From positions 40-64,039 of the forward strand of contig JBKPCB010000070.1 of NCBI GenBank assembly GCA_046727155.1: 64,000 nt of DNA, written 5' to 3'. Origin of the DNA: Candidatus Methylomirabilota bacterium (lineage in GTDB: Bacteria; Methylomirabilota; Methylomirabilia; Rokubacteriales; CSP1-6). Positions within the stretch are counted from its first letter, which is position 1. The number at the start of each line of letters is the position of its first letter. The notes below the pieces were generated by a model. That model saw nothing but the letters and a program-made list of their open reading frames with translations. It was not told the origin of the DNA and searched no databases. This document shows, piece after piece, positions 1 through 64,000 of the stretch. The position numbers and the translations under genes are program-made.

Positions 1-1
1 G

Positions 2-283
2 CTGGCCTACCTTACGCTGAAGGAGTCCGGGCTCGAGCCCATCGGCGTCTTCGCCGCTCAGCCCGACGGCCAGTTCCTCGGCTTCACCGTTCGGCCTGTG
101 GCCGAGCTCGGCGAAGAAGAGTTCGACGCCGTTGTCGTGGCGACCTTCGACCGCCCTGAGGAGCCCGTCGCCCAGCTCTTACGGCTCGGCATCCCACAGT
201 CGAAGTTCCTGACCCTTCGCCGGCTCGCCGGGCCAGCGGCGGGGTCCGAGGCTTCACCCAACTCAAAGGAGAGCAAGGCATGA
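2..283 (+). CDS. C-terminal part of a protein running in from the window edge; probably an EPS-associated MarR/winged-helix regulator with a Rossmann-like C-terminal domain
   Basis: Frame open from position 2: LAYLTLKESGLEPIGVF...EEFDAVVVATFDRPE; its stop overlaps the next ATG (ATGA 280-283). Family call is from memory of similar C-termini. Confidence 0.5.
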   Translation: MAYLTLKESGLEPIGVFAAQPDGQFLGFTVRPVAELGEEEFDAVVVATFDRPEEPVAQLLRLGIPQSKFLTLRRLAGPAAGSEASPNSKESKA

Positions 284-522
284 AGGAGTTTCTCAAAGGC
301 AATTACAAGGTGGACGCCGCGATCAAGGAAAGCGAGGCGGAAGCCGAAGCGGGCGCCACCGAGGCCTTCGAGCGCAAGGCGCTGTCCCGGCTGGGCGGCA
401 GCATCTGCTTCGTGAGCAAGAAGAATTTCCTCTGGGAAGGCGACAAGCAGCAGGGCGAGGTGAAGCCGAAGGCGAGCCGAGCGGATACGAAAGATGGAAC
501 AGCGAAAGCGCGCCAAGACTGA
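280..522 (+). CDS. Small hypothetical protein (80 aa)
   Basis: ATGA overlap with the upstream stop and TGATG overlap with the downstream start; AAGGAG upstream; host-like codons. Confidence 0.7.
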   Translation: MKEFLKGNYKVDAAIKESEAEAEAGATEAFERKALSRLGGSICFVSKKNFLWEGDKQQGEVKPKASRADTKDGTAKARQD

Positions 523-1535
523 TGAACCTCGGGAAGCGGATCGCCAGCGGGCTTAAGGACGCGACTTTCGAGCGCGTCGCCGCGGTGGGGCTGGCCAATG
601 CGGAGCTCAATCGGCCGCGGATCGGCCGGTCGGTGCTCGAGCTCGGCCGGGCCTCTCTCGGCAAGGGCGACGTCGCGCTCGTGGTGGGCGCGGGACCGAG
701 CCTTCAGCGGCGGCGCAGCCTGGAGCGGCTCAAGGCCTCCGGCTTCGCCGGCACCATCGTGGCCGCCGACGGGGCGCTGGGCGCCTGTTTGCGCGCGGGA
801 GTTGTCCCGCACGTGGTCGTGAGCGTCGACCCGCATCCCGAGCGCATCGTCCGCTGGTTCGGCGATCCAGCGCTGACGGCGGCGGGTGCGGACGACTATT
901 TCAGGCGCCAGGAGATGGACCCGACGCACCATGGCGACGAGGTGGCCGCCAACCGCGCCCTCGTGGATCTGGTGGACGCCCACGGCCCGCGGATCAAGGT
1001 CGCCGTCGCCACCTCCGCGGCGCCGGCGGTGGTGGACCGCTGTGAGAAGGCCGGCATGGAGCTCTACTGGTGGAACCCGATGTACGACGACTACGACCGG
1101 CCGGGCAGCGTGTCGCGCCGGCTCTATGAAATGAACGGCCTGCCGTGCCTCAACGGCGGCGGCAATGTGGGCACCGCCGCCTGGGTCCTCGCCCACGCCG
1201 TGCTGAAGAAGCATCGCGTCGGCCTGATCGGCATGGATCTCTCCTACGCACCCGGCACCCCGTACGAGAAAACCCAGTACTACCCGGAGCTGGTGGAGCT
1301 GTTCGGTGACCGCCACACCGAGGCCTTCGTCCATGTCACCAATCCCCATCTCGGGGAGACGTGGTTCAGTGATCCCGCCTACTACTGGTTCCGCGAGGTC
1401 TTCCTCGAAATGGCGGCCGAGGCGACCTGCGAGACCTACAACTGCACCGAGGGCGGCGTGCTCTTCGGCCCGGGCATCGCCACGGTGCGGCTCGAAGAAT
1501 TCCTGGGGACAGGGAAGGACGGCCAGCATGGCTAA
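522..1535 (+). CDS. DUF115 / MAF_flag10 (Maf, MptE-like) family protein
   Basis: Motifs VVGAGPSL, ADGA, VSVDP, GGNVGT, IGMDLSY and YNCTEGG are typical of the family. Confidence 0.75.
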   Translation: MNLGKRIASGLKDATFERVAAVGLANAELNRPRIGRSVLELGRASLGKGDVALVVGAGPSLQRRRSLERLKASGFAGTIVAADGALGACLRAGVVPHVVVSVDPHPERIVRWFGDPALTAAGADDYFRRQEMDPTHHGDEVAANRALVDLVDAHGPRIKVAVATSAAPAVVDRCEKAGMELYWWNPMYDDYDRPGSVSRRLYEMNGLPCLNGGGNVGTAAWVLAHAVLKKHRVGLIGMDLSYAPGTPYEKTQYYPELVELFGDRHTEAFVHVTNPHLGETWFSDPAYYWFREVFLEMAAEATCETYNCTEGGVLFGPGIATVRLEEFLGTGKDGQHG

Positions 1536-3072
1536 GGTGCTCTTCGTCAATCCGCTGATCCGCGAGGAGGACGACCCGCGCCACGTGCCCTACGGCATGG
1601 CCCTGCTCGCTTCCCTGGCCATGCGCGACGGCCACCTCGTTCAGGTCTACGACCACAATGCCTGGCGCGCCCCGGACTCGGTGCTGGCCCAGGTGCTCAA
1701 GGCCGACGCATGGGACGTGATCGCGATCGGTGGCATCACCACCGCCTATCGCTCGATCAAGCACATCACCGCCATGGCCAGTGAGGTCGCGCCCCGGGCC
1801 CTGCGCGTCGCCGGCGGCGGCTTCCTCACCAGCATGCCGCACGACATCATGCGCTTTCTGCCCCAGGTGGACGTGGGAGCGGTGGGCGAAGCGTTCGTTT
1901 CGTTCCTCGAGCTGCTGCGGCGGGTGGACGCCGGCAATCGCGAGTGGGCCGAGGTCAAAGGCCTGATCTGGCGCGACCCCTCGGGCAAGAGCCATCTCAA
2001 CCCGGAGCAGCCGCTGCTCGAGGACCTCGACAGCCTGCCGTATCCCGCGTGGGAGCTGTTCCCGCTCGAGGTGTACTTCAAGAACAGCATGGCGCTCTTC
2101 TCCGAGGAGGGTATGCTGTCGCGCCGCCGGCTGGACATCAATGCCAGCTACGGCTGCTCGCTGATCTGCCGCTTCTGCTTCCACCTGGGCATCTCGGGGG
2201 ACATGAAGCAGGTGGAGAACGCGCAGGGCGAGCCCGACGTGACCTTCACCTACGACCGGAACATCCGCTACCACAGCCCGCGCTATGTGGTGAACCTGGT
2301 CAAGTACGCTCGGGAGCGCTTCGGCGTGGACTTTATCGGCTTCCTCGACGAGAACCTGATGACCATGCACCAGTTCTCGGGCAAAAAGTGGCTCACCGAC
2401 ATCGCCCGGCTGTGGATCGAGGACGGCCTCCAGCCCCAGTGCGTGCGCGACGGTGTGCCCCATGACCCGGAGAAGTGCTCGGGCGTCCACTGGGGCGGCA
2501 CCAGCCACGCCACGCTCTGCTCGCCCGAGGTGCTGCGGGCCATCAAGCAGTCGGGCTGCTCGCACCTGGTCTACGGCTACGAATCATTTTCGGCGCGGGT
2601 GATGAAGACCATCGGCAAGGGCGCCACGCCGGAAACCAACGAGCGCTCGCTCAAGTGGACGCTCGAGGCCGGGATCCGGCCGATTCCGAACCAGATGATG
2701 GGCTTCCCCGACGAGGATTTCGACAGCCTCAAGGACAACGTGCGCGCGTGGAACCGCCTGGGCCTCAACGTCAAGCCGTTCTTTGCGACGCCGTATCCCG
2801 GCACCGAGTGGTACTACGCCAATAAGCAGCGCATCCTCGACCAGTACGGCGGCGATCTCGAGGCCTTCCTGCTCGACGTGGGCGACGCCACCCGGGTGAC
2901 CGCCGTCATCTGCAAGAAATTCAATGCGGTGGAGCTCTACGGACTGCGCGAGCTCATGGTTCTGAGGGACCTCAAGCGCATCGAAGAGTACGAGAACGAG
3001 TGGAAACGGATTCACGCCCATGACACCCCCGCGCCGGCTCCGCCGCCGATCCTCGAGCGGGCCCGCGCGTAA
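1528..3072 (+). CDS. B12-binding radical SAM protein
   Basis: N-terminal cobalamin-binding domain (VNP...PYGMALLA, GG motifs) and CxxxCxxC (CSLICRFC), FLDEN, GYES, PYPGT; ATG at 1528 overlaps the previous gene. Confidence 0.9.
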   Translation: MAKVLFVNPLIREEDDPRHVPYGMALLASLAMRDGHLVQVYDHNAWRAPDSVLAQVLKADAWDVIAIGGITTAYRSIKHITAMASEVAPRALRVAGGGFLTSMPHDIMRFLPQVDVGAVGEAFVSFLELLRRVDAGNREWAEVKGLIWRDPSGKSHLNPEQPLLEDLDSLPYPAWELFPLEVYFKNSMALFSEEGMLSRRRLDINASYGCSLICRFCFHLGISGDMKQVENAQGEPDVTFTYDRNIRYHSPRYVVNLVKYARERFGVDFIGFLDENLMTMHQFSGKKWLTDIARLWIEDGLQPQCVRDGVPHDPEKCSGVHWGGTSHATLCSPEVLRAIKQSGCSHLVYGYESFSARVMKTIGKGATPETNERSLKWTLEAGIRPIPNQMMGFPDEDFDSLKDNVRAWNRLGLNVKPFFATPYPGTEWYYANKQRILDQYGGDLEAFLLDVGDATRVTAVICKKFNAVELYGLRELMVLRDLKRIEEYENEWKRIHAHDTPAPAPPPILERARA

Positions 3073-3087
3073 GAAGAAAGGATTCCC

Positions 3088-4071
3088 GTGAAACTCGCCA
3101 TCATCGGACTCGGCAGCATCGGCCGGCGCCACCTCGGCAACTTCAGCGCGATTGGGGTGGAAAGCCTCAGCGGATTCGACGCCGCGCAAGCCCAACGGGA
3201 GGCGGCCGCCAAGGACTTCCCGTTTGCCGCGATCGCCTCCAGCGTGGAGGCGGCGCTCGACGGCGCCGACGCAGCGGTAATCTGCACCCCGCCGGATTCC
3301 CACGTGACGCTCGGGCGCCAGGCCGCCGAGCGAGGTGCCCACCTGATGGTGGAAAAGCCCTTCGCCCAATCGGTCGAAGGCGTCGAGGAGCTCCTCAAGC
3401 TCTGCGATGCGAAAGGCCTCAAGGTGCTGACCGCCTATAACTGGCGTTACTGGCCGCCCATGCTCCTGGTCGAGAAGCTGATCAAGGACGGCCGAATCGG
3501 ACCCATCCGTGCGGCCCGCACCGAATACGCCTACCACCTGACCATCCGCTATCCCGGCAAGGACTACCGGCAGTTCTACATGGCCGACGTCAAGCAGGGC
3601 GGAGGCTGCGTGCTCGACGAGAGCCACGCCATCGATTACATGCGCTGGCTCTGCGGGGAGATCGCCGAAGTGAGCGCGGTCGTCGAGCGGGTCTCGAGCC
3701 TCGAGATCACCACCGACGACATCGCCGATCTCACGGTGCGCTTTGCCTCGGGCACCATAGGCAATATCCACATGAATCTCTTCGCCTGGAATATGCACAG
3801 CCACTTCGAGCTGATGGGCGAGGCGGGCGTGATCCAGTGGCGCCGGTTCGACAACGAGATCCGGCTCTTCGATCCCAAGGCCAACCGCTGGGAGATCTAT
3901 CCGTTCTCCTGCCAGCTCAACGACATGTACGTCGAGGAAGCCAAGCACTTCCTGGCGTGTGTCCGCGGCGAGGCCACTCCCAGGTGCGACGGCTGGGACG
4001 GGCTGAAGACCATGCGCGTGATCGAGGCGGCCCAGAAGGCGTCCGCGGAGAAGCGCTGGGTGCGGGTGTAG
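3088..4071 (+). CDS. Gfo/Idh/MocA family oxidoreductase (PtmF/ElaA-like)
   Basis: IIGLGSIG Rossmann motif, ICTP..SH, MVEKP, GGG..LDESHAID. Confidence 0.9.
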   Translation: MKLAIIGLGSIGRRHLGNFSAIGVESLSGFDAAQAQREAAAKDFPFAAIASSVEAALDGADAAVICTPPDSHVTLGRQAAERGAHLMVEKPFAQSVEGVEELLKLCDAKGLKVLTAYNWRYWPPMLLVEKLIKDGRIGPIRAARTEYAYHLTIRYPGKDYRQFYMADVKQGGGCVLDESHAIDYMRWLCGEIAEVSAVVERVSSLEITTDDIADLTVRFASGTIGNIHMNLFAWNMHSHFELMGEAGVIQWRRFDNEIRLFDPKANRWEIYPFSCQLNDMYVEEAKHFLACVRGEATPRCDGWDGLKTMRVIEAAQKASAEKRWVRV

Positions 4072-4160
4072 TGCGAGCCGAGGCACGGCCGACGAGCCGC
4101 GGGCGAGGAGCGTGACGAGGTGAGCGGTGAAATGGTTCGAAAAATGCGAGCCGAGCGAGC

Positions 4161-4916
4161 GTGAGCGTGGCGAGTTCGCCCTACGCTTTCGGGATCATCC
4201 CAGCGCGCGGCGGCTCCAAGGGGCTGCCGGGGAAGAACCTGCGCCGGCTGGGCGCGCTGAGCCTCATCGGCCACGCCGTGGCCTCGGCGCGCGAAGCCCG
4301 GCTCCTCAATCGCTTCATCGTTTCCACGGACAGTCCCGAGATCGCCGAGGAAGCCCGGCGTCACGGCGCTGAGGTGCCCTTCGTGCGCCCCGCCGAGCTG
4401 GCCAGCGACCAGGCGGGGATGCTCGGCGTGCTCCAGCATGCCGTGCGCTGGCTCGAGAGCGCGGCGGGGGTCAGGCCCGATCTCGTGGTGACGCTCCAGC
4501 CCACCTCGCCATTTCGCGTGGGCGCCGACATCGACAGGACCATCGAGAAGGTGAGTGCCACCGGCGCCGATTCGGGCCAGACCCTCTGCGAGGCCTCGTA
4601 CCACCCGTTCTTCATGAAGACGCTGGAGGGGGACCGCACCGTGGCCCTCTTCCCCGACGGGCATAAGTACGTGCGACGTCAGGACGCGCCCGCCGTCTAT
4701 CAGCCCTCCGGCGCAGTCTACGTCACGCGCTATCACGTGCTGATGGAGCAGGGGCATATCCTCGGCGACGACAACCGCGGCGTGGTGATGGGGTTCGAGG
4801 CATCGGCCAATATCGACACCGAGTGGGACTTCATGCTGGCCGAGCTCATCCTCCGCGAGGGGCGGGCGCCTATCCCTCCCGCCCGGGTGATGCCGTGGCA
4901 GCCCGCCGACTCCTGA
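4161..4916 (+). CDS. neuA: Acylneuraminate (nonulosonate) cytidylyltransferase
   Basis: IIPARGGSKGLPGKN, VSTDS, LQPTSPFR, NIDT..DF. Confidence 0.92.
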   Translation: MSVASSPYAFGIIPARGGSKGLPGKNLRRLGALSLIGHAVASAREARLLNRFIVSTDSPEIAEEARRHGAEVPFVRPAELASDQAGMLGVLQHAVRWLESAAGVRPDLVVTLQPTSPFRVGADIDRTIEKVSATGADSGQTLCEASYHPFFMKTLEGDRTVALFPDGHKYVRRQDAPAVYQPSGAVYVTRYHVLMEQGHILGDDNRGVVMGFEASANIDTEWDFMLAELILREGRAPIPPARVMPWQPADS

Positions 4917-5500
4917 TCCTGGGCGCCGGCGGTCACGCGCGCGCCGTCGCCGACGTTGCGGCCGAGTGCGGCTGGACCGTGGCGGGCTTCACCGATCGGC
5001 CGGGCGGAGCTGCCCGACCCGACGTGCTGGGCGACGATACCCAGGTCGCCGAACTGGTCCGCTCTGGCAAAGCTGACGCGGCCGTCGTGGGTGTTGGCAA
5101 TACGGCGCTCGGCCGTAGAGTTGAGCTGTTCGAGATCCTCAGGAAAGCCGATGCGGTCATTCCCAGCCTCGTCCATCCGCGGGCCATTGTGTCGCGGAGC
5201 TGTGCGATCGGCGACGGAGCGGTGGTCTTCGCGGGGGTCGTTCTGGGCGCTGGCGTCACGGTCGGGGAGAATGCGGTGCTCTACAGCAATGCCGTCGCCG
5301 AGCACGATTGCCGCATCGCCGCCCATGCCTACCTCTCGCCCGGCGTCATTCTCTGCGGCGGCGTGACGGTGGAAACCCTGGCCTTCATTGGGGCCGGCGC
5401 CGTAATTCTGCCGGGAGTCACGGTCGGGACACGCGCCATGGTCAGGGCCCGCGATCTGATCCGGAGCGATGTGCGCGTGGGAGGCAAACGCGAGTCGTGA
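4895..5500 (+). CDS. neuD: NeuD/PglD-type sugar acetyltransferase (hexapeptide repeats)
   Basis: LILGAGGHARAV, VGVGN, LVHP, VAEHDC, FIGAGAVILPG; GTG start at 4895. Confidence 0.85.
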   Translation: MAARRLLILGAGGHARAVADVAAECGWTVAGFTDRPGGAARPDVLGDDTQVAELVRSGKADAAVVGVGNTALGRRVELFEILRKADAVIPSLVHPRAIVSRSCAIGDGAVVFAGVVLGAGVTVGENAVLYSNAVAEHDCRIAAHAYLSPGVILCGGVTVETLAFIGAGAVILPGVTVGTRAMVRARDLIRSDVRVGGKRES

Positions 5501-7461
5501 GTCGCATCCTCCTCGTTGGCCAGTCCACTCGCGGCTACGGCGAGTTCCGCCGGCCCTGGGTGCGGGCGCTCTACCGGCGCTACGTCGCGCGCTATCGGCG
5601 CCGCCTCGTCGAGGCCGCGGTTCGGCTCGCGCCGGCTGGCGAGCTGACGGTGCTCGCGGCGCGGGAGCTGGTGGACGATCCGCGGCTGCCCGCCGGGACG
5701 CGCGTCTGTTACTACGACGAGGAGTCCTTCAAGGTCGACTCCGGCGAGCTGGCGCGGCTCACCCGTCGATTCACGACCGATTGGTGGCCTGCGGAGGCCG
5801 AGGCGCCGGAGCTGCTCCACCGCGGCGTCTGGCTGCCGGACGTCATCGCCGTGGTCCGCGGGATCGTGCTGCGCTCGGAGGTTATCGAGCCGCTCGGGAT
5901 CGCCGAGCGAGTGTGGCAAGACGCCAAGCCGGCCCGCCTGGTGCTGCTCACCGGCACCTCGATGCTGGAGCGGCTCTGCCGGCTGCTGGCCGAGCGCGAA
6001 CGGGTGCCCATCGAGGTGGCCGCGCCCGGCTTCGCCGCCGCCCACGCCTATGGATGGATCGCGCGGGCGCTCCAGCCGCGGGAGGAGCGGCTGAGGCTCC
6101 GCGAATTCCTCTCCTTTCCCCGTAGCGCGGTGCGGACCGGCGCGGCTGATGGCGCGCGGCGGATCCTGTTCGTCACGTGCCGCCCCCGCCATCATTTCGT
6201 CGTCGACCCGCTGACCACGGCGGTTCGAGCCACGGGAGGCGAGCCCCGTGTTATCGCCACGCCGGCGCGCGATGCGGAGCTGGCCTCGCGGCTCGAGGCG
6301 CTCGGAAAAAGCGGCGTGGCGTGCGATTACCTATCCGATTATCTGCCGCGCGCCGACGCGCTGGCGCTCGTGCGGCGCTACCGGCCGGCGCTCCGCGATC
6401 TATGGCGCAGGGTCGAGCGACGGCCGGAGTTCGCGCGAACTCTCGAACGCAACGGGCTGCCGCTGGCCGCCGTCACGCGGCCGATTCTCAGGGATTCGGT
6501 GGAGCGCACCCTGCTGGTGGCCCTCCTCTTCCAGGAGGCCGCTTTCCGCGCGCTGGACGCGCTGGCCCCCACCGCCGTGGTCGTGACCAGCAACCGGCGT
6601 TACGCGGAGCGGGCCCTCGTGCTGGCCGCCAAAGTGCGGAAGATCCCGTGCCTGCTCTTTTCCGGCACCCTCGTCATGGGCCGCGACCGGGCGGAGCTCT
6701 TCGACATCGGCGACCGGATGGTCGTCATCGGCGAGCACCTCAAGGAGCGCCTCGTCGCCGAGCAAGGCGTCGCGGCGTCGCTCATCTCGGTCGTGGGAGA
6801 TCCGCGCTCCAATGCGGCGCGGCTGATCCCGCCCACCGACCTCCGGCATCAGGTCTTCGCCGACTTCGGCCTGGCGCCGGGGAAGCCGCTTCTGGTGTTT
6901 CTCTCCAAGTATGTGTCGCTGCTCTTTTCGTCGCAGGAGAAGGAAGCCTACTACCGGACGATGATCGGCGCCTTGCCCGCTCTCGGACATCCCAACGTGG
7001 TGGTGAAGGTGCACCCCAATGAGAATCTGAGCCTGCTGAGCGAGCAGGTGAGGCGGTGGGGCTGGCCCGAGGCGATCCTGACCAAGGAGTACGACATCCA
7101 CCGCCTCTTGGCCGTGGCCGACGCCGCCGTGATGGTTACCTCCATGGCGGGCCTCGAAGCCATGGCCCTCGACTGCCCGGTGGTCTCGGTGCAGGCGGCG
7201 GGGAAGGACTACGAGGGCGAGTTCATGCCGCCCTATGTCAGTGAAGGCGTCGTGCAGCGGGTTGACATGGAGGACTCCGCGGCGCTGGCTGCGGCGCTGA
7301 AGCGACTCACCGGCGATCCCGACCGCCGCCAGGCCGTGGTCGAGCGCGGGCGAAAGTTCGCCGCCCGCTACGTCCACCCGGTGGACGGCGGCCTCGGCGA
7401 GCGGCTCCTCTCGGTGGTCGACGAGGTCCGCGGCGAGCTCGCGGGAGGCCGCACGCGATGA
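5497..7461 (+). CDS. 654-aa protein with a C-terminal GT-B-like domain; candidate nonulosonate transferase
   Basis: C-terminal VGDPR, VKVHPNE, ADAAVMVTSMAGLEA motifs resemble GT-B/epimerase/glycerophosphotransferase folds; GTGA and ATGA overlaps at both ends. Confidence 0.6.
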   Translation: MSRILLVGQSTRGYGEFRRPWVRALYRRYVARYRRRLVEAAVRLAPAGELTVLAARELVDDPRLPAGTRVCYYDEESFKVDSGELARLTRRFTTDWWPAEAEAPELLHRGVWLPDVIAVVRGIVLRSEVIEPLGIAERVWQDAKPARLVLLTGTSMLERLCRLLAERERVPIEVAAPGFAAAHAYGWIARALQPREERLRLREFLSFPRSAVRTGAADGARRILFVTCRPRHHFVVDPLTTAVRATGGEPRVIATPARDAELASRLEALGKSGVACDYLSDYLPRADALALVRRYRPALRDLWRRVERRPEFARTLERNGLPLAAVTRPILRDSVERTLLVALLFQEAAFRALDALAPTAVVVTSNRRYAERALVLAAKVRKIPCLLFSGTLVMGRDRAELFDIGDRMVVIGEHLKERLVAEQGVAASLISVVGDPRSNAARLIPPTDLRHQVFADFGLAPGKPLLVFLSKYVSLLFSSQEKEAYYRTMIGALPALGHPNVVVKVHPNENLSLLSEQVRRWGWPEAILTKEYDIHRLLAVADAAVMVTSMAGLEAMALDCPVVSVQAAGKDYEGEFMPPYVSEGVVQRVDMEDSAALAAALKRLTGDPDRRQAVVERGRKFAARYVHPVDGGLGERLLSVVDEVRGELAGGRTR

Positions 7462-8519
7462 GTCCGCGCGCGTTCACGGTGGCGGGGCGCGCGATCGGTG
7501 ACGGCGCGCCCGTCTTCATCGTGGCCGAGGCCGGCGTCAACCACAACGGCGACATGTCGCTGGCCCGCCGGCTGGTGGAGGCGGCGGCCGATGCCGGCGC
7601 CGACGCGGTGAAGTTCCAGACCTTCAGCACCGATGCTTTGGTGAGCCGGGAGGCGCCCAAGGCGACATACCAGCGCGAGAGCACCGGGGACGGCGAAAGC
7701 CAGCGCGACATGCTGGCCCGTCTCGAGCTCACCGCGGACCAGCATGCGGAGCTCCAGCAGCGGTGCGGCAAGCGGGGCCTCGTCTTCTTCTCCGCGCCCT
7801 TCGACGAGCGGGCCGCGGACGCCCTCGAGTCACTCGACGTTCCGCTCTTCAAGATCCCGTCGGGCGAGATCACCAACCTGCCGCTCCTCCGCCACATTTC
7901 CGCCAAGGGACGTCCCGTCATCCTCTCCACCGGCATGTCCACGGTCGACGAGGTCGAGACCGCCGTGGCGGCCATCCGCGATTCGGGCGACCCGCCGCTC
8001 GCGCTCCTTCACTGCCTCTCCGCCTACCCGGCTCCCGCGGCCGAGGTGAACCTGCGAGCCATGGACGTCCTGCGCCAGCGATTCGGCGTCCCGGTCGGGC
8101 TTTCGGATCACACGCTCGGGATCGAGGTCGCGGTGGCCGCGGTGGCGCGCGGCGCGCGCATTGTCGAGAAGCACCTGACTCTGGACAAGACGCTGCCGGG
8201 GCCCGACCACCGCGCGTCGCTCGATCCCGCGGAGTTCGGTGCGCTCGTCAGCGCGATCCGCTCGGTTGAGTCCGCCCTCGGCGACGGCGAGAAGCGCCCG
8301 ATGCCTTCCGAGATGGACACGCGCCGGGTGGCGCGGAAGAGCCTCGTCGCGGCGCGGGCGATTCGCGCCGGCGAGCGGCTCACGGCCGAGATGATCCGCG
8401 TCAAGCGACCCGGCACCGGCATCCCGCCAGCCGAGTTGGAGCGCGCTCTGGGCCGCCCGGTCAAGCGTGCCCTGGCCGCCGACCAGGTGATCGGCTGGGA
8501 GGATCTGGCAGAGCGATGA
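7458..8519 (+). CDS. neuB: Nonulosonic acid synthase with C-terminal SAF domain
   Basis: IVAEAGVNHNG, AVKFQT, KIPSGEITN, LSTGMS, LHCLSAYP, GLSDHT, EKHLT, KRPGTGI. Confidence 0.95.
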   Translation: MSPRAFTVAGRAIGDGAPVFIVAEAGVNHNGDMSLARRLVEAAADAGADAVKFQTFSTDALVSREAPKATYQRESTGDGESQRDMLARLELTADQHAELQQRCGKRGLVFFSAPFDERAADALESLDVPLFKIPSGEITNLPLLRHISAKGRPVILSTGMSTVDEVETAVAAIRDSGDPPLALLHCLSAYPAPAAEVNLRAMDVLRQRFGVPVGLSDHTLGIEVAVAAVARGARIVEKHLTLDKTLPGPDHRASLDPAEFGALVSAIRSVESALGDGEKRPMPSEMDTRRVARKSLVAARAIRAGERLTAEMIRVKRPGTGIPPAELERALGRPVKRALAADQVIGWEDLAER

Positions 8520-9691
8520 GCGCCGCCATGCGAAGCGTCGCTGCCGTCACGGTGAGCCGCTCGGACTGGGGGCACCTGCGCCCCGTCCTCGAGGCCATCC
8601 GCTCCAGGCCGGGGCTTTCGCTTCAGCTCTATGTGGCGGGGATGCATCTCGAGCCCGACTTCGGTCTCACAGTCCGGGACATCGAGCGAGACGGCTGGCC
8701 CATCGCGTCGCGGATCCCGATGCTCGAAACCGACGATTCGCCATCGGGAGTGGCGGCCTCCACGGGGAAGGGGATCGAGGGCTTCGCGCGCGCGTATGCC
8801 GAGACGCGACCCGACCTCGTGGTCGTCCTGGGCGATCGCTTCGAAATGCTGGCGGCCGGCGTCGCGGCCCTTCCCTTCGCGCTCCCCGTGGCTCACATCC
8901 ATGGCGGCGAGGAGACGGAAGGCGCGATGGACAATCAGATCCGTCACGCCATCACCAAGCTCGCCCATATCCATTTCGCCTCTGCCGATCTCCACGCCCG
9001 GCGGATAGCCCAAATGGGGGAGGAGGCATGGCGCATCCACACGGTGGGCGCCCCGGGCCTCGACCGACTGAGCGTGGCGACCTACCGCTCGCGCGAGGCG
9101 CTTGCAGGATCGCTCCGCCTCGACGCCGAGGCGAAGTGGCTCCTGGTCACCTTCCATCCGGTAACGCTCGAGTACCGGGATACCGCGGCGCATGTCACCG
9201 AGCTCCTGGCCACCCTCGAGAAAGCCGACGCCCAGATCGTGATGACCTATCCGAATGCAGACACGGCGGGCCGGCTCATCATCGAGCGTATCGAGGATTT
9301 CGCCTCCCGGCACCCGCGGGTGACGCTGGCCCGCTCGCTCGGGGACGAGACCTACCTCTCGCTGCTCAAGCACGCCGACGCCATGGTGGGCAATTCCTCG
9401 AGCGGCCTCATCGAGGCGCCGTCCTTCGGCCTGCCGGTGGTGAATATCGGAAACCGTCAGCGCGGCAGGCTGCGCGGGGCCAATGTCATCGACGTGGGCT
9501 ATGGCCGCGAGGACATCCTGCGGGGGCTCGAGCGGGCGCTGGAGCCCGGCTTCCGCGCCACGCTCAAAGGCATGGCCAATCCCTATGGCGATGGCCGGGC
9601 CGCGCCGCGGATCGCCGAGGTGCTTCGCACTGTCCCACTCGACGCGCGACTGATCCAGAAGCGCTTTGCCGAGGGGAGCGTGTCAGCATGA
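8516..9691 (+). CDS. neuC: Hydrolysing NDP-N-acetylglucosamine 2-epimerase (NeuC/LegG)
   Basis: VTVSRSDWG, LGDRFEML, HIHGGEET, IRHAITKL, TFHP, VGNSSSG, NIGNRQ, YGDG. Confidence 0.93.
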   Translation: MSAAMRSVAAVTVSRSDWGHLRPVLEAIRSRPGLSLQLYVAGMHLEPDFGLTVRDIERDGWPIASRIPMLETDDSPSGVAASTGKGIEGFARAYAETRPDLVVVLGDRFEMLAAGVAALPFALPVAHIHGGEETEGAMDNQIRHAITKLAHIHFASADLHARRIAQMGEEAWRIHTVGAPGLDRLSVATYRSREALAGSLRLDAEAKWLLVTFHPVTLEYRDTAAHVTELLATLEKADAQIVMTYPNADTAGRLIIERIEDFASRHPRVTLARSLGDETYLSLLKHADAMVGNSSSGLIEAPSFGLPVVNIGNRQRGRLRGANVIDVGYGREDILRGLERALEPGFRATLKGMANPYGDGRAAPRIAEVLRTVPLDARLIQKRFAEGSVSA

Positions 9692-10743
9692 CCGACCTGA
9701 CGCATGTCCTGATCAGGGAAGGCGCCACGCTGCGCCAGGTGCTCGAGGCCATGACCCGAAGCGGGAAGCAAATCGTTTTGGTCGTCGATGTCGACCGGCG
9801 CCTCGTTGGGGTCGTCACCGATGGCGACGTCCGCCGAGCGATGCTTCGCGGCGCCACGCTCGACGCCAAGGTCGAGGAAGTGGTCAACCGCAAACCCCTG
9901 ACCTTCCCGGCCGGTCTGCCGCCCGCCGAGGCCCTCGCCGTCATGCGGGATCGCTCCGTGCGTCACCTCCCCGTGCTCGACGCCGACCATCGCGTGCTGG
10001 GCCTCCTACGACTCGAGGATTTACTCGCACCGCCGCCGCTGACAGCCCGCGCCGTGATCATGGCTGGCGGGGAGGGCAGGCGCCTCAAGCCATTGACCGA
10101 GGCCACTCCCAAGCCGCTGATCGCTGTTGGCGGCAAGCCGCTGATCGAAATCATGATCGAGCGGCTTCGGCAGTCCGGCATCGCCAGCGTGCTGATCGCG
10201 GTGCACCACAAGGCGGACATGATCCGCGACCGGCTGGGCGACGGCTCACGGCTTGGGGTGACCATCGAATACATCGAGGAGCCCGAGCCGCTGGGCACGA
10301 TGGGGGCCCTGCCGCTCATGCGCGAGCGGCTCGATGCGCCCTTCTTCGTTGTCAATGCCGACATCCTGACCAAGTGCGACTTCCGCGCGATGTGGGACTA
10401 CCACCGGGGCCTGGAGTACCCCGCCATGACCGTCGGCGTGTCGCTGCACCAGGTGGACATTCCCTATGGCGAGTTCACGTTGCACGAAGGCCGGGTCACA
10501 CGGGTGGAGGAAAAGCCCCGCAAAGAATTCCCGGTCAATGCGGGGATCTATCTGCTCGACCCGTCGGCCATCGATCTGATCCCGGCGGGAGAGTACTTCG
10601 ACGCAACGGACATGATCCGCGCGCTGGTGGACCGGGGCAAGTTCGTCGCGGCCCACCTGATCCGCGAATACTGGCTGGACGTCGGTCGGGCTCACGACCT
10701 CGAAAAAGCCAACCGAGATGTTGCCGAGGGGCTGCTCGACTGA
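9688..10743 (+). CDS. CBS-domain nucleotidyltransferase (PtmE-like sugar-1-phosphate guanylyltransferase)
   Basis: N-terminal CBS pair (GVVTDGDVRR), then AVIMAGGEGRRLKPLT..PKPL, E.EPLGT, NADILT, NAGIY, W.DVG. Confidence 0.88.
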   Translation: MTDLTHVLIREGATLRQVLEAMTRSGKQIVLVVDVDRRLVGVVTDGDVRRAMLRGATLDAKVEEVVNRKPLTFPAGLPPAEALAVMRDRSVRHLPVLDADHRVLGLLRLEDLLAPPPLTARAVIMAGGEGRRLKPLTEATPKPLIAVGGKPLIEIMIERLRQSGIASVLIAVHHKADMIRDRLGDGSRLGVTIEYIEEPEPLGTMGALPLMRERLDAPFFVVNADILTKCDFRAMWDYHRGLEYPAMTVGVSLHQVDIPYGEFTLHEGRVTRVEEKPRKEFPVNAGIYLLDPSAIDLIPAGEYFDATDMIRALVDRGKFVAAHLIREYWLDVGRAHDLEKANRDVAEGLLD

Positions 10744-10745
10744 TC

Positions 10746-12038
10746 ATGAGCACGGTCGGCATCGTCGGTCTTGGCTACGTGGGCCTCACGCTGGCGGTGA
10801 CGCTGGCGCGCAAGGGCTTCACCGTTCACGGCGTGGATTCTTCGCCGCGAGTGCTGGAGGCGCTGGCGCAGAAGCGCCCGCACCTATTCGAGCCCGGCGT
10901 CGAGGAGGGGCTGCAGGCCTATCTGGGCGAGCGGCTCTTCGTGGGGCCGACGCTGCCCGAGCGCGGGATCGAGGCCGTGATCCTCTGCGTGTCCACTCCC
11001 GTCGATCCCGAGAACCACGCTCCACAGCTCGAGAACCTGAGACTGGCCGCCCGTCACATCGCCGAGCGCTGTGCCGACGGGACTCTGGTGATCGTCCGCT
11101 CCACGGTGCCCGTCGGGGCGAGCCGCGCTGTCGTGCTGCCAGAACTGAAGGCAAAGTGGCGGCGGCCTCGGCTTGCGTTCGCTCCCGAGCGGACCATCCA
11201 GGGCCAGGCGCTGCGTGAGCTTGAGGAGCTGCCCCAGGTCGTGGGCGGGCTCGACGGCGAAAGCCTCGATCTGGCCGCGGCGCTCTTCTCCCGCGTCACG
11301 CGGAAGATCGTGACCGTAGCGTCGCTCGAGGCGGCCGAGCTGGTCAAGCTCGTCAACAACTGCCACACGGACCTGATCTACTCCTATGGCAATGAGGTCG
11401 CGCTGATGGCCGAGCGCTGGGGCCTCGATCCGCTGGAGGTGATCCGGGCCGCGAACCTCGATTACCCGCGCCCCGATCTGGCCAAGCCGGGCTTCGTGGG
11501 CGGCGGCTGTCTTTCCAAGGACCCCTATATCCTCATGAGCGCCGCGGCGGCCGCGGGCTACGAGCCCTGGCTCGTCGGCCGGGCGCGGGGTCTGAACGAG
11601 CGACTGCCGATTCACGTCGCCGAGCGGCTCGTGGGGCTGATCCGCGAGACTCGCGGCCGCGCCGAGGGCGCCCGGCTCGCGGTCTTCGGCTGGGCCTACA
11701 AGGGCTGGCCGCCCACCGACGACATGCGGGGCACGCCCATCGAGCCCATGCTCCCCATCTTTCGGGCCGCCGGGCTCACCCTGCGCGGCCACGACTTCCT
11801 CGTGCGGCCCGAGGTGATCCGCAGCCTCGGCGCCGAGCCGATGACGCCTGAGGCGGCCTTCGCCGGCGCCGACGCGGTGCTGGTCGTCACCAATCATCCC
11901 GAGTACGCCAAGCTCGACCTAGGCCGGCTCCTGCCCACGCTGAAGCGGCCGGCCGCGCTCTTCGACGCTTGGCGCATCCTCGACGAGGAGGTCGTGCGCG
12001 CCGCCGGGGTTCGCTACGCGGGGATCGGCTATGGCTAA
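10746..12038 (+). CDS. Nucleotide-sugar 6-dehydrogenase (UDP-GlcNAc/ManNAc dehydrogenase family)
   Basis: GLGYVG, RSTVP, PER, KLVNN, GGGCLSKDP with catalytic Cys, DDMRGTP. Confidence 0.92.
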   Translation: MSTVGIVGLGYVGLTLAVTLARKGFTVHGVDSSPRVLEALAQKRPHLFEPGVEEGLQAYLGERLFVGPTLPERGIEAVILCVSTPVDPENHAPQLENLRLAARHIAERCADGTLVIVRSTVPVGASRAVVLPELKAKWRRPRLAFAPERTIQGQALRELEELPQVVGGLDGESLDLAAALFSRVTRKIVTVASLEAAELVKLVNNCHTDLIYSYGNEVALMAERWGLDPLEVIRAANLDYPRPDLAKPGFVGGGCLSKDPYILMSAAAAAGYEPWLVGRARGLNERLPIHVAERLVGLIRETRGRAEGARLAVFGWAYKGWPPTDDMRGTPIEPMLPIFRAAGLTLRGHDFLVRPEVIRSLGAEPMTPEAAFAGADAVLVVTNHPEYAKLDLGRLLPTLKRPAALFDAWRILDEEVVRAAGVRYAGIGYG

Positions 12039-13017
12039 GGCCCTGATCCTCGGAGGCGCGGGCTTCATCGGATATCACCTGGCGTCGCGGCTGGCCGGGG
12101 AAGGGCATGCGCTCACCCTGGTGGACGATCTCTCGCGCGGCCGTCGCGATCACGAGCTCGACGCGCTCTGCTCCCGGCCCAACGTGACGTTCATCCAGGC
12201 CGATCTGACGAGCCCGGGCGCGCTCGACGGCCTCCCGCGCGATTGGAGCCAGGTTCATATGCTGGCCGCCGTGGTCGGGGTCCGCAACGTGGAAACCGAT
12301 CCGGCGCGCGTGATCCGGGTCAATACCCTCGCCCTCATGAATGTGCTCGACTGGCTGCCCGGGCGCGGCGAGATCCTCTTCTTCGCCTCGACCAGCGAGA
12401 CCTATGCCTCCGGCGTGATGGGCGGCAGCGTGCCGGTGCCGACGCCGGAGGACGTGCCGCTCTCGGTCTCGGACGTGACGGCCCCGCGGTTTGCCTATGC
12501 GGCGAGCAAGATCCTGGGCGAGGCGGCCGTGGTTCACACCGCGAGGGCGCGCGGGCTGAAATACGTCATCGGCCGCTTCCACAATGTCTACGGCCCGCGA
12601 ATGGGCGCCGATCACGTCATCTCGGAGCTTTCGCTTCGCGCCGCCCGTCGCGAGGACCCCTTCAGGCTCTACGGCGCCGAGCAGCGGCGGGCCTTTTGCC
12701 ACGTGGCCGATGCCGTGGAGGCGGTAACGCGGCTGGTCGCGACGGAGGCGGCCTGGGGCCGGATCGTCAATATCGGCAATGACGCCGAGGAGACCAGGGT
12801 CGAGGACCTGCTGCGGCTGGTTCTCGCGGCGGCGGCGTTCAAACCCAGGATCGTCCGGATGCCCGCCCCCGCGGGGTCGGTGGCCCGGCGCTGCCCCGAC
12901 ATCGGCCGGCTGCGCTCGCTCACCGGGTTCACGCCCAAAGTGTCGCTCGAGGCGGGCGTGAAGGAGACGTTCGAGTGGTACCGCGCCTCCTGGGAGCGGG
13001 AAGGAGCGCGGCCGTGA
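12031..13017 (+). CDS. NAD-dependent epimerase/dehydratase (extended SDR)
   Basis: GGAGFIG, STSETY, YAASK (YxxxK), RFHNVYGPR. Confidence 0.9.
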   Translation: MAKALILGGAGFIGYHLASRLAGEGHALTLVDDLSRGRRDHELDALCSRPNVTFIQADLTSPGALDGLPRDWSQVHMLAAVVGVRNVETDPARVIRVNTLALMNVLDWLPGRGEILFFASTSETYASGVMGGSVPVPTPEDVPLSVSDVTAPRFAYAASKILGEAAVVHTARARGLKYVIGRFHNVYGPRMGADHVISELSLRAARREDPFRLYGAEQRRAFCHVADAVEAVTRLVATEAAWGRIVNIGNDAEETRVEDLLRLVLAAAAFKPRIVRMPAPAGSVARRCPDIGRLRSLTGFTPKVSLEAGVKETFEWYRASWEREGARP

Positions 13018-14180
13018 GCGACTCGCGCCGGATCATCCCCAATGCCGTGCCCCACCTCGCGGGAAACGAGTGGAAGTACGTCAAGGAGTGTCTCGATACC
13101 AACTGGGTGTCGTCGGCGGGACCATTCGTCGAGCGCTTTGAGCGCGAGGTGGCCGCCTATGTCGGTGTGCCTCACGCGGTAGCCACGGTGAACGGCACCG
13201 CGGCTCTCCACGCGGCGCTGCTCGCCGCGGGCGTGGAGCCGGGCGACGAGGTGCTGCTGCCCACGCTCACCTTCATCGCCACGGCCAATGCCGTCGCTTA
13301 TTGCGGCGCCCACCCGGTCTTTCTCGACTCGGAGCGCGCGTCGTGGGGGCTCGACGCGGAGAAAACCGCGGACTTCCTCTCGCGCGAATGCGCGGTCAAG
13401 GACGGCCGCGTGGTGAACCGCGCCACCGGCCGAGTCGTCCGCGCGCTGATGCCGGTGCACCTCTACGGGCACCCTTGCGATCTCGATCCGCTGCTGGCGC
13501 TCGCGCAGCGCTTTCCGCTGGCCGTGGTGGAGGATTCCGCCGAGGCCCTCGGCGCCCGGTACAAGGGCCGGCGCGCTGGAGCTGACGGGCTGGCTGGCTG
13601 CCTGTCGTTCAACGGCAACAAGATCATCACCTCGGGCGGAGGCGGCATGGTGCTGACCCGGGACGAGGGGCTGGCGGCGCGCGTCCGGGCGCTGACCACC
13701 CAGGCGCGGGGTGACGCGCTCGAATTCGTCCACGACGAGGTCGGCTTCAACTACCGGCTCACCAATCTCCAGGCTGCCCTCGGCGTGGCCCAGCTCGAGC
13801 AGCTTGACGGCTTCATCGAGGACAAGCGCGCGACGGCCGCGCACTACGCGCGGGCTCTGGGCGAGATCGAGGGCGTCAGCGTGTTCACCGAGGCGCCCTG
13901 GGCGCGGAGCACGTACTGGATGGCCTCGGTGCTGCTCGACGGCCACCGTTGCGCCGATGTGCGCGCCTTCCTTCGCGATCTCAACGCGGCGGGTATTGAG
14001 GCCCGGCCGCTCTGGCGACCGCTCCACCTGCAGCCGGCCTTCGCAGCGGCGCAATCCTATCGGGTCGAGGTGGCGGCGGAGCTCTACGAGCGGGGCCTCT
14101 CGCTGCCCTGTTCGGTGGGGATCACGCCGGCGGACCGCGATACCGTGGTTCGCGAGCTGGTCGCGCGGCTGAGCCCATGA
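13014..14180 (+). CDS. legC: LegC-family DegT/DnrJ sugar aminotransferase
   Basis: VP.LAGNEWKYVKECLDTNWVSSAG, VNGTAALH, EDSAEALG, SFNGNKIITSGGGG, HDEVGFNYR, ARPLW. Confidence 0.88.
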   Translation: MSDSRRIIPNAVPHLAGNEWKYVKECLDTNWVSSAGPFVERFEREVAAYVGVPHAVATVNGTAALHAALLAAGVEPGDEVLLPTLTFIATANAVAYCGAHPVFLDSERASWGLDAEKTADFLSRECAVKDGRVVNRATGRVVRALMPVHLYGHPCDLDPLLALAQRFPLAVVEDSAEALGARYKGRRAGADGLAGCLSFNGNKIITSGGGGMVLTRDEGLAARVRALTTQARGDALEFVHDEVGFNYRLTNLQAALGVAQLEQLDGFIEDKRATAAHYARALGEIEGVSVFTEAPWARSTYWMASVLLDGHRCADVRAFLRDLNAAGIEARPLWRPLHLQPAFAAAQSYRVEVAAELYERGLSLPCSVGITPADRDTVVRELVARLSP

Positions 14181-15019
14181 CTCCCGAGATCTCAGAGACG
14201 GCACCGGCGGCCGCCGGCCCGCAGTCAGGCTGGCCGGAGCCGGTGAGGCGCCGGCTCACCGACTACTACACGCGCTACTACCGCGACGCCCTCGGCATCC
14301 CGAGCTGGCGCGAGCTGGTGGCGACCCGGATGGACGAGGAGGCCTATGAGGCCGGTCATCTGGCGCGCGTCGAGCGGCTGCTGGGACGATCGCTCGCCGG
14401 CCTGAATGTCCTCAACGTGGGGTGCGGGACGGGCGGCTTCACCGTGACGGCGCGGCGAGCGGGCGCGCGGTGCGTCGGGGTGGACGCCGAGCCCGATGCC
14501 GTCGCGATCTGCCGGCTGAAGGCCGAGCGTGGCGGCCCCTCCGCCATCCTCGGCGCCGCCGAGGCGCTCCCGTTCCGCGGCGGGGCCTTCGATCTGGCCT
14601 ACTGCTTCTCCACTCTCGAACACGTCGCCGACGTCCGTGCCGCGGTCCGTGAGATGGTCCGTGTGACGCGGCCCGGCGGCGCCGTCTACGTCCACGGGCC
14701 CAACGCGCTGGCCTGCTACGAGGGGCATTACAAGCTCTTCTGGCTGCCGCGCATGCCCAAGGCCCTCGCCCGCTGGTACCTCCGGCTCCGCGGGCGCCCC
14801 ACGGGCTTCGTGGACACGCTCAACCCCCTGCTCGGCGGCCGCATCCGGCGGCTCTTCAGCGCGGCCGGCGCGCGGCCCGCGGCAGTGCCGGCGGACGACG
14901 CCTTGCCGCGGGAATCGGGCAGCCCGCTCTGGCCGCTGGTGCGCGCCTACTACCGCCTCTTCGGCGTCTCGCCGAGCATCGAGATCCTGGCGCTGAAGGG
15001 GCCGGACGCGAAGGCGTGA
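14177..15019 (+). CDS. Class I SAM-dependent methyltransferase
   Basis: VLNVGCGTGG, LPF..GAFD, LEHV, RPGG. Confidence 0.88.
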   Translation: MTPEISETAPAAAGPQSGWPEPVRRRLTDYYTRYYRDALGIPSWRELVATRMDEEAYEAGHLARVERLLGRSLAGLNVLNVGCGTGGFTVTARRAGARCVGVDAEPDAVAICRLKAERGGPSAILGAAEALPFRGGAFDLAYCFSTLEHVADVRAAVREMVRVTRPGGAVYVHGPNALACYEGHYKLFWLPRMPKALARWYLRLRGRPTGFVDTLNPLLGGRIRRLFSAAGARPAAVPADDALPRESGSPLWPLVRAYYRLFGVSPSIEILALKGPDAKA

Positions 15020-15023
15020 GGAC

Positions 15024-15809
15024 ATGACGGGCGCGGCGGTCGCGCTCCGGATGGACGACGTCGGCGCCGCCTCCAAGCGCAACGAGGTGTACGGGATCAC
15101 CCGCCTGCGCGTGGGCCCACTCGCCGTGCCGTTTCCCGGCAATCTGCTTTTTCTCAAGTACCTGCCGCCCATCAAGCGATGGGGACCCTACCGCGAGCTT
15201 GACGCGCGCGACTGGCAGGCGGTACTCGACCTGCTCGCCGCTCGGGGCTCCCGGATGACGGTGGGAGTCACGGCGGGGAGGGTGGAGACCGACGGAAGCG
15301 TGACACCGTATCCGAAGAAATTCCGGGAGGCGAGCCGGCTCGTGCGAGAAGGCGTGGAGCGCGGCCTGCTGGAGGTGGCCAACCACGGCTACACCCACTG
15401 CGTGCTGCAGGACGGCCGCTTTCGGCCGCGCTGGTTCAGCGGCAACCGGGCGGACCATCGGGAGTTCTACGACTGGCTGCCAGAGGGCGTTCACCAAGAG
15501 CACCTGCGCCGCGCGCAAGACATCCTCCAGGGATTCCTCGGCCGCGCGGTGGTGACTCTGGTGCCGCCCGGCAACGTGCTCTCCCGCAAGACGCTGGCCG
15601 CGGCGGCGAAGGCCGGCATCCGCTACGTCTCCTGTCTGGGCGCCGAGCGATGGGCGCCTGCCAACGGCCTGCGGCTGGTCGACGACTCGCGCGTCATGGC
15701 CTTTCACGACCGCGACGTCGTGCGGGGCGGACGGGCGTGGCTCGACCGGGCGCTTGCGGGGGCGCCGCCGGGCGGCTTCAGAACCATCGGAGAGGTGGCC
15801 GCGGCGTGA
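15024..15809 (+). CDS. Polysaccharide deacetylase-like protein (NodB/DUF2334-like)
   Basis: [22 protein letters not shown]. Confidence 0.7.
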
Positions 15810-17089
15810 AGATCTGCCTGGCCAACGAGTACTTCCCGCCCCATGCTCCGGGCGGCGCCGAGTGGAGCACGGAGGCGCTGGCCCGCGCCCTGGCCGGGCG
15901 CGGGCTCGGCGTGGTCGTGGTCACGCCGAATTACGGCGCCGCCGCGCTCGAGGAGCGGGACGGCTTCCGGGTGCGGCGCTTCCCGTTCCCGGTGAAGCGC
16001 CCGCCGGGCCGTGGCGTCTTGCCTCCCCGCGTCTTCCAGAACCCGCTCTTCGCGCTGTGGGCCGGAGTCCAACTGGGCCGCCTCGCCCGGGCGGAGCGGG
16101 TGGACGTGATCCACGCCCAGAACAAGCACATGCTCCTGCCGGGGCTCATCGCCCGAGCGATGTCGGGCGCGCCCCTGCTGCTCACCATTCGCGACGGCAG
16201 CCTCATCGACGCGGCGCCCATGTGCCTGCACCACGGCGACCGCCGGCCCGACGACTGCGGGTTCCGCAAGCTCTGGCACGAGTGCTCCGAAGAATACTTC
16301 ACCCTCTACGCGGCCGGCCGGCGCTCGCGGCTGCGGACAAAGCTGGGGTTCCTCGTGGGCTGGCTCGATGCCTGCTTCAAGCAGCGCTTTCTGCGGCGCG
16401 CCGACGCGGTGGTCGGGGTGAGCGACGGCATCCTCGACATCTATCGCCGCTCCGGCCTTCTCGAGGGCGCGGGGCGCGTACGAGTCATCCCCACCGTCCC
16501 GCCGATGGTCCCCGCCGCTTCCGAGGAGCGTGCCGAGGCCGTCCGCCGGGCCCACGGTTTCAAGGACCGGCGCGTCGTGCTCTACGTGGGCAAGTTCTCC
16601 CCCGGCAAGGGCACGGCCGACTTCGTGGCGGCCGCCGAGCGCGTGGCACCCGCCCTGCCGGACGCCCTGTTCGTCCTGGTGGGCGACGGGCCGCTCGCTG
16701 CGCCGGCGGCGCCCTCGATCCGTCGGCTCGGCCCGCTGCCCAATGCCGAGGTGCTCGCGCTGTACGCCGCGGCCGACGTGGTGGTGGTGCCATCGGTGAT
16801 CCCCGACTCGCTGAGCCGGGTAATCCTCGAAGCGATGGCGGCGGGGCGCCCGGTGATCGGCACCCGGGTGGGCGGCACTCCTGAATTGGTCGTGGATGGC
16901 GTCACCGGGCTGCTGGTCGAGCGCGCAGATCCGGATGGCCTGGCGCGGGCCATCGAGAAGCTCCTGACCGACGAGGCGCTGCGCCGCGCCCTCGGCACCG
17001 AGGCCCGGCGCCGGGTGGAGGAGCGGTTCGGCGCCGCGACGAGCGTGGATCGTCTCCTGGCCCTTTACGACGAGGTGACACGCGGATGA
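15806..17089 (+). CDS. Glycosyltransferase family 4
   Basis: [43 protein letters not shown]. Confidence 0.92.
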
Positions 17090-17748
17090 AGGGACCGGCC
17101 CTCGGCGTCTCCTACCGCCGCGCTCTGCTCGACGCCGAACTCGGGCGTCTCGTCGGCGGCTTCGGGGGCGTGGTGCTCGACGTGGGCGGGCGGCGCATTC
17201 GTCGCGGCCGCTTTCGCCCTCCGCAAGAGCGCGTGAAGCGGTGGATCCTGCTCAATGTAGATCCCGCCGCCGAGCCGGACATCCTGGCCACGGCCGAGGC
17301 CCTGCCGGTCCGCTCGGCGTCGGTGGACCGCATCCTCTGCCAGGAGGTGATCCAGTACGTGGACCGCTACGAGAGCATGCTGGCCGAGTTCCGGCGCGTC
17401 CTTGCGCCGTCGGGCGAGGTGGTCCTCTCGGCGCCGCTCCTTCACCGGCTCGACCACGCCAGTGATCGCCAGCGCTTCTCGGCGGGCCGCCTCGTCGAGC
17501 TGTTCGAGCGCGCCGACTTCCAGGTGGTGAGCGTGACTCAGCAGGGACGGTTCTTCACCACGCTGGCCCACATGCTCCGCCAGGCGGCGGCCCAGCTGCG
17601 CTCCCGCCCGCTGCGCGCCCTGATCGCCGTGCCGCTGCTCCCGGTCGGAGCCTGCCTCCGGGTGCTCGACCGGATGCCCGCCACCGCGCGCTCCGCCTTT
17701 CTCTCGAGCTACACCACGGGCTACGTCGTCCGGGCGCGCCGGCCATGA
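17086..17748 (+). CDS. Methyltransferase type 11-like protein (degenerate motif I)
   Basis: VLDVGG, LNVD, ALPV..ASVD.ILC.EVI, LAPSG.V.LSAP. Confidence 0.75.
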
Positions 17749-17797
17749 GGCGGCAGCGGCGGTGTCGTATGATGGGGCCTTCCATGACGGTGGCTCG

Positions 17798-18955
17798 ATG
17801 ACACCCGCGCTGCGAATCTGCACGCCCCACTGCGGCGTGGCCCCCGAGACCACCTCCGGCGGCGAGACTTACGAGCGCGAGCTGCTGGTGCGTCTCGGCC
17901 GGGCCGGGATGCGCATCGAGATCATCCTCGCCCGCGGCAAGCCTCATCCCGAGAACGCGCTCAATTGGACCGTGCACCGCTTTCCCATAGGCCGCGGGCT
18001 GCGCTGGTACGTCGCGCCGCTGGTCGTGCCCGCGGCGATCAAGCGCGTCCACGATCGCGTCGGCTTCGATCTGCTGCGGGTCCACTCGTTGCGCTATATC
18101 GGTCCCTCGGCGCTCTGGGCCCGCCGTCGCTGGGCGCTCGACGTGCCCATCGTGTCCCATCACCATCACCTCGACCCGAGCCCGCTGAACCGGCTCATCG
18201 AGAAGCGCGTCGTGGAGGCCTCGGACCACGTGGTGGTGGGCAGCGAGTTCGCACGCCGCCAGCTTGCGGCCGAGCTCGGCGCGCGGACGGATCACGTCTC
18301 GGTGGTCTACTACGGCGTGGATCCGGCCTTCGCCCCGCGCCCCCGGCGCCCCGATCTCGTCGAGCGCTACGGCCTGCGGGATCGCCAGGTCGTGCTCTTC
18401 TTCGGCGGGCTCAAGCCCCGGAAGAACCTCTTCCTGCTGCTCGATGCCTGGAAGTCGGTCGCGGCCTCGCGGCCCGAGGCGCGTCTCCTGATAGCCGGTG
18501 GAGGGCCGCTGCTCACGGAGCTCAAGCGTCACGCCGAGCGGCTGGGTCTCGGCGCCGGCGCCGTCTTCACCGGCTACGTGCCCGAGGCCGAGAAGGCCGA
18601 CCACTTCAACCTGGCCGACATCTTCTTCTTCCCGTCGGCCATGGAAGGCTTCGGCTTCAGCGTGGCCGAGGCCATGGCCTCGGGCGTGCCGGTGGTGGCT
18701 TCCGACCGTGGCTCCATCCCCGAGCTGGTGGTGGAGGGCGAAGGCGGCTTCGTCTGCGACCCCGCCCAGCCCGGGCGCTTTGTCGAGCGGCTGCTGCTGC
18801 TCCTGGGCGATCGCGCGCTGCGCGAGAAGCTGGGCGCGGCGAGCCGCGAGCGCGCCCAGCGCCAGTTCCGCTGGGAGGCCTGCGTCGAGGGCACCCGGCG
18901 GGTATACGAGACCATCGTGGCGAAGTGGCGCAGCAGGGCGCGGAGCGCGGCATGA
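17798..18955 (+). CDS. Glycosyltransferase family 4 (start uncertain, 17762-17798)
   Basis: YYGVD, KPRKN, FPS.MEGFG..VAEAMASG.PVVASDRGSIPE. Confidence 0.92.
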   Translation: MTPALRICTPHCGVAPETTSGGETYERELLVRLGRAGMRIEIILARGKPHPENALNWTVHRFPIGRGLRWYVAPLVVPAAIKRVHDRVGFDLLRVHSLRYIGPSALWARRRWALDVPIVSHHHHLDPSPLNRLIEKRVVEASDHVVVGSEFARRQLAAELGARTDHVSVVYYGVDPAFAPRPRRPDLVERYGLRDRQVVLFFGGLKPRKNLFLLLDAWKSVAASRPEARLLIAGGGPLLTELKRHAERLGLGAGAVFTGYVPEAEKADHFNLADIFFFPSAMEGFGFSVAEAMASGVPVVASDRGSIPELVVEGEGGFVCDPAQPGRFVERLLLLLGDRALREKLGAASRERAQRQFRWEACVEGTRRVYETIVAKWRSRARSAA

Positions 18956-19740
18956 CGCGGTTCGGCCGGCTCGTCGTGAGGGGTGTTGACCTCGTCAACC
19001 GCCGTGGCAAGTCGGTGGGTGTCCGGCTCGTTCGCTTGACCGGCAAGCGCTCGTACGCGATCCACCCGAAACATCTCGTGGACCAGCTGTGGCACGACTG
19101 GTACGTGCCGTACCTCAAGCCCGACGACGCCGTGCTCGACGTGGGCTGCAGCAACGGCGCCCACCTGGTCCGAGCGGCCGGGGCCTGCCGCTCGATTGTC
19201 GGCTTCGATTACGATCTGGTCCAGCTCCGGAATGCCGCGCGCGAGATCCGGGAGCGCGGGCTCGGCAATGCCCGCGTCTTCGCCTGGGACATTACCGGCG
19301 CCTTCCCGTTTCCCGCGCGTACCTTCGACGCCGCGCTGTTCCTCGACGTGATCGAGCATCTGGTGCCGCGCGCAGCCGTGCTCCGCGAGATCCACCGGGT
19401 GCTCAAGGACGACGGGCGGCTGCTGGTTTCCGGGCCCAACCGCGAGACCCGCTGGCGGCGGACGCTGCGCGAGGCGGGGCTGTTCGCTTTCTCCGACCCC
19501 GACCACAAGGTCGAGTACACGCGCGAGGAGTTCCTCGCAGAGCTGGCGGCGGCCGGCTTCGAGCCCGACGGTGACGTGATGCCGGTAGTGCTGGACACGC
19601 CCTGGGCCGGCGTGATCGATGCCATAGGCGGACTCTCGCTCTCTCTCTACGCGCGTCTGAGCCGCTGGAAGCGCGAGGCGGCGCTGCGTCGGCCGGAGGA
19701 GAGCACCGGCTTCCGCGTCGTGGCCAGGAAACGAGCCTGA
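18952..19740 (+). CDS. Class I SAM-dependent methyltransferase
   Basis: VLDVGCSNG, FPF...TFD, DVIEHL, LKDDG.LL; ATGA overlap. Confidence 0.88.
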   Translation: MTRFGRLVVRGVDLVNRRGKSVGVRLVRLTGKRSYAIHPKHLVDQLWHDWYVPYLKPDDAVLDVGCSNGAHLVRAAGACRSIVGFDYDLVQLRNAAREIRERGLGNARVFAWDITGAFPFPARTFDAALFLDVIEHLVPRAAVLREIHRVLKDDGRLLVSGPNRETRWRRTLREAGLFAFSDPDHKVEYTREEFLAELAAAGFEPDGDVMPVVLDTPWAGVIDAIGGLSLSLYARLSRWKREAALRRPEESTGFRVVARKRA

Positions 19741-20861
19741 TGCCGGTCGGCCTGCTGCCCGCGCTCGGCGGGGGCATTCGCGCGATGGCCGAGACGGGCC
19801 AGCAGTCCCGCCTCCTCGACGGCTACTTTCGGCCGTATGTCCGCGCGTTCGGCGACCTCTTCTACTTCAGCTATCTCCCGGAGGCGATCGAAGAGTTCAC
19901 GTCGGACCCTGAGCTGCTCAAGCACGTTCATGTGCTCGCGCCGAAGCGACGCATGTGGCGAGGCCGCAGGGCCCAACAGATGACAGGAACCCATAAGGAG
20001 CAGTTCAATGGATGCGCGGCGCTTCGGGTCTTCCAGATCACCGGCGTGATTCCCGCGCTGAAGGCGAAGAGCCGTTTTGGCGTGCCCTACGTGACGACCT
20101 ACGGGTTCTCGTACGGCCAGCTCTCTCGATCCTGGACGAAGAGTCTGCTCAAGCGCGTCTTGGAGCGTCGGGGCCTCAAGAGCGCGGCCGCGGTCATCGC
20201 GACCACGGAGGAGCTGAAGGCACGCGCAGTCGCCATGGCGCCCAACGTCAGGGTCGAGCTGATACCCAATGGAGTGGATACAACCTGGTTTGCCCCGCGT
20301 CCTCGCGGGCCAGAACGCTCGCGGGGAAATAGGAAACGCATCCTCTACGTCGGAAGGCTCTCGCCTGAGAAGAACCTCGGCACGATCATCATGGGATCCA
20401 CGACGCTGATCGCTGCTGATGTGATGGTCGGAGCGGGACCCCTTCGCAATGATCTCGAGGCCCAAGCCAAGCGCCTTGGTGTGACCGTGGAATTTCCAGG
20501 CGTCGTGGACCAGCGGAAACTGCCTCAGTACTACGCAGAGGCTGATGTCTTTGTTCTGGCCTCGTTCACTGAGGGGCACCCAAAGGCGCTCCTCGAAGCC
20601 ATGAGCTGCGGGCTGCCTTGTGTCGTCTCGGACGTGCCTGGCAATCGATCGCTGGTTACCGACGGGGAGACGGGGCTGCTGTTTGATCCTCATAGCTCCG
20701 ACGCGCTAAGGTCCTGCCTTCAACGCGTATTCGCTGACGAGTCGTTCGCGGCCAAGCTAGGCAGGGCGGCCCGAGCGCTGGTCGAGTCGCGCTATGACCT
20801 CAACGCGCTCGTCGCCCGGGAGATCGATCTGGTCCGGTCGGTCGCCGCTGACCGGAGCTAG
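19740..20861 (+). CDS. Glycosyltransferase family 4
   Basis: IPNGVD, YVGRLSPEKN, AS.TEGHPKALLEAMSCG.P. Confidence 0.92.
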   Translation: MPVGLLPALGGGIRAMAETGQQSRLLDGYFRPYVRAFGDLFYFSYLPEAIEEFTSDPELLKHVHVLAPKRRMWRGRRAQQMTGTHKEQFNGCAALRVFQITGVIPALKAKSRFGVPYVTTYGFSYGQLSRSWTKSLLKRVLERRGLKSAAAVIATTEELKARAVAMAPNVRVELIPNGVDTTWFAPRPRGPERSRGNRKRILYVGRLSPEKNLGTIIMGSTTLIAADVMVGAGPLRNDLEAQAKRLGVTVEFPGVVDQRKLPQYYAEADVFVLASFTEGHPKALLEAMSCGLPCVVSDVPGNRSLVTDGETGLLFDPHSSDALRSCLQRVFADESFAAKLGRAARALVESRYDLNALVAREIDLVRSVAADRS

Positions 20862-20864
20862 CGC

Positions 20865-21662
20865 GTGCCGCTGGCTTACTACTCGCGGTCGGCCACCGAG
20901 GCCTTCTGGAGCGAGCACTGGGGCGGACAGTCGGTGGAGGAGCTGCTGCGTATCGCGCGCGCGTCACCGCTCACCCGCCTCATCGAAGCCCATCTGCCGC
21001 CCTCGGGCCTCCTGCTCGAGGCGGGCTGCGGCCTGGGCCAGTACGTCCTGTTCTTTCGGGAGCGGGGACGTCCGGCTGTGGGCGCCGACTGGAGCCTCGA
21101 GGCGGTGAGAGAAGGGGCACGAGCCGGTGCCCCGCTGGCCGTGATGGATTTGCGCACGCTGGCCGTCCGCTCCCGCTCCGTGGCCGCCTACCTCTCGTTG
21201 GGAGTCGTCGAGCACGATCCGGCCGGGCCCGACGGCATCGTCGCCGAGGCCGCCCGCGTCATTCCACCCGGAGGGGTCCTGTTGCTCTCCGTGCCCTATT
21301 GGAACGGCGTCCGCCTTCTACTCGCGCCCCTTCTGCGCCGCCAAGGCCGGCAGGCTCTCGAAGACGGCGGCCAGTTCTACCAATTCGCCTTCACGCGTCG
21401 TGAGGTGCGCGCGTTCCTGGAACCCCACGGATTCACCGTCCGGGGCTTCCATCCCTACGATCCGGGCCGCCTGGTGCGGAAAGCGCTTCGCGCCGCGCTC
21501 GGCCGGGGCCGCGAGGCCGAGGGTCGTGGCGGGAGCCCGACGGGTCGCGACGAGGACGCGGGACGTTCGGCGCTCAAACAATTCGCCCGCCGCTGCCTCT
21601 ACACGCCCCCGGCGCTCCGCCTGCTCGGGCACATGATCCTGGCGGTGGCCGTCAGGCGATGA
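20865..21662 (+). CDS. Class I SAM-dependent methyltransferase
   Basis: LLEAGCGLG, GADWS, SLGVVEH, PGG.L.LSVP. Confidence 0.85.
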   Translation: MPLAYYSRSATEAFWSEHWGGQSVEELLRIARASPLTRLIEAHLPPSGLLLEAGCGLGQYVLFFRERGRPAVGADWSLEAVREGARAGAPLAVMDLRTLAVRSRSVAAYLSLGVVEHDPAGPDGIVAEAARVIPPGGVLLLSVPYWNGVRLLLAPLLRRQGRQALEDGGQFYQFAFTRREVRAFLEPHGFTVRGFHPYDPGRLVRKALRAALGRGREAEGRGGSPTGRDEDAGRSALKQFARRCLYTPPALRLLGHMILAVAVRR

Positions 21663-22624
21663 AGCCGGCTGATATACTGCTGCCCGTGGCTGACCCGGAA
21701 TACCGCCTCGTCGACCTCGGCGACCGGCGCGTGCTGATCGTGGAGGGGCGCGAGCACCCGACGCACTACAGCGAGCGCGTGATCCGCATGCTGATCGAGC
21801 GCAAGGGCGTCGAGCGCGCGCCGCTCTATTTCCCGTTCAAGGAGACACGCGGGCGGCACTTCATGGGCCCGCTGTTCGCCTACCTGCGCCGCCGCGGACT
21901 CACGGGGCTGTCGGTGCTCGAGGTCGGCTGCTCCTTCGGTCACATCACCGAATATCTGGCCGAGCAGCCGGAGGTGGCCGAGCTCCATACCTTCGACACC
22001 GATCCGGCATTCGTGGCCATCACGCGCGCCAAGGTGGCCGAGCTCGGCCTCGCCAAGGTTCGCGACGTGGCGCAATTCACCAACGACGAGACGCGGCGGC
22101 TGCCGTACCCTGCCGCCCGCTTCGACCTCGTCCTGGCGGTGGGTGTCGTCGAGCACCTGCCGGTGCGCGACCGGCGCGCTCAGGTGGACGAGTACTACCG
22201 CATGCTGGCGCCGGGCGGGCATATCGCAGTGCTCGATACGCCCAACCGGTTCTTCCCGCTCGAGACCCATTCGGTCGGGCTGCCGTTCGTCCAGTGGCTG
22301 CCGCCGTGGTGCGCGTATCGCTACGCGCGGCTCGGACGCCCGCGCCGGTTCCGGAGCGTGAGCTACGAAGAATTTACCGCCGACGGCACCGGTTGGCACA
22401 ACGCGACACTGGGTGATTGCCTGCCGTCAACGGGCTGGGCGGGGATTGTGGACGTGACCGAGGAGGCGGGCTACGGCTGGCGCTTCTTCAGCGAGACGGC
22501 TCGTTCGCGGGCGCGGCGCGCCCTCCTGCCGCTCTTCACGGTTGCGTGCTCGGCGCTGCGCGCCGTGGGAAAACCACCATCCCTTTGTCTGCCCTACCTC
22601 AACCTGCTGTTCCGCAAGCTGTGA
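21659..22624 (+). CDS. Class I SAM-dependent methyltransferase
   Basis: VLEVGCSFG, LPY..ARFD, GVVEHL, LAPGG.I...DTPN. Confidence 0.87.
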   Translation: MKPADILLPVADPEYRLVDLGDRRVLIVEGREHPTHYSERVIRMLIERKGVERAPLYFPFKETRGRHFMGPLFAYLRRRGLTGLSVLEVGCSFGHITEYLAEQPEVAELHTFDTDPAFVAITRAKVAELGLAKVRDVAQFTNDETRRLPYPAARFDLVLAVGVVEHLPVRDRRAQVDEYYRMLAPGGHIAVLDTPNRFFPLETHSVGLPFVQWLPPWCAYRYARLGRPRRFRSVSYEEFTADGTGWHNATLGDCLPSTGWAGIVDVTEEAGYGWRFFSETARSRARRALLPLFTVACSALRAVGKPPSLCLPYLNLLFRKL

Positions 22625-23490
22625 TCCGCATCGAGATCGGAGAGCGGCGCTTCCTTTTCTACCTGCTGCTATCTCATCCCCTCAAGATGGCTTGCCTCTC
22701 GCCGGCCTCGCGGCAAAAGCTCGACCGCATCAACCGCGAGGTCAACGAGGCCATCTACTCGGGGCCGAGAGCCGCCGCCTACGACGAAATCCACCGCTAC
22801 GCCGAGGAGGAGCAACACGAGTACCCGGCCGGGCAGCTGATCGAGCGCGTCTGGGCCCCGGACGGCTACGGTCGGGCGCTCGAGCTCGGCGCCGGCAGCG
22901 GATTCTTCACCGCCCTGATCGCGCGGCGGGCAACGTCGGTGGTCGCCGTGGAGCCAGTGCCCGACATGCGGCGCGTCCTGAGCGAGCGCTGCCGCGCCGA
23001 GGGTTTGGACAATGTGCGCATCGTCGGCGCCTCGGCCTTCGACCTGGCGTCGCATGTGGCCGAGGGCTCAATGGATTCGGGGTTGGTCATTCAGAGCCTC
23101 CACCACTTCCACCGCCGGGAGGAGGTGTTCGAAGCCTTGGGGCGCGCGGTGAGGCCCGGTGGGCGGCTGTTTCTGCTGGAGCCGCACCACAACCTGCGAC
23201 GGGTCGCGCGTCTCGCGAAGAAATATCTGCGGACCTACCGGGCGCCGGAATTCTGGAAGAGCGAGCGCAACTGGGCCACCCACGATTTTTTGACGCGAGG
23301 TGAGCTCCGCGCGCTCTGCCGGCACGGCGGCTTCGAGGAGCCGCGCATCAGGGGCTATTGGATCCCGTACTCGCGCCGGCTCGTGCCCGACGCGGGCCGG
23401 CGCTTCGCGATCGAGAGCCGGCTGGGACGGGTGCCGGGGCTCCGTCACTTCGCCGCAGTCCTGGCCGTGGAAGCACGGCGCGGGAGATAG
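22621..23490 (+). CDS. Class I SAM-dependent methyltransferase (start 22621 GTG or 22687 ATG)
   Basis: ALELGAGSG, AVEP, QSLHHF, RPGG.LFLLEP. Confidence 0.85.
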   Translation: MIRIEIGERRFLFYLLLSHPLKMACLSPASRQKLDRINREVNEAIYSGPRAAAYDEIHRYAEEEQHEYPAGQLIERVWAPDGYGRALELGAGSGFFTALIARRATSVVAVEPVPDMRRVLSERCRAEGLDNVRIVGASAFDLASHVAEGSMDSGLVIQSLHHFHRREEVFEALGRAVRPGGRLFLLEPHHNLRRVARLAKKYLRTYRAPEFWKSERNWATHDFLTRGELRALCRHGGFEEPRIRGYWIPYSRRLVPDAGRRFAIESRLGRVPGLRHFAAVLAVEARRGR

Positions 23491-23498
23491 AGCGCGCG

Positions 23499-24293
23499 GT
23501 GACCGCACCCGCTGTGTCGGTGCTCATGGGCGTTCATAACGGCGCGCCCTGGGTCGGTGAGGCCATAGTCAGCGTGCTGCACCAAACGGCGCCCGACCTG
23601 GAGCTGATCGTGATCGACGACGGTTCCACCGACGCGACGGGGAGCATTCTCGCAGCGGTCGGAGACCGCCGCGTGAGGATCGAGCGCCGGCCGCATCAGG
23701 GACTCACGGACGCGCTCATCCACGGCTTCGGCCTCGCGCGGGCGCCACTCGTGGCGCGGCTCGACGCCGACGACCTGGCGGAGCCCGAGCGCCTGGCGCG
23801 CCAGCGGGCGTTCCTGGATTCCCACCCGGACGTGGGGTTGCTGGGCGCGGGCGCACGCGAGGTGGACTCAGCGGGACGGGATGTGGCGCTCATCCAGCCC
23901 CCCGAAGACGATGCCGCCATCCGGCGCGCGCTCATCCGGCGGAATCCCTTCGTTCACTCCTCGGTTGTCATGCGGCGCGAGGTGGCCGAGCGGGCGGGCG
24001 GCTACGACCGGAGCTTCGCGGTGGCCCAGGATTATGACCTCTGGATGCGGATGAGCCGATGGACTCGGATGGCCAATCTGGGCGAGCCGCTGGTCATCAG
24101 GCGACTATTGCCGGGGCGCGTGACGGCGGCGCGGGACGGCGCACGGCTCCGCGCCGAGGCCCGCATCCGCTGGCGCGCGGTGCGCGACGGAACCTACCCT
24201 CTCTGGTGCGCCGTCTTCGCGCTGCGCGCCGCGCTGGCGCTGGCGGTGCCGGCCTCCGTGCGCCGGGCGCGCAGGCGGAGCCTGGAGCGCTGA
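23499..24293 (+). CDS. Glycosyltransferase family 2
   Basis: VSVLM.VHN, IDDGSTD, RLDADD, HSSV, AQDYDLW. Confidence 0.92.
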   Translation: MTAPAVSVLMGVHNGAPWVGEAIVSVLHQTAPDLELIVIDDGSTDATGSILAAVGDRRVRIERRPHQGLTDALIHGFGLARAPLVARLDADDLAEPERLARQRAFLDSHPDVGLLGAGAREVDSAGRDVALIQPPEDDAAIRRALIRRNPFVHSSVVMRREVAERAGGYDRSFAVAQDYDLWMRMSRWTRMANLGEPLVIRRLLPGRVTAARDGARLRAEARIRWRAVRDGTYPLWCAVFALRAALALAVPASVRRARRRSLER

Positions 24294-24294
24294 G

Positions 24295-25419
24295 ATGCCG
24301 GACAGCATCCGCGTCCTGGAACTGGTGGTATCCACTCAACTCGGCGGGGGACCCGCTCATGTTCGTGACCTGATCACCGGACTCCCACGCGAGGAATTCA
24401 AGATCTCGGTGGCTGGCCCGGCTGGCGGCCCGCTCGCGGAAGTGTATCGTGGGCTCGGCGCCGACTTTGTCGACCTTCCGCTCGATCGACTCTCCTTGCT
24501 CAACTTCCGGCGTGTGTACCGGTTGATCCGCAATCGCAACATTCACGTGGTCCATAGCCATGGAAAGGGGGCCGGCCTCTACGGTCGGGTGGGGGCGTGG
24601 TTCGCTCGAGTGCCGGCCGTGCACACGTTCCACGGCATCCACTACGCTGATTACGCGCCCGTCCCAGGCTGGGCCTACTTGAGCTTGGAACGGAGACTGG
24701 CGAGCACATCAGAAACCCTCATCCATGTATCTTCGGGCCAGGCGCAGGAGGCAAAACGACTCAAGTTGGCGCCGACGGATCGCACTCAAATCATCGTCAA
24801 TGCCACGGACTATGTCAGAGTTCGAGCTCTGGCCGAGAAGCAGCCGCTGTCCCGGGAGGCGCTGAAGCTCCCGCCTGAGGGGCCAGTGCTCGGCACCGTG
24901 GCCCGCTTTGATCCAGTCAAAGCGCTCGACGTCCTGGTCGAATCCTTCGCCCTCCTCGCCCCACGGTGGCCTGAAGCCCGGCTCCTCATCGTGGGTGATG
25001 GGCCCGAGCGCGGCCGACTCGAGTCGCTCGCGCGGGCACGCGGTGTTCAGGACCGCGTGGTATTCGCCGGCTTCCTCCCCGATGCGCCTCGTTGCCTGCC
25101 GGTAATGGACCTTTATGTTTCGGCCTCTCGGCGCGAGGGGCTCCCGCTGAGTCTGCTGGAGGCTATGTCCTGCGGCCTGCCTGTTTTGGCCACCCGCGTC
25201 TCGGGGAATGAGGAGGTGGTCGTGCACGACCACACGGGACTTCTGGTGCCCCCAGACGACCCGGCCGCCCTTGCCGATGCGGCCGCGGCGCTGTTGGGCG
25301 ACCCTGAGCGCCGCCGGCGAATGGGCGAGGCGGGGCGGGAGCGTGTGGAGCGAGAGTTCTCCGTGAGCCGCATGGTGGCGGCGACCGCCGCCGTCTACCG
25401 GGCCGCGGCGCGGTTTTAG
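24295..25419 (+). CDS. Glycosyltransferase family 4
   Basis: GGGPAH, HTFHG, VARFDPVK, S.REGLPLSLLEAM.CG.PV. Confidence 0.92.
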   Translation: MPDSIRVLELVVSTQLGGGPAHVRDLITGLPREEFKISVAGPAGGPLAEVYRGLGADFVDLPLDRLSLLNFRRVYRLIRNRNIHVVHSHGKGAGLYGRVGAWFARVPAVHTFHGIHYADYAPVPGWAYLSLERRLASTSETLIHVSSGQAQEAKRLKLAPTDRTQIIVNATDYVRVRALAEKQPLSREALKLPPEGPVLGTVARFDPVKALDVLVESFALLAPRWPEARLLIVGDGPERGRLESLARARGVQDRVVFAGFLPDAPRCLPVMDLYVSASRREGLPLSLLEAMSCGLPVLATRVSGNEEVVVHDHTGLLVPPDDPAALADAAAALLGDPERRRRMGEAGRERVEREFSVSRMVAATAAVYRAAARF

Positions 25420-25445
25420 TGTCGGCCGGCCGCATCCCTCTGGCG

Positions 25446-25451
25446 TATAAT
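25446..25451 (+). promoter_or_regulatory. Probable sigma70 -10 element for the distal part of the glycan locus
   Basis: Perfect TATAAT in the 76-bp gap, which is rare in this GC-rich DNA; no clear -35 element. Confidence 0.5.
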
Positions 25452-25495
25452 GCTTTTTGCTGCGCGGAGGGATTACTGACCGTGGAGACCGACGC

Positions 25496-26464
25496 ATGCG
25501 CGTGCTGATCACCGGCATCACCGGGTTCGTGGGCAGCTACATGGCGGAGTACGCCCTGGCCCGGGGCGCCGAGGTGTTCGGGTCGAGCCGGTGGCGGAGC
25601 AAGACCGAGAACATCGAGCATCTCCGCTCCAAGATCACGCTGATCGAGTCCGACCTGCGCGACCTCTCCTCGGTGCGCAACCTGCTCGAGAGCTCGAGCC
25701 CCGACTACGTGGTCCATCTGGCGGCGCAGAGCTTCGTCGGCGCGTCCTGGCAGACGCCGGCCGAGACCCTCTCCACCAACATCATCTCCCAGGTCAATGT
25801 GTTGGAGGCCGTGCGAGGGCTCAAGATGTCGCCGCGCTTCCTCGCCGTAGGCAGCAGTGAGGAGTACGGCCTCGTATTCGAGGACGAGCTCCCCATTCGG
25901 GAGACGAATCCCCTGCGACCGCTGAGCCCCTACGCGGTGAGCAAAGTCGCCCAGGACATGATGGGCTATCAGTATTTCCGGAGTTACGGGCTGCCCATCA
26001 TTCGCACGCGCGCGTTCAACCATGAGGGCCCGCGGCGCGGCGAGGTGTTCGTCACCTCCAACTTCGCCAAGCAGGTGGCCGAGATCGAGGCCGGACTGCG
26101 CGATCCCGTGCTGTTCGTGGGTGATCTCAAGCCGCGCCGCGACTACTCCGACGTCCGCGACGTTGTCCGCGGCTACTGGCTGCTCCTCGAGCGCGGCGAG
26201 CCGGGCGAGGTGTACAACCTCTGCTCGGGCCGCTCCTGGGCCATCCAGCAGGTGCTCGACTTCCTCCTCGAACAGTCGACGGTCAAGGGCATCGGCGTGA
26301 AGACCGATCCGACGCGCCTGCGACCCTCCGACGTCATGTGGCTCGAGGGCGACGCCTCCAAAATCGAAAAGGCGGTGGGCTGGAAGGTGGAGATCCCCTT
26401 CGAGCGCACCTTGAGGGACCTCCTGGGCTACTGGCGCCAGCGGACCTGGTCCTCCTCGCGCTGA
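25496..26464 (+). CDS. GDP-mannose 4,6-dehydratase / Rmd-like GDP-sugar SDR
   Basis: ITGITGFVG, HLAAQSFV, GSSEEYG, SPYAVSK, RAFNHEGPRR; GGAG upstream of the ATG. Confidence 0.88.
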   Translation: MRVLITGITGFVGSYMAEYALARGAEVFGSSRWRSKTENIEHLRSKITLIESDLRDLSSVRNLLESSSPDYVVHLAAQSFVGASWQTPAETLSTNIISQVNVLEAVRGLKMSPRFLAVGSSEEYGLVFEDELPIRETNPLRPLSPYAVSKVAQDMMGYQYFRSYGLPIIRTRAFNHEGPRRGEVFVTSNFAKQVAEIEAGLRDPVLFVGDLKPRRDYSDVRDVVRGYWLLLERGEPGEVYNLCSGRSWAIQQVLDFLLEQSTVKGIGVKTDPTRLRPSDVMWLEGDASKIEKAVGWKVEIPFERTLRDLLGYWRQRTWSSSR

Positions 26465-26486
26465 CCGCGCGCCGCCCGCACCCGCC

Positions 26487-27605
26487 ATGAGAGTGGCGCT
26501 GGTCCACGACTGGCTCACCGGGATGCGCGGAGGCGAGCGGTGCCTCGAAGTCTTCTGCGAGCTCTTTCCCGACGCTGACCTCTATACACTCCTCCACGTT
26601 CCGGGGACGGTATCTGCCCTGATCGAGCGGCGGCGGGTGATCACATCGTTCATCCAGCGACTCCCGGGCGCGGCGGCCCGCTACCGCTACTATCTGCCGC
26701 TCTTCCCCGCGGCGGTTCGATCATTTGATCTCAGCGGCTATGATCTGGTGCTCTCGTCGAGCCACGCCGTGGCCAAGGGCGTCCGCGCGCCGGCCGGCGC
26801 CCTTCACGTCTGCTATTGCTTCACGCCCATGCGCTACGTCTGGGATCTCTACGGCGAGTACTTCGGTGCCCGCGCGGGCCTGCCGACACGCGCCCTGATG
26901 CCCCCTGTGGCCGCCGCGCTGAGACGCTGGGACCGTCGGACGGCCGAAGGCGTCCACCATTTCGTCGCGATCTCGCGTTTCGTGGCCGAGCGCATCCGGC
27001 GCGCCTACGGCCGCGAGGCCGACGTCATCTATCCGCCCGTGGACGTCTCGCGCTTCCGCTTCGAGGAAACCCAGGAGGGCTTCTACCTCGTGGTGTCGGC
27101 GCTCACCCCGTACAAGCGGGTGGATCTGGCGATCGAGGCGGCCAACCGGCTCCGGGCGCGGCTCGTTGTGGTCGGCAGTGGTCCAGAGGAGAAACGGCTG
27201 AGGCAGCAGGCGGGACCCACGGTGCAGCTCCTCGGCTGGCGGAGTGACACGGAGACGGCGGAGCTCTACGCGCGCTGCCGGGCCCTACTGTTCCCCACGC
27301 TCGAGGATTTCGGGATCACCCCGCTCGAAGCCATGGCGTCGGGCCGGCCGGTGATCGCCCTGGGGCAGGGTGGCGCGCTCGAGACTGTGGTGCCGCCGGG
27401 GGCGGCCGAGCCGCCGACGGGCCTCTTCTTCGAGCGGCAGACGGCCGATGATCTCATCGGCGCGATCCGCCGCTTCGAGTCCGACGCGGTCCATTTCGAG
27501 CCCAAAGCGCTTCGACGCCGGGCCGAGGCCTTCGACCGGCCGTTGTTCAAAGAGCGCATCCAGGGTTACCTGCGCGCACGGCTGGCGGAGCATGCGGGAT
27601 GCTGA
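26487..27605 (+). CDS. Glycosyltransferase family 4 (mannosyl/rhamnosyltransferase-like)
   Basis: ALVHDWLTGMRGGER, CFTPMRY, YPPVD, YKRVD, EDFGITPLEAMASG.PV. Confidence 0.93.
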   Translation: MRVALVHDWLTGMRGGERCLEVFCELFPDADLYTLLHVPGTVSALIERRRVITSFIQRLPGAAARYRYYLPLFPAAVRSFDLSGYDLVLSSSHAVAKGVRAPAGALHVCYCFTPMRYVWDLYGEYFGARAGLPTRALMPPVAAALRRWDRRTAEGVHHFVAISRFVAERIRRAYGREADVIYPPVDVSRFRFEETQEGFYLVVSALTPYKRVDLAIEAANRLRARLVVVGSGPEEKRLRQQAGPTVQLLGWRSDTETAELYARCRALLFPTLEDFGITPLEAMASGRPVIALGQGGALETVVPPGAAEPPTGLFFERQTADDLIGAIRRFESDAVHFEPKALRRRAEAFDRPLFKERIQGYLRARLAEHAGC

Positions 27606-28999
27606 AGGCGTACTCGCGCCTGCTCGAGCAGCTCATGCTGGTGGGTGACCTCGTCCTGGTGGCCAGCGCCTGGCTGCTCGCCTACGTGCTCCGCTTCTAC
27701 GTTCTGGCGATTCCACGGCTCCGGTTCGCAGAGATCCCGCCGGTGGGTCCCTACCTGCTGCTGCTGGTGCCCATCCTCGTCGTGTGGGGGGCTTCTTTCC
27801 GCGCCTTCGATCTCTATCGCCCGCGGCGCATCGGCTCGCACCTCTCGGAGGCCGCCGACATCGCCAAGGCGTCCAGCATGGGCGCGCTGGTCCTGGTGGC
27901 AGTGATGACGTTCTTCTTCCGCGAGTACGACTACTCGCGCGTCGTGATCGTCTACTTCTGGGTGCTGTCGATCGGCCTGGTCTGGTTTTCCCGCGCTGCG
28001 TTCCGGGAAGTGCTGCGCTTTGCTCGCCGCCATGGCTACAACCTGCGCTACGCGGTGGTCGTGGGCAGCGGCGAGCTGGCGACGGCGGTGGCCCAGCGGA
28101 TCGAGCGGCGCCCGGACGTCGGCATCCAGATTCTCGGCGTGGTGAGCGACGAGAAGGAGGCGACCGGCGGAGCCCGCCGGCTCGGCGGCTACGCCGATCT
28201 GCGGGCCGTGCTCGACTCGAATGCGGTGGATCACGTGATCCTCACGCTCGCCCACGAGGACTACGGCCGGCTGCCCGGGCTGCTGGAGGCCATCGGCGAC
28301 GAGCCGGTGACCATCCATGTGGTCCCGGACCTCTTCCGCTTCACGTCGCTGCGGGGCGGCGTGGAGGAGTTCGAGGGGATGCCGTTCGTCCATCTGCGCG
28401 ACTCGCCGCTGCACGGCTGGAACCAGCTGGCGAAGCGCGTCTTCGACGTCGCCTTCTCGCTCGGCGGCCTGCTGCTGCTCTCGCCAGCGTTGCTCGCGCT
28501 CGCCGCGGCGGTCAAGCTCACGTCGCCGGGACCAGTGCTTTTCGGCCAGGAGCGGATGGGGCTCGACGGACAGCGCTTCCGAATGCTCAAGTTCCGCACC
28601 ATGCGGGTGGACGCCGAGGCCGCCACCGGGCCCGTCTGGGCGCCGCCCAACGATCCACGGCGCACGCCTATCGGCGCCTTCCTGCGCCGTTTCAGCCTCG
28701 ACGAGCTGCCGCAATTCATCAATGTGCTGCGGGGGGAGATGAGCGTGGTGGGCCCCCGGCCCGAGCGTCCGGTGTTCGTGGAGCGCTTCAGGCAGACCGT
28801 GCCGGGCTATATGCTCCGCCACAAGGTCAAGTCTGGCGTGACGGGGTGGGCCCAGGTCCACGGGCTACGCGGCAATACCTCGCTGGAGAAGCGCATCGAG
28901 TACGATCTGGAGTACATCGAGCGCTGGTCGTTCTGGCTCGATCTCAAGATTATCGGCCTCACCGTCACGCGGGTGCTCTTCGACCGGAACGCCTATTGA
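27599..28999 (+). CDS. wcaJ: Undecaprenyl-phosphate hexose-1-phosphate transferase (WcaJ/WbaP family)
   Basis: N-terminal TM segments; KRVFD, KFRTM, SLDELPQFINVLRGEMSVVGPRPER, KSGVTGWAQV, DLEYI. Confidence 0.92.
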   Translation: MLKAYSRLLEQLMLVGDLVLVASAWLLAYVLRFYVLAIPRLRFAEIPPVGPYLLLLVPILVVWGASFRAFDLYRPRRIGSHLSEAADIAKASSMGALVLVAVMTFFFREYDYSRVVIVYFWVLSIGLVWFSRAAFREVLRFARRHGYNLRYAVVVGSGELATAVAQRIERRPDVGIQILGVVSDEKEATGGARRLGGYADLRAVLDSNAVDHVILTLAHEDYGRLPGLLEAIGDEPVTIHVVPDLFRFTSLRGGVEEFEGMPFVHLRDSPLHGWNQLAKRVFDVAFSLGGLLLLSPALLALAAAVKLTSPGPVLFGQERMGLDGQRFRMLKFRTMRVDAEAATGPVWAPPNDPRRTPIGAFLRRFSLDELPQFINVLRGEMSVVGPRPERPVFVERFRQTVPGYMLRHKVKSGVTGWAQVHGLRGNTSLEKRIEYDLEYIERWSFWLDLKIIGLTVTRVLFDRNAY

Positions 29000-29000
29000 C

Positions 29001-30236
29001 GTGACCGCGCTCCGGCGCATCCTCTTTGCGGCATTCGTCCTCGGTCTCGGCCTGTCCATCACGCTCTCCGAGACGGCGCTCGCGCTGCTGACTCTGCTGT
29101 GGCTGTGGACGCTCAGGGCGCCGCACGCGCGCGCCGCCGCGCTATGGCCGCTCCTGCCACCGGTGCTGGCATTCGGCGGCGTCACGGTGCTCTCAGCCCT
29201 CGCCTCGGGCCATGCCGGCTCGAGCCTCGGTGCCGCCAAGGGTCTGCTGCTGGTCGCCGCGCTTTATGTCACTGCCAACATCGTGAAGGGCCACACCGCA
29301 GCCGACCGCTTTCTCTGGGCGCTGGCGCTCGTCGTGGCGGTGGCCGCCGCCGTGGGACTTCTGCAGGTGAGCCTCTGCCCGGCCTCGCCGGCGCCCGAGC
29401 TGTCGCCCCGATGGCTCTACCATCGGTGCGACCGGGCCCGCGCTTTCTTCAGCATCTACATGACCCTCGCGGGGATTCTGACCATGGTGCTACTGGCCAC
29501 TCTGCCGCGGGTGCTGCCCGGGCGCGCGTTTCGGGCCTGGGCGCTGCCGCCGTGGTTGATCTCGCTGGCCGCGCTCATCGCGACCTTCACGCGGGGGGCC
29601 TGGGCTGGCTTCGCCGCCGGGGCGATGGCGCTGTTGCCGGCGGCGCGACCGCGCACGCGATGGCTCATCGTTGCCGGGCTGGTCGCCTTGGTGGCGGCGC
29701 TGCTGGCCATGCCTTACGAGGTTCGAGTGCGGTTCCTCACGTTGAACGAGCTCCGGCACCGTGTCCTTACGATGGCCGATCCCCATGAGGCCGGCGTCAC
29801 CGAGCGCCTTTACATGTGGCGGAGCGGGCTGGCCATATGGCGCGAGCACCCGCTGCTCGGGGTGGGGCCGGGCGGCGTCAAGCGCGAGTACGTCAACTAT
29901 GCGTTGCCCGAGGCGGTCAAGCAGCGCACGGGACACGTGCACAATACCCCGCTCCAGATTCTCGTCGAGCGGGGCGTCCTCGGGCTCGCGGCCTGGCTGT
30001 GGCTGTTCGGCGCCTTCTATCTCCGGGCGATCGGACTGCTGCGGCGGCTGCCTCGGGAGGCCGCGCGGGAGCGCGCACTGGTGGCCGGAAGCCTGGCGGC
30101 GATCACAGGGTTCCTGATCGGGGGAGTGTCCGAATACAACTTCGGCGACACCGAGGTGGTGCTGGTCGCGTGGACCCTCATCGCGCTGCCCTTCGTGGTC
30201 GAGGCGGGGGAGCGGATGCCATCCCCGGGCCAATGA
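29001..30236 (+). CDS. O-antigen ligase family membrane protein (WaaL or O-oligosaccharyltransferase-like)
   Basis: Many TM helices; TFTRGAW, ERLYMW, GVGPG, HVHN..LQILVERG.LG. Confidence 0.85.
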   Translation: MTALRRILFAAFVLGLGLSITLSETALALLTLLWLWTLRAPHARAAALWPLLPPVLAFGGVTVLSALASGHAGSSLGAAKGLLLVAALYVTANIVKGHTAADRFLWALALVVAVAAAVGLLQVSLCPASPAPELSPRWLYHRCDRARAFFSIYMTLAGILTMVLLATLPRVLPGRAFRAWALPPWLISLAALIATFTRGAWAGFAAGAMALLPAARPRTRWLIVAGLVALVAALLAMPYEVRVRFLTLNELRHRVLTMADPHEAGVTERLYMWRSGLAIWREHPLLGVGPGGVKREYVNYALPEAVKQRTGHVHNTPLQILVERGVLGLAAWLWLFGAFYLRAIGLLRRLPREAARERALVAGSLAAITGFLIGGVSEYNFGDTEVVLVAWTLIALPFVVEAGERMPSPGQ

Positions 30237-32650
30237 CATCCGTGGATGGCGGGACTGACCCGGCCGGCGTCTCGGTCTCCTCGAGGCAGGCCGGACTCGG
30301 GCTCCTGCTCGTCCCGCTCCTGGCGCTGCTGAGCCACGGGCTGCCCCAGGATTACCCCGTCTGGGCCGCCGTCAAAGTCGTGTTCGCCGGGCTGACCGTG
30401 GGAGTCGTTCCCGGCGCGCTGGTCGTGCTCGCGGTGCGGCCGTGCGCCAGCCTCACGCTGCTCGAGGTATTCGGGATCGGCGTGGCCGTCAGCCTGGGCT
30501 GGATCCAGCTAGCCACCGTGATCAGCCTCACGCTGCACATCCCGGTTTCGGCGATGGCCATCGCGTGGGCGGGAACGGCGGCAACCGCGGCCGCGGTGCT
30601 CGCGATACGGAAGCCGCGGGACTCGCGTTGGGCCGTGCGGCTGGACACGCGCGAGGCGGTCATCGGCGGGTCGCTGCTCACGCTGGCGGTGCTGCTCTAT
30701 CTGAAGGGCGCCCCATTCCTGACATGGGACGACCAGGTGCACGCGGCGCTCGTCCGCCGGCTGGCCTACGTGCGACATCCGGCACTGGACAATCTGCATT
30801 TCCTCCCGAATCTGGTCTTCACCTATCCGTTTCCCGGCACTCACTTCCTCATGGCGCTCGTCAGCCAGCTGGGCGGCATCGACGCGCTGTTCGTGTTTCA
30901 CAAGCTCCGGTTCCTCTGGGGTGTGGCCGCCTTGACGTTTTTGTATCTGATCGCGCGCCGGGTGTTCGAAGACTTGCGACTGCCCTTCGTCGTCGCCGCG
31001 ACCGCGATCCTGTTCGTCCTCAACGGCTCGTTCGGCGACGGGCCGGATCTCGACTGGGGCCAGCTGGCGCCGCACAGCAATCCGGCCGACGTGGCGCTGA
31101 GCGTGCTGCTGCCCGCACTCCTCGTGATGGCGCTCTACTTTCTCGGGGCCGAGGGCAGGCGGACGTCGGCGTTCTTCCTCGTCGGCGGGTTCGCGGTCGC
31201 GGCCATGTTGGCAATGGTGCAGATACGCAGCATCGCGCAGTTCCTCGTCTATCTCGGCTGCTTCATGGTGGCGGTCCTGATCTTCGGACGCGACCGGAGG
31301 TATCTCGCGAGATGCGCGCTTCTCATCGGGGGAACGGTCGGAGTCGTCGCGGCCTACCTGTTGTTTTATCAGCTGACCGTCCCACACATCTCGGCCGCCG
31401 TGGACGTGCATCGGACGGCGATGCTGGCAGCGGCGCGGAGTTTTTCCCCGGCGCATTGGCTCTCCCCGCCGCTCGAGCTCGTGCCCGGTTTCGACTCGCT
31501 CTTCTGGAGCTGGCACCCGTTCATGCTCATCGCCAGCCCGCTCCTGCTGCTCGTCTTCCGCAAGAAGCCCTTGATGCTATTGGTGGGCGCGAGCATCTTC
31601 GCCTATCTCCTGCTGATCCGGGTCCCGGCGCTGACCCTGCTCTATGCCTATGCCACGCATTTCGAGATTCTGTCCTGGCCGGTGCGCAACGTGGGCATCT
31701 TCACCTATCTGCTGACCGGGGCATGCCTGTACGTGATCGCTGCAAACCTGGCGCGGATCCGACAGCGCGTTGTCGCCCTCACCGCCGCGGCCGGGATCGC
31801 CCTGGCCCTGGCGCTCACATGGAGCCGCGGGACGACGGTCTTCGTGGCCCAACGAGATCTGTTCTTTCTACCGGTCATCCTGATGTACGGAATCGCGCTT
31901 GTCGGCCTGCGGAGCCCGGAGAGGGACGCCTCCGGCGTGCGGGCCGAGGCCGAGACGGCCGGCCCCGCGTGGAAAGCACCGTTCATCGTGCTATTGGGTT
32001 TGCTGACGCTCCTCACCTCTATCCCGAAGAGCTCTCCGCTGGCCCTCGGGGCCCTTCACGACGGGATCGAGGCGTTCGCGTACTCTTCAAACGTTCCGTT
32101 GACTCCGAAGGCCTTGCTGACTGGGCTTCGATGCGTGGACGCGGAGAGGGCGGACCTGCCGCTTCTCCCGGTGGCCGGATCGCCGAAGAGCCTGAAGGCG
32201 CGCTACCCCTCATGCCCACCCAGCACCGGCCTGGTCCGGTGGTCCGAAACGGCGCTGGGCGAGGATGCGCTCGTGCTCGCGGACGCGACCGATCTCTACG
32301 CGCTCTCGGTGTTCATCCCGCAGCACGTGCTGACGGGCCTGCCTTGGAGGAGCCTGCCGATTTCCTGGGGCGGAGAGTACGTGCGGGGACTGTTTCCGGC
32401 GTACTTCCGGGCATTCGACCTCGCGATGCGGGAGCATGGGACGCAGCCGTTCTTCAACGAGCGCGAGTCCTCGGAAGAGAAGCTGGCCTTCCTGCAGACC
32501 GTCGGGATCACTCACATCTTCGTTCATGCGGCCCAGAGCACGGTCGTCGCGCCCCTGGTGCTTGACCGAACCGCCCTGCTTCGGAAGCTCTACGACGACG
32601 GCGAGTGGGCGGTCTATGAAGTTGTCGCCCGGAGGGGCGGACGCGCGTAA
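30233..32650 (+). CDS. 805-aa polytopic membrane protein, putative GT-C glycosyltransferase
   Basis: Many hydrophobic segments, an acidic WDDQVH motif in the first large loop, and a soluble C-terminal domain ending GITHIFV...LYDDGEWAVYEV; ATGA overlap. Confidence 0.55.
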   Translation: MTSVDGGTDPAGVSVSSRQAGLGLLLVPLLALLSHGLPQDYPVWAAVKVVFAGLTVGVVPGALVVLAVRPCASLTLLEVFGIGVAVSLGWIQLATVISLTLHIPVSAMAIAWAGTAATAAAVLAIRKPRDSRWAVRLDTREAVIGGSLLTLAVLLYLKGAPFLTWDDQVHAALVRRLAYVRHPALDNLHFLPNLVFTYPFPGTHFLMALVSQLGGIDALFVFHKLRFLWGVAALTFLYLIARRVFEDLRLPFVVAATAILFVLNGSFGDGPDLDWGQLAPHSNPADVALSVLLPALLVMALYFLGAEGRRTSAFFLVGGFAVAAMLAMVQIRSIAQFLVYLGCFMVAVLIFGRDRRYLARCALLIGGTVGVVAAYLLFYQLTVPHISAAVDVHRTAMLAAARSFSPAHWLSPPLELVPGFDSLFWSWHPFMLIASPLLLLVFRKKPLMLLVGASIFAYLLLIRVPALTLLYAYATHFEILSWPVRNVGIFTYLLTGACLYVIAANLARIRQRVVALTAAAGIALALALTWSRGTTVFVAQRDLFFLPVILMYGIALVGLRSPERDASGVRAEAETAGPAWKAPFIVLLGLLTLLTSIPKSSPLALGALHDGIEAFAYSSNVPLTPKALLTGLRCVDAERADLPLLPVAGSPKSLKARYPSCPPSTGLVRWSETALGEDALVLADATDLYALSVFIPQHVLTGLPWRSLPISWGGEYVRGLFPAYFRAFDLAMREHGTQPFFNERESSEEKLAFLQTVGITHIFVHAAQSTVVAPLVLDRTALLRKLYDDGEWAVYEVVARRGGRA

Positions 32651-32663
32651 CAGTCAGGCGGGG

Positions 32664-33380
32664 CTAGTACACCGCGTACGGTTCGGTGGAAGACCTGACC
32701 TTGACGAAATACTGCTTGAAGGTGTCCAGATCGGTGTCGGAGACGAGATCGGATACCATCACGCAGAGCAGTCCCTGCTGGCGCCACACGATGAGGCTGA
32801 AGCCGTTCTCCTTCCGGAGCAGCGGCCGCCAGCGATCGACCTGGACTCGCCCGCGCTCAGGCACCACGACCTTGCCTGCCGGCAGGATCACGTAGGTCAC
32901 CGTGTGGCCGCGCGCGTCTTCATAGGCCAGCTCGATGCCGCGGCGGCCCTCGAGGTAGGTCGGCTTGGCATTGATCAGCTGGATGTCCTCGTCTCCCGTG
33001 AACACCCAGTTCAACGCGACACCGCTCTCCTCCATGGCGCGGGGCAGGGCCGCCGGCACCACGTCGGAGCGGGACTCGCCCCAGAGGATGTTGCGGGCGT
33101 GCTCGGACATCACGGCCCGCGAGACGAGCTGGAGCGGATCGCCGGCTGTGGTGGTCGTCAGGGACGGCGCGATCCACAGCATCGCGATCATGGCCGTGGC
33201 CAGCGACGAGACCGCCGGGGCGAGCCAGAGGGCCCACCACGAGCGCCGCGGGGTGTCCGGGAGCAGGGCTTGGACGATGGCCGCGCGCAGCGAGGCGGGC
33301 GCCGGGTAGCGCGGCAGCCGCTCCCGCAGCATCCGGCCCAGCTCTTCGTCGCCGTGTCGATCGTCGGTCCCGCTTGTCAT
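32664..33380 (-). CDS. Membrane anti-sigma factor (PrtR-like periplasmic domain)
   Basis: LPRYPAPASLRAAI, one TM helix, then L.GRRGIELAY...W.QQG...MVSDL; directly downstream of the ECF sigma. Confidence 0.75.
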   Translation of the reverse strand: MTSGTDDRHGDEELGRMLRERLPRYPAPASLRAAIVQALLPDTPRRSWWALWLAPAVSSLATAMIAMLWIAPSLTTTTAGDPLQLVSRAVMSEHARNILWGESRSDVVPAALPRAMEESGVALNWVFTGDEDIQLINAKPTYLEGRRGIELAYEDARGHTVTYVILPAGKVVVPERGRVQVDRWRPLLRKENGFSLIVWRQQGLLCVMVSDLVSDTDLDTFKQYFVKVRSSTEPYAVY

Positions 33381-33384
33381 CGCC

Positions 33385-33906
33385 TCACGCCTTCGATCCC
33401 GTGTCGTAGTCCTTCAGGTGCGTCCGCAGCCGTTCCTTCGCCCGGAAGATGCGCGACTTCACCGTTCCGACGGGGCAGTCCATGATGCGTGCCACGTCTT
33501 CCAGGGCCAGACCTTCCACTTCGGCGAGCAGGAGCGGCGTTTTGAACTCTTCAGGCAGCCTGGCCAGCGCCCGCTCGAGATCCATGTGGACCCCGGCGAC
33601 CCCGCTGTCCTGCGCCGGCGCGTCGTGGAACATCGGCGACTCGCCTTCCGGGACCCCGTCCTCGGAGAGGGCCGCCTCGCGCTCCCGCAACCGGTAAAAG
33701 GTCAGGAAGGTGTTTCTCAGTATCTGGAACAACCAGGCGCGCAGGTGGGTTCCCGGCTGGAATCGGTGGGAGAACCGCATGGCCCGGACGTAGGTCTCCT
33801 GGACCAGATCCTCGGCTTCCGAGCCGTTGCGGGTCAGGTAGACGGCGAGGTTATGAAGGGCGTCCAGATGCTGAAGGGCCTGTTGCCGGAACTCGTCGTC
33901 CGCCAC
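33385..33906 (-). CDS. ECF-type sigma-70 factor
   Basis: AEDLVQETYVRA, LRAWLFQILRN, LARLPEEFK, GTVKSRIFRA. Confidence 0.93.
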   Translation of the reverse strand: MADDEFRQQALQHLDALHNLAVYLTRNGSEAEDLVQETYVRAMRFSHRFQPGTHLRAWLFQILRNTFLTFYRLREREAALSEDGVPEGESPMFHDAPAQDSGVAGVHMDLERALARLPEEFKTPLLLAEVEGLALEDVARIMDCPVGTVKSRIFRAKERLRTHLKDYDTGSKA

Positions 33907-33922
33907 GGGAGGCTCGACCGGC

Positions 33923-34471
33923 CTAGCCTTCGAACCAGCGGCGGGGAAGGCCGGACTCGGCCACTTCGTGCTCGTCCTCGAGAGCCGCCAAGAGCTCCTG
34001 GATCGTCTGGTAGAGCACGGGATGCTCCAGCTCCGGCGCCAGGTCGGCGAGTGGCTGGAGTACGAAGCGGCGCTCGTGCAAGAGCAGGTGCGGGATGTGG
34101 AGCTGATCGGGGCCGCTGATCACGCGGTCGCCGTAGAGGAGGATGTCGATGTCCAGGGTTCGCGGCTCATAGCGCTGGTCCTCGGGGGTTCCCGGCCCGC
34201 GGCGGCGCCCGAGCCCACTTTCGAGCTCCTGGAGGCGCCGGAGCAGCGCGAGCGGATCGAGCTCCGTCTCCACCGCGACGACGCAGTTGAAGAACCAGGA
34301 CTCATGATCGGCGTGCTCTCCCGGACGCTGCTCCCAAGGCTCGGTCCGATAGAGCGGCGAGGCGTCCACGAAGCGGAGCTCGGGCATGGCGCGCAGCCGG
34401 TCAACGGCCTGGCGCAGCCAGTCGAGCCGATCTCCGAGATTGGAGCCCACTGACAAGAAGACCCGCGGCAT
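33923..34471 (-). CDS. folK: 2-amino-4-hydroxy-6-hydroxymethyldihydropteridine diphosphokinase
   Basis: LSVGSNLGDR, YRTEP, PRTLDIDILLYG, IPH..LHERRFVL.PLA. Confidence 0.95.
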   Translation of the reverse strand: MPRVFLSVGSNLGDRLDWLRQAVDRLRAMPELRFVDASPLYRTEPWEQRPGEHADHESWFFNCVVAVETELDPLALLRRLQELESGLGRRRGPGTPEDQRYEPRTLDIDILLYGDRVISGPDQLHIPHLLLHERRFVLQPLADLAPELEHPVLYQTIQELLAALEDEHEVAESGLPRRWFEG

Positions 34472-34842
34472 CAACGTCCCTCCCGTCGTCGGCTGATCTC
34501 GACACCGGGAGTGCCTTGCAGCCCCTGCATGGGCGGGGTCAGCTTGCGCACCCGCACGCGAACCTCCTCACAAGGGAACTCCGCCAGGAGCATCTGCGCC
34601 AGGCGTCCGGCCAGTCGCTCGAGCAAGTTCACCCGCTCCTTGGTGCAGACCTCGACGATCCGCGCCGCCACCACCCCGTAGTCGATGGTCGTGCGCAGAT
34701 CGTCGGAGGTCGCGGCGGGACTCAGGTCCAGGCTCAGCTCGGCGTCCACGGAAAACCAGGCGCCCACCGTCTGCTGGGCCTTGGTGACGCCGTGGTGGCC
34801 GTAGAAGCGAACGTCTTCGAGGAAGATTTTATCAGAGCTCAG
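34471..34842 (-). CDS. folB: Dihydroneopterin aldolase; probable CTG start
   Basis: DKIFLEDVRFYGHHGV...TIDYG...NLLERLA...VRKL. No in-frame ATG/GTG/TTG nearby; CTG at 34842 overlaps the dapL TGA. Confidence 0.9.
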   Translation of the reverse strand: MSSDKIFLEDVRFYGHHGVTKAQQTVGAWFSVDAELSLDLSPAATSDDLRTTIDYGVVAARIVEVCTKERVNLLERLAGRLAQMLLAEFPCEEVRVRVRKLTPPMQGLQGTPGVEISRRREGR

Positions 34843-36020
34843 AGCTTGAGGCTCCGCAGCCGCTCCATCGCCTCGCGCAGCCGCTTGGCGTCGATGGTGA
34901 GGGCAATGCGATAGAACCCCTCTCCCGACGGGCCGAAGCCCACGCCCGGCGTGACCACGCATCCCGCCTCCTCCAGCAGCCGTGCCGCGAAGGCCCGCGA
35001 GTCCAGCCCGCCCGGCACGGGAGCCCAGACGAAGAAGGCGGCCTTGGGAACATCCACCTCCCAGCCGAGCGACTTGAGCCCGGCGACGACCACATCGCGC
35101 CGCTCCTGGTAGGTGCGCCGGTACTGCTCGGCTATATCCTGAGGGCCCGTGAGGGCGGCGATGCCCGCCTCCTGCACCGCCTGGAAGACGCCCGAATCCA
35201 CATTCGTCTTCACCCTGCCGAGTCCCGCGACGGCCACGGCATTTCCCGAGCAGAAGCCGATGCGCCAGCCGGTCATGGAGTAGGTCTTGGAGAGGGAGTG
35301 GAACTCGACGCCGACCTCCAGGGCCCCCGGGGTCTCGAGAAACGAGGGCGGCCGGTAGCCGTCGAAGCGCAGCTCCGAGTACATCGCGTCGTGGCACACC
35401 AGGATCCCGTGGCGGCGTGCAAAGGCGACGACCCGCTCAAAGAAATCCTTCCCCGCGACGGCCGCGGTAGGGTTGTTGGGGTAGTTGAGGTACATGAGCT
35501 TTGCCCGCCGTGCCACGTCGGCGGGGATGGCCTCCAGGTCGGGCAGGAAGCCGTGGTCGCGCCGCAGCGGCATGAAGTGGGGCTGGCCTTCCGCGAACCA
35601 GGTGCCGGCGGCATAGACCGGGTAGCCCGGATCCGGCACCAGCACCACGTCACCCGGGTTCACGAAGGCCAAGGGCATATGCGCCGTGCCTTCCTTGGAG
35701 CCGATCAGCGCGAGCACCTCGGTCTCGGGGTTGAGCGCCACGCCGAAGCGTTGCCGGTACCAGGTCGCGACGGCCCGCCGGAACTCGAGCAGGCCCTCGT
35801 AGTCGGGATAGCGGTGGCTGGCGGGATTCTCGGCGCCCCGCTTGAGGGCCTCGATGATATGGGACGGCGTGGGCAGGTCGGGATCGCCGATGCCCATGTC
35901 GATGAGGTCCACGCCGCGGGCGCGCGCCTCCCGCTTCTTCTTGTCGATCTCCGCGAAGAGATAGGGCGGCAGTCGCTTCAGGCGCTCCGCCATCTCAAAT
36001 GGCCTCCGACTCTCGCTCAC
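34839..36020 (-). CDS. dapL: LL-diaminopimelate aminotransferase (class I/II PLP enzyme)
   Basis: LPPYLFAEID, GIGDPD, LIGSKEG, NYPNNPT, SLSKTYSMTGWRIG; adjacent to dapA/dapB. Confidence 0.8.
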   Translation of the reverse strand: MSESRRPFEMAERLKRLPPYLFAEIDKKKREARARGVDLIDMGIGDPDLPTPSHIIEALKRGAENPASHRYPDYEGLLEFRRAVATWYRQRFGVALNPETEVLALIGSKEGTAHMPLAFVNPGDVVLVPDPGYPVYAAGTWFAEGQPHFMPLRRDHGFLPDLEAIPADVARRAKLMYLNYPNNPTAAVAGKDFFERVVAFARRHGILVCHDAMYSELRFDGYRPPSFLETPGALEVGVEFHSLSKTYSMTGWRIGFCSGNAVAVAGLGRVKTNVDSGVFQAVQEAGIAALTGPQDIAEQYRRTYQERRDVVVAGLKSLGWEVDVPKAAFFVWAPVPGGLDSRAFAARLLEEAGCVVTPGVGFGPSGEGFYRIALTIDAKRLREAMERLRSLKL

Positions 36021-36029
36021 TCCGCTCTC

Positions 36030-36788
36030 CTAGATCTTGATGACGGGATTCTTCAGGCCGCCGATGCCTTCGATGCGCACCTCGACCTTGTCCCCGGGCT
36101 GCATGGGCCCGATGCCGGCAGGGGTGCCCGTGGAGATGAGATCGCCGGGGAGCAGCGTCATGATCGCCGACACTCGGGCGACGAGGTCTTCGACCGGGAA
36201 GATGAAGCTCTTGGTGTTCGACGCCTGCCGGCATTCCCCGTTGACCCATGTTTCGATGTCCACACCGTTGGGATCGATGTCGGTGGCGATGCAGGGACCG
36301 ACCGGGCAGAAGCTGTCGAAGGCCTTCGCGCGCGTCGGCTGGCCGTCGCGGGCCTGCAGATCCCGCGCCGTGACGTCGTTGAGGCAGGTGTAGCCCAGAA
36401 CGTAGTCGCGGGCCCGCTCCGGCGGCACCGAGCGGCAGCGCTTCTTCATGACGATGGCTAGCTCGCCCTCGTAATCCACGCGCTGGGCCTGCGGCGGGAA
36501 GACGATGGGGTCGTCGGGCCCGCAGAGCGCGGAGAGCGGCTTGAGGAAGAGCCTCGGCTCGGTTGGAACGGGGAGGTTCATCTCCTCGGCGTGATCGCGG
36601 TAATTGAGTCCAACCGCCACGATCTTGGTGGGCGCGACCGGCGCCAGCAGCACCGCCTGGCTCAGCGCGTACTTCTTCCGAGCCTTCTTGAACGTGCCGT
36701 AGGGCGTGCCTGCGTACTCCAGGATGTGCGTGCCATCGAGGACGCCGTAGCGCGTCTTGCCGGCGGCCCGAAACCGGACGATCTTCAT
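36030..36788 (-). CDS. Fumarylacetoacetate hydrolase family protein
   Basis: KIVAVGLNY, FLKP, DYEGELA, NDVTARD, KAFDSFCP.GP, STGTPAG. Confidence 0.93.
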   Translation of the reverse strand: MKIVRFRAAGKTRYGVLDGTHILEYAGTPYGTFKKARKKYALSQAVLLAPVAPTKIVAVGLNYRDHAEEMNLPVPTEPRLFLKPLSALCGPDDPIVFPPQAQRVDYEGELAIVMKKRCRSVPPERARDYVLGYTCLNDVTARDLQARDGQPTRAKAFDSFCPVGPCIATDIDPNGVDIETWVNGECRQASNTKSFIFPVEDLVARVSAIMTLLPGDLISTGTPAGIGPMQPGDKVEVRIEGIGGLKNPVIKI

Positions 36789-36816
36789 GTCTCCCTCCGG
36801 CGGCTTCCGATCACGG

Positions 36817-37620
36817 CTACGCCAGGCCCAGCACGTCCTGCATGGAGTAGAGGCCCGGCCGCGCGGTGGCGATGAAGCGGGCGGCGCGGAGCGCGCCCCG
36901 GGCCAAGGTGTCCCGGCTGTGGGCCCGGTGCGTGAGTTCCAGCCGCTCGCCGAGAGCGCCGAAGCTCACCGTGTGCTCCCCGACCACATCGCCCGACCGG
37001 AGCGAGGCGATTCCGATCTCCTTGCGCGTCCGCTCGCCCGGCAGGCCGTGGCGGCCGTACACGGCCGTCTTGGCCAGGTCCCGCCCCAGGGCCTGGGCCA
37101 CGACCTCGGCCATGCGGAGCGCGGTCCCGCTGGGGGCGTCCTTCTTGAAACGGTGGTGGGTCTCGGTGATCTCCACGTCGTAGTCGTCGCCCAGCATTCG
37201 CGCCATGTCGGCGAGGACGCGGAAGGCGACGTTGACCGCGACGCTCATGTTCGGCGACAGGAGCACGGGTGCGTCTTTGGCCAAGCGCTCGATCTCCTCG
37301 AGCTGGGCCGCCGAAAAGCCCGTGGTCCCGATCACCGCACGGCCGCCCAGACGGGCGACCAGGCGCAGATGGGCGAGGCTGGCGTCGGGCACGGAGAACT
37401 CGATCAGGATGCGGTCCTTGCCGAGGGCGCCATCGGGGTCGGCAGTGATGGGCACGTCGAGGCGCCCGACGCCCGCCGTCTCGCCAGCATCCTTGAGGAG
37501 GGTCGGGTGCCCGGGCCCTTCCAGCGCCGCCACCAGGCGCAGCTCCTTGTCGTCCTTGAGCAGCGCGACGAGACGGCTTCCCATCCGGCCGGCCGCGCCG
37601 GCGATGACCACGTCCGCCAT
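36817..37620 (-). CDS. dapB: 4-hydroxy-tetrahydrodipicolinate reductase
   Basis: GAAGRMG, GTTG, SPNMS, ETHHRFKKDAPSGTA, GDVVGEH. Confidence 0.95.
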   Translation of the reverse strand: MADVVIAGAAGRMGSRLVALLKDDKELRLVAALEGPGHPTLLKDAGETAGVGRLDVPITADPDGALGKDRILIEFSVPDASLAHLRLVARLGGRAVIGTTGFSAAQLEEIERLAKDAPVLLSPNMSVAVNVAFRVLADMARMLGDDYDVEITETHHRFKKDAPSGTALRMAEVVAQALGRDLAKTAVYGRHGLPGERTRKEIGIASLRSGDVVGEHTVSFGALGERLELTHRAHSRDTLARGALRAARFIATARPGLYSMQDVLGLA

Positions 37621-37631
37621 GGGAGTCCGGG

Positions 37632-38522
37632 TCAGCCCTTCAGCAGGCCGTGCTGAACGAGGACGGCTTTCAGGCGCTGGCGGTTGGGCTCCGTCATGGG
37701 GCACATCGGCAGGCGGAACTCGGGCGCGATCATCCCCATCATCGCCATGGCTTCCTTGACCGGGATGGGATTGGTCTCGATGAACATGGCCCGGCTCAGC
37801 GGGAAGAGCTTGAGGTGCAGCTCACGGGCCAGCTTCCAGTCGCCGGCCAGGGCCGCGTGGGTCAACTCGGCGGTCTCGCGCGGGACGAGATTGGCGATGA
37901 CCGAGATCACGCCGCGCCCCCCCACGGACATGAGCGGCAGGGTCAGGTTGTCGTCGCCCGAGAGCACGCAGAAGTCGGACCCGCACGCCAGGATGACCTG
38001 GGTCATCTGGTCGAGAGAGCCCGAGGCCTCCTTGACGCCGACGATGTTCGGGCAGTCCTTGGCCAGGCGGGCCAGCGTGTCCGTCTCAACGTTCACCGCC
38101 GTGCGGCTGGCGATGTTGTAGACGAGGATCGGGATTTCAACGGCCTCCGCGACGGCGCGGAAGTGCCGGTAGAGGCCCTCCTGCGTCGGCCGGTTGTAGT
38201 ACGGGTTGACCACGAGGGCGCCGTGGGCGCCCGCCTTCTTGGCGTGGCTGGTGAGGTCGATGGCCTCCGCAGTCGAATTGGAGCCCGTGCCCGCGATCAC
38301 CGCGATCCGCCCCCGCGCCGCCTCGACAACGAGCTCGACAACCCGCTTGTGCTCGTCGTGGCTCAGCGTCGGCGACTCGCCAGTGGTGCCGCAGGGAACG
38401 ATCGCGTCGGTTCCGTGCGTGACGTGGAACTCCACCAGCTCGCGGACCTTGAGCTCGTCAACCTTGCCATTTCGGAACGGGGTGACCATTGCGACGATCG
38501 AACCCTGGAATGTGGCGCGCAT
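37632..38522 (-). CDS. dapA: 4-hydroxy-tetrahydrodipicolinate synthase
   Basis: GTTGESPTL, PYYN.P, YNI..RT, GVKEASG, SGDD, NPIPVK; AAGGAGG RBS. Confidence 0.96.
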   Translation of the reverse strand: MRATFQGSIVAMVTPFRNGKVDELKVRELVEFHVTHGTDAIVPCGTTGESPTLSHDEHKRVVELVVEAARGRIAVIAGTGSNSTAEAIDLTSHAKKAGAHGALVVNPYYNRPTQEGLYRHFRAVAEAVEIPILVYNIASRTAVNVETDTLARLAKDCPNIVGVKEASGSLDQMTQVILACGSDFCVLSGDDNLTLPLMSVGGRGVISVIANLVPRETAELTHAALAGDWKLARELHLKLFPLSRAMFIETNPIPVKEAMAMMGMIAPEFRLPMCPMTEPNRQRLKAVLVQHGLLKG

Positions 38523-38543
38523 GGCTGCCTCCTTAATATACGC

Positions 38544-38655
38544 TCGCCTCGGACGGCGGGGCCTCTCCGTATCGCTCGCCTCGCACGCTGGGGACCCAGC
38601 CCCCGGCCGTGCTGCGGCTCGCCCTGCGCCCGCGACGTCCTGCGGCTCGCCCTGC
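38544..38655. repeat. Intergenic repeat cluster (REP-like) between lysA and dapA
   Basis: 16-bp direct repeat CTGCGGCTCGCCCTGC at 38612-38627 and 38640-38655. 38544-38563 is the exact reverse complement of 40100-40119, and 38629-38655 matches the reverse complement of 40068-40094 at 25/27. Confidence 0.8.
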
Positions 38656-38657
38656 CA

Positions 38658-39902
38658 TTACTCGAGCGACTCGCCGGTGATCAGGTCTTCGTACGTCTCG
38701 CGCCGCCTGACGATGCGGAACCGGTCCCGCTCGACCAGGACCTCGGCGGCGCGGGGACGGGCATTGTACTGCGAGGACATGGCGAAGCCATAGGCGCCCG
38801 CGCTCATCACGGCCAGGAGGTCCCCGGCGGCGATCTCCGGGAGCTCCCGGTCCTTGGCGAGAAAATCGCCCGACTCGCAGATCGGGCCGACGACATCCAT
38901 CGCGACGCGCGGACCGGCCGTCTCGCGGACGGGCCGGATCTCGTGGAAGGACTCGTACAGGCTCGGCCGGATCAGATCGTTCATCGCCGCGTCCACGATC
39001 AGGAACCGCTTCTCCGGGGTCCGCTTCGGGTACAGCGCGCGGGTGAGGAGCGCCCCGGCATTGCCCACGATGGCGCGGCCCGGCTCGATCAGGACTGTGG
39101 CTCCCAGCTCCTTGAGCACCGGCAGGAGCGTGGCCGCGTACTCCTCTTCGGACGGCGGCCGCTCGTCCTTGTAGCGGATGCCCAACCCACCGCCCACATC
39201 CACGATCTGGACCTCGATCCGGCGCTCGCGCAGCTCTTTGACCAGCGCGGCCACCCGCGCCATGCTGTCGGCGAAGGGCGAGAGCGCGGTGAGCTGCGAG
39301 CCGATGTGCATCTGCACGCCCAGCACCTGCAGCCCCGCCATGCGCGCCGCTTCCTCGTACTCGATCAAGGCGTCGGCCACCGGAATGCCGAACTTGGACG
39401 TCTTCAAGCCGGTGGCGATGTACTTGTGGGTCTGCGGATCTACGTCGGGATTGACCCGAAGCGCGACCGGGGCGCGGATGCCCATCTCCTGCGCCACCTG
39501 ATCCAGGGCGCGCAGCTCGGCGCCCGACTCCACGTTGAACATGAGGATATCGGCCTTGAGCGCTTCGCGCATCTCTTCCCGTGTCTTGCCGACTCCCGCG
39601 AAGATGATCCGCTTGGGCGGCACTCCAGCCCGGATCGCCCGGAACAGCTCTCCGCCGGAGACCACATCCACGCCTGCGCCCAACTTGGCGAGGGCGGCTA
39701 CGACGGCCAGATTGCCGTTGGCCTTCATGGCGTAACAGATGAGATGGGGGACGGCGGCAAAGGCGCGGTCCAGGGCGCGGTACGCCTCGAGAATGGCCGT
39801 CTTCGAGTAGACGAAGGTCGGCGTCCCGACGCTGTCCGCCACGTGGCGGAGCGGCACCGCTTCGCAGTACAACTCGCCCCCCCGATACTCGAACGGTTCC
39901 AT
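38658..39902 (-). CDS. lysA: Diaminopimelate decarboxylase
   Basis: YAMKAN, VSGGE, HIGSQ, DVGGGLG, EPGRAIV, GPICESGD, GAYG. Confidence 0.96.
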   Translation of the reverse strand: MEPFEYRGGELYCEAVPLRHVADSVGTPTFVYSKTAILEAYRALDRAFAAVPHLICYAMKANGNLAVVAALAKLGAGVDVVSGGELFRAIRAGVPPKRIIFAGVGKTREEMREALKADILMFNVESGAELRALDQVAQEMGIRAPVALRVNPDVDPQTHKYIATGLKTSKFGIPVADALIEYEEAARMAGLQVLGVQMHIGSQLTALSPFADSMARVAALVKELRERRIEVQIVDVGGGLGIRYKDERPPSEEEYAATLLPVLKELGATVLIEPGRAIVGNAGALLTRALYPKRTPEKRFLIVDAAMNDLIRPSLYESFHEIRPVRETAGPRVAMDVVGPICESGDFLAKDRELPEIAAGDLLAVMSAGAYGFAMSSQYNARPRAAEVLVERDRFRIVRRRETYEDLITGESLE

Positions 39903-39937
39903 TCGGCGATCCTCGATTCCGCGCTGGATAATCACCG

Positions 39938-39966
39938 ACTCTAGCACCACGGTCGGATCACTTCAA
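39938..39966 (-). promoter_or_regulatory. Sigma70-type promoter for lysA
   Basis: Minus strand TTGAAG-N17-TAGAGT with TGn extension. Confidence 0.6.
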
Positions 39967-39989
39967 GACGACCGGCGTCTACTCCACGT

Positions 39990-40204
39990 CTGAGACGGGC
40001 GGGTCCTGTCGCTGCGGGCTGCCTTGCGCGGGCGGCTTCGTCACCCACTCGCCCGAACGCAGCTCCTGCAGTGCGAGCCGCAGGATGTCGCGGGGCTGGG
40101 GCCCCGCCGTCCGAGGCGAACCATCCAAAATCTGCGGACGGGACTCGGGGGTCCCACTGCGCGCGCCCGCGCAAGGCGGCCTGCGCGCCACCCACCCGTC
40201 TCAG
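39990..40204. mobile_element. 215-bp MITE-like non-autonomous element
   Basis: Terminal IRs CTGAGACGGGCGGG (39990-40003) and CCCACCCGTCTCAG (40191-40204) match 13/14 and extend imperfectly to about 45 bp (shared GCCTTGCGCGGGCG). CGT is duplicated at 39987-39989 and 40205-40207. No credible ORF. Confidence 0.7.
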
Positions 40205-40218
40205 CGTTACGTTCATGA

Positions 40219-41298
40219 CTAGGGGACGGTGACGCTCACCTCGTTGGAGCGCCGGCTCTCGTTGGGCCGCCGCGCGCTGTCAATCGCGGTCACGGCGTAG
40301 CGGTAGGTCGCGCCCGGCTGCACGTTGCGGTCGACGTATACCGTGTTCACCCGGGTCGTTGTGGCGATTCGCTCGAAGGGACCGCTGCCGACGGCCCGGT
40401 ACACGGCATAGAGCGCAACGTCCGCCTCGGGACCTGGGATCCACGCGAGGCGAACCGCTCCAGGCGTGGGGATGGCGACGAGGCTGGACGGCGCGCCGGG
40501 GGGCGTGGTCTTCACCGGGGAGGCGGCCACGGTGGCCGACGCGGCACCTGTCGCCATGGCGCGCGGATCCGTCCGCACGGCGCGCACCGCGTAGCGGTAC
40601 TCGACGTCATTTTCCACCTCGGTGTCGGTGAACGTCGTGCCCGCGACGGGCTCGGGCGTGACCGGGGACAGCGCGCCCTCGACGGCGGGGCCCCGCAGCA
40701 CCTGATATCGCAGCTCGCCGGTCACCGGCGTGCCGTCGCTGAACTCGGTGGGCGCGTCCCAGCTGAGCCTGATCTGCCGGTCGCCGGCCACAGCCACCAC
40801 GCGCTGCGGAGCCTTGGGCGCGGCCAGAAAGACGATCGCCAGGCGCTCGGATGGCGCGCTCGACCGGCCGAGAGAGTCCTCCGCCGTGACTACGTAGACG
40901 TACTGGCGGCCGAGCGCGAGACCCTTCCGGTCCACCCAGCGCACGGTGCCGCCCTGCACCTCCGCCGGGGCCGGCGCGTCGAGCCGGATCACGGCCAGCT
41001 CGTCGTATCCCACGACACGGTCGCCGGACAGCATGGCGGACTTGAGTGGCGTCCCGTCGCTGTCTTCGCGGCGGTGGACACGGAGCGTGGTGAGATCCCG
41101 CAGTCGTGAAGTGTCCACGCGGGTCGTGGGATTGCTCCAGGTCAGCACGATGCTGCTTTCGTCCACGGCGCCTTGCAGCGCCGAGGGCGCCACCGGCAGC
41201 CGCCGCTCGGGCGCGACAGGCGGCCCCTTCTTGCCGCACGCGACCAGGCCGAGCCCCAGCAGCAGCAGCGCGGCCGCCGTACGGCCGCGCCCGGTCAC
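40219..41298 (-). CDS. Lipoprotein with an LptM/YifL-like CGKKGPP N-terminus and fibronectin type III domains
   Basis: Lipobox LVA-C followed by GKKGPPVAP; three repeats of the L.W..P...Y.Y.V.A pattern. Confidence 0.8.
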   Translation of the reverse strand: MTGRGRTAAALLLLGLGLVACGKKGPPVAPERRLPVAPSALQGAVDESSIVLTWSNPTTRVDTSRLRDLTTLRVHRREDSDGTPLKSAMLSGDRVVGYDELAVIRLDAPAPAEVQGGTVRWVDRKGLALGRQYVYVVTAEDSLGRSSAPSERLAIVFLAAPKAPQRVVAVAGDRQIRLSWDAPTEFSDGTPVTGELRYQVLRGPAVEGALSPVTPEPVAGTTFTDTEVENDVEYRYAVRAVRTDPRAMATGAASATVAASPVKTTPPGAPSSLVAIPTPGAVRLAWIPGPEADVALYAVYRAVGSGPFERIATTTRVNTVYVDRNVQPGATYRYAVTAIDSARRPNESRRSNEVSVTVP

Positions 41299-42707
41299 CG
41301 CGCGTCCCCCTTGGCGATGACCGCCCGCGCCGCAGCGAGCTGCTGCTTGACCGCGGCGTGGGCGGTGCCGCCCGTCACCGCCCGTGCGCCCAGGGAGGCA
41401 TCCACGGTGATGGCTTGGCGCACGTCCGATTCCACGAGCGGGGAGAACTGGCGAAACTCATCGAGGCTGAGCGCGTCGAGCTCCTTGCCCTTGGACAGGG
41501 CGTAGCGGACGGTCCGGCCGACGATCTCGTGCGCCTCGCGGAACGGCAGGCCCTTGCGGACGAGATAATCGGCCAGGTCCGTGGCGGTGGCATAGCCGGT
41601 TCCGGCGGCTTCGCGCATCCGGTCCACGCGGAACGTGAGCGTCGCCAGCATCGGCGGCAGGACGCCCAAGATGGCCTCCAGCGTGTCCACAGTGTCGAAA
41701 AGCGGCTCCTTGTCCTCCTGCATGTCGGAGTTGTAGGTCAGGGGCAGGCCCTTCATCGTGGTCAGCACCGCCGTGAGGTTCCCGTACAGGCGGCCGGTCT
41801 TGCCGCGGATCAGCTCGGCCACGTCAGGATTCTTCTTCTGCGGCATGATCGAGGAGCCCGTCGCGAAGGCGTCCGCGAACTCGACGAAGCCGAACTCCGC
41901 GGTGGCCCAGAGGGTGAGGTCGGCCGCGAGCCGCGAGCAGTGCGCCCCGAGGATGGCCGCGTGCGCCAGGAACTCGAGGACGAAGTCGCGGTCGGCCACG
42001 GCATCCATGCTGTTGGGGCTGGGACCGGCGAAGCCGAGATCCGCCGCCAGAGCCTCGCGGTCGATGGCGAAGGCGGTGCCCGCGAGCGCGCCTGACCCGA
42101 GGGGCAGCACGTTGATCCGCCCGCGGCAGTCGCGGAACCGCTCGCGGTCGCGCTGGAACATGAACACGTAGGCCAGCAGATGGTGAGCCAGCAGCACCGG
42201 TTGGGCGCGCTGCAAATGCGTGTAGCCGGGCATGGGCGCGTCCAGGTGTTCCTCGGCGCGCCGGACCAGCGCGTCCTGCGTTTCGCCAAGGCCCGCGTCC
42301 ACGTGGCCGACCACATCGCGCAGGTAGAGTCGCTCGTCGAGCGCGATCTGGTCGTTGCGCGAGCGTCCCGTGTGGAGCTTGCCGCCCACGGAACCGGCCA
42401 GCTCGATGAGCCGGCGCTCGACGTTCATGTGGATGTCCTCGAGCTCGCGGCGGAAGGGAAACGTGCCGGCCTCGAGCTCGGCGCGGACAGCGTCCAGTCC
42501 CTTGAGCAGTGCGCCCAGCTCGGCCTCGGTGATCAGGCGCGCGCGGTGCAGGGCCCGCGCCCAAGCCCCGCTGCCCTCGAGGTCGTAGGACCAGAGGCGG
42601 CGGTCGAAGGCCAGCGACGAGGTAAAAGCCTCGGCGGCGGGATCCGCCCCGTGGGAGAAGCGCCCGGACCAGGGTTTGGCCGGGGGCTTGCTGCCGGGGG
42701 CGGTCAC
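41295..42707 (-). CDS. argH: Argininosuccinate lyase
   Basis: W.GRF, EDIH, KLHTGRSRNDQ, GYTHLQRAQP, GSSIMPQKKNPD, DMQEDKE. Confidence 0.97.
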   Translation of the reverse strand: MTAPGSKPPAKPWSGRFSHGADPAAEAFTSSLAFDRRLWSYDLEGSGAWARALHRARLITEAELGALLKGLDAVRAELEAGTFPFRRELEDIHMNVERRLIELAGSVGGKLHTGRSRNDQIALDERLYLRDVVGHVDAGLGETQDALVRRAEEHLDAPMPGYTHLQRAQPVLLAHHLLAYVFMFQRDRERFRDCRGRINVLPLGSGALAGTAFAIDREALAADLGFAGPSPNSMDAVADRDFVLEFLAHAAILGAHCSRLAADLTLWATAEFGFVEFADAFATGSSIMPQKKNPDVAELIRGKTGRLYGNLTAVLTTMKGLPLTYNSDMQEDKEPLFDTVDTLEAILGVLPPMLATLTFRVDRMREAAGTGYATATDLADYLVRKGLPFREAHEIVGRTVRYALSKGKELDALSLDEFRQFSPLVESDVRQAITVDASLGARAVTGGTAHAAVKQQLAAARAVIAKGDAR

Positions 42708-43453
42708 GAGGCGCCTGCCCGGCCGGTGGCAGCGGCGGCGGGGGCGGCCCCCGTCTTGAGCAGCGCCGCGATCTCACTCATGATCCGCCGGGTGATCTCC
42801 TCGCGCTCCGTATGCGTCACCCTCCGATGGCGCGGCAGCCCGAAGTGCATGGGCTCTCCGAACCGGACCGAGAGCGGCCGCTTGCGCGGCATGTAGAACC
42901 GCCGACCTGCCAGCGCCTCGAACGTGCCTTCGATGGCGGCGGGCACCACCGGCACGCCCGAGCGCACCGCGATCATCGCCACTCCCGGCTGCCCGGGCAC
43001 GAGCCGTCCTTCCTGGCTGAACGGGCCTTCGGGGAAGATGCCGACGATCCGGCCCTCTTCGAGCACCCGCAGGGCGCGCTTGATCGCGCCGGGATCGGGA
43101 CGCTCCAGGTTCACCGGGATTGAGCCCACGCGGCGGTGGAACGGCGGGTGTAGCGGGCTCGCGTTGTAGACCCGGGGCATGACGAGGAAGGCCACGGGAC
43201 GAGGCACGGCGGCGCCGAGCACGACGCCGTCGAGGTAGTTGTGGTGATTGGCCGCGAGAATGAACGGCCCAGAGGCCGGCAGGCGCTCGACGCCCATGAC
43301 CCTCAGGCGGAACAGCGAGCGCAGCAGCGGGGTGCACGCCGTCCGGAGCAGGTGGTAGAGGAGCGGGAACCGCTCGCCGTCGGCGGGCCGGGACAGGGCG
43401 GCCGCCCTCGGGGCCGCGATCGACAGAGCGCTCGATTCGTCTCTAGGGGCCAT
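42704..43453 (-). CDS. plsC: 1-acyl-sn-glycerol-3-phosphate acyltransferase family protein
   Basis: NHHNYLD (HxxxxD), IFPEG, VPVVP..I.G. Confidence 0.85.
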   Translation of the reverse strand: MAPRDESSALSIAAPRAAALSRPADGERFPLLYHLLRTACTPLLRSLFRLRVMGVERLPASGPFILAANHHNYLDGVVLGAAVPRPVAFLVMPRVYNASPLHPPFHRRVGSIPVNLERPDPGAIKRALRVLEEGRIVGIFPEGPFSQEGRLVPGQPGVAMIAVRSGVPVVPAAIEGTFEALAGRRFYMPRKRPLSVRFGEPMHFGLPRHRRVTHTEREEITRRIMSEIAALLKTGAAPAAAATGRAGAS

Positions 43454-43463
43454 GGTCCGCTCG

Positions 43464-43492
43464 TTTATAACACCCGGGCCGAGTGGTGACAA
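43464..43492 (-). promoter_or_regulatory. Sigma70-type promoter for the plsC-argH unit
   Basis: Minus strand TTGTCA-N17-TATAAA with TGn extension, 10 nt before the ATG. Confidence 0.7.
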
Positions 43493-43507
43493 GGCGCGGA
43501 GGCGCCT

Positions 43508-44563
43508 TCAGCGAACCCGGCTCAGGCGGTACTTCGCCACCGCCGCAACATGGTCGGCGAGGGTGGCGGAGAACTGGTGGCGCCGCTCATCCATCGCCAC
43601 GAAGTAGAGATAGTTGACGCGCGCCGGCCGCACGGCGGCCTGGATCGCCATCCGGCCCGGGCTCGCGATGGGGCCCGGCGGCAGGCCGGTCCGGCGGTAG
43701 GTGTTGAAGGGCGAGTCGACCTGGAGATCCTCCCGGGTCAGACGCAATCGATCCTTGCCGACGGCGTACTGGACCGTGGGGTCGGCCTGCAGCGGCATCT
43801 CGCGCTTGAGGCGGTTCCAGAAGACGGCGGAGATCAGCGGCATCTCGCTCGGGTCCACCGCTTCCTTCTCGATGATGGACGCCAAAGTCAGGAGCTGATG
43901 CAGCGACAGATCGCGGGCGCTCGCCTCGTCCAGCAGCTCCGGCGAGACCTTCTCCCGCATCCGGGCCACCATGCGCGCGAGGATCTCTTCCGGCGTCATG
44001 CCCTTGACGAACTGATAGGTATCCGGGAAGAGGTAGCCCTCGACGGTGTTGGCGCGGATGTCCATCGTTCGGAGGAACAAGCCGTCGCGCGAGACGCGGA
44101 GGATGTCCTCGGCGCGCGCCAGCCGCTCGGTCTCGAGCTGGCGCGCCAGCTCGGCAACGGTCGCGCCCTCCTGGAAGACGACGTTGTGCTGGAGCACGTG
44201 GCCGCCCTCGAGCTGCCAGAGCACGGTGAACGTGCTGGCGCCTTGGGGGATCTGATACTCGCCCGCTTTGAGGGTGCGGGCGCTGCCGCGGAGCATCGCC
44301 AGCAGGCTGAAGCCCACAGGACTGCGGATCGCCCCGGCCTCGTCCAGGAGCCGGGCGACTTCGAAGAGGCCGCGGTGGGGTGGGATCTCGATCACGCGGG
44401 ATCCAGTTCGGAGCCCGGGCGCCGCCGTGACGACGAGCCAGCCCTCCACGACGGTGAAGAGCAAACCGAGGATGAGGGCGAGGACCAGGACGGTCCGGAG
44501 AGCGAACCCGGGCCGACGGGGCGGCTCCGCCCAGGTTTTCAGGAACCGGGGGCGCTCCATCAT
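43508..44563 (-). CDS. mltG: Endolytic transglycosylase MltG (YceG family)
   Basis: N-terminal TM helix, LKAGEY, EGYLFPDTY, LASIIEKE, LQADPTV.Y, YNTY-like FNTY..GLPPGPI, YLYFV. Confidence 0.93.
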   Translation of the reverse strand: MMERPRFLKTWAEPPRRPGFALRTVLVLALILGLLFTVVEGWLVVTAAPGLRTGSRVIEIPPHRGLFEVARLLDEAGAIRSPVGFSLLAMLRGSARTLKAGEYQIPQGASTFTVLWQLEGGHVLQHNVVFQEGATVAELARQLETERLARAEDILRVSRDGLFLRTMDIRANTVEGYLFPDTYQFVKGMTPEEILARMVARMREKVSPELLDEASARDLSLHQLLTLASIIEKEAVDPSEMPLISAVFWNRLKREMPLQADPTVQYAVGKDRLRLTREDLQVDSPFNTYRRTGLPPGPIASPGRMAIQAAVRPARVNYLYFVAMDERRHQFSATLADHVAAVAKYRLSRVR

Positions 44564-44622
44564 TGTTTTTTCCCATTCTGCCAAGGCCTTGCGCCTCAGT
44601 CAAACGGGGTGAGCCCGGGCGG

Positions 44623-44650
44623 TTGTCGCGCGCCGCCTTTCTGCTATAAT
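44623..44650 (+). promoter_or_regulatory. Sigma70-type promoter of the stand-alone rpoA
   Basis: TTGTCG (44623-44628), 16 nt, TATAAT (44645-44650) preceded by TGc (extended -10). Confidence 0.7.
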
Positions 44651-44709
44651 GATCGACCTGTGGTGGTGACCGGGGGCCGTCCGTCCCTGACTCTTCCAGG
44701 AGGGATTCC

Positions 44710-45708
44710 ATGCAGGATCTGATGCTTCCAGTCCGTCACGAATGGCTCGTCCGCGAGCGCGCGTACGGCAAGATCATGATCGAGCCGTTCGAGCCGGGCT
44801 TCGCCCTCACGGCGGGGAATGCCTACCGGCGGGTGCTGCTCGGGTCCATTCCGGGCGCCAGCCCGACTTGGATCAAGATCGAGGGCGTGCTCCACGAGTT
44901 CTCGCACATGCCGGGCGTGACCGAAGACACCCTCGACATCATCATGAATCTCCGCAAGGTGGTCTTCTCGCTCCACGTGAACCGGCCCAAGCTCCTCCGC
45001 CTCAAGGCCCAGGGCGTGCGGACCGTCTCGGCGCGCGACTTTGAGCCCGACGCCGACGTCGAGATCCTCACGCCCGACGTGGTGCTCGCCACGCTGGACA
45101 AGGACGGCTCGCTCGAGATGGAGGTCTGCGTCGAGCGCGGCCGGGGCTACCAGCCGGCGGAGAAGCGGGAGCCCGAAGCGCTGCCGATCAATGCCATGCT
45201 GATCGACGCGGATTTCTCGCCGGTCAAGCGCGTGAACTTCCACGTCGAGAACGTCGGCGCGGGCGGCCAAGAGCGCCTGATCGTGGAGCTATGGACGGAC
45301 GGCAGCGTCAGTCCGGAGACGGCCGTGGGCGACGCCTCGCGCATCCTCGAGGATTCGTTCGCCCTGCTGACCGACTTCCCGCAGACGCCGCCAACCGAAG
45401 CGCAGGGCGGGGAGACGATGGAGCCCGCCGCGCGCCTGGAGCTCAACGAGCATCTCTTCCGCAACGTCGACGAGCTCGAGCTGTCCGTGCGGGCGTCCAA
45501 CTGCCTGAAGACCGCCAACATCCGCACGATCGCCGACCTGGTGCAGAAGACCGAGTCGGAGCTGCTCAAGACGAAGAACTTCGGCAAGAAGTCGCTGAAC
45601 GAGATCAAGACCATCCTGGGAGAGATGGGGCTCTCCCTGGGCATGCGCCTTGATCCGGAGGAGCTGGAGCGGCTGCGCGCGCACTACGAGCGCACCTTGG
45701 AGACCTAG
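44710..45708 (+). CDS. rpoA: DNA-directed RNA polymerase subunit alpha, stand-alone divergent copy
   Basis: [33 protein letters not shown], and alpha[15 protein letters not shown]...[12 protein letters not shown]; GGAGGG RBS. Confidence 0.93.
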
Positions 45709-45738
45709 GGCTTCCTCCCGCTCCCCGCGCGTCCCACC

Positions 45739-45773
45739 AGGGCCCCCGGATCGCCGGGGGCTCTCGTGTTTTC
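45739..45773 (+). terminator. Intrinsic terminator after rpoA
   Basis: 11-bp stem AGGGCCCCCGG / CCGGGGGCTCT (one G-U pair), 4-nt loop, followed by CGTGTTTTC. Confidence 0.7.
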
Positions 45774-45781
45774 GCAGGAAC

Positions 45782-46945
45782 CTAGATGCCTTCCGCCGCT
45801 TTGAGCAAGGCGGCCGGCGCCACCAGCAGGCGCTCGGCGATCTCCTGGATCACCACCTGCGGGTGCTCGCGCTCCACCAGGCGGGCGTCGAAGTTCCGGC
45901 GCCAGTCGCCGGAGCCCGAAGCGTAGACGATCCGCGCGAAGTGTTCCGAGAGAAACGGCTGCAGGCTCACGCCGAAGGAGTCGTGGAACATCACCGCGCG
46001 GGGCAGCGCGGGATCGTCGATCTCGGTGGCCGACGCGGTTCGCTGCGGCTCGACACTGGCCAGCACGACGGCGGCCGGGCGCGCCAGTCGTGGCCCGTGC
46101 GGGCGGAGCTCGAGCCGCGGCTCCTTGAAACGGCCCTCCAGGCTCAGCATCGCCACCAGGTCTCCGCTCCAGCCATCCTGCGTGACCGGCTCGAATGCCG
46201 ACTCCGGCAGAGCCCGCATCCGCGGGAACCATTCGCCGAGGCGGCCCACGATCTCCTGCGAGGCAAGAAGTGCGCCACGACCGTTCCAATGGGTGTCGGT
46301 GCGGAGGTAGAGGACACCGCGTCCCTTGGCTTCGCGCAGCGGCCCGCTCAGATCGAGGACGTCTACGGTCGAGTGGGCGCGCAGGTGGGCGGCGAGTTGA
46401 TCCATGCGCGTCGTGGGGCGGACGCGGTTCAGCGCGTCGGGCATGAACTCGGGGTAGACCGTCTCTTTGCTGGGCGCCACCACCACGAGGAAGTGGATGC
46501 CGCGTTCGGCCAGCCAGTCGCGCCGCCGCTCCATGCGCTGACGCCAGACCTCGAGCTCCTCGGCGGTGAAGGGGTGGACGGCCCGGTATGAGGCGAGCGC
46601 GTCGTCGTCGGCGAAGAAGAGCCAGCCCGCCTTGCCGAGGACGATGCTCTTGGTGGGCGAGACGCCCAAGGCGAGCAGGATGCGGCTGTACTGCCTGACC
46701 AGCGCGCGGCGGAAGCCGAAGTTGTCGTTCCACCAGGACTCGAGCGCGCCGATGTAGCTCACCGACACCATCTCGCCCGGCCGGAGCGGTGGGGGCGGCG
46801 CGAGTCTGCGCTTCTCGGTGAGAACGGGCGTCGGGTCGAGCCCGACCAGAACATCGGCGAGCGGCAGCGCGATCGCGACGACGAATCCGGTGACGAGGAG
46901 CACCTCGGTGAGCCGCCTCAGGTGGCGAAGCGCGCGCGCGGTCAT
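45782..46945 (-). CDS. AlgJ/AlgX-like SGNH O-acetyltransferase
   Basis: N-terminal anchor, GKAGWLF, V.PSKETVYPE, YLRTDTHWN (DxH), FHDSF. Confidence 0.85.
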   Translation of the reverse strand: MTARALRHLRRLTEVLLVTGFVVAIALPLADVLVGLDPTPVLTEKRRLAPPPPLRPGEMVSVSYIGALESWWNDNFGFRRALVRQYSRILLALGVSPTKSIVLGKAGWLFFADDDALASYRAVHPFTAEELEVWRQRMERRRDWLAERGIHFLVVVAPSKETVYPEFMPDALNRVRPTTRMDQLAAHLRAHSTVDVLDLSGPLREAKGRGVLYLRTDTHWNGRGALLASQEIVGRLGEWFPRMRALPESAFEPVTQDGWSGDLVAMLSLEGRFKEPRLELRPHGPRLARPAAVVLASVEPQRTASATEIDDPALPRAVMFHDSFGVSLQPFLSEHFARIVYASGSGDWRRNFDARLVEREHPQVVIQEIAERLLVAPAALLKAAEGI

Positions 46946-46948
46946 GAG

Positions 46949-48379
46949 CTAGAACCGAAAATAGATGAAGGGGTTGTAAGTGCCGGCGGCCATGAGCATG
47001 GCCGAGCCCCAGAGGATTGCCCCCAGGCCCAGGACTCTCGCGACCTCCACCGCGAGGCCGGGGCCCGCGGCCTCGATCCGCCCCCGCCAGCGGGCGAGGG
47101 CCGGCAGCACGGGCGTCGAGCCCACGATCCCGGCGGCGAGAATCAGGATCAACTCGGCGTTCAGATAGAGCGCCGGGTGATACTCGATCCCCGAGCCCGT
47201 CCCGAGCCCCGCCATGGCGGCGAGGACGCGCACGGCGTCGCCGAGCGTCGCCGACCGGAAAAAGACCCAGCCCACGAGCACGACCAGAAGCGCGTAGCCG
47301 TGCCGGGCCCCGGCCGGCCAGCGCTCGAGCCAGCGGCCGGCGCCCAGGCGTTCGATCACGAGGAAGAGGCCGTGGTAGAGCCCCCAAATGACGAATGTCC
47401 AGGCGGCGCCGTGCCAGAGGCCGCACAGAAAGAAGGTGACCACGAGGTTGAAGTACGTCCGGGCCGGCGTGCCCTGGTTGCCGCCCAGCGGGATATAGAG
47501 GTAGTCGCGGAACCAGGTCGAGAGCGAGATGTGCCAGCGCCGCCAGAACTCCGTCATCGAGCGCGAGATGTACGGGTAGTTGAAGTTCTCGAGGAAGTGG
47601 AAGCCCAGCATGAGCCCGAGCCCGATGGCCATGTCGGAGTAGCCGGAGAAATCGTAGTAGATCTGCAGCGCGTAGCACACCACCCCGAGCCAGGCGAGCC
47701 CTGCCGTCAGCTGGTCGGCCGGGATGGCGAAGATCGCGTCGGCCGGCACGGCGACAGTATTGGCAATGAGCATCTTCTTGCCCAATCCGATCACGAACCG
47801 CTCCACTCCGCGCGCGAAGCCCTCGCGGGTGATTGTGCGCTCGACGATCTGGGCCGCCACGTCGCGATAGCGGACGATCGGCCCCGCGATGAGCTGCGGG
47901 AACAGCGAGACGAAGAGCGCGAGATCCAGCGGGTTCTTCTGCACCGGTCCGTCCCGGCGCTGGACGTCGATCACGTACGAGAAGGCCTGGAAGGTGAAGA
48001 ACGAGATGCCGATCGGAAGCGCGATCGGCGCCAGATGGATGGGCGCGGCGCCGATCCCGCCGAGTAACACGTTGAGGTTGTCGACGATGAAATTGGCGTA
48101 CTTGTAGACGGCGAGAAGCCCGATATTGAGCGCGACACCCAGCGCCATGACCCAGCGCGCCGCCGGGCGGGCGCGCACCCGGTCCACCCAGAGCCCCAAG
48201 GCGAAGTTGACGGCGATCGAGGCGATCATCACCAGGACAAACCGCGGCTCGCCCCAGCCGTAAAAAATCAGGCTCATGATCAGGAGCCAGAGGTTGCGGA
48301 GCCTGACGGGGAGAGCGAAGTTGACGGCGAGGACAATGGGCAGAAACAAAAAGAGAAAGATCGGCGAGCTGAAGACCAT
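46949..48379 (-). CDS. MBOAT family O-acyltransferase (AlgI/PatA-like)
   Basis: MVFSS..FL, LPIGISFFTFQ, FPQLIAGPIVRY, DFSGYSDMAIG, EFWRRWHISL, GLWHGA, FIYFRF. Confidence 0.94.
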   Translation of the reverse strand: MVFSSPIFLFLFLPIVLAVNFALPVRLRNLWLLIMSLIFYGWGEPRFVLVMIASIAVNFALGLWVDRVRARPAARWVMALGVALNIGLLAVYKYANFIVDNLNVLLGGIGAAPIHLAPIALPIGISFFTFQAFSYVIDVQRRDGPVQKNPLDLALFVSLFPQLIAGPIVRYRDVAAQIVERTITREGFARGVERFVIGLGKKMLIANTVAVPADAIFAIPADQLTAGLAWLGVVCYALQIYYDFSGYSDMAIGLGLMLGFHFLENFNYPYISRSMTEFWRRWHISLSTWFRDYLYIPLGGNQGTPARTYFNLVVTFFLCGLWHGAAWTFVIWGLYHGLFLVIERLGAGRWLERWPAGARHGYALLVVLVGWVFFRSATLGDAVRVLAAMAGLGTGSGIEYHPALYLNAELILILAAGIVGSTPVLPALARWRGRIEAAGPGLAVEVARVLGLGAILWGSAMLMAAGTYNPFIYFRF

Positions 48380-48394
48380 GCGCTCGCATCGAGT

Positions 48395-50803
48395 CTAGGG
48401 GGGCGGAGGCTCCGGAGTCAAGGAATCCGGCTCCGCGGCGCGCGGGCGTTCGGCGTCGAGGTCGAAGCGGTCGGTCGCGCGTTGGGCCCAGCGCGTCACC
48501 CACAGCGTGGCGCCGTCGGTCTCGAGGATCACGGCGCCGTCGCGGTCGGTGCGGTAGACGCGAGCGCCGGCCGATTCCAGCCGCGCGAGGGTTTCGGCCG
48601 ACGGGTGGCGGAAGGGATTCCGCGCGCCGACGGAGATGATGGCGAGGTCCGGGCGCGCGGCGTCGAGGAAGGCGGCGCCCGACGAGAAGCGGCTGCCGTG
48701 GTGGGCGACTTTGAGCGCCAGGATCCGCAGCGGACCGCTCCGCTCGACGAGTCGCGCTTCGCCCTGCGGCCCCAGATCGCCCGTGAGCAGGAGCGAGACG
48801 CCGCGCCAGTCGAGCCTCAGCACGAGCGAATCGTCGTTGGCGCTGGCCGGCCCGCCGTCGGCCGCGGGATTGAGCACGGTGAGTACCGCGCCGCCCAGCC
48901 ACAGGCGCTGGCCCGCGGCCAGGACGCGGCGCGCCGGCCGCGCGCTCCCCAGCGCCCGCTCGAGCTCTGCCGGGCCGGGCCCCGATCGCCCCGTCTCCCA
49001 GAACTCGCCGACGGCGAAGTGGCGGAGCACCGCGGTGAGGCCGCCCGCATGATCGCTGTCCTGATGAGTGAGGGCGACCACGTCGAGCCGCGCCGCCCCG
49101 CGGTTCCAGAGAAACGGCGCGAGGACGCGCTCGCCCACGTCGAATCGCTGCGCACCGCCCGGCCCGCCGTCCACGAGCAGCCGCGGGCCTTCGGGCAGCT
49201 CGATGAGCACGGCATCGCCCTGGCCGACGTCGAGGAAATAAACGCGCAGGCTCCGGTCGCCCGGCCTCAGCCACGGCCAGGCCGACGATGCCGTTACGAG
49301 CAGGCAGAGCGCGAGCGCCGCGCGCCGCGCCCACGGTCGGCCGCCGTAGGGAATGAGCACCAACGCTCCATACCATGCGCTGACGGCGGGCCAGCCGGGC
49401 GCCGGGAGGTGGATCATTGCGGCCGGCACGGCGGCGGCCACCCACACCGAGGCGCGCAGCGCGAGCAGCAGGATCCAGAGCGCATTGAAGAGCAGCGCCG
49501 CCGCCGCGCCGCTGGCGAGTTCGACGAGCAGCGCCATCATGCCCAGGGTCGTGGCCGCCCCGGCGAGGGGAACGACGAGGAGATTGGCCGCGATTCCCAC
49601 CAGCGAGAGCTGGTTGAAGTGCGCCAGCATGATGGGCGTGACGGCCGCCTGCGCGCCGGCGCTCACCGCGACCGCCACCGCCAGCCAATGCGGCCAGCCG
49701 CGCTCCTTCAGCCAGGCGGAGAGCGGCGGCGCCAGATAGACGATGCCGGCGGTGGCCGCGTACGAGAGCTGAAAGCCGGGCTCCCAGAGATCGCCGGGAC
49801 GCCAGGCCAGGAGGATGAGTGCCGCCAGGGCGAGCGCGTTCAGCACTTGAGACTCCCGCTCGATGAGCACGCTCACGAGCAGCAGGAGCCCCATCACCGT
49901 CGCCCGCAGGACCGAGGGCTGTGCGCCGACGACGAAGGCGAAGCCAACCAGCACGAGCCCGGCCGCGATCGCCGTCCCGCGGCGCGGCATGCCCAACAGC
50001 GAGAGAGAAAAAAACACCGAGGAGGCGAGCAGGGCCACGTTGAACCCCGATACCGCCAGCACGTGATAGACGCCCGCGCGCCGGAACGCCTCGTCGGTCT
50101 CGCGGGGCAGCGCGCTCCGCTCCCCGAGCAGCAGCCCGGCCAGCAGCGCCGCGGAGGACTCAGGCAGCCGGGCGCGGATCGTGGCCACCGCCCAGCGCCG
50201 CACGGTGACCGGCCACGGCGGGGCCTCGGGCGTCAGGGCGGTGAGCGCGTCAGCCCGGGCGCTTCCGACGAGGAGGATGCCCTCCCGCCGCAGATGCGCC
50301 GGGTAGTCGAAGCCGCCCGGGTTCTTGAAGCCGACAGGCGGATGCAAACGCGCCTGGGCGCTGAGCCGTTGGCCTTCTGCGAGCGCCGGCGCCTCGCCGT
50401 AGACGGTGAGCAGCACCCGGCCGCTGGCCGGCTGTCGATCGCCGGCCTCCTGGACGGCTTGGACGTCGAGGACGAGGCGTGTCCGGTCAGGGCTCCAGCT
50501 CACCGGATCTTCGGCGAGCCGTCCCTCCAGCACGACGGCGGGCGGCAGTGCCCGGCGGGCGACGTGGTCGGCCGGCACCGACGGGCTCGCGGCGGTGAGC
50601 GCGCCCAGGGCGGCGGCGCCGGTGAGCAGGGCGCCGGCCGCGAGCCGATCGCGGCCGAAGAAGAGCGCCGCGCCGGCGGAGAGCAGGACGAGCGCCGAGA
50701 ATAGGAGCAGGGGCAGCGCGGCGGGCCCGAGCCATGCCGCCAGAACGATTCCCGCTGCGAACGCCGCCGCCGGGGGGAGCAGCGGCGCGGCCTCGAGCGA
50801 CAT
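48395..50803 (-). CDS. comEC: DNA internalization competence protein ComEC/Rec2
   Basis: OB-fold region, HVLAVSG.NV, FQLSY.A, DVGQGDA, THQDSDH, KVAHHGS, YRTDRDG. Confidence 0.95.
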   Translation of the reverse strand: MSLEAAPLLPPAAAFAAGIVLAAWLGPAALPLLLFSALVLLSAGAALFFGRDRLAAGALLTGAAALGALTAASPSVPADHVARRALPPAVVLEGRLAEDPVSWSPDRTRLVLDVQAVQEAGDRQPASGRVLLTVYGEAPALAEGQRLSAQARLHPPVGFKNPGGFDYPAHLRREGILLVGSARADALTALTPEAPPWPVTVRRWAVATIRARLPESSAALLAGLLLGERSALPRETDEAFRRAGVYHVLAVSGFNVALLASSVFFSLSLLGMPRRGTAIAAGLVLVGFAFVVGAQPSVLRATVMGLLLLVSVLIERESQVLNALALAALILLAWRPGDLWEPGFQLSYAATAGIVYLAPPLSAWLKERGWPHWLAVAVAVSAGAQAAVTPIMLAHFNQLSLVGIAANLLVVPLAGAATTLGMMALLVELASGAAAALLFNALWILLLALRASVWVAAAVPAAMIHLPAPGWPAVSAWYGALVLIPYGGRPWARRAALALCLLVTASSAWPWLRPGDRSLRVYFLDVGQGDAVLIELPEGPRLLVDGGPGGAQRFDVGERVLAPFLWNRGAARLDVVALTHQDSDHAGGLTAVLRHFAVGEFWETGRSGPGPAELERALGSARPARRVLAAGQRLWLGGAVLTVLNPAADGGPASANDDSLVLRLDWRGVSLLLTGDLGPQGEARLVERSGPLRILALKVAHHGSRFSSGAAFLDAARPDLAIISVGARNPFRHPSAETLARLESAGARVYRTDRDGAVILETDGATLWVTRWAQRATDRFDLDAERPRAAEPDSLTPEPPPP

Positions 50804-50804
50804 G

Positions 50805-51254
50805 TCAATCGCCGATCGTGATCAAATGGCGGATCGCGCCGAGCTTTTTGGGGCCGAGTCCCAGGATGCCGCGCAGCGCTTCGGGCGAGTCGAAGCGCCC
50901 GCGCCGCTCCCGCTCCTCCACGATCCGCCGCGCGAGCGCCGGGCCTACGCCGGGCAGACGTGCCAGCTCCTCAGCGCTCGCGCGGTTCAGATCCACGGGC
51001 TTCGCGTCCGCGGGCGCGGCGGCGGGAACTGATGCGGGCGGGGCAGCCGGCTTGGGCTTGGGCGCGCTCGGCGCCAAGGGCGGCGGCGATTGGAGCAGTG
51101 GCGTTTCCTCACGATCGAAGCGCTCGAGTCGCTCGGCGGCGTCGGGGAAGCCCTGGCGCCACTCGCCCACGGCCAGGCCCGCGAGCAGAGTGGCCGCCAG
51201 CGCGAGGAGCAGGCGGAGCTGCGGGCGCGAGTAGAGCATGGCCCACCGTGCCAC
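50805..51254 (-). CDS. comEA: ComEA-like helix-hairpin-helix DNA-binding protein (start 51254 or 51239)
   Basis: N-terminal TM helix, Pro/Ala linker, VDLNRAS.EEL..LPGVGP.LA.RI...GLG.KK. Confidence 0.88.
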   Translation of the reverse strand: MARWAMLYSRPQLRLLLALAATLLAGLAVGEWRQGFPDAAERLERFDREETPLLQSPPPLAPSAPKPKPAAPPASVPAAAPADAKPVDLNRASAEELARLPGVGPALARRIVEERERRGRFDSPEALRGILGLGPKKLGAIRHLITIGD

Positions 51255-51440
51255 GCGTCTTGGACCGCGCCTAGAGTGTCAGTTCGGATACCTCGAGGTG
51301 TATCTGTTCAGAATCGCTAGCGAGACGTCGGGCAATACGCCTCGGTTGCGTGCGCGGGAGTCGCCGATGGTAGCGCCCTCTAAGCGGTACACAGCTGGGC
51401 GGTGGTACAGTGAGTCGAAAGAGCGCGAAGGGAGACCGCG

Positions 51441-51911
51441 ATGCGAAAACACATCCTCCATTCCCAGCCATCCCAGCAGGGAGGGGAGATCCCGGTTGCC
51501 TCCATTGCAACCGTCTTTGTCACGTCCGAAGCCGTGGGCCACCCCGTCGATCAGGCATTCGACCCCCATCGGGGTCCGGGAGGGACTCGGTGGATTGCTG
51601 AGCAAGCTGGTGAACAAACGATCATTCTCGCATTCGACACTCCGCAGACGATTCGCCAAGTCAATCTCGAATTCGAGGAGACTGAGATCAGCCGGACCCA
51701 AGAGCTACAGCTAGCGATGTCGAATGATGGCGGCGAACACTATCGGGAGCTCCGCCGTCAGGAGTTCAACTTCAGCCCTGATGGCGCCACCTTTGAGCGA
51801 GAAGAATGGACGATATCCGAGGCGAGCGTCACTCACTTGAGAATCAAGATCAAGCCGGACAAGGGCGGCAAGCCCTATCGAGCCACCCTTACCTCATTCG
51901 TCTTGCGATAG
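51441..51911 (+). CDS. Hypothetical protein with a discoidin/galactose-binding-like beta-sandwich
   Basis: VTSE...PVD.AFD, W.A...GEQTI.L.FD.PQ.I, RQEFNFSP.GAT; GGGAG RBS. Confidence 0.6.
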   Translation: MRKHILHSQPSQQGGEIPVASIATVFVTSEAVGHPVDQAFDPHRGPGGTRWIAEQAGEQTIILAFDTPQTIRQVNLEFEETEISRTQELQLAMSNDGGEHYRELRRQEFNFSPDGATFEREEWTISEASVTHLRIKIKPDKGGKPYRATLTSFVLR

Positions 51912-51971
51912 CCATCTGGTCGGCGACGCAGACCACGTCCTCCCGACGCCTCCCTGGGCTAGAATAAGCGT

Positions 51972-52217
51972 ATGGTAGATAGTTTTGGCGAGCTGGAGGC
52001 GTCGAGCCTCTTCTGCCCCAGCTGCAAGCAGGCGATGCCGGTTCGGAAGAAGATCCTGCTCGTCCTGCCGAGCGGCAACAAATACGATTACACATGCAGT
52101 GTCTGCGGGACACAGGTGGGCGGAAAGACCGACTCGGACGGTAGCGACTTTTACCGTGTGGCGTCAGCTTCCCGAACGCCTCCGCTGCCTCGTCCGGGCC
52201 GCCCGGCCTCGCGGTAG
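51972..52217 (+). CDS. Small zinc-ribbon protein
   Basis: CPSC...CSVC pair in EASSLFCPSCKQAMPVRKKILLVLP.GNKYDYTC. Confidence 0.7.
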   Translation: MVDSFGELEASSLFCPSCKQAMPVRKKILLVLPSGNKYDYTCSVCGTQVGGKTDSDGSDFYRVASASRTPPLPRPGRPASR

Positions 52218-52239
52218 CCGCTCCAGTCGCCCGCGCGAA

Positions 52240-52731
52240 TTAGCTGCGCTTATACTTCGCCAGGTCGAGCAGCACGAGCGACCAGCCGATGGTCCGCAGC
52301 TGTTCGTCGATGGTGGAGCGGGAGCGCCGGTCGCGGCGCCGGCGGTCAAGCGCTGGCGCCCCCTTGCGCTGACGCCGCTCGCCCAGACGCCGGTCGAGGG
52401 TCACCTGCACGGTCTCGTGCCCCGCGAAGGCGCGCTTGACCTGCTCGTAGAGCTCCCGCCGATGCCGCGCGACTATGAGGAGATGCTTTGCAATCGCCAT
52501 GTCCTCTGCCGCGCGACGGCGGGGCATCCGCCGGGCGCCGCCGCCCGCGCGACGCGCCCGTGACCCCGACACGAGCTCGAAAAAGCGCGCCAGCGGGCTC
52601 CAGGTGCTGCTGCCGCAGGCAGGACAGGCCGCGTAGCCGAGCTCGAAGCACTCGTCGCAGTCGAGGCAGAGCGCCAGCTTCTGGAGCGGTAGGTGAATGC
52701 CGGCAGCCAGCAACCGGGAGCGATGGAGCAT
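52240..52731 (-). CDS. Hypothetical protein: N-terminal CxxC/CxxC zinc knuckle plus Arg-rich DRR/ERR domain (start 52731 or 52749)
   Basis: CLDCDECF...CPACGS, then LLIVAR...VTLDRRLGERRQ...DRRRRDRR; GGAGG upstream. Confidence 0.65.
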   Translation of the reverse strand: MLHRSRLLAAGIHLPLQKLALCLDCDECFELGYAACPACGSSTWSPLARFFELVSGSRARRAGGGARRMPRRRAAEDMAIAKHLLIVARHRRELYEQVKRAFAGHETVQVTLDRRLGERRQRKGAPALDRRRRDRRSRSTIDEQLRTIGWSLVLLDLAKYKRS

Positions 52732-52970
52732 GTGAGCGCGCACCTCCATGCGCTCTGCCAAGCAAAAGGCGCTCCACTCCGCCGGCCCCAAAAATTAGAT
52801 ACTTAGACTCTGGCTCGAGTCTGCCAGAGAACGGGAAAACGTCAGGCGGCGTCCAAAACGACGTGGGACGGGTTGCGTTAACCGGCGGACAATGGCAGGC
52901 CAGATCATCCAGCCCAAGACGAGCACGACCCGAAAGACCGATTCCCTTGCTAGACTGCCGATCACGCCCG

Positions 52971-53777
52971 ATGTTGAGGCTGTCAGATCCGCGAAGCCTG
53001 ATTCTCTCCGTGGCCGCTGCCGCCCTGGTGCTGGCCGGCGTACCCGATTCATCGGCCCAGAGCCAGCGGCCGCCTGCCCCTCAGCCCTCCGCGAGGCAGA
53101 GCGAGCCGGCTCCGCCCCGCCCCGCCACTCGGCTCGAGCGCCTGGCCGCCAATGCGGCAGAGGCCATGGCGAAGTACCGCGCCACGCTCGAGCCCGTGCT
53201 GGCTATCTACGAGCGGGAGCTGACCCGGCAGACCGAGCTGGCCGAGCTCCGCCAGGATCTCTACGAACGCGGCGCGCTGTCGGCGCACGATCTCGAGCAG
53301 GGCCGCCGCGCGTTGGCCGCCGCCCAGAAAAATGTCGATGACACCCGGCGGGCCATGGCGGAAGCCGATCGAATGCTGACCGAGGCGCGGGTTGCCGGGA
53401 CGGTGGCCAGGCTCAGGCCGCTCGAACGGGGCGGGTACGAGGAAACGGCGGGTCTCGTCCGCTATAACGGCGCGGCAAACTGGATATTGACGAACGACAC
53501 GCCCAAGGTGCAGCGCTTCTTCGCGGCGTTGTTCGGCCGTACGCTACCGATCAGCGCCTTCGGCCAGACGGCGCTCCACAGCCGGATGGGATTCGATCAT
53601 CACAACGCGCTTGATGTGGCGGTGCATCCTGACAGCCCGGAAGGTCGGGCCTTGATGGACTACCTGCGCAAGAATGAGATCCCGTTCATCGCCGCATGGG
53701 GAGCGATCCCGGGCTCGAGCTCCGGCGCCCATATCCACGTGGGCCAGCCTTCTCCCCGGCTGGTCGGGCGGAAGTGA
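52971..53777 (+). CDS. Secreted coiled-coil protein with a C-terminal putative LAS-type Zn-peptidase motif
   Basis: Signal-peptide-like N-terminus, long amphipathic helices, GFDHHNALDVAVHP and GAHIHVG. Confidence 0.65.
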   Translation: MLRLSDPRSLILSVAAAALVLAGVPDSSAQSQRPPAPQPSARQSEPAPPRPATRLERLAANAAEAMAKYRATLEPVLAIYERELTRQTELAELRQDLYERGALSAHDLEQGRRALAAAQKNVDDTRRAMAEADRMLTEARVAGTVARLRPLERGGYEETAGLVRYNGAANWILTNDTPKVQRFFAALFGRTLPISAFGQTALHSRMGFDHHNALDVAVHPDSPEGRALMDYLRKNEIPFIAAWGAIPGSSSGAHIHVGQPSPRLVGRK

Positions 53778-53788
53778 GCTGGCTCACC

Positions 53789-54679
53789 TCATGCGCCCGC
53801 GTACGCGAGCGCGAGGTGAGCCTCGATGGGGAACGCCAGCTCCTTCGCCGTGACGTATGGTGCGATCCGGGCCGATAGGTCGCGCACCAGCTCCGCCTGG
53901 GCCGTGGCGCTCAACTTCGCCAGGATTCCCGCCAGGGGCGAGCCCGTGCCGTAACGCCGGACGAATTCCTCGCACGAGGGGAAATGCAGCGTTCTCACGC
54001 CGTCGTATGTGATCGTGTTCTCGAAGCCGGCGTTGACAATGAGCGATCGAAGCTTGCCCACGTCTCCTAGGCTGAATGGCCCGTGCACGAGCGCGGCGGC
54101 CTTGGGCCCCACATGCTCCGCGAGCGTTTCGGCGAGGGCCACGAATCCCGGGCTGTAGTGAATCGGTTTCCAACAACTGACGGCGAGCCGCCCACCTGGC
54201 ACAAGTACCCGATGCGCCTCGCGCATGGCCGCGGGACGGTCGGCGAAGAACTGAAGACCTTGCTGGCAGAGCACGACGTCGAAGGTCCGATTGCCCAGTG
54301 GGAGAGTGGCGGCGTCCCCTCCTCTCAAATCGACTCTGGCGCTCCCGAAGGCCTTGCGCGCAACCACGAGCATGTCCGGATTGCTGTCGACGCCGACAAC
54401 CGTCCCCAGAGCGCCGACCTGCTCGGCGACAATCCGCGCGACGATCCCGGTGCCGCAGGCCACATCGAGGACGCGTTCCCCGAGCTTCGGCGCGGCAAGG
54501 TCAAGCAGGTCGTGCGCCCACGGCTCGAAGATGGCGGGGACGAGATAGCGCTCGTAGTTCTCCGCGACGTTGCTGGCATCCTGCCAAAGCATCCGCTCGC
54601 CCGCCGGCGCCCCGGCCCGTCGGTGCCCTGCGGCGGCCGTGCCCTTTTGCCCGTCGAGGGTGCCGTCGTGGTCGCTCAT
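53789..54679 (-). CDS. Class I SAM-dependent methyltransferase (UbiE-like; start 54679 or 54592)
   Basis: YERYLVP.IF, VLDVACGTG, GVD.N..ML, FDVVLCQQGLQFF, LVPGGRL. Confidence 0.88.
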   Translation of the reverse strand: MSDHDGTLDGQKGTAAAGHRRAGAPAGERMLWQDASNVAENYERYLVPAIFEPWAHDLLDLAAPKLGERVLDVACGTGIVARIVAEQVGALGTVVGVDSNPDMLVVARKAFGSARVDLRGGDAATLPLGNRTFDVVLCQQGLQFFADRPAAMREAHRVLVPGGRLAVSCWKPIHYSPGFVALAETLAEHVGPKAAALVHGPFSLGDVGKLRSLIVNAGFENTITYDGVRTLHFPSCEEFVRRYGTGSPLAGILAKLSATAQAELVRDLSARIAPYVTAKELAFPIEAHLALAYAGA

Positions 54680-54711
54680 CGGGATGACGCTCCCTGTCCC
54701 TGTTCTCAAAG

Positions 54712-55827
54712 TTACGGAGTGAGGGCCGCGCGGGTGATCGTAGTGGTTTCCTTGTTGTGCCACTCCGAGGCCGCGAAGGCCTCGTTGATCTTCTCGAGTG
54801 GGTACTTGTGCGACAGGATCCGGTGCCAAGGCCAGCGATCCTTGGTGCGCACCAGAAAATCCAGCGCCCGGGGGATGACCCACGGGTCGTATTGAATGAC
54901 GCCGACGATCCTTTTCGAGCCCCAGACGAGCAGGGAGGGCTCCAGCTCGACCTTTGCCCCGCGGCTGATCGTGCCGATCTCGAGGTAGGTACCGCCCGAG
55001 CGTAGCATCGCGATGCCTTCCGGAATCACCGCGGGGAAGCCCACGAAGTCGCAAGCCACGTCGGCTCCTACGCCACCGGTCCACTCGCGGACCAGCTTGA
55101 GGCGCTCGCGGACGTCGGGCACCTCTTTGAGATTGAGCGTGTGATCGGCCCCGAAGGCGCGCGCCAGCTCCAGGCGCCCCGGGATCTGATCCACGACGAT
55201 CACCGTGGCCGCGCCCAGGTCCTTGGCCACGGCGGCCGCCTGGATGCCGAGGCCGCCGGCGCCCTGGATCACAAGGCTGTCGCCGAAGCGCAGCCCCGCG
55301 ACGTGCAGGCCGTAAATTACCTGGGAGAGCGCGCAGTTGACGCCAGCCACGCTCTCGTCCGCGAGCGTATCGGGCACCTTGAAGATGGCGCCGCCCGGGC
55401 GGAGATAGTAGTGGTCGGCGAAAGCGCCGTGCAGGTGTGGGAAGGCGCTCGGGCCCAGCGGCCGCTCGATCTTGTTCGGGCAGGCGGCGGGCTCCTTGTT
55501 GAGACAAGCGTAGCAGCGCCCGCAGGGGTAGAAGTACGTGTACGCGACGCGATCGCCCTCCTTCAGGGGGCGGCCGAGGGAGTCCGTCTTGATCTTGGAG
55601 CCGAGCCGGGCGACCAGGCCCGTCATCTCGTGGCCGTAGATCCAGCCGTCGTCCGGATACTTGAGCGGCGCGTCACCGCGCCAGAAGTGCAGGTCCGATC
55701 CGCAGATGTTGGCGACCGTAACGCGAATGAGGACACCTTCGGGCTCGACCTCCGGGATCGGCACCTCCTTGATCTCGAACGGCTTGCCCGGGCCGAAGAA
55801 GAGCGCGGCTTTGGCGGTGGCTGGCAT
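54712..55827 (-). CDS. Zinc-binding (MDR) alcohol dehydrogenase family protein
   Basis: NICGSDLH, GHE, CGRCYAC..C, QGAGGLG, DFVG.P. Confidence 0.92.
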   Translation of the reverse strand: MPATAKAALFFGPGKPFEIKEVPIPEVEPEGVLIRVTVANICGSDLHFWRGDAPLKYPDDGWIYGHEMTGLVARLGSKIKTDSLGRPLKEGDRVAYTYFYPCGRCYACLNKEPAACPNKIERPLGPSAFPHLHGAFADHYYLRPGGAIFKVPDTLADESVAGVNCALSQVIYGLHVAGLRFGDSLVIQGAGGLGIQAAAVAKDLGAATVIVVDQIPGRLELARAFGADHTLNLKEVPDVRERLKLVREWTGGVGADVACDFVGFPAVIPEGIAMLRSGGTYLEIGTISRGAKVELEPSLLVWGSKRIVGVIQYDPWVIPRALDFLVRTKDRWPWHRILSHKYPLEKINEAFAASEWHNKETTTITRAALTP

Positions 55828-55843
55828 GCGGGCCCCTTTGCGG

Positions 55844-57073
55844 CTACGCGCCGCGATCCGTGCCGAGCTCGAAAGTGTCGTGCAGGGCACGCACGGCGAG
55901 TTCGGCGTATTTGTCTTCGATGACGCAGGAGACGGCGATCTCGGAGGTGGAGATCATCTGGATGTTGACGCCTTCCTTCGAGAAGGTCTCGAACATCCGT
56001 GCCGCGACGCCGGCGTGGCTGCGCATGCCCACCCCGACGATGGACACCTTGGCGACCTGGTCGTCGGACCTCACGCCTTCGGCGCCGATCTCCTTCGCGA
56101 TGGTGGTCAGCACCTGCTCGGCGCGCTGGCGGTCGGCGCGGGGCAGGGTGAACGAAATGTCGGTGAAGCCGTCGCGGCTGATGTTCTGCACGATCATGTC
56201 CACGACGATGTTCCGCGCGCCGAGCCCGCCGAACACCTTTGCGGCAATCCCCTGCCGATCGGGGACGCGCAGGATCGACACCTTCGCCTGCCCCCGGTCG
56301 TGAGTGATGCCGGTGACCACCACGTCTTCCATGCTGTGATCCTCCCTGGTCACGAGGGTGCCCGGATCGGGCTTGAACGTGGCGCGGACGTGGACCGGCA
56401 CGGCGAACTTCTTCGCGAATTCGACCGAGCGGGCCTGAAGCACCTTGGCGCCCAGGGCAGCCATCTCCAACATCTCGTCGTAGGACACGCGCGGCAGCTT
56501 GCGCGCCGCCGGCACGACATTGGGATCGGCGGTGTAGACGCCGTCCACGTCGGTGAAGATCTCGCAAACGTCGGCCTTGAGCGCCGCCGCGAGGGCGACC
56601 GCCGTCAGGTCGGAGCCGCCTCGGCCCAGGGTAGTGATGTCTCCCGTGTCGGTCATGCCCTGGAAGCCCGCCACGACGACGATCTTGCCGGCGTCGAGCG
56701 CCGCCGTGATCCGATTCGCCGTGATGCGCTTGATGCGCGCGCCGGTGTGGACCGCGTCGGTAATGAGGCCGACCTGCGGGCCCGTGAAGGAGCAGGCGGG
56801 ATGGCCGAGCGCCTGCAGCGCCATGGCGAGCAATCCGATCGACACCTGCTCGCCGGTGGCGAGCAGCATGTCCATTTCCCTCGCGTCGGGGGTGGGGGTG
56901 ATCGCATGGGCGAGCGCGACCAGGCCGTCCGTGGTCTTGCCCATCGCCGACACCACCACGACCACCCGGTGACCCTGGGCGGCGGACTCGGCGACGCGCC
57001 GGGCGACGCTCTTGATCTTCTCGGGATCGGCGACGGAGGAGCCGCCGAACTTCTGCACGATCAGCTGGCCCAT
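55844..57073 (-). CDS. lysC: Aspartate kinase with two ACT domains
   Basis: [48 protein letters not shown]. Confidence 0.95.
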
Positions 57074-57082
57074 GGAAGGGCC

Positions 57083-57112
57083 ATCGTACATGAGCGGTTG
57101 AGGAACTGTAAA
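57083..57112 (-). promoter_or_regulatory. Probable sigma70 promoter for aspartate kinase
   Basis: Minus strand TTTACA-N18-TACGAT, 9 nt before the ATG. Confidence 0.5.
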
Positions 57113-57119
57113 GCGAGCG

Positions 57120-57776
57120 CTAGAAGATTCGCTTCGGAAGGGGTCTGGCGTCCCGGGGCGCGCCACCCGGCCGGCCCGCGCCGCGCTGACCTTCTTCTTC
57201 GCCTTGGCCCGGGCGGGGGATGCGCTGGCGGAGGCGCTCGCGGAGCTGCTGCTTCTGCTCGGGCGTCATCTGCCGCCAGCGCTCCGCCTTGCGGTCCCAG
57301 CGCTCGCGCTCCTCGGGCGTCATGGCCTGGTAGCGCTGGAAGCGCTGCATGATCTGCTGCTGACGCTCCGGCGGCAGCCGCTGGAAGCGCTCGTGGGCCG
57401 CCTCGAGCTCGCGCTTGCGCTCCGGGGGCAGATTGTTCCATCGGTTGAAGTCCTGCAGGATGCGCGCGCGCTCGGCGGGCGACATATTGCGCAGCCGCTG
57501 GAGGTTCTGCCGCGCCTGCTGGCGCTCCTCGGGCGTGAGGCTCTTCCAATGCCGATAGTTCTCCAGCGCGCGCTGGCGCTGCTCGGGCGTCAACTGTCGC
57601 CAGCGCTCGAGGTTGCGCTCCGCGATGGCCCGCTCCTCGGGCGAAAGACGCTCGAGACCGCGGACCTCGGTGTCGGGAGCCTGGGCCGGCGGCGCCGCCG
57701 GGGTCTGGGCGGCGGCCGGGCCCGCTGCGGACAGCAGGGTGACGGCGAACACGGTTGCCACGACGAAGTGGCGCAT
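57120..57776 (-). CDS. DUF3106-type secreted helical repeat protein
   Basis: Signal peptide, then repeated W..L.PE.R...L units. Confidence 0.8.
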
Positions 57777-57777
57777 C

Positions 57778-58104
57778 CTACTTCACCTCCTTTGGAGCGG
57801 CGCCGGACGTGGGCTTCGGGCCCGCCGGTGCCGGCGGAAGATCGGGCGGCTGGTCCTCCGATGCCCGCCACGATTCCAGCGTCTTGAGCCGCTCGAGGAG
57901 GCGCATGCGCTTGGCCACCTCCCGGTCGCGCGCGTAGTCCGGGTTGTTGAGCACGTCCAGGTCACGCAGGAACTCGGCGTCGACGGCCTCGGGCTTGCCG
58001 GGGGTGCGTGCCGGCGCGGTCGAATCGGCCGCCGGGGCGCCACTGACCAGGCCCACGAGAGCCGGTAGCATCAGAGCCCCTGGCCGCAGCCACCGCGCGA
58101 GCAC
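57778..58104 (-). CDS. Small exported or membrane-anchored hypothetical protein (start 58104 or 58071)
   Basis: Hydrophobic N-terminus and DAEFLRDLDVL motif; stop is 1 nt before the next ATG. Confidence 0.6.
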   Translation of the reverse strand: MLARWLRPGALMLPALVGLVSGAPAADSTAPARTPGKPEAVDAEFLRDLDVLNNPDYARDREVAKRMRLLERLKTLESWRASEDQPPDLPPAPAGPKPTSGAAPKEVK

Positions 58105-58113
58105 GGCCGGTTC

Positions 58114-58608
58114 CTATCCTTCGCCGGTCGACAGCCTATCCAGATGGTTGATCACGTCGAAGTCCTCGAGCACATCCAGCTGCTGCACGACGTCGAGCTT
58201 CGCGATCATGTCGAGCTGGCTCGCCAGGATCAGGTTCTCGAATGGGATACGGTCTCCGGTGAGCGAGCCGCGGCCTCCGCCGGGCAGGCCCACGTAAACC
58301 AGCCCGGCGAGGAGCCCCACCGCGACCAGGGCCGGCGCCGGGCGCCACACGGCGCTCCAGGTCGTCGAGCGGAGCGCGGTGCGGCGCTCGAGCTTCTCGC
58401 GGAGCTCGGCGCGATAGGCACCCCAGTGAATCGGCGGCGCGGGCGGCTCGGCGATGCCGAGCTCCTCGATCAAACCGCGAAACGCGGCGAGGCTCTCGCG
58501 GCACGCGGCACAACCATCCAGATGACCCTCGACGCGCGCCCGCTCGGGGCCCTCCAGCTCGCCCCGCGCGTGCGCAACCAGCAGCTCCTCGACATGGGCA
58601 CTGTTCAT
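58114..58608 (-). CDS. Zinc-binding (zf-HC2/ZAS) membrane anti-sigma factor
   Basis: HLDGCAAC (HxxxCxxC), one TM helix, short acidic C-terminus; ATGA overlap with the sigma gene. Confidence 0.88.
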   Translation of the reverse strand: MNSAHVEELLVAHARGELEGPERARVEGHLDGCAACRESLAAFRGLIEELGIAEPPAPPIHWGAYRAELREKLERRTALRSTTWSAVWRPAPALVAVGLLAGLVYVGLPGGGRGSLTGDRIPFENLILASQLDMIAKLDVVQQLDVLEDFDVINHLDRLSTGEG

Positions 58609-59207
58609 GCTTTCTCTCCTACCCGCTTTCTGAGCGTGGCCAGGGCGCGGTGCAGGTGAACCCGCACCGTCGCCTCCGACAGGCTCAGCACCACGGCGAT
58701 CTCCTTGGTGGCCAGCCCCTCTTTGCACTGCAGCAGGACGGCGGCGCGCTGCTGGGGCGAGAGCTGCTCCACCGCGCTCCAGATCTGGCTCATGCGGCGA
58801 TCCGTTTCCACGCTCTCGACCGGGTCCACGAAGGGCGCGGGCGCCCGCTCGACGGGATCGCCCTCGTCGGGATTGTCGTGCGTGTCGCGCCAGCCCAGGA
58901 GGCGACGCCATCCGCGCCGCCGGCGCTGATGATCCAGGCAGCAGTTGACCACGATCCGGTAAAACCACGTCGAGAACTTTGATTGGCCCGCGAAGGAGCC
59001 GGCCGACTCGTGCAGCCGCAGGAACGCTTCCTGGGAGCAGTCCTTGGCCTCTTCACGGTCCCGCAGGATGGACCAGGCGATGCGATAGGCGCGCTCCTGG
59101 TACCGCTCCACGAGCAGATCGAAGGCTCCGGGCTCGCGGTCGGCGACACTGCGGCACAGCACTTCATCGGTGGACTCCACGAGCGTCTCTCGCCCCGATC
59201 TTCCCAC
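58605..59207 (-). CDS. ECF-type sigma-70 factor (start 59207 or 59180)
   Basis: AFDLLVERYQ, AKDCSQEAFLR, FSTWFYRIVVN, LSPQQR, TVRVHLHRA. Confidence 0.93.
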   Translation of the reverse strand: MGRSGRETLVESTDEVLCRSVADREPGAFDLLVERYQERAYRIAWSILRDREEAKDCSQEAFLRLHESAGSFAGQSKFSTWFYRIVVNCCLDHQRRRRGWRRLLGWRDTHDNPDEGDPVERAPAPFVDPVESVETDRRMSQIWSAVEQLSPQQRAAVLLQCKEGLATKEIAVVLSLSEATVRVHLHRALATLRKRVGEKA

Positions 59208-59267
59208 ATGGTCAGGTCAGCGACCAACTTCCGCCTCGCGCTCCGCACCTTGTCCGGACGCATCGGC

Positions 59268-59305
59268 GAGCGGAAGGAGGGCCCGGTGGCGCCCTCCCCC
59301 CGCTC
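59268..59305 (-). other. 15-bp RNA stem-loop just after the repeat-protein gene
   Basis: Minus-strand GAGCGGGGGGAGGGC / GCCCTCCTTCCGCTC pairs fully with two G-U pairs, 8-nt loop, no U tract. Confidence 0.6.
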
Positions 59306-59316
59306 GGGCGCGCGCG

Positions 59317-59949
59317 TCAGCGGACGGCGCGCCGGGCGTTCACGTCGCGCTGCAGGTCGCGGCGGTCCTGGTGAATGTCGCGCACGTCCTCCCGACGGTC
59401 CCGCCGGTCGTTCTGCAGGTCCCGCACGTCACCGCGCCGCTCGCGACGATCCTTGTTCAGGTCGCGGACGTCGGCCCGACGGTCTTGGCGATCCTTGTTG
59501 AGGTCCCGCACGTCCTGCCGACGGTCCTTCACGTCACCGCGGTAGTCCCGGCGGTCCTTTCCCAGCTGCTCGCGCGCCGCCTTGATGGCATTGGGGTCGC
59601 CGGACTTGTAAGCGTCCTTGAGCGCCTGGCGGTCTCCGCGCAGGTCGCGGCGGTCCTGGCGAATATCCTGAGAGTCCTTCGCGATGTCCGCCTTGTCGCT
59701 CCGGATGTCACGCGTGTCCTGCCGGATGTCGCGGCGGTCTTCCCGGATGTCGCGCGAGTCCTGGCGGATGTCCTGCTTGTCCTGGCGGATGTCGCGGGTA
59801 TCCTCGCGGACGTCCCGGCGATCTTCCCTGAGGTCCCGCAGATCCTGCTTCACGTCTTGCGCGCCGGCGGGGAGTACGAAAAGCCCGGCCCCGGCGCAGA
59901 TCGCTGCGAGCCACATGGTTCCGGCGGTTACGCTCGAAAGCCTCTTCAT
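59317..59949 (-). CDS. Secreted protein built of D-x-R/Q-x-D-R-R heptad repeats
   Basis: Signal peptide (MKR...AGA-Q), about 20 Asp-spaced heptads such as DIRQDRR and DVRDLNK; GGAGG RBS. Confidence 0.8.
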   Translation of the reverse strand: MKRLSSVTAGTMWLAAICAGAGLFVLPAGAQDVKQDLRDLREDRRDVREDTRDIRQDKQDIRQDSRDIREDRRDIRQDTRDIRSDKADIAKDSQDIRQDRRDLRGDRQALKDAYKSGDPNAIKAAREQLGKDRRDYRGDVKDRRQDVRDLNKDRQDRRADVRDLNKDRRERRGDVRDLQNDRRDRREDVRDIHQDRRDLQRDVNARRAVR

Positions 59950-60012
59950 CGGTATCCTCCTGGTTCGTCTGGTTTGCGGAGCCGAGCCCTGGTTTGTCAT
60001 CTCACGGGGTAG

Positions 60013-60039
60013 GACGCCGGGAGTCAGGAAGACGTTTAC
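60013..60039 (-). promoter_or_regulatory. Putative ECF-sigma promoter upstream of the repeat-protein gene
   Basis: Minus strand GTAAAC-N17-CGTC, matching the AAC...CGT pattern of many ECF promoters. Confidence 0.5.
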
Positions 60040-60121
60040 GCGGCCGGAATCGGTGCTGAGCGGCCGGAACTCACCAGAATGGAAGGGCTCTTGAACAGCG
60101 CCGGCCAGCGGGCCGGGGCTG

Positions 60122-61123
60122 CTAAAGAGCGGGCGGTGGCGAGGCGGCGGCTCCCGCCGCGCGCGTGGCCTCGCCGAGGCTTACATGCTCCACCAGGAGG
60201 AGAGCCAGTCCGAGCAGCGTGACGGGGATGAACTGCGCCGCGTGCAGGAGAATCGACACCGAGAGGGCGTCCGACCGCGGCACCCCGAAGATGTCCAGCG
60301 CGAGCACGGTCGCGGCCTGAACCACTCCCACGAAGCCGGGGCTCGACGGCAGGCTTACGCCCAGGCCCAGAAACGCGAGGACTGTCCACGCCGCCGTCAG
60401 TGGGAGGGAGAGCCGGGCCGACTGGAACGCGGCCCAGATGGCCAGCGCGAGCACCAGCCAGATTCCCACCGATGAGAGGAGCACCGGTGCGAGATGCCGG
60501 CCCGAGCGGATGCCGCGCAGGCCCTCGCTCATGGTCGACAGGATATCGAGCAGACGCCGCTCGACCGAGCGCCAGCGTGAAAAGAGGGCGCGGATCACGC
60601 CGGCGCATGCCCCGGGCACGATGGCGATCACCGCCAGCACGACCATAGCGATCACATCCACGGCCATGAGCAGAAACGCCGACCAGCGCATCTCCCGAGG
60701 GAAGGGCACGACAAGAAGGAGCACGACCACCGTGAGCCCCACCGCCAGCGCATCCAGCACGCGCTCGACGACGAGAGTGGCCACGGTCGTCCAGAATCGC
60801 TGCCCGTGGCGGGAAGCGACGTAGACCCGCACGAGCTCGCCGGCGCGCAGCGGCAAGAGGTTATTGGCCATGTAGCCGATCATGGTGGCGTTGAAGAGGT
60901 GGGATGGCTGGGTGCCGGGCGGGTAGAGGTAGTACCAGCGCCACGCGCGCAGCCAGAGGGCCAGTACGTTCAGCGCGGCACAGAGGGCCAGGAAGCTCCA
61001 CCGCGTCTCGCGCAACCGCGCCGCGACGGCGCGCAGGTCCACGTCCCAGAAAAAGTAGATGAGCAGCGCGGCGCTCACCGCCAGCCCCGCCAGGATCTTG
61101 ATCAGCCGTCCGCGCGACGGCAC
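60122..61123 (-). CDS. Lysylphosphatidylglycerol synthase TM / UPF0104 flippase-like membrane protein
   Basis: RAWRW, GYMANNLLPLRAGE, ERVLD, PSSPGFVG. Confidence 0.87.
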   Translation of the reverse strand: MPSRGRLIKILAGLAVSAALLIYFFWDVDLRAVAARLRETRWSFLALCAALNVLALWLRAWRWYYLYPPGTQPSHLFNATMIGYMANNLLPLRAGELVRVYVASRHGQRFWTTVATLVVERVLDALAVGLTVVVLLLVVPFPREMRWSAFLLMAVDVIAMVVLAVIAIVPGACAGVIRALFSRWRSVERRLLDILSTMSEGLRGIRSGRHLAPVLLSSVGIWLVLALAIWAAFQSARLSLPLTAAWTVLAFLGLGVSLPSSPGFVGVVQAATVLALDIFGVPRSDALSVSILLHAAQFIPVTLLGLALLLVEHVSLGEATRAAGAAASPPPAL

Positions 61124-61134
61124 TGAGAGAGCGA

Positions 61135-62193
61135 TCAGAGCCCGAGCTGGGCGAGGACGGCGTCGAGCCGAGCCGGAACGGTGACGGGGCGAGAGGCCGA
61201 CTCGAGCGCGGTGTCCGGATCTTTGAGCCCGTGGCCGGTGAGGGTCAGGACGAGAGTCGAGCCCGGCTCGAAGCGGCCCGCCTTCACCATCTTCACCAAC
61301 CCCGCCACGGTGGCGCAGGACGCGGGCTCCATGAAAATTCCCTCCTCACGCGCCAGCAGCCGGTAGCCGCGCACGATCTCTTCGTCGGTGACCGCGTCGA
61401 TCCACCCGGCCGAGTCTTGCAGCGCTTCCTTGGCCAAGCCCCAAGAGGCGGGGTTGCCGATTCGGATGGCCGTGGCCAGCGTCTTCGGCTCGGCGATCAC
61501 GCGGTCCTCGACGATGGGCGCCGCGCCGGCAGCCTGGAAGCCCACCATCTTCGGCAGCTCCTTGGCCAGCCCGGCGCGGTGATACTCACGGTAGCCGCGC
61601 CAGTACGCGGAGATATTGCCGGCATTGCCCACCGGGATCAGGTGATAGTCCGGCGCGCGGCCGAGCTGGTCCACCACCTCGAAGGCGCCGGTTTTCTGAC
61701 CCTCGAGCCGGAAGGGATTGAGGCTGTTGACGAGCGTGACCGGGTGGCGGTCGGCGATCTGTGTGACGATGCTCAGCGCCTGATCGAAGTTGCCTTCGAC
61801 GACGAGCACCGTAGCGCCGTGGATCGCCGCCTGCGAGAGCTTGCCGATGGCCACCGCACCCTTGGGCACCATGACGAAGGCGCGTAGCGCGGCCCTGGCC
61901 GCATACGCCGCGGCGGAGGCGGAGGTGTTTCCCGTCGACGCGCAGATCACGGCGCGGGAGCCGGACTCCACGGCCTTAGAGATGGCCATGGTCATCCCGC
62001 GGTCCTTGAACGAGCCGGTCGGGTTGAAGCCCTCGCATTTGAGGAAGATCCGCAGGCTCGGATCCGTCGCCTCGGCCAGGCGCGGCGCGGGGATGAGGGG
62101 AGTGTTGCCCTCGTGCAGCGTCACTACCGGCGTTTGCGGCGTCACCGGCAGGAACGCGCGGTATTTCTCGATCACCCCGGGCCAGGACGTCAT
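61135..62193 (-). CDS. thrC: Threonine synthase
   Basis: EGNTPL, NPTGSFKDRG, ASTGNTSAS, PVGNAGN, ATAIRIGNP, TGHGLKDP. Confidence 0.96.
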   Translation of the reverse strand: MTSWPGVIEKYRAFLPVTPQTPVVTLHEGNTPLIPAPRLAEATDPSLRIFLKCEGFNPTGSFKDRGMTMAISKAVESGSRAVICASTGNTSASAAAYAARAALRAFVMVPKGAVAIGKLSQAAIHGATVLVVEGNFDQALSIVTQIADRHPVTLVNSLNPFRLEGQKTGAFEVVDQLGRAPDYHLIPVGNAGNISAYWRGYREYHRAGLAKELPKMVGFQAAGAAPIVEDRVIAEPKTLATAIRIGNPASWGLAKEALQDSAGWIDAVTDEEIVRGYRLLAREEGIFMEPASCATVAGLVKMVKAGRFEPGSTLVLTLTGHGLKDPDTALESASRPVTVPARLDAVLAQLGL

Positions 62194-63494
62194 GATCCGA
62201 CCTCGACCCGGATCATCGCAGTGCGCGAGGCGACCACGGGCAGCTTGTCGATGGCCGCCAGCGCCGCCCGCATGTCACGCTCCCGCGCTTCGTGCGTCAT
62301 CATCACCACGGGCACCGCCTCGCCGTGCGCCCGGCCTTTTTGCAGCACGGAGATCAGCGAGATGTCGTGCGCGCCGAGGATGCCCGCCACCTGAGCCAGC
62401 ACGCCGGGCTTGTCCATGGCCGTGACGCGCAGGTAGTAGGCCGACCGGATGTCTTCCATCGGGCGCAAACCCAGCGGCCGCGGGCTCACCGAAGGCAGAT
62501 CCACGTCCATGGCGGGGATGCCGTGTGCCACGCGGCGGGCGATCTCGAGCGTGTCCGACCACACGGCCGAGGCCGTCGGCAGCTGCCCGGCGCCGCGCCC
62601 GTAGAACATCAGGTTCCCCACGTTGTCTCCGGTGATGAAGACGGCGTTGAACACACCGGACACCGCCGCCATCGGCGAGTCGGCCGGGATCATGGTCGGG
62701 TGCACCCGCAGCTCGAGCTCGCCGTCCGTCGTTTTGGCAATGGCGAGCAGCTTGATCCGGTAGCCCAGCTCGCGGGCGTTGACCACGTCCTGCTGTGAGA
62801 CGGCGGTGATGCCCTCGGTGTAGATGTCCTTGAGGTCCACCGAGGTGCGGAAGGCGAGGGTGGCGAGGATCTGGAGCTTGTGGGCGGAGTCCAGCCCCTC
62901 GATGTCCAGCGTGGGGTCGGCCTCGGCATAGCCCCGTCCTTGGGCCTCTTTGAGCGTCTCGGCGAAATCCCGCCCTTCGTCGGTCATCCTCGTGAGGATG
63001 TAATTGCAGGTGCCGTTGACGATGCCGAAGGCGGAGAGGATGCGGTTGGCCGGCAGCCCGTCCTTGACCGCGCGGATGAGAGGAATGCCGCCCGCCACGG
63101 CGGCCTCGAAGGCCAGCGCCACGCGATTGCGCCGCGCCTCCTCGAACAGCTCGGCCCCATGGTGGGCGAGGAGGGCCTTGTTCGCCGTCACCACGTGCTT
63201 GCCCGCCTGCAGCGCTTTGAGGATGAAGGTGCGCGCCGGCTCGAGCCCGCCGACGAGCTCGATGACGATCTGCACGGCGGGGTCGTCCAGCACGGTATTG
63301 GCGTCGGCCACCATCGGCAGGCGCTTGAGGTCGAGTCCCTCGCGCGGGCGCGCGAGATCGGCGTCGGCGACCTTGTGGAGCACGAGCCGGCAGCCGGCGC
63401 GCTCCTCCATCTCGGCGGCGTGGCTCTGCAGCACCTTGATCACGCCGCTTCCCACAGTCCCGAGGCCCAGGAGCGCGATCTTGATCTCTGTCAT
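62190..63494 (-). CDS. hom: Homoserine dehydrogenase with C-terminal ACT domain
   Basis: GLGTVG, VTANK, EAAVAGGIP, NGTCNYIL, GYAEADP, GRGAG..PTASAV, DKPGVL. Confidence 0.96.
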   Translation of the reverse strand: MTEIKIALLGLGTVGSGVIKVLQSHAAEMEERAGCRLVLHKVADADLARPREGLDLKRLPMVADANTVLDDPAVQIVIELVGGLEPARTFILKALQAGKHVVTANKALLAHHGAELFEEARRNRVALAFEAAVAGGIPLIRAVKDGLPANRILSAFGIVNGTCNYILTRMTDEGRDFAETLKEAQGRGYAEADPTLDIEGLDSAHKLQILATLAFRTSVDLKDIYTEGITAVSQQDVVNARELGYRIKLLAIAKTTDGELELRVHPTMIPADSPMAAVSGVFNAVFITGDNVGNLMFYGRGAGQLPTASAVWSDTLEIARRVAHGIPAMDVDLPSVSPRPLGLRPMEDIRSAYYLRVTAMDKPGVLAQVAGILGAHDISLISVLQKGRAHGEAVPVVMMTHEARERDMRAALAAIDKLPVVASRTAMIRVEVGS

Positions 63495-63564
63495 GGGGAG
63501 GCCGAAGGTCACGGCCCGCGCCGCCGGCGCCGGGGCCCAGCCCCGGCATGCCTGACGGCTACAG

Positions 63565-64000
63565 TTACCGCGCGGTGAGACTCTTCAGGCCCCGCAGGGC
63601 CTGCTTGATGCGCTGCTCGTTCTCGACCAAGGCGAAGCGCACGTGGCCCTCGCCGTACTCCCCGAAGCCGATGCCGGGGGAGACTGCCACCTTGCTTTCC
63701 TGGATGAGCATCTTGGCGAACTCGAGCGAGCCCATGGCGCGGAAGGCGTCGGGAATCGGCGCCCAGACGAACATCGTGCCCTTGGGTTTCGGCACGGACC
63801 AGCCGAGCTTGTTGAGGCCGTCCACCAGCACGTCGCGCCGCTTCTGATGCAGCCCGACGATCTCGCTCACGCAGGCTTGGTCGCCTTCGAGCGCGATGAT
63901 GGCGGCGATCTGGATGGGCTGGAAGGCGCCGTAGTCGAGGTAGGACTTGATGCGCGCCAGGGCATTGACCATGCGGGCATTGCCGCACACGAAGCCCATC
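63565..64000 (-). CDS. alaC: C-terminal part of a class I/II aminotransferase (AlaC-like), truncated by the window edge
   Basis: [50 protein letters not shown]. Confidence 0.82.

Follow-up and report, generated by a model that had tools for sequence, protein, structure and literature searches.

What does a long, tightly packed glycan locus in an uncultured soil bacterium of the phylum Methylomirabilota ("Rokubacteria") build, and to what is its product attached? The cluster spans at least 32.6 kb, all on the + strand, at positions 1–32650 of the 64,000-nucleotide stretch of DNA that was analysed (the window). The original prediction was of an undescribed, nonulosonate (NulO)-containing, heavily methylated surface glycan in an uncultured lineage, possibly attached to protein, with a Maf protein of the kind linked to flagellin. 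Our best explanation, with a probability of about 0.58, is that the stretch covers most of a single surface-glycan operon of a diderm, with all genes in one direction and translationally coupled. Its predicted product is an acidic heteropolysaccharide with NulO and O-methyl groups, similar to an O-antigen or a capsule and made on undecaprenyl phosphate in the Wzx/Wzy manner. This kind of locus is familiar, while several of its enzymes come from unstudied families.

Locus boundaries and the nonulosonate pathway

The packing is operon-like, on one strand. With the start calls of this analysis, 13 of the 30 gene junctions are 4-bp ATGA/GTGA overlaps, so the earlier statement that nearly all genes overlap in this way was too strong; six further junctions overlap by 1–22 bp (19 of 30 overlapping in all) and 11 are gaps of 1–89 bp. 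The right boundary at 32650 is genuine, with convergent anti-sigma/ECF sigma genes and housekeeping genes beyond it. Only 39 bp of contig C70 precede the window, and the locus is therefore cut off on the left, where two ORFs (P0a and P0b) were added to the first inventory. Since the metagenome-assembled genome is 75% complete, absences in it are weak evidence, and those used below rest on more complete relatives. The left part of the locus contains:

P0a, 2–283, +: C-terminal 93 aa of a ~210–225-aa wHTH (HTH_24) and Rossmann-like regulator (by homology)
P0b, 280–522, +: conserved 80-aa protein (465 homolog clusters)
P1, 522–1535, +: minimal Maf-like (DUF115/MptE-like) protein, 337 aa (PF01973, 60.5 bits, cut-off 34.6)
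P2, 1528–3072, +: class-B (B12-binding) radical SAM enzyme, 514 aa (PF02310, 39.1 bits; PF04055, 52.9 bits; above cut-off)
P3, 3088–4071, +: Gfo/Idh/MocA NAD(P) oxidoreductase (PF01408, PF02894 and PF22725 above cut-off)
P4, 4161–4916, +: CMP-NulO synthetase, LegF/NeuA-like cytidylyltransferase (PF02348, 72.3 bits)
P5, 4895–5500, +, start uncertain: NeuD/PglD-type N-acetyltransferase, LegH-like (PglD_N and Hexapep)
P6, 5497–7461, +: 654-aa protein of an unclassified family, C-terminal half GT-B-like (sub-threshold PF13692 and TIGR04396)
P7, 7458–8519, +: NulO synthase, NeuB/LegI (TIGR03569, 460.9 bits, cut-off 399.65)
P8, 8516–9691, +: NDP-sugar-hydrolysing 2-epimerase, NeuC/LegG (TIGR03568, 444, cut-off 235.9)
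P9, 9688–10743, +: CBS-pair and sugar-1-phosphate nucleotidyltransferase, PtmE-like (two PF00571, PF00483)
P10, 10746–12038, +: NDP-sugar 6-dehydrogenase, UDP-ManNAc/GlcNAc dehydrogenase-like (TIGR03026, 279.3, cut-off 189.8)
P11, 12031–13017, +: SDR epimerase/dehydratase, LegB candidate by position (PF01370, 143 bits)
P12, 13014–14180, +: LegC-family aminotransferase (TIGR04181, 474.6, cut-off 420)

Every gene class of the original prediction was recovered at 1–32650 by Pfam and NCBIfam profile searches, the NeuB, NeuC, LegC and WcaJ models scoring above their curated cut-offs. Family membership shows that a legionaminic-type CMP-NulO pathway is encoded, in agreement with that prediction: NDP-GlcNAc would be converted by P9, P11, P12, P5, P8, P7 and P4 into a CMP-activated 5,7-diamino nonulosonic acid. 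P7 and P4 score below the cut-offs of the PseI model (312, cut-off 340.25) and the PseF equivalog (135 bits, cut-off 205.7), respectively, and no NCBIfam equivalog reached its cut-off with P9. The latter resembles PtmE of the GDP-linked route, and the carrier here could be GDP or UDP. The pairing of P11 with the LegC gene is kept in two relatives (G006 and G024), P11 scoring only 77 bits against the LegB model TIGR04180 (cut-off 475); as P5 is also just under its cut-off (TIGR03570, 158.9 versus 160.8 bits), more than one stereochemistry may fit the NulO.

The B12 radical SAM enzyme P2, rightly predicted, has the CxxxCxxC motif, a weak PDB match to TokK and sub-threshold matches to several B12 radical SAM methylase families, and is a candidate C-methylase or tailoring enzyme. 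P3 is kept next to the NulO genes in five relatives (G006, G024, L008, L023 and L024). With P2, it would tailor the NulO or its precursor, perhaps by C-methylation, and the embedding of both genes makes a tailored legionaminic derivative the probable end product. P10 suggests that the glycan contains a hexosaminuronic acid.

Nonulosonate transfer and the flagellin question

The NulO would be added by P6 and/or by the mini-Maf P1 working with P0b. P6, a candidate glycan-directed NulO transferase, has >185 homolog clusters and no PDB sequence match; 30 members of its family hit PF13692 (30/30), PF05159 Capsule_synth (26/30) and DUF6716 (18/30), none above cut-off. In the Tannerella forsythia O-glycan, the proven Pse/Leg transferases are of the TagB/GT-B type (PMC5420450).

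That P1 is Maf-like was borne out by its family score and its fold. The top PDB fold match of its AF2 model (pLDDT 94.5) is the Magnetospirillum Maf 5mu5 (E 2.4e-8), followed by MptE-type HPPK and the sialyltransferase ST8SiaIII, and the GAGPS motif and Asp residues are conserved. P1 comprises the catalytic core only, lacks the acceptor-binding domains at both termini, and scores 34 bits against the PseD model NF050051 (cut-off 670); it is a candidate CMP-NulO-dependent transferase. A P0b-type gene lies immediately upstream of the MptE-like gene in 8/8 loci, with a B12 radical SAM gene 0–2 genes downstream of it, also in 8/8. P0b, a candidate partner of P1, matches no Pfam family and has no predicted signal peptide or transmembrane (TM) segment. 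Its family alignment has 22 invariant columns, Cys43 among them, in which an invariant core, FLKGNY...ALSRLGGSICFVSKK..W.G[ED] (~55 aa), is followed by a variable, charged, Ser/Thr-containing tail. P0a, cut by the contig end, is 62% identical to a 224-aa protein of L008 and 61–75% identical to its counterparts in G006, G001 and G024; the full-length homologs contain PF13412 HTH_24.

None of the five genomes with this Maf-like gene encodes flagellin, which was found in five other relatives. The Maf-like enzyme cannot act on flagella in these genomes, and the product is not a flagellin glycan. The known link of Maf proteins to flagellin is thus not borne out here, while the prediction of a NulO-containing, methyl-rich system in an uncultured lineage (Methylomirabilota) stood; literature and structure searches returned no characterised equivalent of the locus.

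Chain assembly and the nature of the product

The remaining genes would build, modify and place the chain:

P13, 14177–15019, +: class-I SAM methyltransferase (PF08241, 84.8 bits)
P14, 15024–15809, +: CE4 polysaccharide deacetylase (PF01522, 40.1, cut-off 23.1)
P15, 15806–17089, +: GT4 glycosyltransferase (PF00534, PF13692, PF13439)
P16, 17086–17748, +: class-I SAM methyltransferase (PF08241, 37.5 bits)
P17, 17762–18955, +: GT4 glycosyltransferase (PF00534, 140 bits)
P18, 18952–19740, +: class-I SAM methyltransferase (PF08241, 58.6 bits)
P19, 19740–20861, +: GT4 glycosyltransferase (PF00534, 111.7 bits)
P20, 20865–21662, +: class-I SAM methyltransferase (PF08241, 36.8 bits)
P21, 21659–22624, +: class-I SAM methyltransferase (PF13649, 60.7 bits)
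P22, 22621–23490, +: class-I SAM methyltransferase (PF08241, 57.4 bits)
P23, 23499–24293, +: GT2 glycosyltransferase (PF00535, 88.2 bits)
P24, 24295–25419, +: GT4 glycosyltransferase (PF00534, 149 bits)
P25, 25496–26464, +: NDP-hexose 4,6-dehydratase, Gmd-like (PF16363, 285.5 bits)
P26, 26487–27605, +: GT4 glycosyltransferase (PF00534, 88.5 bits)
P27, 27599–28999, +: WcaJ-type polyprenyl-phosphate hexose-1-phosphate transferase (TIGR03023, 500.3, cut-off 410.75)
P28, 29001–30236, +: Wzy_C-domain polytopic membrane protein (PF04932, 94.2, cut-off 31.7)
P29, 30233–32650, +: 805-aa GT-C-fold glycosyltransferase (predicted fold)

The predicted counts of six methyltransferases (P13, P16, P18, P20, P21 and P22), one deacetylase and six recognisable glycosyltransferases (five GT4, P15, P17, P19, P24 and P26, and the GT2 P23) proved exact, and the WcaJ-type initiator, the ligase-like protein and the GT-C-like protein were likewise found as P27, P28 and P29. 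The family score of P27, whose TM segments are visible in the sequence, establishes it as the predicted starter of the chain on polyprenyl phosphate. The primed chain would be extended by the five GT4 enzymes and the GT2, with incorporation of the hexosaminuronic acid and of a 6-deoxyhexose suggested by P25 (181 bits against the gmd equivalog, cut-off 415), and would be modified by the methyltransferases and the deacetylase. P28, with ~10 TM segments, is a candidate polymerase, WaaL ligase or O-oligosaccharyltransferase, functions that sequence cannot separate; it would polymerise the lipid-linked unit, or join it to an acceptor such as lipid A-core. The window contains neither a Wzz/PCP gene nor one for outer-membrane export, which weighs against the Wzx/Wzy-type reading.

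P29 has ~16 TM helices followed by a ~200-aa soluble C-terminal domain. It has no Pfam, NCBIfam or PDB sequence match, and its homologs (39 clusters) are all annotated as hypothetical. In a fold search with its AF2 model (pLDDT 88.2, pTM 0.92), the top 20 PDB matches were all GT-C proteins (AftA, DPY19, STT3, AglB, PglB, AftB, EmbB), at TM-scores of only 0.3–0.5. Conserved residues are [ED]166-D167, an acidic pair in the first long loop, H170 and R175-R176; the WWDYG motif is absent from the sequence. P23 is not orthologous to the small GT2 beside distant P29 homologs.

In G006, L005 and L006, synteny extends over the whole cluster, which occupies the corresponding chromosomal site. G006, a complete relative with an otherwise intact cluster, has no P29, and orthologs of P13, P22 and P24 are also missing (P24 has a paralogous match only). 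P29 is thus probably accessory, a decorating enzyme and not the one that attachment requires; it would use a polyprenyl-phosphate sugar as donor for a decoration made in the periplasm. Wzx lies directly upstream of the HTH, small-protein and Maf genes in G001 (same genus), G024, L008 and L023, with an ABC exporter instead in G006, L024 and L025; a Wzx just beyond the contig end would flip the lipid-linked unit. All five genomes with a Maf-like gene carry LpxC and, by gene content, make lipid A, so that a protein-attached glycan is no more likely than an LPS O-antigen or a capsule-like product.

It is less likely that a NulO-capped, methylated oligosaccharide of ~8–9 sugars is instead flipped unpolymerised and transferred whole to Ser/Thr residues in envelope proteins, in general or S-layer O-glycosylation, by P28 (PglL/WsaB-type) or P29. 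Wzy_C proteins include O-oligosaccharyltransferases, but P28 has no PglL_A match in Pfam; STT3, AglB and PglB are among the fold matches of P29, which however lacks WWDYG and is dispensed with in G006. The lack of Wzz in the window and the number of glycosyltransferases suit one long oligosaccharide such as the T. forsythia decasaccharide (PMC5420450), in which Pse/Leg is likewise combined with ManNAcA-type acids, a 6-deoxyhexose and O-methylation, whereas no acceptor gene was found in or beside the locus. Methylomirabilis cells do bear an S-layer, but in the one S-layer protein of the phylum that has been examined, from M. lanthanidiphila, no N- or O-glycans were detected (PMC8671808).

Two separate products are improbable: the left block (Wzx/HTH/P0b/P1/P2 to P12) would, as a self-contained module, attach tailored legionaminic acid directly, in the cytoplasm, to a protein or peptide other than flagellin through a mini-Maf guided by, or acting on, P0b, and the right block (P13–P29) would make an unrelated methylated polysaccharide. 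In L008, L023, L024 and L025 the left block is found as a unit beside other neighbours, but in G006 the two blocks are still joined at the same site, the ATGA overlap of P12 and P13 couples them translationally, and homologs of the small protein, P6 and P29 share one 117,444-bp record in L006. Characterised Mafs are all cytoplasmic protein glycosyltransferases (bioRxiv 10.1101/2023.12.03.569772), whereas the flippase (Wzx or ABC) in the left block points to a lipid-linked acceptor. The P0b tail is consistent with a glycosylated P0b, yet, as the protein lacks both a signal peptide and TM segments, a surface role for it is hard to see.

Comparison with known systems

The enzyme set is that of the CMP-legionaminic acid pathways of Campylobacter jejuni (LegB/C/H/G/I/F and PtmE), Bacillus subtilis (Sps) and Halorubrum sp. 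PV6, which comprise a 4,6-dehydratase, LegC aminotransferase, N-acetyltransferase, NeuC-type hydrolysing 2-epimerase, NeuB-type synthase and CMP-synthetase (PMC6137143; PMC7439481). Four models of this comparison matched above curated cut-offs here; the differences are the dehydratase, far under the LegB model, and the embedded oxidoreductase and B12 radical SAM enzyme.

P1 shares PF01973, the fold and the GxGPS and Asp residues with the flagellin NulO glycosyltransferases (Magnetospirillum Maf 5mu5; Shewanella Maf-1 and Maf-2/GlfM), from which it differs in its short length, missing acceptor-binding domains, low PseD score and flagellin-free hosts. Short Maf-2 enzymes depend on the small cis-encoded factor GlfM (bioRxiv 10.1101/2023.12.03.569772), and a small conserved protein also adjoins the short Maf here; P0b is shorter than the four-helix GlfM and resembles it by gene position.

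The placing of GT-B-like P6 among NulO genes recalls the O-glycosylation locus of T. forsythia (Tanf_01245, TFUB4_00887), in which NulO is the terminal sugar on a lipid-assembled, methylated, uronic-acid-containing oligosaccharide (PMC5420450). P6 had no match to the NCBIfam model of that type at E <= 1e-5, and the present locus belongs to another phylum, has a Maf-like protein and a GT-C, and would attach its glycan to protein only putatively. P29 resembles the polyprenyl-phosphate-sugar GT-Cs (AftA/AftB/EmbB, ArnT/GtrC-type periplasmic modifiers, STT3/PglB/AglB) in fold, in its polytopic N-terminal part with a soluble C-terminal domain and in the acidic pair, and departs from them in sequence, in the WWDYG motif and in its low TM-scores.

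Wzx/Wzy-dependent legionaminic acid clusters include Acinetobacter K loci and Legionella and Vibrio O-antigens. Although the present locus differs from these in its six methyltransferases and B12 radical SAM enzyme, its mini-Maf with a partner protein, its new-family GT-C and a window without Wzz or Wza, it shares with them a WcaJ/WbaP-type initiator, serial glycosyltransferases, Wzx, Wzy_C and the Leg block in one locus, in a host predicted to make lipid A.

Gene content and boundaries of the cluster

The window has a G+C content of ∼69%, and genes were therefore picked by third-position GC and start-codon context before being annotated. Bases 2-32650 contain 31 open reading frames (ORFs) on the + strand. 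Profile searches with Pfam and NCBIfam recovered every gene class named in the original prediction, in exactly the numbers given: six class-I SAM methyltransferases, five GT4 and one GT2 glycosyltransferases and one CE4 deacetylase, together with the WcaJ-type initiator, the Wzy_C protein and the large polytopic protein. Curated cut-offs were passed for NeuB (TIGR03569), NeuC (TIGR03568), the LegC family (TIGR04181), an NDP-sugar dehydrogenase (TIGR03026) and WcaJ (TIGR03023). The gene packing had been overstated: nearly all genes were said to overlap by ATGA or GTGA, and such 4-bp overlaps do occur, at 13 of the 30 junctions. Overlaps of 1-22 bp are found at 6 others, and the widest gap is 89 bp.

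The source metagenome-assembled genome (MAG) comprises 2.85 Mb in 168 contigs and is an estimated 75% complete. The window (contig C70, 40-64039) starts 39 bp from a contig end and the left end of the locus is missing. Two ORFs precede the Maf-like gene P1:

2-283, + strand: P0a, the last 93 residues of a wHTH regulator
280-522, + strand: P0b, a conserved 80-aa protein

The right boundary of the cluster at 32650 is real; starting at 32664 lie convergent anti-sigma/ECF sigma genes, folK/folB, dapAB, lysA, argH, rpoA and others. No riboswitch or other RNA family was found in the window by an Rfam scan.

Some neighbouring genes deserve mention in their own right. Convergent with the cluster end, a 237-aa protein without a family match and an ECF sigma factor (32664-33906, - strand) form a pair that is kept at the same position in the metagenome contigs L005 and L006 and in the relative genome G006. 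A polysaccharide O-acylation couple is encoded at 45782-48379 (- strand), 13 kb downstream of the cluster; it pairs an AlgX-like SGNH protein with an MBOAT acyltransferase and adjoins a stand-alone rpoA (44710-45708). Two long ORFs (53789-55507 and 54712-55890, - strand) overlap in different frames; one carries a Methyltransf_11 domain, the other is a Zn-dependent alcohol dehydrogenase, and their boundaries are provisional.

The combination of sugar genes is predicted to be the legionaminic pattern. The LegC-type aminotransferase P12 scores 474.6 bits on TIGR04181 (cut-off 420), and P8 reaches 444 bits on TIGR03568 (cut-off 235.9) as a NeuC-type NDP-sugar-hydrolysing 2-epimerase, an enzyme that is absent from the pseudaminic pathway. 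The synthase P7 is of the NeuB/LegI type, above the cut-off of TIGR03569 (460.9 versus 399.65) and below that of PseI (312 versus 340.25). The N-acetyltransferase (LegH/NeuD type) scores 158.9 bits on TIGR03570, whose cut-off is 160.8, and the CMP-synthetase lies above the cut-off of PF02348, with no NCBIfam equivalog above cut-off. The exact sugar is provisional because P11, the SDR adjoining LegC and thus the positional LegB, falls far below the LegB model TIGR04180 (77 bits, cut-off 475), on which the NDP-hexose 4,6-dehydratase P25 scores 155 bits. The radical enzyme P2 combines a B12-binding domain (PF02310, 39.1 bits, cut-off 32.1) with a radical SAM core (PF04055, 52.9 bits, cut-off 29.5), and its CxxxCxxC motif reads C-SLI-C-RF-C, which places it in class B (cobalamin-dependent).

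Conservation, assembly and destination of the glycan

Of 41 relatives, 5 carry the Maf-like gene, 2 the GT-C protein P29 and 6 a NeuB above cut-off. The locus is thus a surface-glycan island that is variable and patchily distributed, as loci of this kind typically are. G006, a 100% complete genome from another genus of the same family, retains almost all of the cluster at the corresponding site, without P29, the methyltransferases P13 and P22 and the GT4 protein P24, and with an extra methyltransferase and deacetylase between the Maf and radical SAM genes. The right half of the cluster, followed by the same downstream housekeeping genes, is found on metagenome contigs L005 (P29 81% identical) and L006/L007 (63%). 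Genes oriented divergently from the G006 version of the cluster (G006:C28:136035-144024, L020) resemble, by eye, those for an SDR, an RfaE/HldE-like bifunctional kinase/nucleotidyltransferase, a GmhA-like SIS isomerase, a radical SAM enzyme, a TPP E1-alpha-like protein and a second B12 radical SAM enzyme of 556 aa; this gene content hints at further radical chemistry in a pathway of the heptose type.

A Wzx flippase gene lies directly upstream of the regulator, the small protein and the Maf gene in the same-genus genome G001 and in G024 of the same family, and likewise in the loci L008 and L023, while an ABC_membrane plus ABC_tran exporter occupies that neighbourhood in G006, L024 and L025. 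This alternation points to the flipping of a lipid-linked glycan as the transporter's role. Wzx was found neither in the window, where the contig ends, nor elsewhere in the 75%-complete MAG. The initiating polyprenyl-phosphate glycosylphosphotransferase P27 scores 500.3 on TIGR03023 (cut-off 410.75). In P28, PF04932 (Wzy_C) is the only domain at E≤0.001; being common to Wzy polymerases, WaaL ligases and O-oligosaccharyltransferases (O-OTases), it is compatible with any of the three. The window genes include no chain-length regulator (Wzz/PCP).

An O-antigen- or capsule-like polysaccharide ranks first as the product of the locus, with a probability of about 0.58. LpxC is encoded in all five genomes with the Maf-like gene, so lipid A-core is available as an acceptor. 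Protein O-glycosylation, ranked second, would agree with P28 acting as an O-OTase; we consider it unlikely, as P28 lacks the PglL_A domain that accompanies Wzy_C in the PglL type, and the sole S-layer protein studied in the phylum showed no glycans (PMC8671808). A reading with two products comes third and is distinctly improbable.

The other Wzy_C gene of the MAG, on contig C7, was considered as a help in identifying WaaL and proved uninformative, being a Wzy_C-TPR fusion in an EPS-like locus. In that locus (C7, 978-12170), the neighbours of the 1016-aa fusion resemble, by eye, a co-polymerase of the Wzz/GumC type, a tyrosine kinase of the CpsD type, an asparagine synthase and an HprK-like kinase, and the layout recalls PEP-CTERM/exosortase systems. 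A second glycan locus was located by tblastn on contig C128 (∼400-13400), with two paralogs of a 559-aa polytopic protein that adjoins the P29 homolog in L008, two DegT aminotransferases, several SDRs and a GT2.

Candidate transferases and the Maf-like protein

The structure model of P29 (pLDDT 88, pTM 0.92) has ∼16 membrane helices and a soluble C-terminal domain. Its top 20 PDB fold matches are all GT-C proteins, 12 of them at E≤1e-3, and include AftA, DPY19, STT3, AglB, PglB, AftB and EmbB. The first long loop outside the membrane has E/D at position 166 in 31/31 sequences and D/E at position 167 in 28/31; H170 and R175/R176 are likewise conserved. P29 has no Pfam or NCBIfam match, nor a PDB sequence match when searched with its profile. 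Only 39 homolog clusters were found, and species-representative genomes yielded no related loci. With neither a WWD in the sequence nor a PF02516 match, P29 is, judging from its sequence, not an STT3-type oligosaccharyltransferase, since the WWDYG motif is absent. We read it as an accessory periplasmic decorating enzyme and not as an essential attachment step, because G006 keeps the cluster in its absence and in that of P13, P22 and P24.

In distant lineages, the P29 family occurs in a different amino-sugar module together with a small GT2, and a polyprenyl-phosphate-sugar donor for the family fits this company. The GT2 of the cluster itself, P23, was tried as an ArnC/GtrB-like partner of the GT-C protein and rejected, as it is not orthologous to the small GT2. 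The distant module (L009 3889-16070, L011 3776-15014, L010 12941-20756 and L008 13297-22397) comprises a DegT aminotransferase, an rSAM-SPASM protein, a GNAT, an unannotated protein of ∼490-500 aa, an asparagine synthase, the GT-C, the small GT2, a WbqC and an SDR, and appears to be a polyprenyl-phosphate amino-sugar modification system not characterised before.

P6, a 654-aa protein encoded between the acetyltransferase and NeuB genes, belongs to a family whose GT-B matches are all sub-threshold (30 members scanned): Glyco_trans_1_4 in 30/30, Capsule_synth, the type of the CMP-Kdo transferases, in 26/30 and DUF6716 in 18/30. A PDB sequence search with P6 gave no match. In T. forsythia, the Pse/Leg transferases proven by genetics to cap the O-glycan are of the TagB/GT-B type (PMC5420450), and P6 is for this reason a more conventional candidate than P1 for adding the nonulosonate (NulO) to a sugar acceptor.

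P1 (337 aa; model pLDDT 94.5) contains a MAF_flag10/DUF115 domain (PF01973, 60.5 bits, cut-off 34.6). Its best PDB fold match by Foldseek is the Magnetospirillum Maf 5mu5 (E 2.4e-8, prob 1.00; 319 aligned columns of 632 residues, TMt 0.29), followed by archaeal MptE-type HPPK, the sole match in a PDB sequence search, and then by human ST8SiaIII. The GxGPS motif and several conserved aspartates are retained. On the PseD model NF050051, P1 scores 34 bits against a cut-off of 670. The link to flagellin glycosylation that had been drawn from the Maf protein does not hold: flagellin (PF00669) is missing from all five P1-bearing genomes (G000, the source MAG, and the relatives G001, G006, G017 and G024), four of which are 93-100% complete, and was found in five other relatives. 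P1 is therefore not a flagellin glycosyltransferase.

In 8/8 loci inspected, P0b lies directly before P1, the wHTH regulator upstream and the B12 radical SAM gene 0-2 genes downstream of P1. In the P0b family (465 clusters, no Pfam match), 22 columns are invariant, Cys43 among them; they lie in the motif ALSRLGGSICFVSKK, and the charged tail varies. Across its homologs (L008, L023-L025, G001, G006 and G024), P0b (280-522) is better conserved than the surrounding enzymes; the core of ∼55 aa ends in W-x-G-[ED], and in longer members a motif like QPKASRADTEDG.AKAR recurs in the tail. A RiPP-like role was considered, given the conserved N-terminal part, the variable tail and the nearby ABC exporter and B12 radical SAM enzyme. 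It was ranked low because the exporter alternates with Wzx at the same position and has no peptidase domain in the Pfam listing, and because NulO sugar genes surround the module in every case.

Tentatively, and with the odds against it, the regulator, P0b, P1 and P2 could form with P6 and P29 a flagellum-independent route of NulO glycosylation. A legionaminic acid, C-methylated or tailored by radical chemistry in another way, would be transferred by a two-part enzyme, the Maf core plus a small specificity or carrier protein, either to a glycan on a lipid carrier or to a protein other than flagellin. If true, this would give Maf-core proteins of non-motile bacteria their first function.

Significance and comparison with known systems

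Methylomirabilota/Rokubacteria are uncultured bacteria that abound in soil, and to our knowledge their cell surface has hardly been described. From its genes, the locus predicts an acidic, sialic-acid-like surface polymer, heavily methylated and for that reason presumably partly hydrophobic. It provides candidate genes for three enzyme families not studied so far (the flagellin-free Maf core, the GT-B among NulO genes and the GT-C without a model), and the NulO field gains a testable case for the roles of Maf-like and B12 radical SAM proteins outside flagellin glycosylation. G000 and G001, with P29, P22 and P24, versus G006 without them provide a natural comparison for assigning functions.

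The logic of the locus, a Leg pathway with Wzx/Wzy-type assembly, is already familiar. The legionaminic pattern has been described for Campylobacter, Halorubrum and Bacillus (PMC6137143; PMC7439481), and the cluster resembles CMP-legionaminic pathways in its LegC, NeuC-type epimerase and NeuB-type (not PseI) synthase, and probably also in its dehydratase, N-acetyltransferase and CMP-synthetase. Unusual features are the high density of methyltransferase genes, a B12 radical SAM enzyme and an oxidoreductase set among the NulO genes, the pairing of a Maf core with a small protein in bacteria without flagella, the unclassified GT-B family and the GT-C family without a model. Full-length Maf flagellin glycosyltransferases have acceptor-binding domains and at least 440-820 aa, whereas P1 consists of the catalytic core only, without these flanking domains. 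Short Maf-2 enzymes require a small cis-encoded specificity factor, GlfM (bioRxiv 10.1101/2023.12.03.569772), and the likeness of this pair to P1 and P0b is at most an analogy in arrangement.

Follow-up and report, generated by a model that had tools for sequence, protein, structure and literature searches.

A small conserved protein, a Maf-like core protein (hereafter mini-Maf) and a predicted class-B radical SAM enzyme were found to form one unit, which is co-inherited across many phyla and almost always lies inside or beside nonulosonic-acid operons. We hypothesize, with a probability of roughly one half, that the radical SAM enzyme modifies a (CMP-)legionaminic-type sugar by radical chemistry, probably C-methylation, and that the modified sugar is then transferred by mini-Maf, for which the small protein would serve as a subunit.

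The unit was detected at the start of the window (the whole stretch of 64,000 nucleotides analysed), which belongs to the genome of a soil Rokubacteria member (Methylomirabilota). The start of the window is a single co-directional operon on the + strand, predicted to produce a legionaminic-acid-type 5,7-diamino nonulosonic acid (of Leg, 4-epi, 8-epi, Aci or another configuration) via the nucleotide-sugar (GDP-type) legionaminic acid pathway with a PtmE-like enzyme. As judged from sequence, the usual steps are complete: dehydratase, aminotransferase, N-acetyltransferase, hydrolysing 2-epimerase, NeuB-type synthase, CMP-synthetase and PtmF-like Gfo oxidoreductase. The NeuB/LegI-type nonulosonate synthase (7458–8519; PF03102, 329 bits; TIGR03569, 461 bits, cut-off 399.65) and the NeuC/LegG-type hydrolysing 2-epimerase (8516–9691; TIGR03568, 444 bits, cut-off 235.9) both exceeded their equivalog cut-offs, as is characteristic of a legionaminic acid pathway. 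Domain-level matches were obtained for five out of five further functions: a LegB-like NAD-dependent 4,6-dehydratase/epimerase (12031–13017; PF01370, PF16363), a LegC-like DegT-type C4 aminotransferase (12975–14180; PF01041, 350 bits), a LegH-like NeuD/PglD-type N-acetyltransferase (4823–5500; PglD_N, Hexapep; TIGR03570, 158.3 bits, slightly under the cut-off of 160.8), whose real start is probably near 4900, a LegF/PseF-like CMP-nonulosonate synthetase (4161–4916; CTP_transf_3, PF02348, 72 bits; TIGR03584 PseF, 135 bits, under the cut-off of 205.7) and a PtmE-like CBS-domain sugar-1-phosphate nucleotidyltransferase (9688–10743; two CBS domains, NTP_transferase). The operon also encoded an NDP-sugar dehydrogenase (10749–12038; TIGR03026, 279 bits, above the cut-off; Pfam matches) and a 654-aa protein (5497–7461) with a weak GT-B-like C-terminus. 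The latter resembled 'surface carbohydrate biosynthesis protein' entries in weak matches only, was flanked by NeuD and NeuB and conserved (45–56% identity) across the Methylomirabilota loci, and is a possible further transferase.

Each canonical step of the legionaminic/ptm cluster of Campylobacter jejuni (LegB, C, H, G, I, F; PtmE, PtmF) had a counterpart in the window. The Gfo/Idh/MocA oxidoreductase gene (3088–4071; PF01408, PF02894, PF22725) adjoined the CMP-synthetase gene, like ptmF and legF in C. jejuni. These two genes had been put forward in a preliminary description of this DNA as part of a new tailoring module; they look instead like the usual ptmF-legF pair of the GDP-type pathway. 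The oxidoreductase gene adjoined the radical SAM gene in Methylomirabilota loci only. Elsewhere it occupied a ptmE-ptmF-legF-like position, for example in a putative Magnetospirillum gryphiswaldense MSR-1 genome, and it is therefore assigned to the ordinary pathway. In contrast to the C. jejuni cluster, which is followed by flagellar genes, the window operon contained the three-gene unit, the 654-aa protein and the NDP-sugar dehydrogenase, and was followed by a methyltransferase-rich, Wzy-type polysaccharide locus.

The three-gene cassette is an insert in this otherwise normal operon. It consists of the small protein (80 aa, 280–522), mini-Maf (337 aa, 522–1535) and the radical SAM enzyme (514 aa, 1528–3072). 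The preliminary description had named four genes (Maf, radical SAM, Gfo/Idh/MocA and CMP-transferase), all of which were present where it had placed them and lie on the + strand, and had taken them to be the functional unit. It overlooked the 80-aa ORF, which is translationally coupled to the mini-Maf gene, and the unit that emerged comprises the small protein, mini-Maf and the radical SAM enzyme. All three are translationally coupled: the stop codon of the small ORF overlaps the mini-Maf start (TGATG), and the mini-Maf stop and the radical SAM start overlap by 8 nt. An ATGA overlap also couples the small ORF to the ORF upstream of it. The radical SAM start was placed at the ATG at 1528; the longest ORF would begin at 1306.

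Among 138 distinct loci, 128 had enough upstream sequence to be evaluated. The mini-Maf gene adjoined the radical SAM gene in 127 of them, and the small ORF, identified with an HMM, was directly upstream of mini-Maf in 126. Of the 69 loci whose flanks extended 8 kb or more in both directions, 68 contained a NeuB, NeuC or CMP-synthetase gene. The association with neuB and Maf that the preliminary description had proposed to look for was therefore strongly positive. The trio was intact in a locus with altered gene order (L049) and was also kept in a divergent subfamily with a radical SAM identity of only 38%. Carriers included Rokubacteria, Nitrospira, SAR11 (Pelagibacteraceae), CPR bacteria, Acidobacteria, Myxococcota and Alpha-, Beta- and Gammaproteobacteria. 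The order CMP-synthetase, small ORF, MptE-like gene, radical SAM was found in Nitrospira and Pelagibacteraceae, with NeuB and NeuC directly after the radical SAM gene in the former and just upstream in the latter. Within Methylomirabilota, NeuB was encoded in 27 of the 31 genomes with the radical SAM enzyme versus 64 of the 220 lacking the enzyme (odds ratio 16.5, p = 6e-10).

The trio might instead act on a different component of the surface glycan, such as another sugar or its lipid carrier, and accompany these operons only as part of mobile glycan islands. The spread was indeed patchy and island-like (31/251 genomes of the phylum Methylomirabilota, only 5/83 genomes of the Magnetospirillum family), a Methylobacter tundripaludum locus (L164) had no nonulosonic acid (NulO) gene within 10 kb, and approximately 10 kb separated the trio from the CMP-synthetase gene in the putative MSR-1 genome. 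However, in many phyla the trio directly followed the CMP-synthetase gene and lay beside NeuB/NeuC in a single operon. Together with the NulO genes in the long loci and a mini-Maf fold that is that of CMP-nonulosonate transferases, this makes action on a different substrate very improbable.

The radical SAM enzyme is assigned by its sequence to an unnamed, highly conserved class-B family. Like TsrM, TokK and CysS, it had an N-terminal Rossmann-type B12-binding domain (PF02310, 39.5 bits, cut-off 32.1) followed by a partial TIM barrel with a CxxxCxxC motif (PF04055, 53.5 bits); the AF2 model had a pLDDT of 88.9, with the barrel modelled at high confidence. The motif, already recognized in the preliminary description, corresponds to C210/C214/C217 and was invariant in 54 homologues. 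The two extra cysteines highlighted there were present (QCVRDGVPHDPEKC; C305 and C317) but were conserved in only 85% and 81%, so they do not constitute a family-wide auxiliary cluster. The only other invariant cysteine was C344. A total of 1608 homologues was found, the best 120 of which were 68–100% identical. Foldseek retrieved TsrM, OxsB, MgmA, AprD4, CysS and TokK, at 14–18% identity, and TsrM, OxsB, TokK and CysS matched over the whole chain. In NCBIfam, 13 class-B models matched partially and far under their cut-offs, the best being BchE (76.9 bits versus 481) and HpnJ; the RiPP methylases ApyD and rSAM_ocin_1 were also among them. The cut-off was reached by none of the named subfamilies BchE, HpnJ, HpnR, PhpK and KedN5, and scores were likewise under it for BzaD, MgmA, the RiPP C-methylases and AprD4. 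The enzyme thus did not cluster with enzymes of known unrelated substrate. Given this and the co-occurrence with nonulosonic acid genes, it is reasonable to predict, in line with the preliminary description, that a nonulosonic acid of the legionaminic type is tailored in a non-canonical way.

Methylation of unactivated sp3 carbons, in sugars and in CMP-linked substrates, is an established activity of class-B radical SAM enzymes, examples being GenK, Fom3 (HEP-CMP), TokK and CysS. By analogy with GenK (gentamicin C6'), TokK and CysS, the enzyme studied here may add carbon onto an unactivated sp3 carbon, and its substrate would probably be cytidylylated, like the 2-hydroxyethylphosphonate-CMP of Fom3. 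It differed from the known class-B enzymes in its low identity to the solved members and in being accompanied by mini-Maf and the small protein. Cobalamin use and methyl transfer are insecure, since the best PDB sequence match was AprD4, a diol dehydratase that has a class-B-like layout and is cobalamin-independent. The enzyme could therefore tailor the nonulosonic acid or a precursor without being a methylase, using radical chemistry that is cobalamin-independent or of the rearrangement type, for instance epimerisation (e.g., at C8), dehydration or deoxygenation together with a reductase, or skeletal rearrangement. Besides AprD4, such a reaction would be in line with the ring-contracting OxsB among the top fold matches, with HpnJ and BchE as the best partial NCBIfam matches, with the invariant Cys344 outside the cluster motif as a possible H-atom donor, and with the adjoining Gfo oxidoreductase in Methylomirabilota. 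We consider it rather unlikely: the B12-binding domain exceeded its Pfam cut-off, the class-B enzymes characterised so far are mostly methylases, the Gfo gene was unlinked to the radical SAM gene outside Methylomirabilota, and legionaminic acid lacks a vicinal diol for AprD4-type chemistry.

Mini-Maf contained the DUF115/MptE-like (MAF_flag10) catalytic core of the Maf flagellin glycosyltransferases (PF01973, 60.5 bits). The AF2 model (pLDDT 91.9) matched the Maf glycosyltransferase of Magnetospirillum magneticum AMB-1 best in the PDB (5mu5; E-value 1.2e-7, 325 columns), with archaeal MptE (8sd5) as the next match. The match to 5mu5, a chain of 632 residues, was partial (target-normalised TM-score 0.29), and the NCBIfam PseD model, with a cut-off of 670 bits, gave only 34. 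Maf and MptE, an archaeal pterin pyrophosphokinase, were equally similar to mini-Maf over its N-terminal 65 residues. The motifs GPS, GGNVGT, GMD and NCTEGG were conserved. Because of its fold and Maf-type C-terminal motifs, we infer that mini-Maf is a putative CMP-nonulosonate-dependent transferase. It shares the DUF115 core fold and the CMP-nonulosonate gene setting with the Maf flagellin transferases, but is 337 aa long and lacks the flanking flagellin-binding or TPR domains of full-length Maf proteins (~440–820 aa). A flagellin search of its own genome (75% complete) returned no PF00669 match, and no flagellar genes were found among the approximately 30 window ORFs scanned (first 32 kb). 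The carriers also include Pelagibacteraceae and CPR bacteria, and flagellin was not indicated as the substrate. Since no flagellin was found in the genome, 'motility factor' is a misnomer here; of the Maf assignment in the preliminary description, the DUF115 core stands. We know of no radical SAM partner of Maf systems.

A two-protein arrangement has been described for the Shewanella transferase Maf-2/GlfM, in which a short Maf protein works with a small protein encoded alongside (10.1101/2023.12.03.569772). GlfM is a predicted four-helix bundle with conserved F24, R25, D77 and E80 that binds Maf-2 (10.1101/2023.12.03.569772). Mini-Maf is likewise short and paired with an adjacent small-protein gene, with a likeness that is functional only: the motifs of the small protein (LKGNY...LGGSI.FV), compared with GlfM by description only, differ. 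Most relatives of the 80-aa small protein were 54–84 aa long. They shared an N-terminal M..LKGNY motif and a FE+KAL.+LGGSI.FV.KK..W.G motif, separated by a variable acidic linker, and M1, L5, G7, N8, F30, G39, G40, S41 and V45 were invariant. A Pfam search gave no match. A profile search retrieved 243 clusters at 50% identity, almost all of stand-alone proteins. Since the small protein was naturally fused to the N-terminus of mini-Maf in two independent lineages (P0268 and L056), we propose that it is a mini-Maf subunit.

The invariant Ser41 and Asn8 also allow for a protein-templated route. Maf enzymes O-glycosylate Ser/Thr, so mini-Maf might attach a nonulosonic acid to the invariant serine (GGS) of the small protein, and the radical SAM enzyme might subsequently act on the attached sugar or on the peptide itself. 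Instead of a subunit, the small protein would then serve as a carrier or as a RiPP-like substrate. The RiPP methylases among the partial NCBIfam matches and the protein methylase MgmA among the top fold matches of the radical SAM enzyme are compatible with such a role. The N-terminal fusions argue against it, as do the variable C-terminal tail without a leader/core layout, the absence of a conserved protease or exporter near the trio in two loci with full gene tables, and the observation of the unusual MSR-1 sugars as free CMP-sugars. We regard this route as quite improbable.

In the subunit model that we prefer, hydrogen abstraction by the radical SAM enzyme would take place at an unactivated carbon of the nonulosonic acid, with the CMP-sugar as the most likely stage. 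The enzyme would most likely attach a methyl group to carbon via a cobalamin cofactor, and the product would be a ten-carbon sugar with a branch or an extended chain. Mini-Maf and its small subunit would be dedicated to transferring this modified CMP-sugar to a non-flagellar acceptor, either a glycan or a surface protein.

To our knowledge, M. gryphiswaldense is the one bacterium known to make such ten-carbon 'sialic acids'. CMP-activated C10 ulosonic acids without assigned genes were reported for strain DSM 6361 (2020). In the putative MSR-1 genome (G292), the trio was located on the same strand as, and downstream of, a block with the order NeuC-NeuB-PtmE (CBS/NTP)-Gfo-CMP-synthetase. We tentatively suggest, as a possibility we would not count on, that the radical SAM enzyme C-methylates CMP-legionaminic acid (e.g., C9 methyl to ethyl) to give the MSR-1 C10 ulosonic acids, with mini-Maf and its small subunit as the matching transferase. 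The link between the trio and these sugars is circumstantial. The rarity of the radical SAM gene in the Magnetospirillum family (5/83 genomes) speaks for it, and MSR-1 is a non-pathogenic, genetically tractable strain. The trio does not adjoin the CMP-synthetase gene in this genome, which counts against the link, and a heptose-type precursor together with one of the three NeuB paralogues encoded there could also account for the C10 sugars.

As decorations of bacterial surfaces, nonulosonic acids influence how phages, hosts and the immune system recognize the cell. All nonulosonic-acid tailoring in the literature searched was N- or O-linked, and the full-text searches returned no paper tying a radical SAM enzyme to nonulosonic acids. 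A radical, probably C–C-forming step, if true, would bring a new kind of chemistry to these sugars. If the C-methylation reading is true, ten-carbon sialic-acid-like sugars would be widespread on bacterial surfaces and would have been overlooked as a class, because the trio spans many phyla.

The window had a G+C content of approximately 69%, and its first 14 kb formed a single, tightly packed operon on the + strand. Its first gene was a partial ORF (2–283) interrupted by the contig end, as the window begins at base 40 of the contig. This ORF had no Pfam match, and its conservation ahead of the small ORF (43–75% identity) was confined to loci from Methylomirabilota. It was followed by a small ORF (280–522, 80 aa), a gene for an MptE-like/DUF115 protein with a Maf core (522–1535, 337 aa; hereafter mini-Maf), a gene for a radical SAM enzyme that carries a B12-binding domain (1528–3072, 514 aa; hereafter rSAM), and genes for a Gfo/Idh/MocA oxidoreductase (3088–4071) and a CMP-nonulosonate synthetase (4161–4916). 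Next came genes for an acetyltransferase of the NeuD/PglD type, for a protein of 654 aa (5497–7461) whose GT-B signature was weak, and for NeuB and NeuC, which both scored above the equivalog cut-offs. The operon was completed, in this order, by genes for a nucleotidyltransferase with CBS domains, an NDP-sugar dehydrogenase resembling UDP-ManNAc dehydrogenase (10749–12038), an epimerase of the 4,6-dehydratase type and a DegT-type aminotransferase. The four genes named in the preliminary description (522–4916) were all present, as was the cysteine-containing stretch it quoted. Downstream of the operon lay a Wzy-type polysaccharide locus with numerous GT4/GT2 enzymes and methyltransferases. The upstream ORF and the small ORF overlapped in ATGA, the small ORF and the mini-Maf gene in TGATG, and the mini-Maf and rSAM genes by 8 nt. 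The operon encodes a canonical legionaminic acid (Leg)-type pathway in which a coupled and co-inherited trio of small ORF, mini-Maf and rSAM is embedded.

The 654-aa protein was conserved at 45–56% identity in the majority of Methylomirabilota loci, where its gene separates those of NeuD and NeuB. Its matches were only weak, to GT-B or 'surface carbohydrate biosynthesis' proteins; a role as a second nonulosonic acid transferase is possible. The NDP-sugar dehydrogenase gene sits between the PtmE-like and LegB-like genes and is outside the canonical Leg pathway.

The trio was conserved as a unit. In gene tables of Nitrospira and Pelagibacteraceae loci, a CMP-synthetase gene was followed by an unannotated ORF of 81 or 54 aa, an MptE-like gene and the rSAM gene; these small ORFs were homologous to that of the window. 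A hidden Markov model built from the small ORFs placed them immediately 5' of the DUF115 gene in nearly all loci. The small protein had two motifs, M..LKGNY and FE+KAL.+LGGSI.FV.KK..W.G, with an acidic linker of variable sequence between them. All fetched loci were combined into a pool of 138 distinct loci. Upstream sequence of at least 1.5 kb was available for 128; the DUF115 gene adjoined the rSAM gene in 127 of these, and the small ORF was present in 126. One locus (L049, 10001–12936) had the permuted order rSAM, Maf core, small ORF, with the three genes still adjacent. The trio was also kept in a divergent subfamily from genus g47 of the same phylum (L060 and L061), with identities of 38% for the rSAM and 36% for the Maf core. 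Its small ORF encoded 71 aa (MGYLRTNYRK...FENLALKNIAGSITVY), and downstream of this version of the trio lay genes for NeuD, NeuB and Gfo and a pair of CMP-synthetase genes.

Some loci contained additional genes. An insert of approximately 1.5–2 kb separated the Maf-core and rSAM genes in L015 (7922–10008), L016, L018, L021, L022, L023 and L037; the one insert read, that of L015, contained SAM-methyltransferase and polysaccharide-deacetylase genes. A tblastn comparison gave no match between the insert and the methyltransferase/deacetylase pair of the window (14177–15809). Additional genes of the Pelagibacteraceae (SAR11) locus L058 (4011–4916 and 14564–21560) encoded a formyltransferase, a HisF/HisH-like pair (acetamidino-type amidotransferase), another CMP-synthetase and a radical SAM enzyme of the SPASM type.

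The expected co-occurrence of the rSAM with neuB was observed. NeuB, NeuC or CMP-synthetase was present in 68 of the 69 loci whose two flanks each spanned at least 8 kb. Among 251 genomes of the phylum, 31 encoded the rSAM (12 of 68 genera) and 91 encoded NeuB, which was found in 27/31 rSAM carriers versus 64/220 non-carriers (odds ratio 16.5, p = 6e-10). In the four carriers without NeuB, the rSAM gene was near a contig end or on a short contig. It is highly improbable that the target of the trio is unrelated to nonulosonic acid. These statistics mark the trio as an accessory of some nonulosonic-acid loci, outside the core pathway.

The rSAM passed the cut-off of the Pfam B12-binding model. 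None of 13 NCBIfam class-B models came near its own cut-off, all matches being partial (best: BchE, 77 bits versus 481). In a profile search against PDB sequences, AprD4 was the best match (E = 5.6e-7), followed by CysS, MgmA, TokK and TsrM; membership of a named class-B family was therefore rejected. The AlphaFold2 model (pLDDT 88.9) superposed on TsrM, OxsB, MgmA, AprD4, CysS and TokK at 14–18% identity. The rSAM is an enzyme of class-B architecture from a family without a name. Among 54 homologues, the CxxxCxxC motif (C210, C214, C217) and C344 were invariant. The preliminary description had pointed to two extra cysteines in an insertion; because C305 and C317 were conserved in 85% and 81% of the homologues, respectively, they do not represent a family-wide auxiliary cluster, and C344 was the only further invariant cysteine. 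The family was highly conserved: the best 120 of 1608 homologues were 68–100% identical, and genes from Nitrospira, Elusimicrobia, CPR, Alphaproteobacteria (including Pelagibacteraceae) and Polyangia were 51–65% identical. The rSAM bore generic or wrong names in databases, e.g., 'BchE cyclase' or 'YgiQ'. Cultured carriers included Paramagnetospirillum caucaseum SO-1, Methylobacter tundripaludum SV96, Colwellia chukchiensis and Kordiimonadales IMCC3096. The SAR11 and CPR carrier genomes contained several ORFs resembling radical SAM enzymes with a B12 domain. Three loci labelled Limnocylindria, Binatia and Nitrosotalea (L007, L017, L020) had the same synteny as Methylomirabilota and an rSAM 79–83% identical to theirs; these contigs are probably mis-binned.

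The AlphaFold2 model of the mini-Maf (pLDDT 91.9) had its best structural match in 5mu5 (E = 1.2e-7), the Maf glycosyltransferase from M. magneticum AMB-1, with the archaeal pyrophosphokinase MptE second. By sequence profile, MptE was slightly ahead over the first 65 residues. The conserved C-terminal half appears from its sequence to be of Maf type, because the NCBIfam model of PseD (Maf) matched it and no counterpart of it exists in MptE except a GMD motif. The protein consists of the core alone, the flanking domains being absent, and is the only MptE-like protein encoded in its genome. A role as flagellin glycosyltransferase was rejected for this genome (75% complete), in which no flagellin match was found and the protein is core-only. 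The mini-Maf is probably a CMP-nonulosonate-dependent transferase with a non-flagellar acceptor. A Nitrospira locus (L057, 16132–19979) encoded, directly after the Leg genes, an 881-aa MptE-like protein with TPR repeats and a BNR-repeat sialidase-like protein. The former is a full Maf/FlmG-style protein glycosyltransferase, so this locus encodes two different DUF115 proteins and the mini-Maf is a distinct component.

A profile search for the small protein, covering 1.84 billion representatives, yielded 243 clusters, nearly all of stand-alone proteins of 45–110 aa. The one clear fusion (P0268, 410 aa) comprised the small protein (residues 1–60) and a Maf core at 48% identity (residues 77–403). 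A second, unrelated fusion of the two (L056) is possibly an assembly frameshift, as it stems from a metagenome-assembled genome with an apparently fragmented rSAM gene. Through these fusions, the small protein and the mini-Maf are physically linked. A role of the small protein as a carrier or RiPP-like substrate, rather than as a subunit of the mini-Maf, is conceivable but improbable.

The preliminary description had proposed that the Gfo and CMP-transferase genes form, with the Maf and rSAM genes, a novel nonulosonate tailoring module. This was not borne out, as Gfo adjoined the rSAM in Methylomirabilota only. The rSAM was also encoded in 5 of 83 genomes of the GTDB family of Paramagnetospirillum caucaseum, one of which (G292) we infer to be M. 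gryphiswaldense MSR-1. Its gene order NeuC-NeuB-CBS/NTP-Gfo-CMP-synthetase mirrors legG-legI-ptmE-ptmF-legF, the order of the C. jejuni ptm locus. Both the Gfo gene and the CMP-transferase gene are part of the ordinary pathway.

In this presumed MSR-1 genome, small ORF, Maf-core (chromosome position approximately 3,498,675–3,499,664) and rSAM (approximately 3,499,700–3,501,181) genes lay on one strand, starting approximately 10 kb after a dehydratase-aminotransferase-NeuC-NeuB-PtmE-Gfo-CMP-synthetase block on the same strand. CMP-activated species of m/z 679.1983, 693.2139 and 707.2296 were reported for M. gryphiswaldense DSM 6361, with a DMB marker fragment of 311.10 rather than 297.09, indicating that the carbon backbone is extended; the species were left without assigned genes (SugarBase preprint, 10.64898/2026.04.20.719630). 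The same observation had been made earlier, in a survey that also covered Nitrospira moscoviensis and Methanococcus (Kleikamp et al. 2020, PMC8157484). The link between the trio and these C10 ulosonic acids is circumstantial. A heptose-derived route to them is also possible, because MSR-1 has three NeuB paralogues.

Full-text literature searches that paired radical SAM enzymes with nonulosonic, legionaminic, pseudaminic or flagellin glycosylation yielded no relevant paper. We hypothesize that the rSAM acts on a nonulosonic acid, probably as the CMP derivative; Fom3, a class-B enzyme with a CMP-linked substrate, provides a precedent. It would most likely attach a methyl group to an unactivated carbon. 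Radical chemistry without methylation is conceivable but seems unlikely. Following C-methylation of the sugar by the rSAM, the mini-Maf and its small subunit would act as a transferase specialized for the modified donor, and such a dedication would account for the constant association of the three genes.

Follow-up and report, generated by a model that had tools for sequence, protein, structure and literature searches.

Two RNA polymerase α subunits with reciprocal motif loss in Rokubacteriales suggest an oriented α heterodimer

The window analyzed here, i.e., the whole stretch of 64,000 nucleotides from a Candidatus Methylomirabilota bacterium of the order Rokubacteriales (contig JBKPCB010000070.1, assembly GCA_046727155.1), carries a stand-alone gene for the α subunit of RNA polymerase (rpoA), hereafter A2. 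The gene is flanked by mltG and a gene for an AlgX/AlgJ-type protein, with no ribosomal protein genes next to it, and has a promoter-like site and a terminator-like hairpin of its own, in agreement with an earlier note made from the letters of this stretch. The usual operon position is held by a second copy in the same genome, hereafter A1. The features of the locus are the following:

43508-44584, minus strand: mltG (YceG family; Pfam YceG, 291 bits), divergent from A2
44623-44650, plus strand: extended -10 promoter-like site TTGTCG-16-TGcTATAAT (10 of 12 matches plus TG; 0.0 sites in shuffles of the region)
44651-44709, plus strand: 5' leader with G/C-rich hairpin(s) and the ribosome-binding site AGGAGGG at 44698-44704
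44710-45708, plus strand: rpoA paralog A2, stand-alone RNA polymerase α subunit, 332 aa plus stop
44782-44832, plus strand: N-terminal assembly segment, EPFEPG to GNAYRR (E. coli R33 to P and L43 to Y; R44 and R45 kept)
44893-44907, plus strand: HEFSH motif (E. coli H66-E67-Y68), present in A2 and gone from the operon copy A1
45247-45273, plus strand: shortened, degenerate hairpin tip ENVGAGGQE in place of [DN]-T-R-V-G-Q-x-T-D-Y (E. coli 189-198)
45472-45609, plus strand: core of the C-terminal domain (αCTD) with the '265 determinant' (equivalents of R265, N268, C269, G296, K298 and S299)
45649-45705, plus strand: A2-specific conserved C-terminal tail, which includes a string of 15 residues and is common to all listed A2 orthologs
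45739-45774, plus strand: intrinsic-terminator-like hairpin of 11 pairs (9 G-C) with a T run behind it
45782-48379, minus strand: AlgX/AlgJ-type SGNH acyltransferase and MBOAT (Pfam ALGX, MBOAT), convergent with A2

Of 97 distinct related loci, 73 have the sequence TGnTATA[AC]T upstream of the A2 ortholog (0.2% in shuffles), at a median distance of 48 nt from the start codon. In ViennaRNA folds of the orthologous leaders, a GGGG...CCCC hairpin is frequent shortly past the -10 element, and the A2 leader gave no Rfam match to a known RNA element. The AGGAGGG lies 5 nt ahead of the A2 ATG. As the promoter and terminator of A2 are its own and stand apart from the ribosomal operon, independent regulation is possible. 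Besides, mltG adjoins A2 and is divergent from it in 80 of the 81 related loci with room for this gene. The AlgJ-like neighbor described in the earlier note is present in the window, where A2 is followed by algX, MBOAT and comEC (AlgX/AlgJ-type SGNH protein at 45782-46945 and MBOAT at 46949-48379, both on the minus strand), but it falls outside the conserved unit: the algX-MBOAT pair was found in just 3 related loci, and elsewhere comEC lies directly 3' of A2. The conserved context of A2 is a divergent mltG on one side and a convergent comEC on the other, and the AlgX/AlgJ-MBOAT pair is a local insertion.

Pfam searches of A2 identified RNA_pol_L (PF01193, aa 25-216), RNA_pol_A_bac (PF01000, aa 55-170) and RNA_pol_A_CTD (PF03118, aa 246-304), i.e., the architecture of RpoA, with domain 1 (RNA_pol_L) split by the insert domain 2, then a linker and the αCTD. 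The protein scores above the NCBIfam equivalog cut-offs of both NF003513 (370 bits vs. 302) and TIGR02027 (323 vs. 228). The replacement of EPLERG by EPFEPG (aa 25-30) and the intact R45 equivalent in GNAYRR (aa 36-41; GNAYRRVLL as the wider string in the window) had both been read correctly: R44 and R45 occur in 99 of 99 A2 orthologs and L48 in 95 of 99, and the changes of L43 to Y or F and of R33 to P are specific to A2. Further motifs lie at aa 179-190 (12 residues), 255-267 (13 residues) and 290-300 (11 residues). The DNA-binding residues of the αCTD are likewise intact, all six positions of the 265 determinant being invariant in the 99 A2 sequences. The conserved loop said to have been replaced, to be three residues shorter and to have lost the R191 equivalent does show a 3-residue gap in alignments to solved α subunits, and its length and sequence vary between orthologs. 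The C-terminal tail is absent from the single-copy α subunits of the sister orders. We conclude that A2 encodes a true RNA polymerase α subunit, the second of its genome.

A search of the genome for another rpoA, as recommended in the earlier note, recovered A1 on contig C78 in the order secY-adk-map-infA-rpsM-rpsK-rpsD-rpoA-rplQ, with the A1 stop codon overlapping the rplQ start. Simple relocation of a sole rpoA is therefore ruled out, since the operon copy exists in the same genome. A1 and A2 are 40% identical. The idea that the window copy is the more divergent one did not hold, as A2 scores 323 bits against the rpoA model vs. 298 for A1 and is 49-55% identical to the single α of the sister orders, vs. 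about 40-46% for A1. Between families, A1 is 51% identical, compared with 72-88% for rpsD, rpsK and rplQ. A1 has no CTD in family f3, nor in any of the 14 f4 genomes, and the stop codon of the shortened gene still overlaps the rplQ start (ATGA). Frameshifts in long-read assemblies were considered as the source of these forms and rejected, given that the domain is missing from all 14, short-read genomes among them, that the ATGA overlap is intact, and that there is no space for a split CTD.

Of 97 Rokubacteriales genomes with a completeness of 90% or more, 86 have both copies, as do 36 of 40 relatives, and nine genomes have a single copy (five with A1 only, four with A2 only). The sister orders have one rpoA. 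A1 and A2 share one contig in G062, G080, G133, G137, G036, G038 and G040, several of which are nearly closed, and because of this co-occurrence an artefact of binning or contamination is ruled out. One rpoB and one rpoC were found in each of G062, G135, G133, G034 and G047, and clean assemblies contained no extra copies for β or β′. The additional rpoB/rpoC fragments of G036 and G137 have broken frames or sit at contig ends. A2 orthologs are 64-94% identical across the order with a dN/dS of 0.12-0.16, which rules out a neutral or decaying copy, and the dN/dS of A1 is 0.09-0.31; both are under purifying selection. Neither of the outcomes that the earlier note had set against its own reading, a sole rpoA or a sporadic and neutrally evolving copy, was observed. 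While rpoA is commonly used as a single-copy marker, it is not one in Rokubacteriales.

In the RpoA tree that had been proposed as a check, A1 and A2 form strongly supported clades (100/100, stem 0.45, and 100/99, stem 0.50, respectively) with mirrored topologies, and they are nearest neighbors in both trees. A joint A1+A2 clade costs 1.3 lnL (AU p 0.42) and moving A2 or A1 by itself to the sister orders is worse by 16-19 lnL (AU p 0.16 and 0.22), with no AU test rejecting an alternative placement (p 0.16-0.42). In the careful tree, the node that unites the two is unresolved and also contains the representative P0022. They also have the derived states G36A and V78T in common. A search of 1.84 billion representatives gave nothing A2-like outside the group at more than about 50% identity. 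In family f2, an incomplete genome has as its only α an operon copy that is canonical throughout and branches at the base of the A1 clade, and there is no A2 beside its mltG. The duplication probably dates back as far as the order Rokubacteriales (phylum Methylomirabilota).

We compared the motifs of 99 A2 sequences, 35 A1 sequences and 5 CTD-less A1 sequences with those of 119 other α subunits. In A2, H66 is present in 99 of 99, E67 in 98 of 99 and F68 in 99 of 99, while HEF was seen in 0 of 35 A1 and 0 of 5 CTD-less A1, against a background conservation of 87-97%. The opposite holds for R191, G193, T196 and D197, whose conservation is at most 15% in A2, 91-100% in A1 and 76-88% in other bacteria; R44/R45 and R191/G193/D197 occur in 35 of 35 A1. 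In all, A2 has lost L43, K86 (to R) and R191/V192/G193/T196/D197, and A1 has lost S50, H66/E67/F68 and the CTD positions 263, 269, 290, 295 and 300. Pfam scores follow the same division, with 107 for the insert domain of A2 vs. 73 for A1 and 61 for CTD-less A1, and 59 for RNA_pol_L of A2 vs. 76-80 for A1. Both paralogs retain R44, R45, L48 and most residues of the dimer helices, where the fixed differences between A1 and A2 (positions 35, 42, 43, 46, 50 and 223) give no ground for excluding homodimers.

The assignment of these positions to the β or β′ side draws on E. coli footprinting and mutants, as cited in PMC3294249, and on the fused α subunits described below. According to this source, β shields residues 30-55 and 65-75 and β′ shields 175-185 and 195-210, so that the hairpin tip falls in or beside a β′-shielded segment; R45A blocks binding of β, and binding of β′ is impaired by K86A and by an insertion at 200. 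In αII, the 180-207 sheet shifts to meet β′, and work on B. subtilis indicates that α interfaces vary between lineages (PMC13202282). On this basis, A1 and A2 appear to have undergone a complementary loss of β-side and β′-side determinants.

The two α subunits have each lost a different near-universal contact motif, and thus a fixed mixed pair is most likely, rather than a pair of identical subunits. We consider it probable that A1 and A2 make up an oriented heterodimer of the Francisella type. A2, made from its conserved extended -10 promoter, would occupy the β-bound αI position, for which it has kept R45, H66-E67-F68 of domain 2 and a near-invariant αCTD. A1, made from the ribosomal-protein operon, would take the β′-bound αII position, having kept the R191-G193-D197 tip, lost H66-E67-F68, and had its CTD degraded or removed. 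A2 would then supply the main αCTD, and the sole one in two families, where the operon copy is without this domain and the enzyme would therefore bear a single αCTD. Points that count against the oriented heterodimer are the presence of R44, R45 and L48 in both paralogs (Francisella α2 has lost R45), the lineage-dependent α interfaces seen with B. subtilis, the alternative tree placements left unrejected by the AU tests, and the single canonical α of the f2 genome. We also lean toward the broader proposal of an obligate oriented α heterodimer in Rokubacteriales, with the single αCTD on the β-side A2 in at least two families and with the same decay recurring independently in Candidatus Termititenax and in part in another order of the Methylomirabilia. 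The specialization of the window gene for one position in a heterodimer, one of two options in the earlier note, fits the reciprocal motif loss and the fused α of Termititenax; its other option, a regulator acting as an alternative α, has less support.

The fused proteins, five α subunits of the arrangement NTD-NTD-CTD, were detected in the Candidatus Termititenax group of the Margulisbacteria (P0010 and P0151-P0154; locus L179). Ca. T. persephonae has no rpoA besides the fused gene. The first half is without HEFS and has no CTD, keeps the RVGKS-DY loop and has altered R44/R45 in four of the five. The second half keeps HEFS and RR, has a short and degenerate loop, and carries the CTD. The halves are therefore the same complementary forms as A1 and A2, and the fusion is an independent parallel to their reciprocal loss. 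Unlike A1 and A2, these forms belong to a single polypeptide, the product of an α-operon gene that is the only rpoA, and unlike A1, which keeps R44/R45, the first half has R44 or R45 changed in four of five. NCBI labels the fused α a hypothetical protein, and no description of it was found in the literature searched.

The separate promoter and terminator of A2 would also suit two alternative homodimeric polymerases, a housekeeping enzyme with two A1 subunits and a second one with two A2 subunits for particular promoters or conditions, A2 then being the alternative-α regulator. That R44, R45, L48 and most of the dimer-helix residues persist in both proteins is compatible with this arrangement, as is the weak homodimer activity of Francisella α1 (PMC3294249). 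We regard it as unlikely, since either homodimer would need both surfaces, whereas A1 is unconstrained at H66-E67-F68 and A2 at 189-198, and all single-copy lineages keep both contact motifs. An A1 homodimer enzyme would have zero αCTD in families f3 and f4, A2 is the better conserved copy with a near-consensus and constitutive-looking promoter, and in the fused Termititenax α both forms act together in one enzyme.

It is quite improbable that A2 homodimers are the true housekeeping α, with A1 a decaying remnant or a protein with a role outside RNA polymerase. The closer resemblance of A2 to the ancestral sequence, its higher rpoA-model score, the faster change of A1 relative to its ribosomal neighbors and the CTD loss in two families would all be in line with it; against it, A1 is intact in every examined lineage with the low dN/dS given above, its R44/R45 and R191/G193/D197 are invariant, its stop-start overlap with rplQ survives the CTD loss, and the degenerate loop of A2 sits in the sheet that meets β′. 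Horizontal transfer of one copy, or a pair created by metagenome binning, can be given hardly any weight. A sister-order placement of either copy by itself, which the AU tests do not reject, and the unresolved A1/A2 node that includes P0022 leave room for such an origin, but co-occurrence on single contigs in nearly closed genomes, the lack of an outside A2-like protein, the nearest-neighbor position of A1 and A2 with shared G36A and V78T, the mirrored subtrees and the fixed place of A2 beside mltG across the order speak against it. The oriented heterodimer remains the preferred reading.

Outside Francisella, the bacterial core enzyme is taught as α2ββ′ω with two identical α subunits. If our reading is true, Rokubacteriales would be a second, order-wide case in an abundant uncultured soil lineage, and the Francisella arrangement would not be a one-off. 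As with Francisella α1/α2 (Charity et al. 2007; Mukhamedyarov et al. 2011, PMC3294249; structures 6WMP, 6WMR and 6WMT), there are two non-identical full-length rpoA per genome throughout the lineage with a single β and a single β′, one rpoA lies in the ribosomal operon and the other elsewhere, and assembly determinants are split asymmetrically between them, implying an oriented heterodimer. Acceleration of both paralogs after a lineage-specific duplication may be a further parallel, A1 and A2 being nearest neighbors with long stems and the A1+A2 clade having a p of 0.42. The origin is separate: Rokubacteriales are uncultured Methylomirabilota of soil and groundwater. The changes differ as well when compared via the paper text: Francisella has R45 to Q in α2 and K200 to T in α1 (PMC3294249), whereas in Rokubacteriales both copies have R45, A1 is without H66-E67-F68, and A2 is without the 189-198 tip and has K86 changed to R. 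Unlike in Francisella, with a CTD on both α subunits, the operon copy has none in two Rokubacteriales families.

Two different α-like subunits in fixed positions are also found in Rpo3/Rpo11, Rpb3/Rpb11 and AC40/AC19 (PMC3294249). In these archaeal and eukaryotic pairs, the β-like side is occupied by a subunit that retains domain 2 together with the R45-equivalent surface, and the β′-like side by a reduced partner (PMC3294249); the proposed αII, A1, with its degraded domain 2 and lost CTD, goes in the same direction. On the other hand, domain 2 of A1 is complete though divergent, the bacterial αCTD has no counterpart in Rpb3/Rpb11, and archaeal and eukaryotic assemblies, unlike bacterial ones, also require Rpb10/Rpb12-type subunits. 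More than one rpoA per genome is further known from Chloroflexus, where the pair is ancestral to the genus, and from Streptomyces avermitilis (PMC3294249). Those copies were reported without drastic changes in dimerization or β/β′ residues and may be equivalent (PMC3294249), in contrast to the two near-universal motifs reciprocally lost in Rokubacteriales.

If true, these findings would describe a bacterial enzyme shifting toward an asymmetry of the Rpb3/Rpb11 type, as in archaea and eukaryotes, tying bacterial α evolution to the origin of that asymmetry. The reciprocal loss could serve as a natural map of the α surfaces required solely at αI and those required solely at αII. Which surface serves which position is a question otherwise addressed with engineered R45A heterodimers. 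The loss of HEF in αII together with that of the 189-198 tip in αI would provide a general sequence signature for hidden α heterodimers. Polymerases with one αCTD, predicted from the CTD-less partner, would have consequences for the use of UP elements and for activator geometry. In the literature searched, no paper dealt with rpoA together with Rokubacteria or Methylomirabilota.

The window's genome, a 2.85-Mb assembly that is 75% complete, carries two different rpoA genes. Its second copy (A1), 40% identical to the stand-alone gene in the window (A2), lies on contig C78 within the order secY-adk-map-infA-rpsM-rpsK-rpsD-rpoA-rplQ. A2 is thus not a relocated sole rpoA, and its proposal in the earlier note as a candidate second RNA polymerase alpha stands. 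The features of the locus are as follows:

44623-44650, + strand: promoter-like TTGTCG-16-TGcTATAAT (0.0 such sites in shuffles of this 67% G+C region)
44710-45708, + strand: A2 rpoA, an open frame of 332 codons
45739-45774, + strand: terminator-like hairpin of 11 pairs with a T run, found by scan
45782-48379, - strand: genes for an AlgX/AlgJ-type SGNH acyltransferase and an MBOAT, separating A2 from comEC; seen in only 3 related loci

A2 contains the Pfam domains RNA_pol_L, RNA_pol_A_bac and RNA_pol_A_CTD, passes the NCBIfam thresholds for TIGR02027 and two RpoA equivalogs, and has AGGAGGG upstream of its ATG. Since it is flanked on both sides by opposite-strand genes (YceG/MltG upstream, the AlgX-type SGNH protein and MBOAT downstream), it is monocistronic by layout, as had been described for an rpoA between mltG and an AlgJ-like gene. 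The scan also recovered the extended -10 promoter and the terminator attributed to it, and all quoted protein motifs were found where they had been placed. The AlgX/AlgJ-MBOAT pair is a local insertion, probably of polysaccharide O-acylation genes.

Both copies occur in 36 of 40 relatives and in 86 of the 97 Rokubacteriales genomes that are at least 90% complete. Nine of these 97 have a single copy (5 A1-only, 4 A2-only), a split as assembly gaps would give, and A1 and A2 share a contig in G062, G080, G133, G137, G036, G038 and G040. Genomes from the class's other orders carry a single rpoA, in the operon, a closed 2.75-Mb genome among them. There is no doubt that A2 is a genuine second alpha and that it is conserved. 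The rpoB and rpoC genes are single copy in clean assemblies; both are missing from the window's genome, a gap in this metagenome-assembled genome, and a second rpoB-rpoC stretch interrupted by stop codons (G137:C12:178917-183858) could be a pseudogene, contamination or an assembly error. In another genome (G025, family f2, 73% complete; loci L141 and L181), the only rpoA found is an operon copy with both motifs discussed below and a canonical CTD, and a ruvX-like gene, not A2, adjoins mltG; A2 may have been lost in this lineage, or the genome may be misplaced in the tree.

Estimates of dN/dS were 0.12-0.16 for A2, 0.09-0.31 for A1 and 0.05-0.14 for rpsD, rpsK and rplQ. Between families f1 and f4, A2 is 65% and A1 51% identical, with ribosomal genes at about 75% (rpsD), 88% (rpsK) and 72% (rplQ). 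A2 is also closer than A1 to the single alpha of the sister orders (49-55% versus about 40-46% identity) and scores higher against TIGR02027 (323 versus 298 bits). Judged by these values, both copies appear functional, A2 being the more canonical and the operon copy the odder one.

The two copies have lost different conserved motifs. We compared 99 A2, 35 full-length A1 and 5 CTD-less (short) A1 sequences with 119 other alphas, using E. coli RpoA numbering; the reference sequence is 329 aa long like the solved E. coli alpha chains, and the numbers it gives for R45, L48, K86, V173, V180, K200, R265 and K298 agree with the published ones. The H66-E67-F68 motif, 87-97% conserved in other alphas, is kept in A2 (99/99, 98/99 and 99/99, respectively) and absent from all A1 (0/35 full-length, 0/5 short), where these positions are variable. 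Conversely, R191, G193 and D197 at the tip of the 189-198 hairpin are present in every A1 (35/35 and 5/5) and in 78-88% of other alphas, and in at most 15% of A2, in line with the reported loss of the R191 equivalent; T196 follows with 2% of A2, 32/35 A1 and 76% of other alphas. The A2 loop is shortened and variable between orthologues, and alignments to solved alphas reproduce the 3-residue shortening noted in the window. Further changes are specific to A2 (L43 to Y/F, K86 to R, R33 to P) or to A1 (S50 to I, A112 to G and, in the CTD, S263P, C269A, L290E, F295L and L300I). The A1 CTD retains R265, N268, G296, K298 and S299, and nearly all scored CTD positions are invariant in A2, bearing out the claim of intact DNA-binding residues. 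Pfam scores tell the same story, with values for A2, A1 and short A1 of 107, 73 and 61 for the insert domain and 59, 76 and 80 for the dimerisation domain.

E. coli alpha is protected by beta at residues 30-55 and 65-75 and by beta' at 175-185 and 195-210; the substitutions R45A and L48A prevent beta binding, and beta' binding is impaired by K86A, by V173A and by an insertion at 180 or 200 (PMC3294249). Besides, in alphaII, the beta'-bound position, the sheet formed by 180-207 swings round to contact beta' (PMC13202282). The A1 loss falls inside a beta-protected segment, and the A2 loss is the tip of the 180-207 hairpin, accompanied by the K86 change. From these positions we infer that A2 would occupy the beta-bound position (alphaI) and A1 the beta'-bound one, and we consider it likely that they form such an oriented heterodimer. 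Domain 2 is missing entirely from Rpb11, the partner on the beta' side in archaea and eukaryotes, an absence that matches in direction the relaxed state of this domain in A1. Among known systems, the alpha1/alpha2 heterodimer of Francisella comes nearest; unlike there, other determinants are divided between the copies and the partner A1 loses its CTD. Duplications of rpoA are on record for Chloroflexus and S. avermitilis (PMC3294249), and our literature search found no paper pairing rpoA with Rokubacteria or Methylomirabilota.

The CTD loss concerns A1 in all 14 f4 genomes and in f3, where the protein consists of the NTD and an acidic tail and stops at 237-249 aa (e.g., L120-L123 in G034, G036, G038 and G040, and L125 in G026). 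A Pfam search found no CTD in short A1, and these genomes have no third alpha-like gene. Short and full-length A1 have exactly the same ATGA overlap between their stop codon and the start of rplQ, which for short A1 excludes a frameshift and leaves no room for a split CTD.

A fused alpha among the distant matches bears on the same division. It belongs to Candidatus Termititenax persephonae (Margulisbacteria) and is annotated at NCBI as a hypothetical protein:

5910-7490 of L179 (GCA_003864475.1, BGZO01000033.1), + strand: fused alpha P0010, 526 aa, NTD-NTD-CTD

P0010 is the sole rpoA of this 1.8-Mb genome, in the context infA-rpsM-rpsK-rpsD-[rpoA]-rplQ. Four more fused alphas (P0151-P0154) are 50-88% identical, the set spanning 526-545 aa. 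In all five, half 1 lacks GVxHEFS and a CTD and keeps the hairpin loop (EP[AT]RVGKS[LI]DYD), whereas half 2 has GVxHEFS, a CTD and a short, degenerate loop. R44/R45 is altered in half 1 of four of the five (QR, QR, KK, KK) and kept as RR in half 2, which supports assigning the HEF-less half to the beta' side. Unfused Margulisbacteria alphas retain both motifs. Half 1 has the form of short A1 and half 2 that of A2, but the two are physically tied into one enzyme where Rokubacteriales have separate genes. On sequence grounds, the fused alpha is an independent natural replicate of the A1/A2 split; we found no description of it in the papers searched.

As to the origin of the pair, the order FN3-argH-plsC-mltG (one strand), A2 (other strand) and comEC is kept in 80 of the 81 loci long enough to show it, and the A2 context is the same in both large families. 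In two trees (148 rows, and a careful one of 74 rows), A2 and A1 each form a clade (100/99 and 100/100) on a long stem (0.50 and 0.45), and the branching inside one clade mirrors that inside the other. Both trees make the two clades nearest neighbours, with SH-aLRT 93 in the first and through a 90/85 node that includes one other representative in the 74-row tree. Constraining them together cost 1.3 lnL (p-AU 0.42); joining A2 alone or A1 alone to the sister orders cost 19.5 (p 0.16) and 16.0 lnL (p 0.22), neither being rejected. The rare states G36A and V78T are common to both copies, and in a search of 1.84 billion representatives none from outside the group exceeded about 50% identity to A2. 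Taken together, the trees, lnL costs, rare states and search make a basal or near-basal duplication in Rokubacteriales the best reading, not a proven one. Its dating is complicated by the incomplete f2 genome with a fully canonical operon alpha, basal in the A1 clade, and an mltG without adjoining A2.

The promoter-like motif of A2 is shared among relatives: TGnTATA[AC]T occurs in 73 of 97 distinct orthologous upstream regions (0.2% in shuffles), at a median distance of 48 nt from the start codon, and in most cases a G/C hairpin and a strong ribosome-binding site come after it. In most A2 leaders (window 44651-44709 and orthologues) a GGGG...CCCC hairpin lies a few bases past the -10 element; this 5' stem could stabilise the mRNA or have a regulatory role, and an Rfam search of the leader gave zero matches.

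Other alphas show parts of this pattern. In another Methylomirabilia order, G129 (L129, G129:C3:118090-130958) has two rpoA separated by about 4 kb, a fully canonical operon copy and a second one, clustering with P0036, that keeps HEF(C) but not the R-G-TDY loop (VEPLKPGDLLHRERL); this pair, a partial parallel, may have gone less far along the same path of specialisation. Distant representatives that are HEF-less (P0117, P0141) or loop-less (P0084, P0146, P0070, P0057) may indicate that alpha pairs have become specialised in more lineages. P0004 (569 aa) repeats one alpha NTD in exact tandem, and the identity of the copies points to an error of assembly more than to a genuine fusion. In P0011 (1031 aa), a hydrophobic N-terminus precedes roughly twelve tandem helix-hairpin-helix repeats that resemble the alphaCTD.
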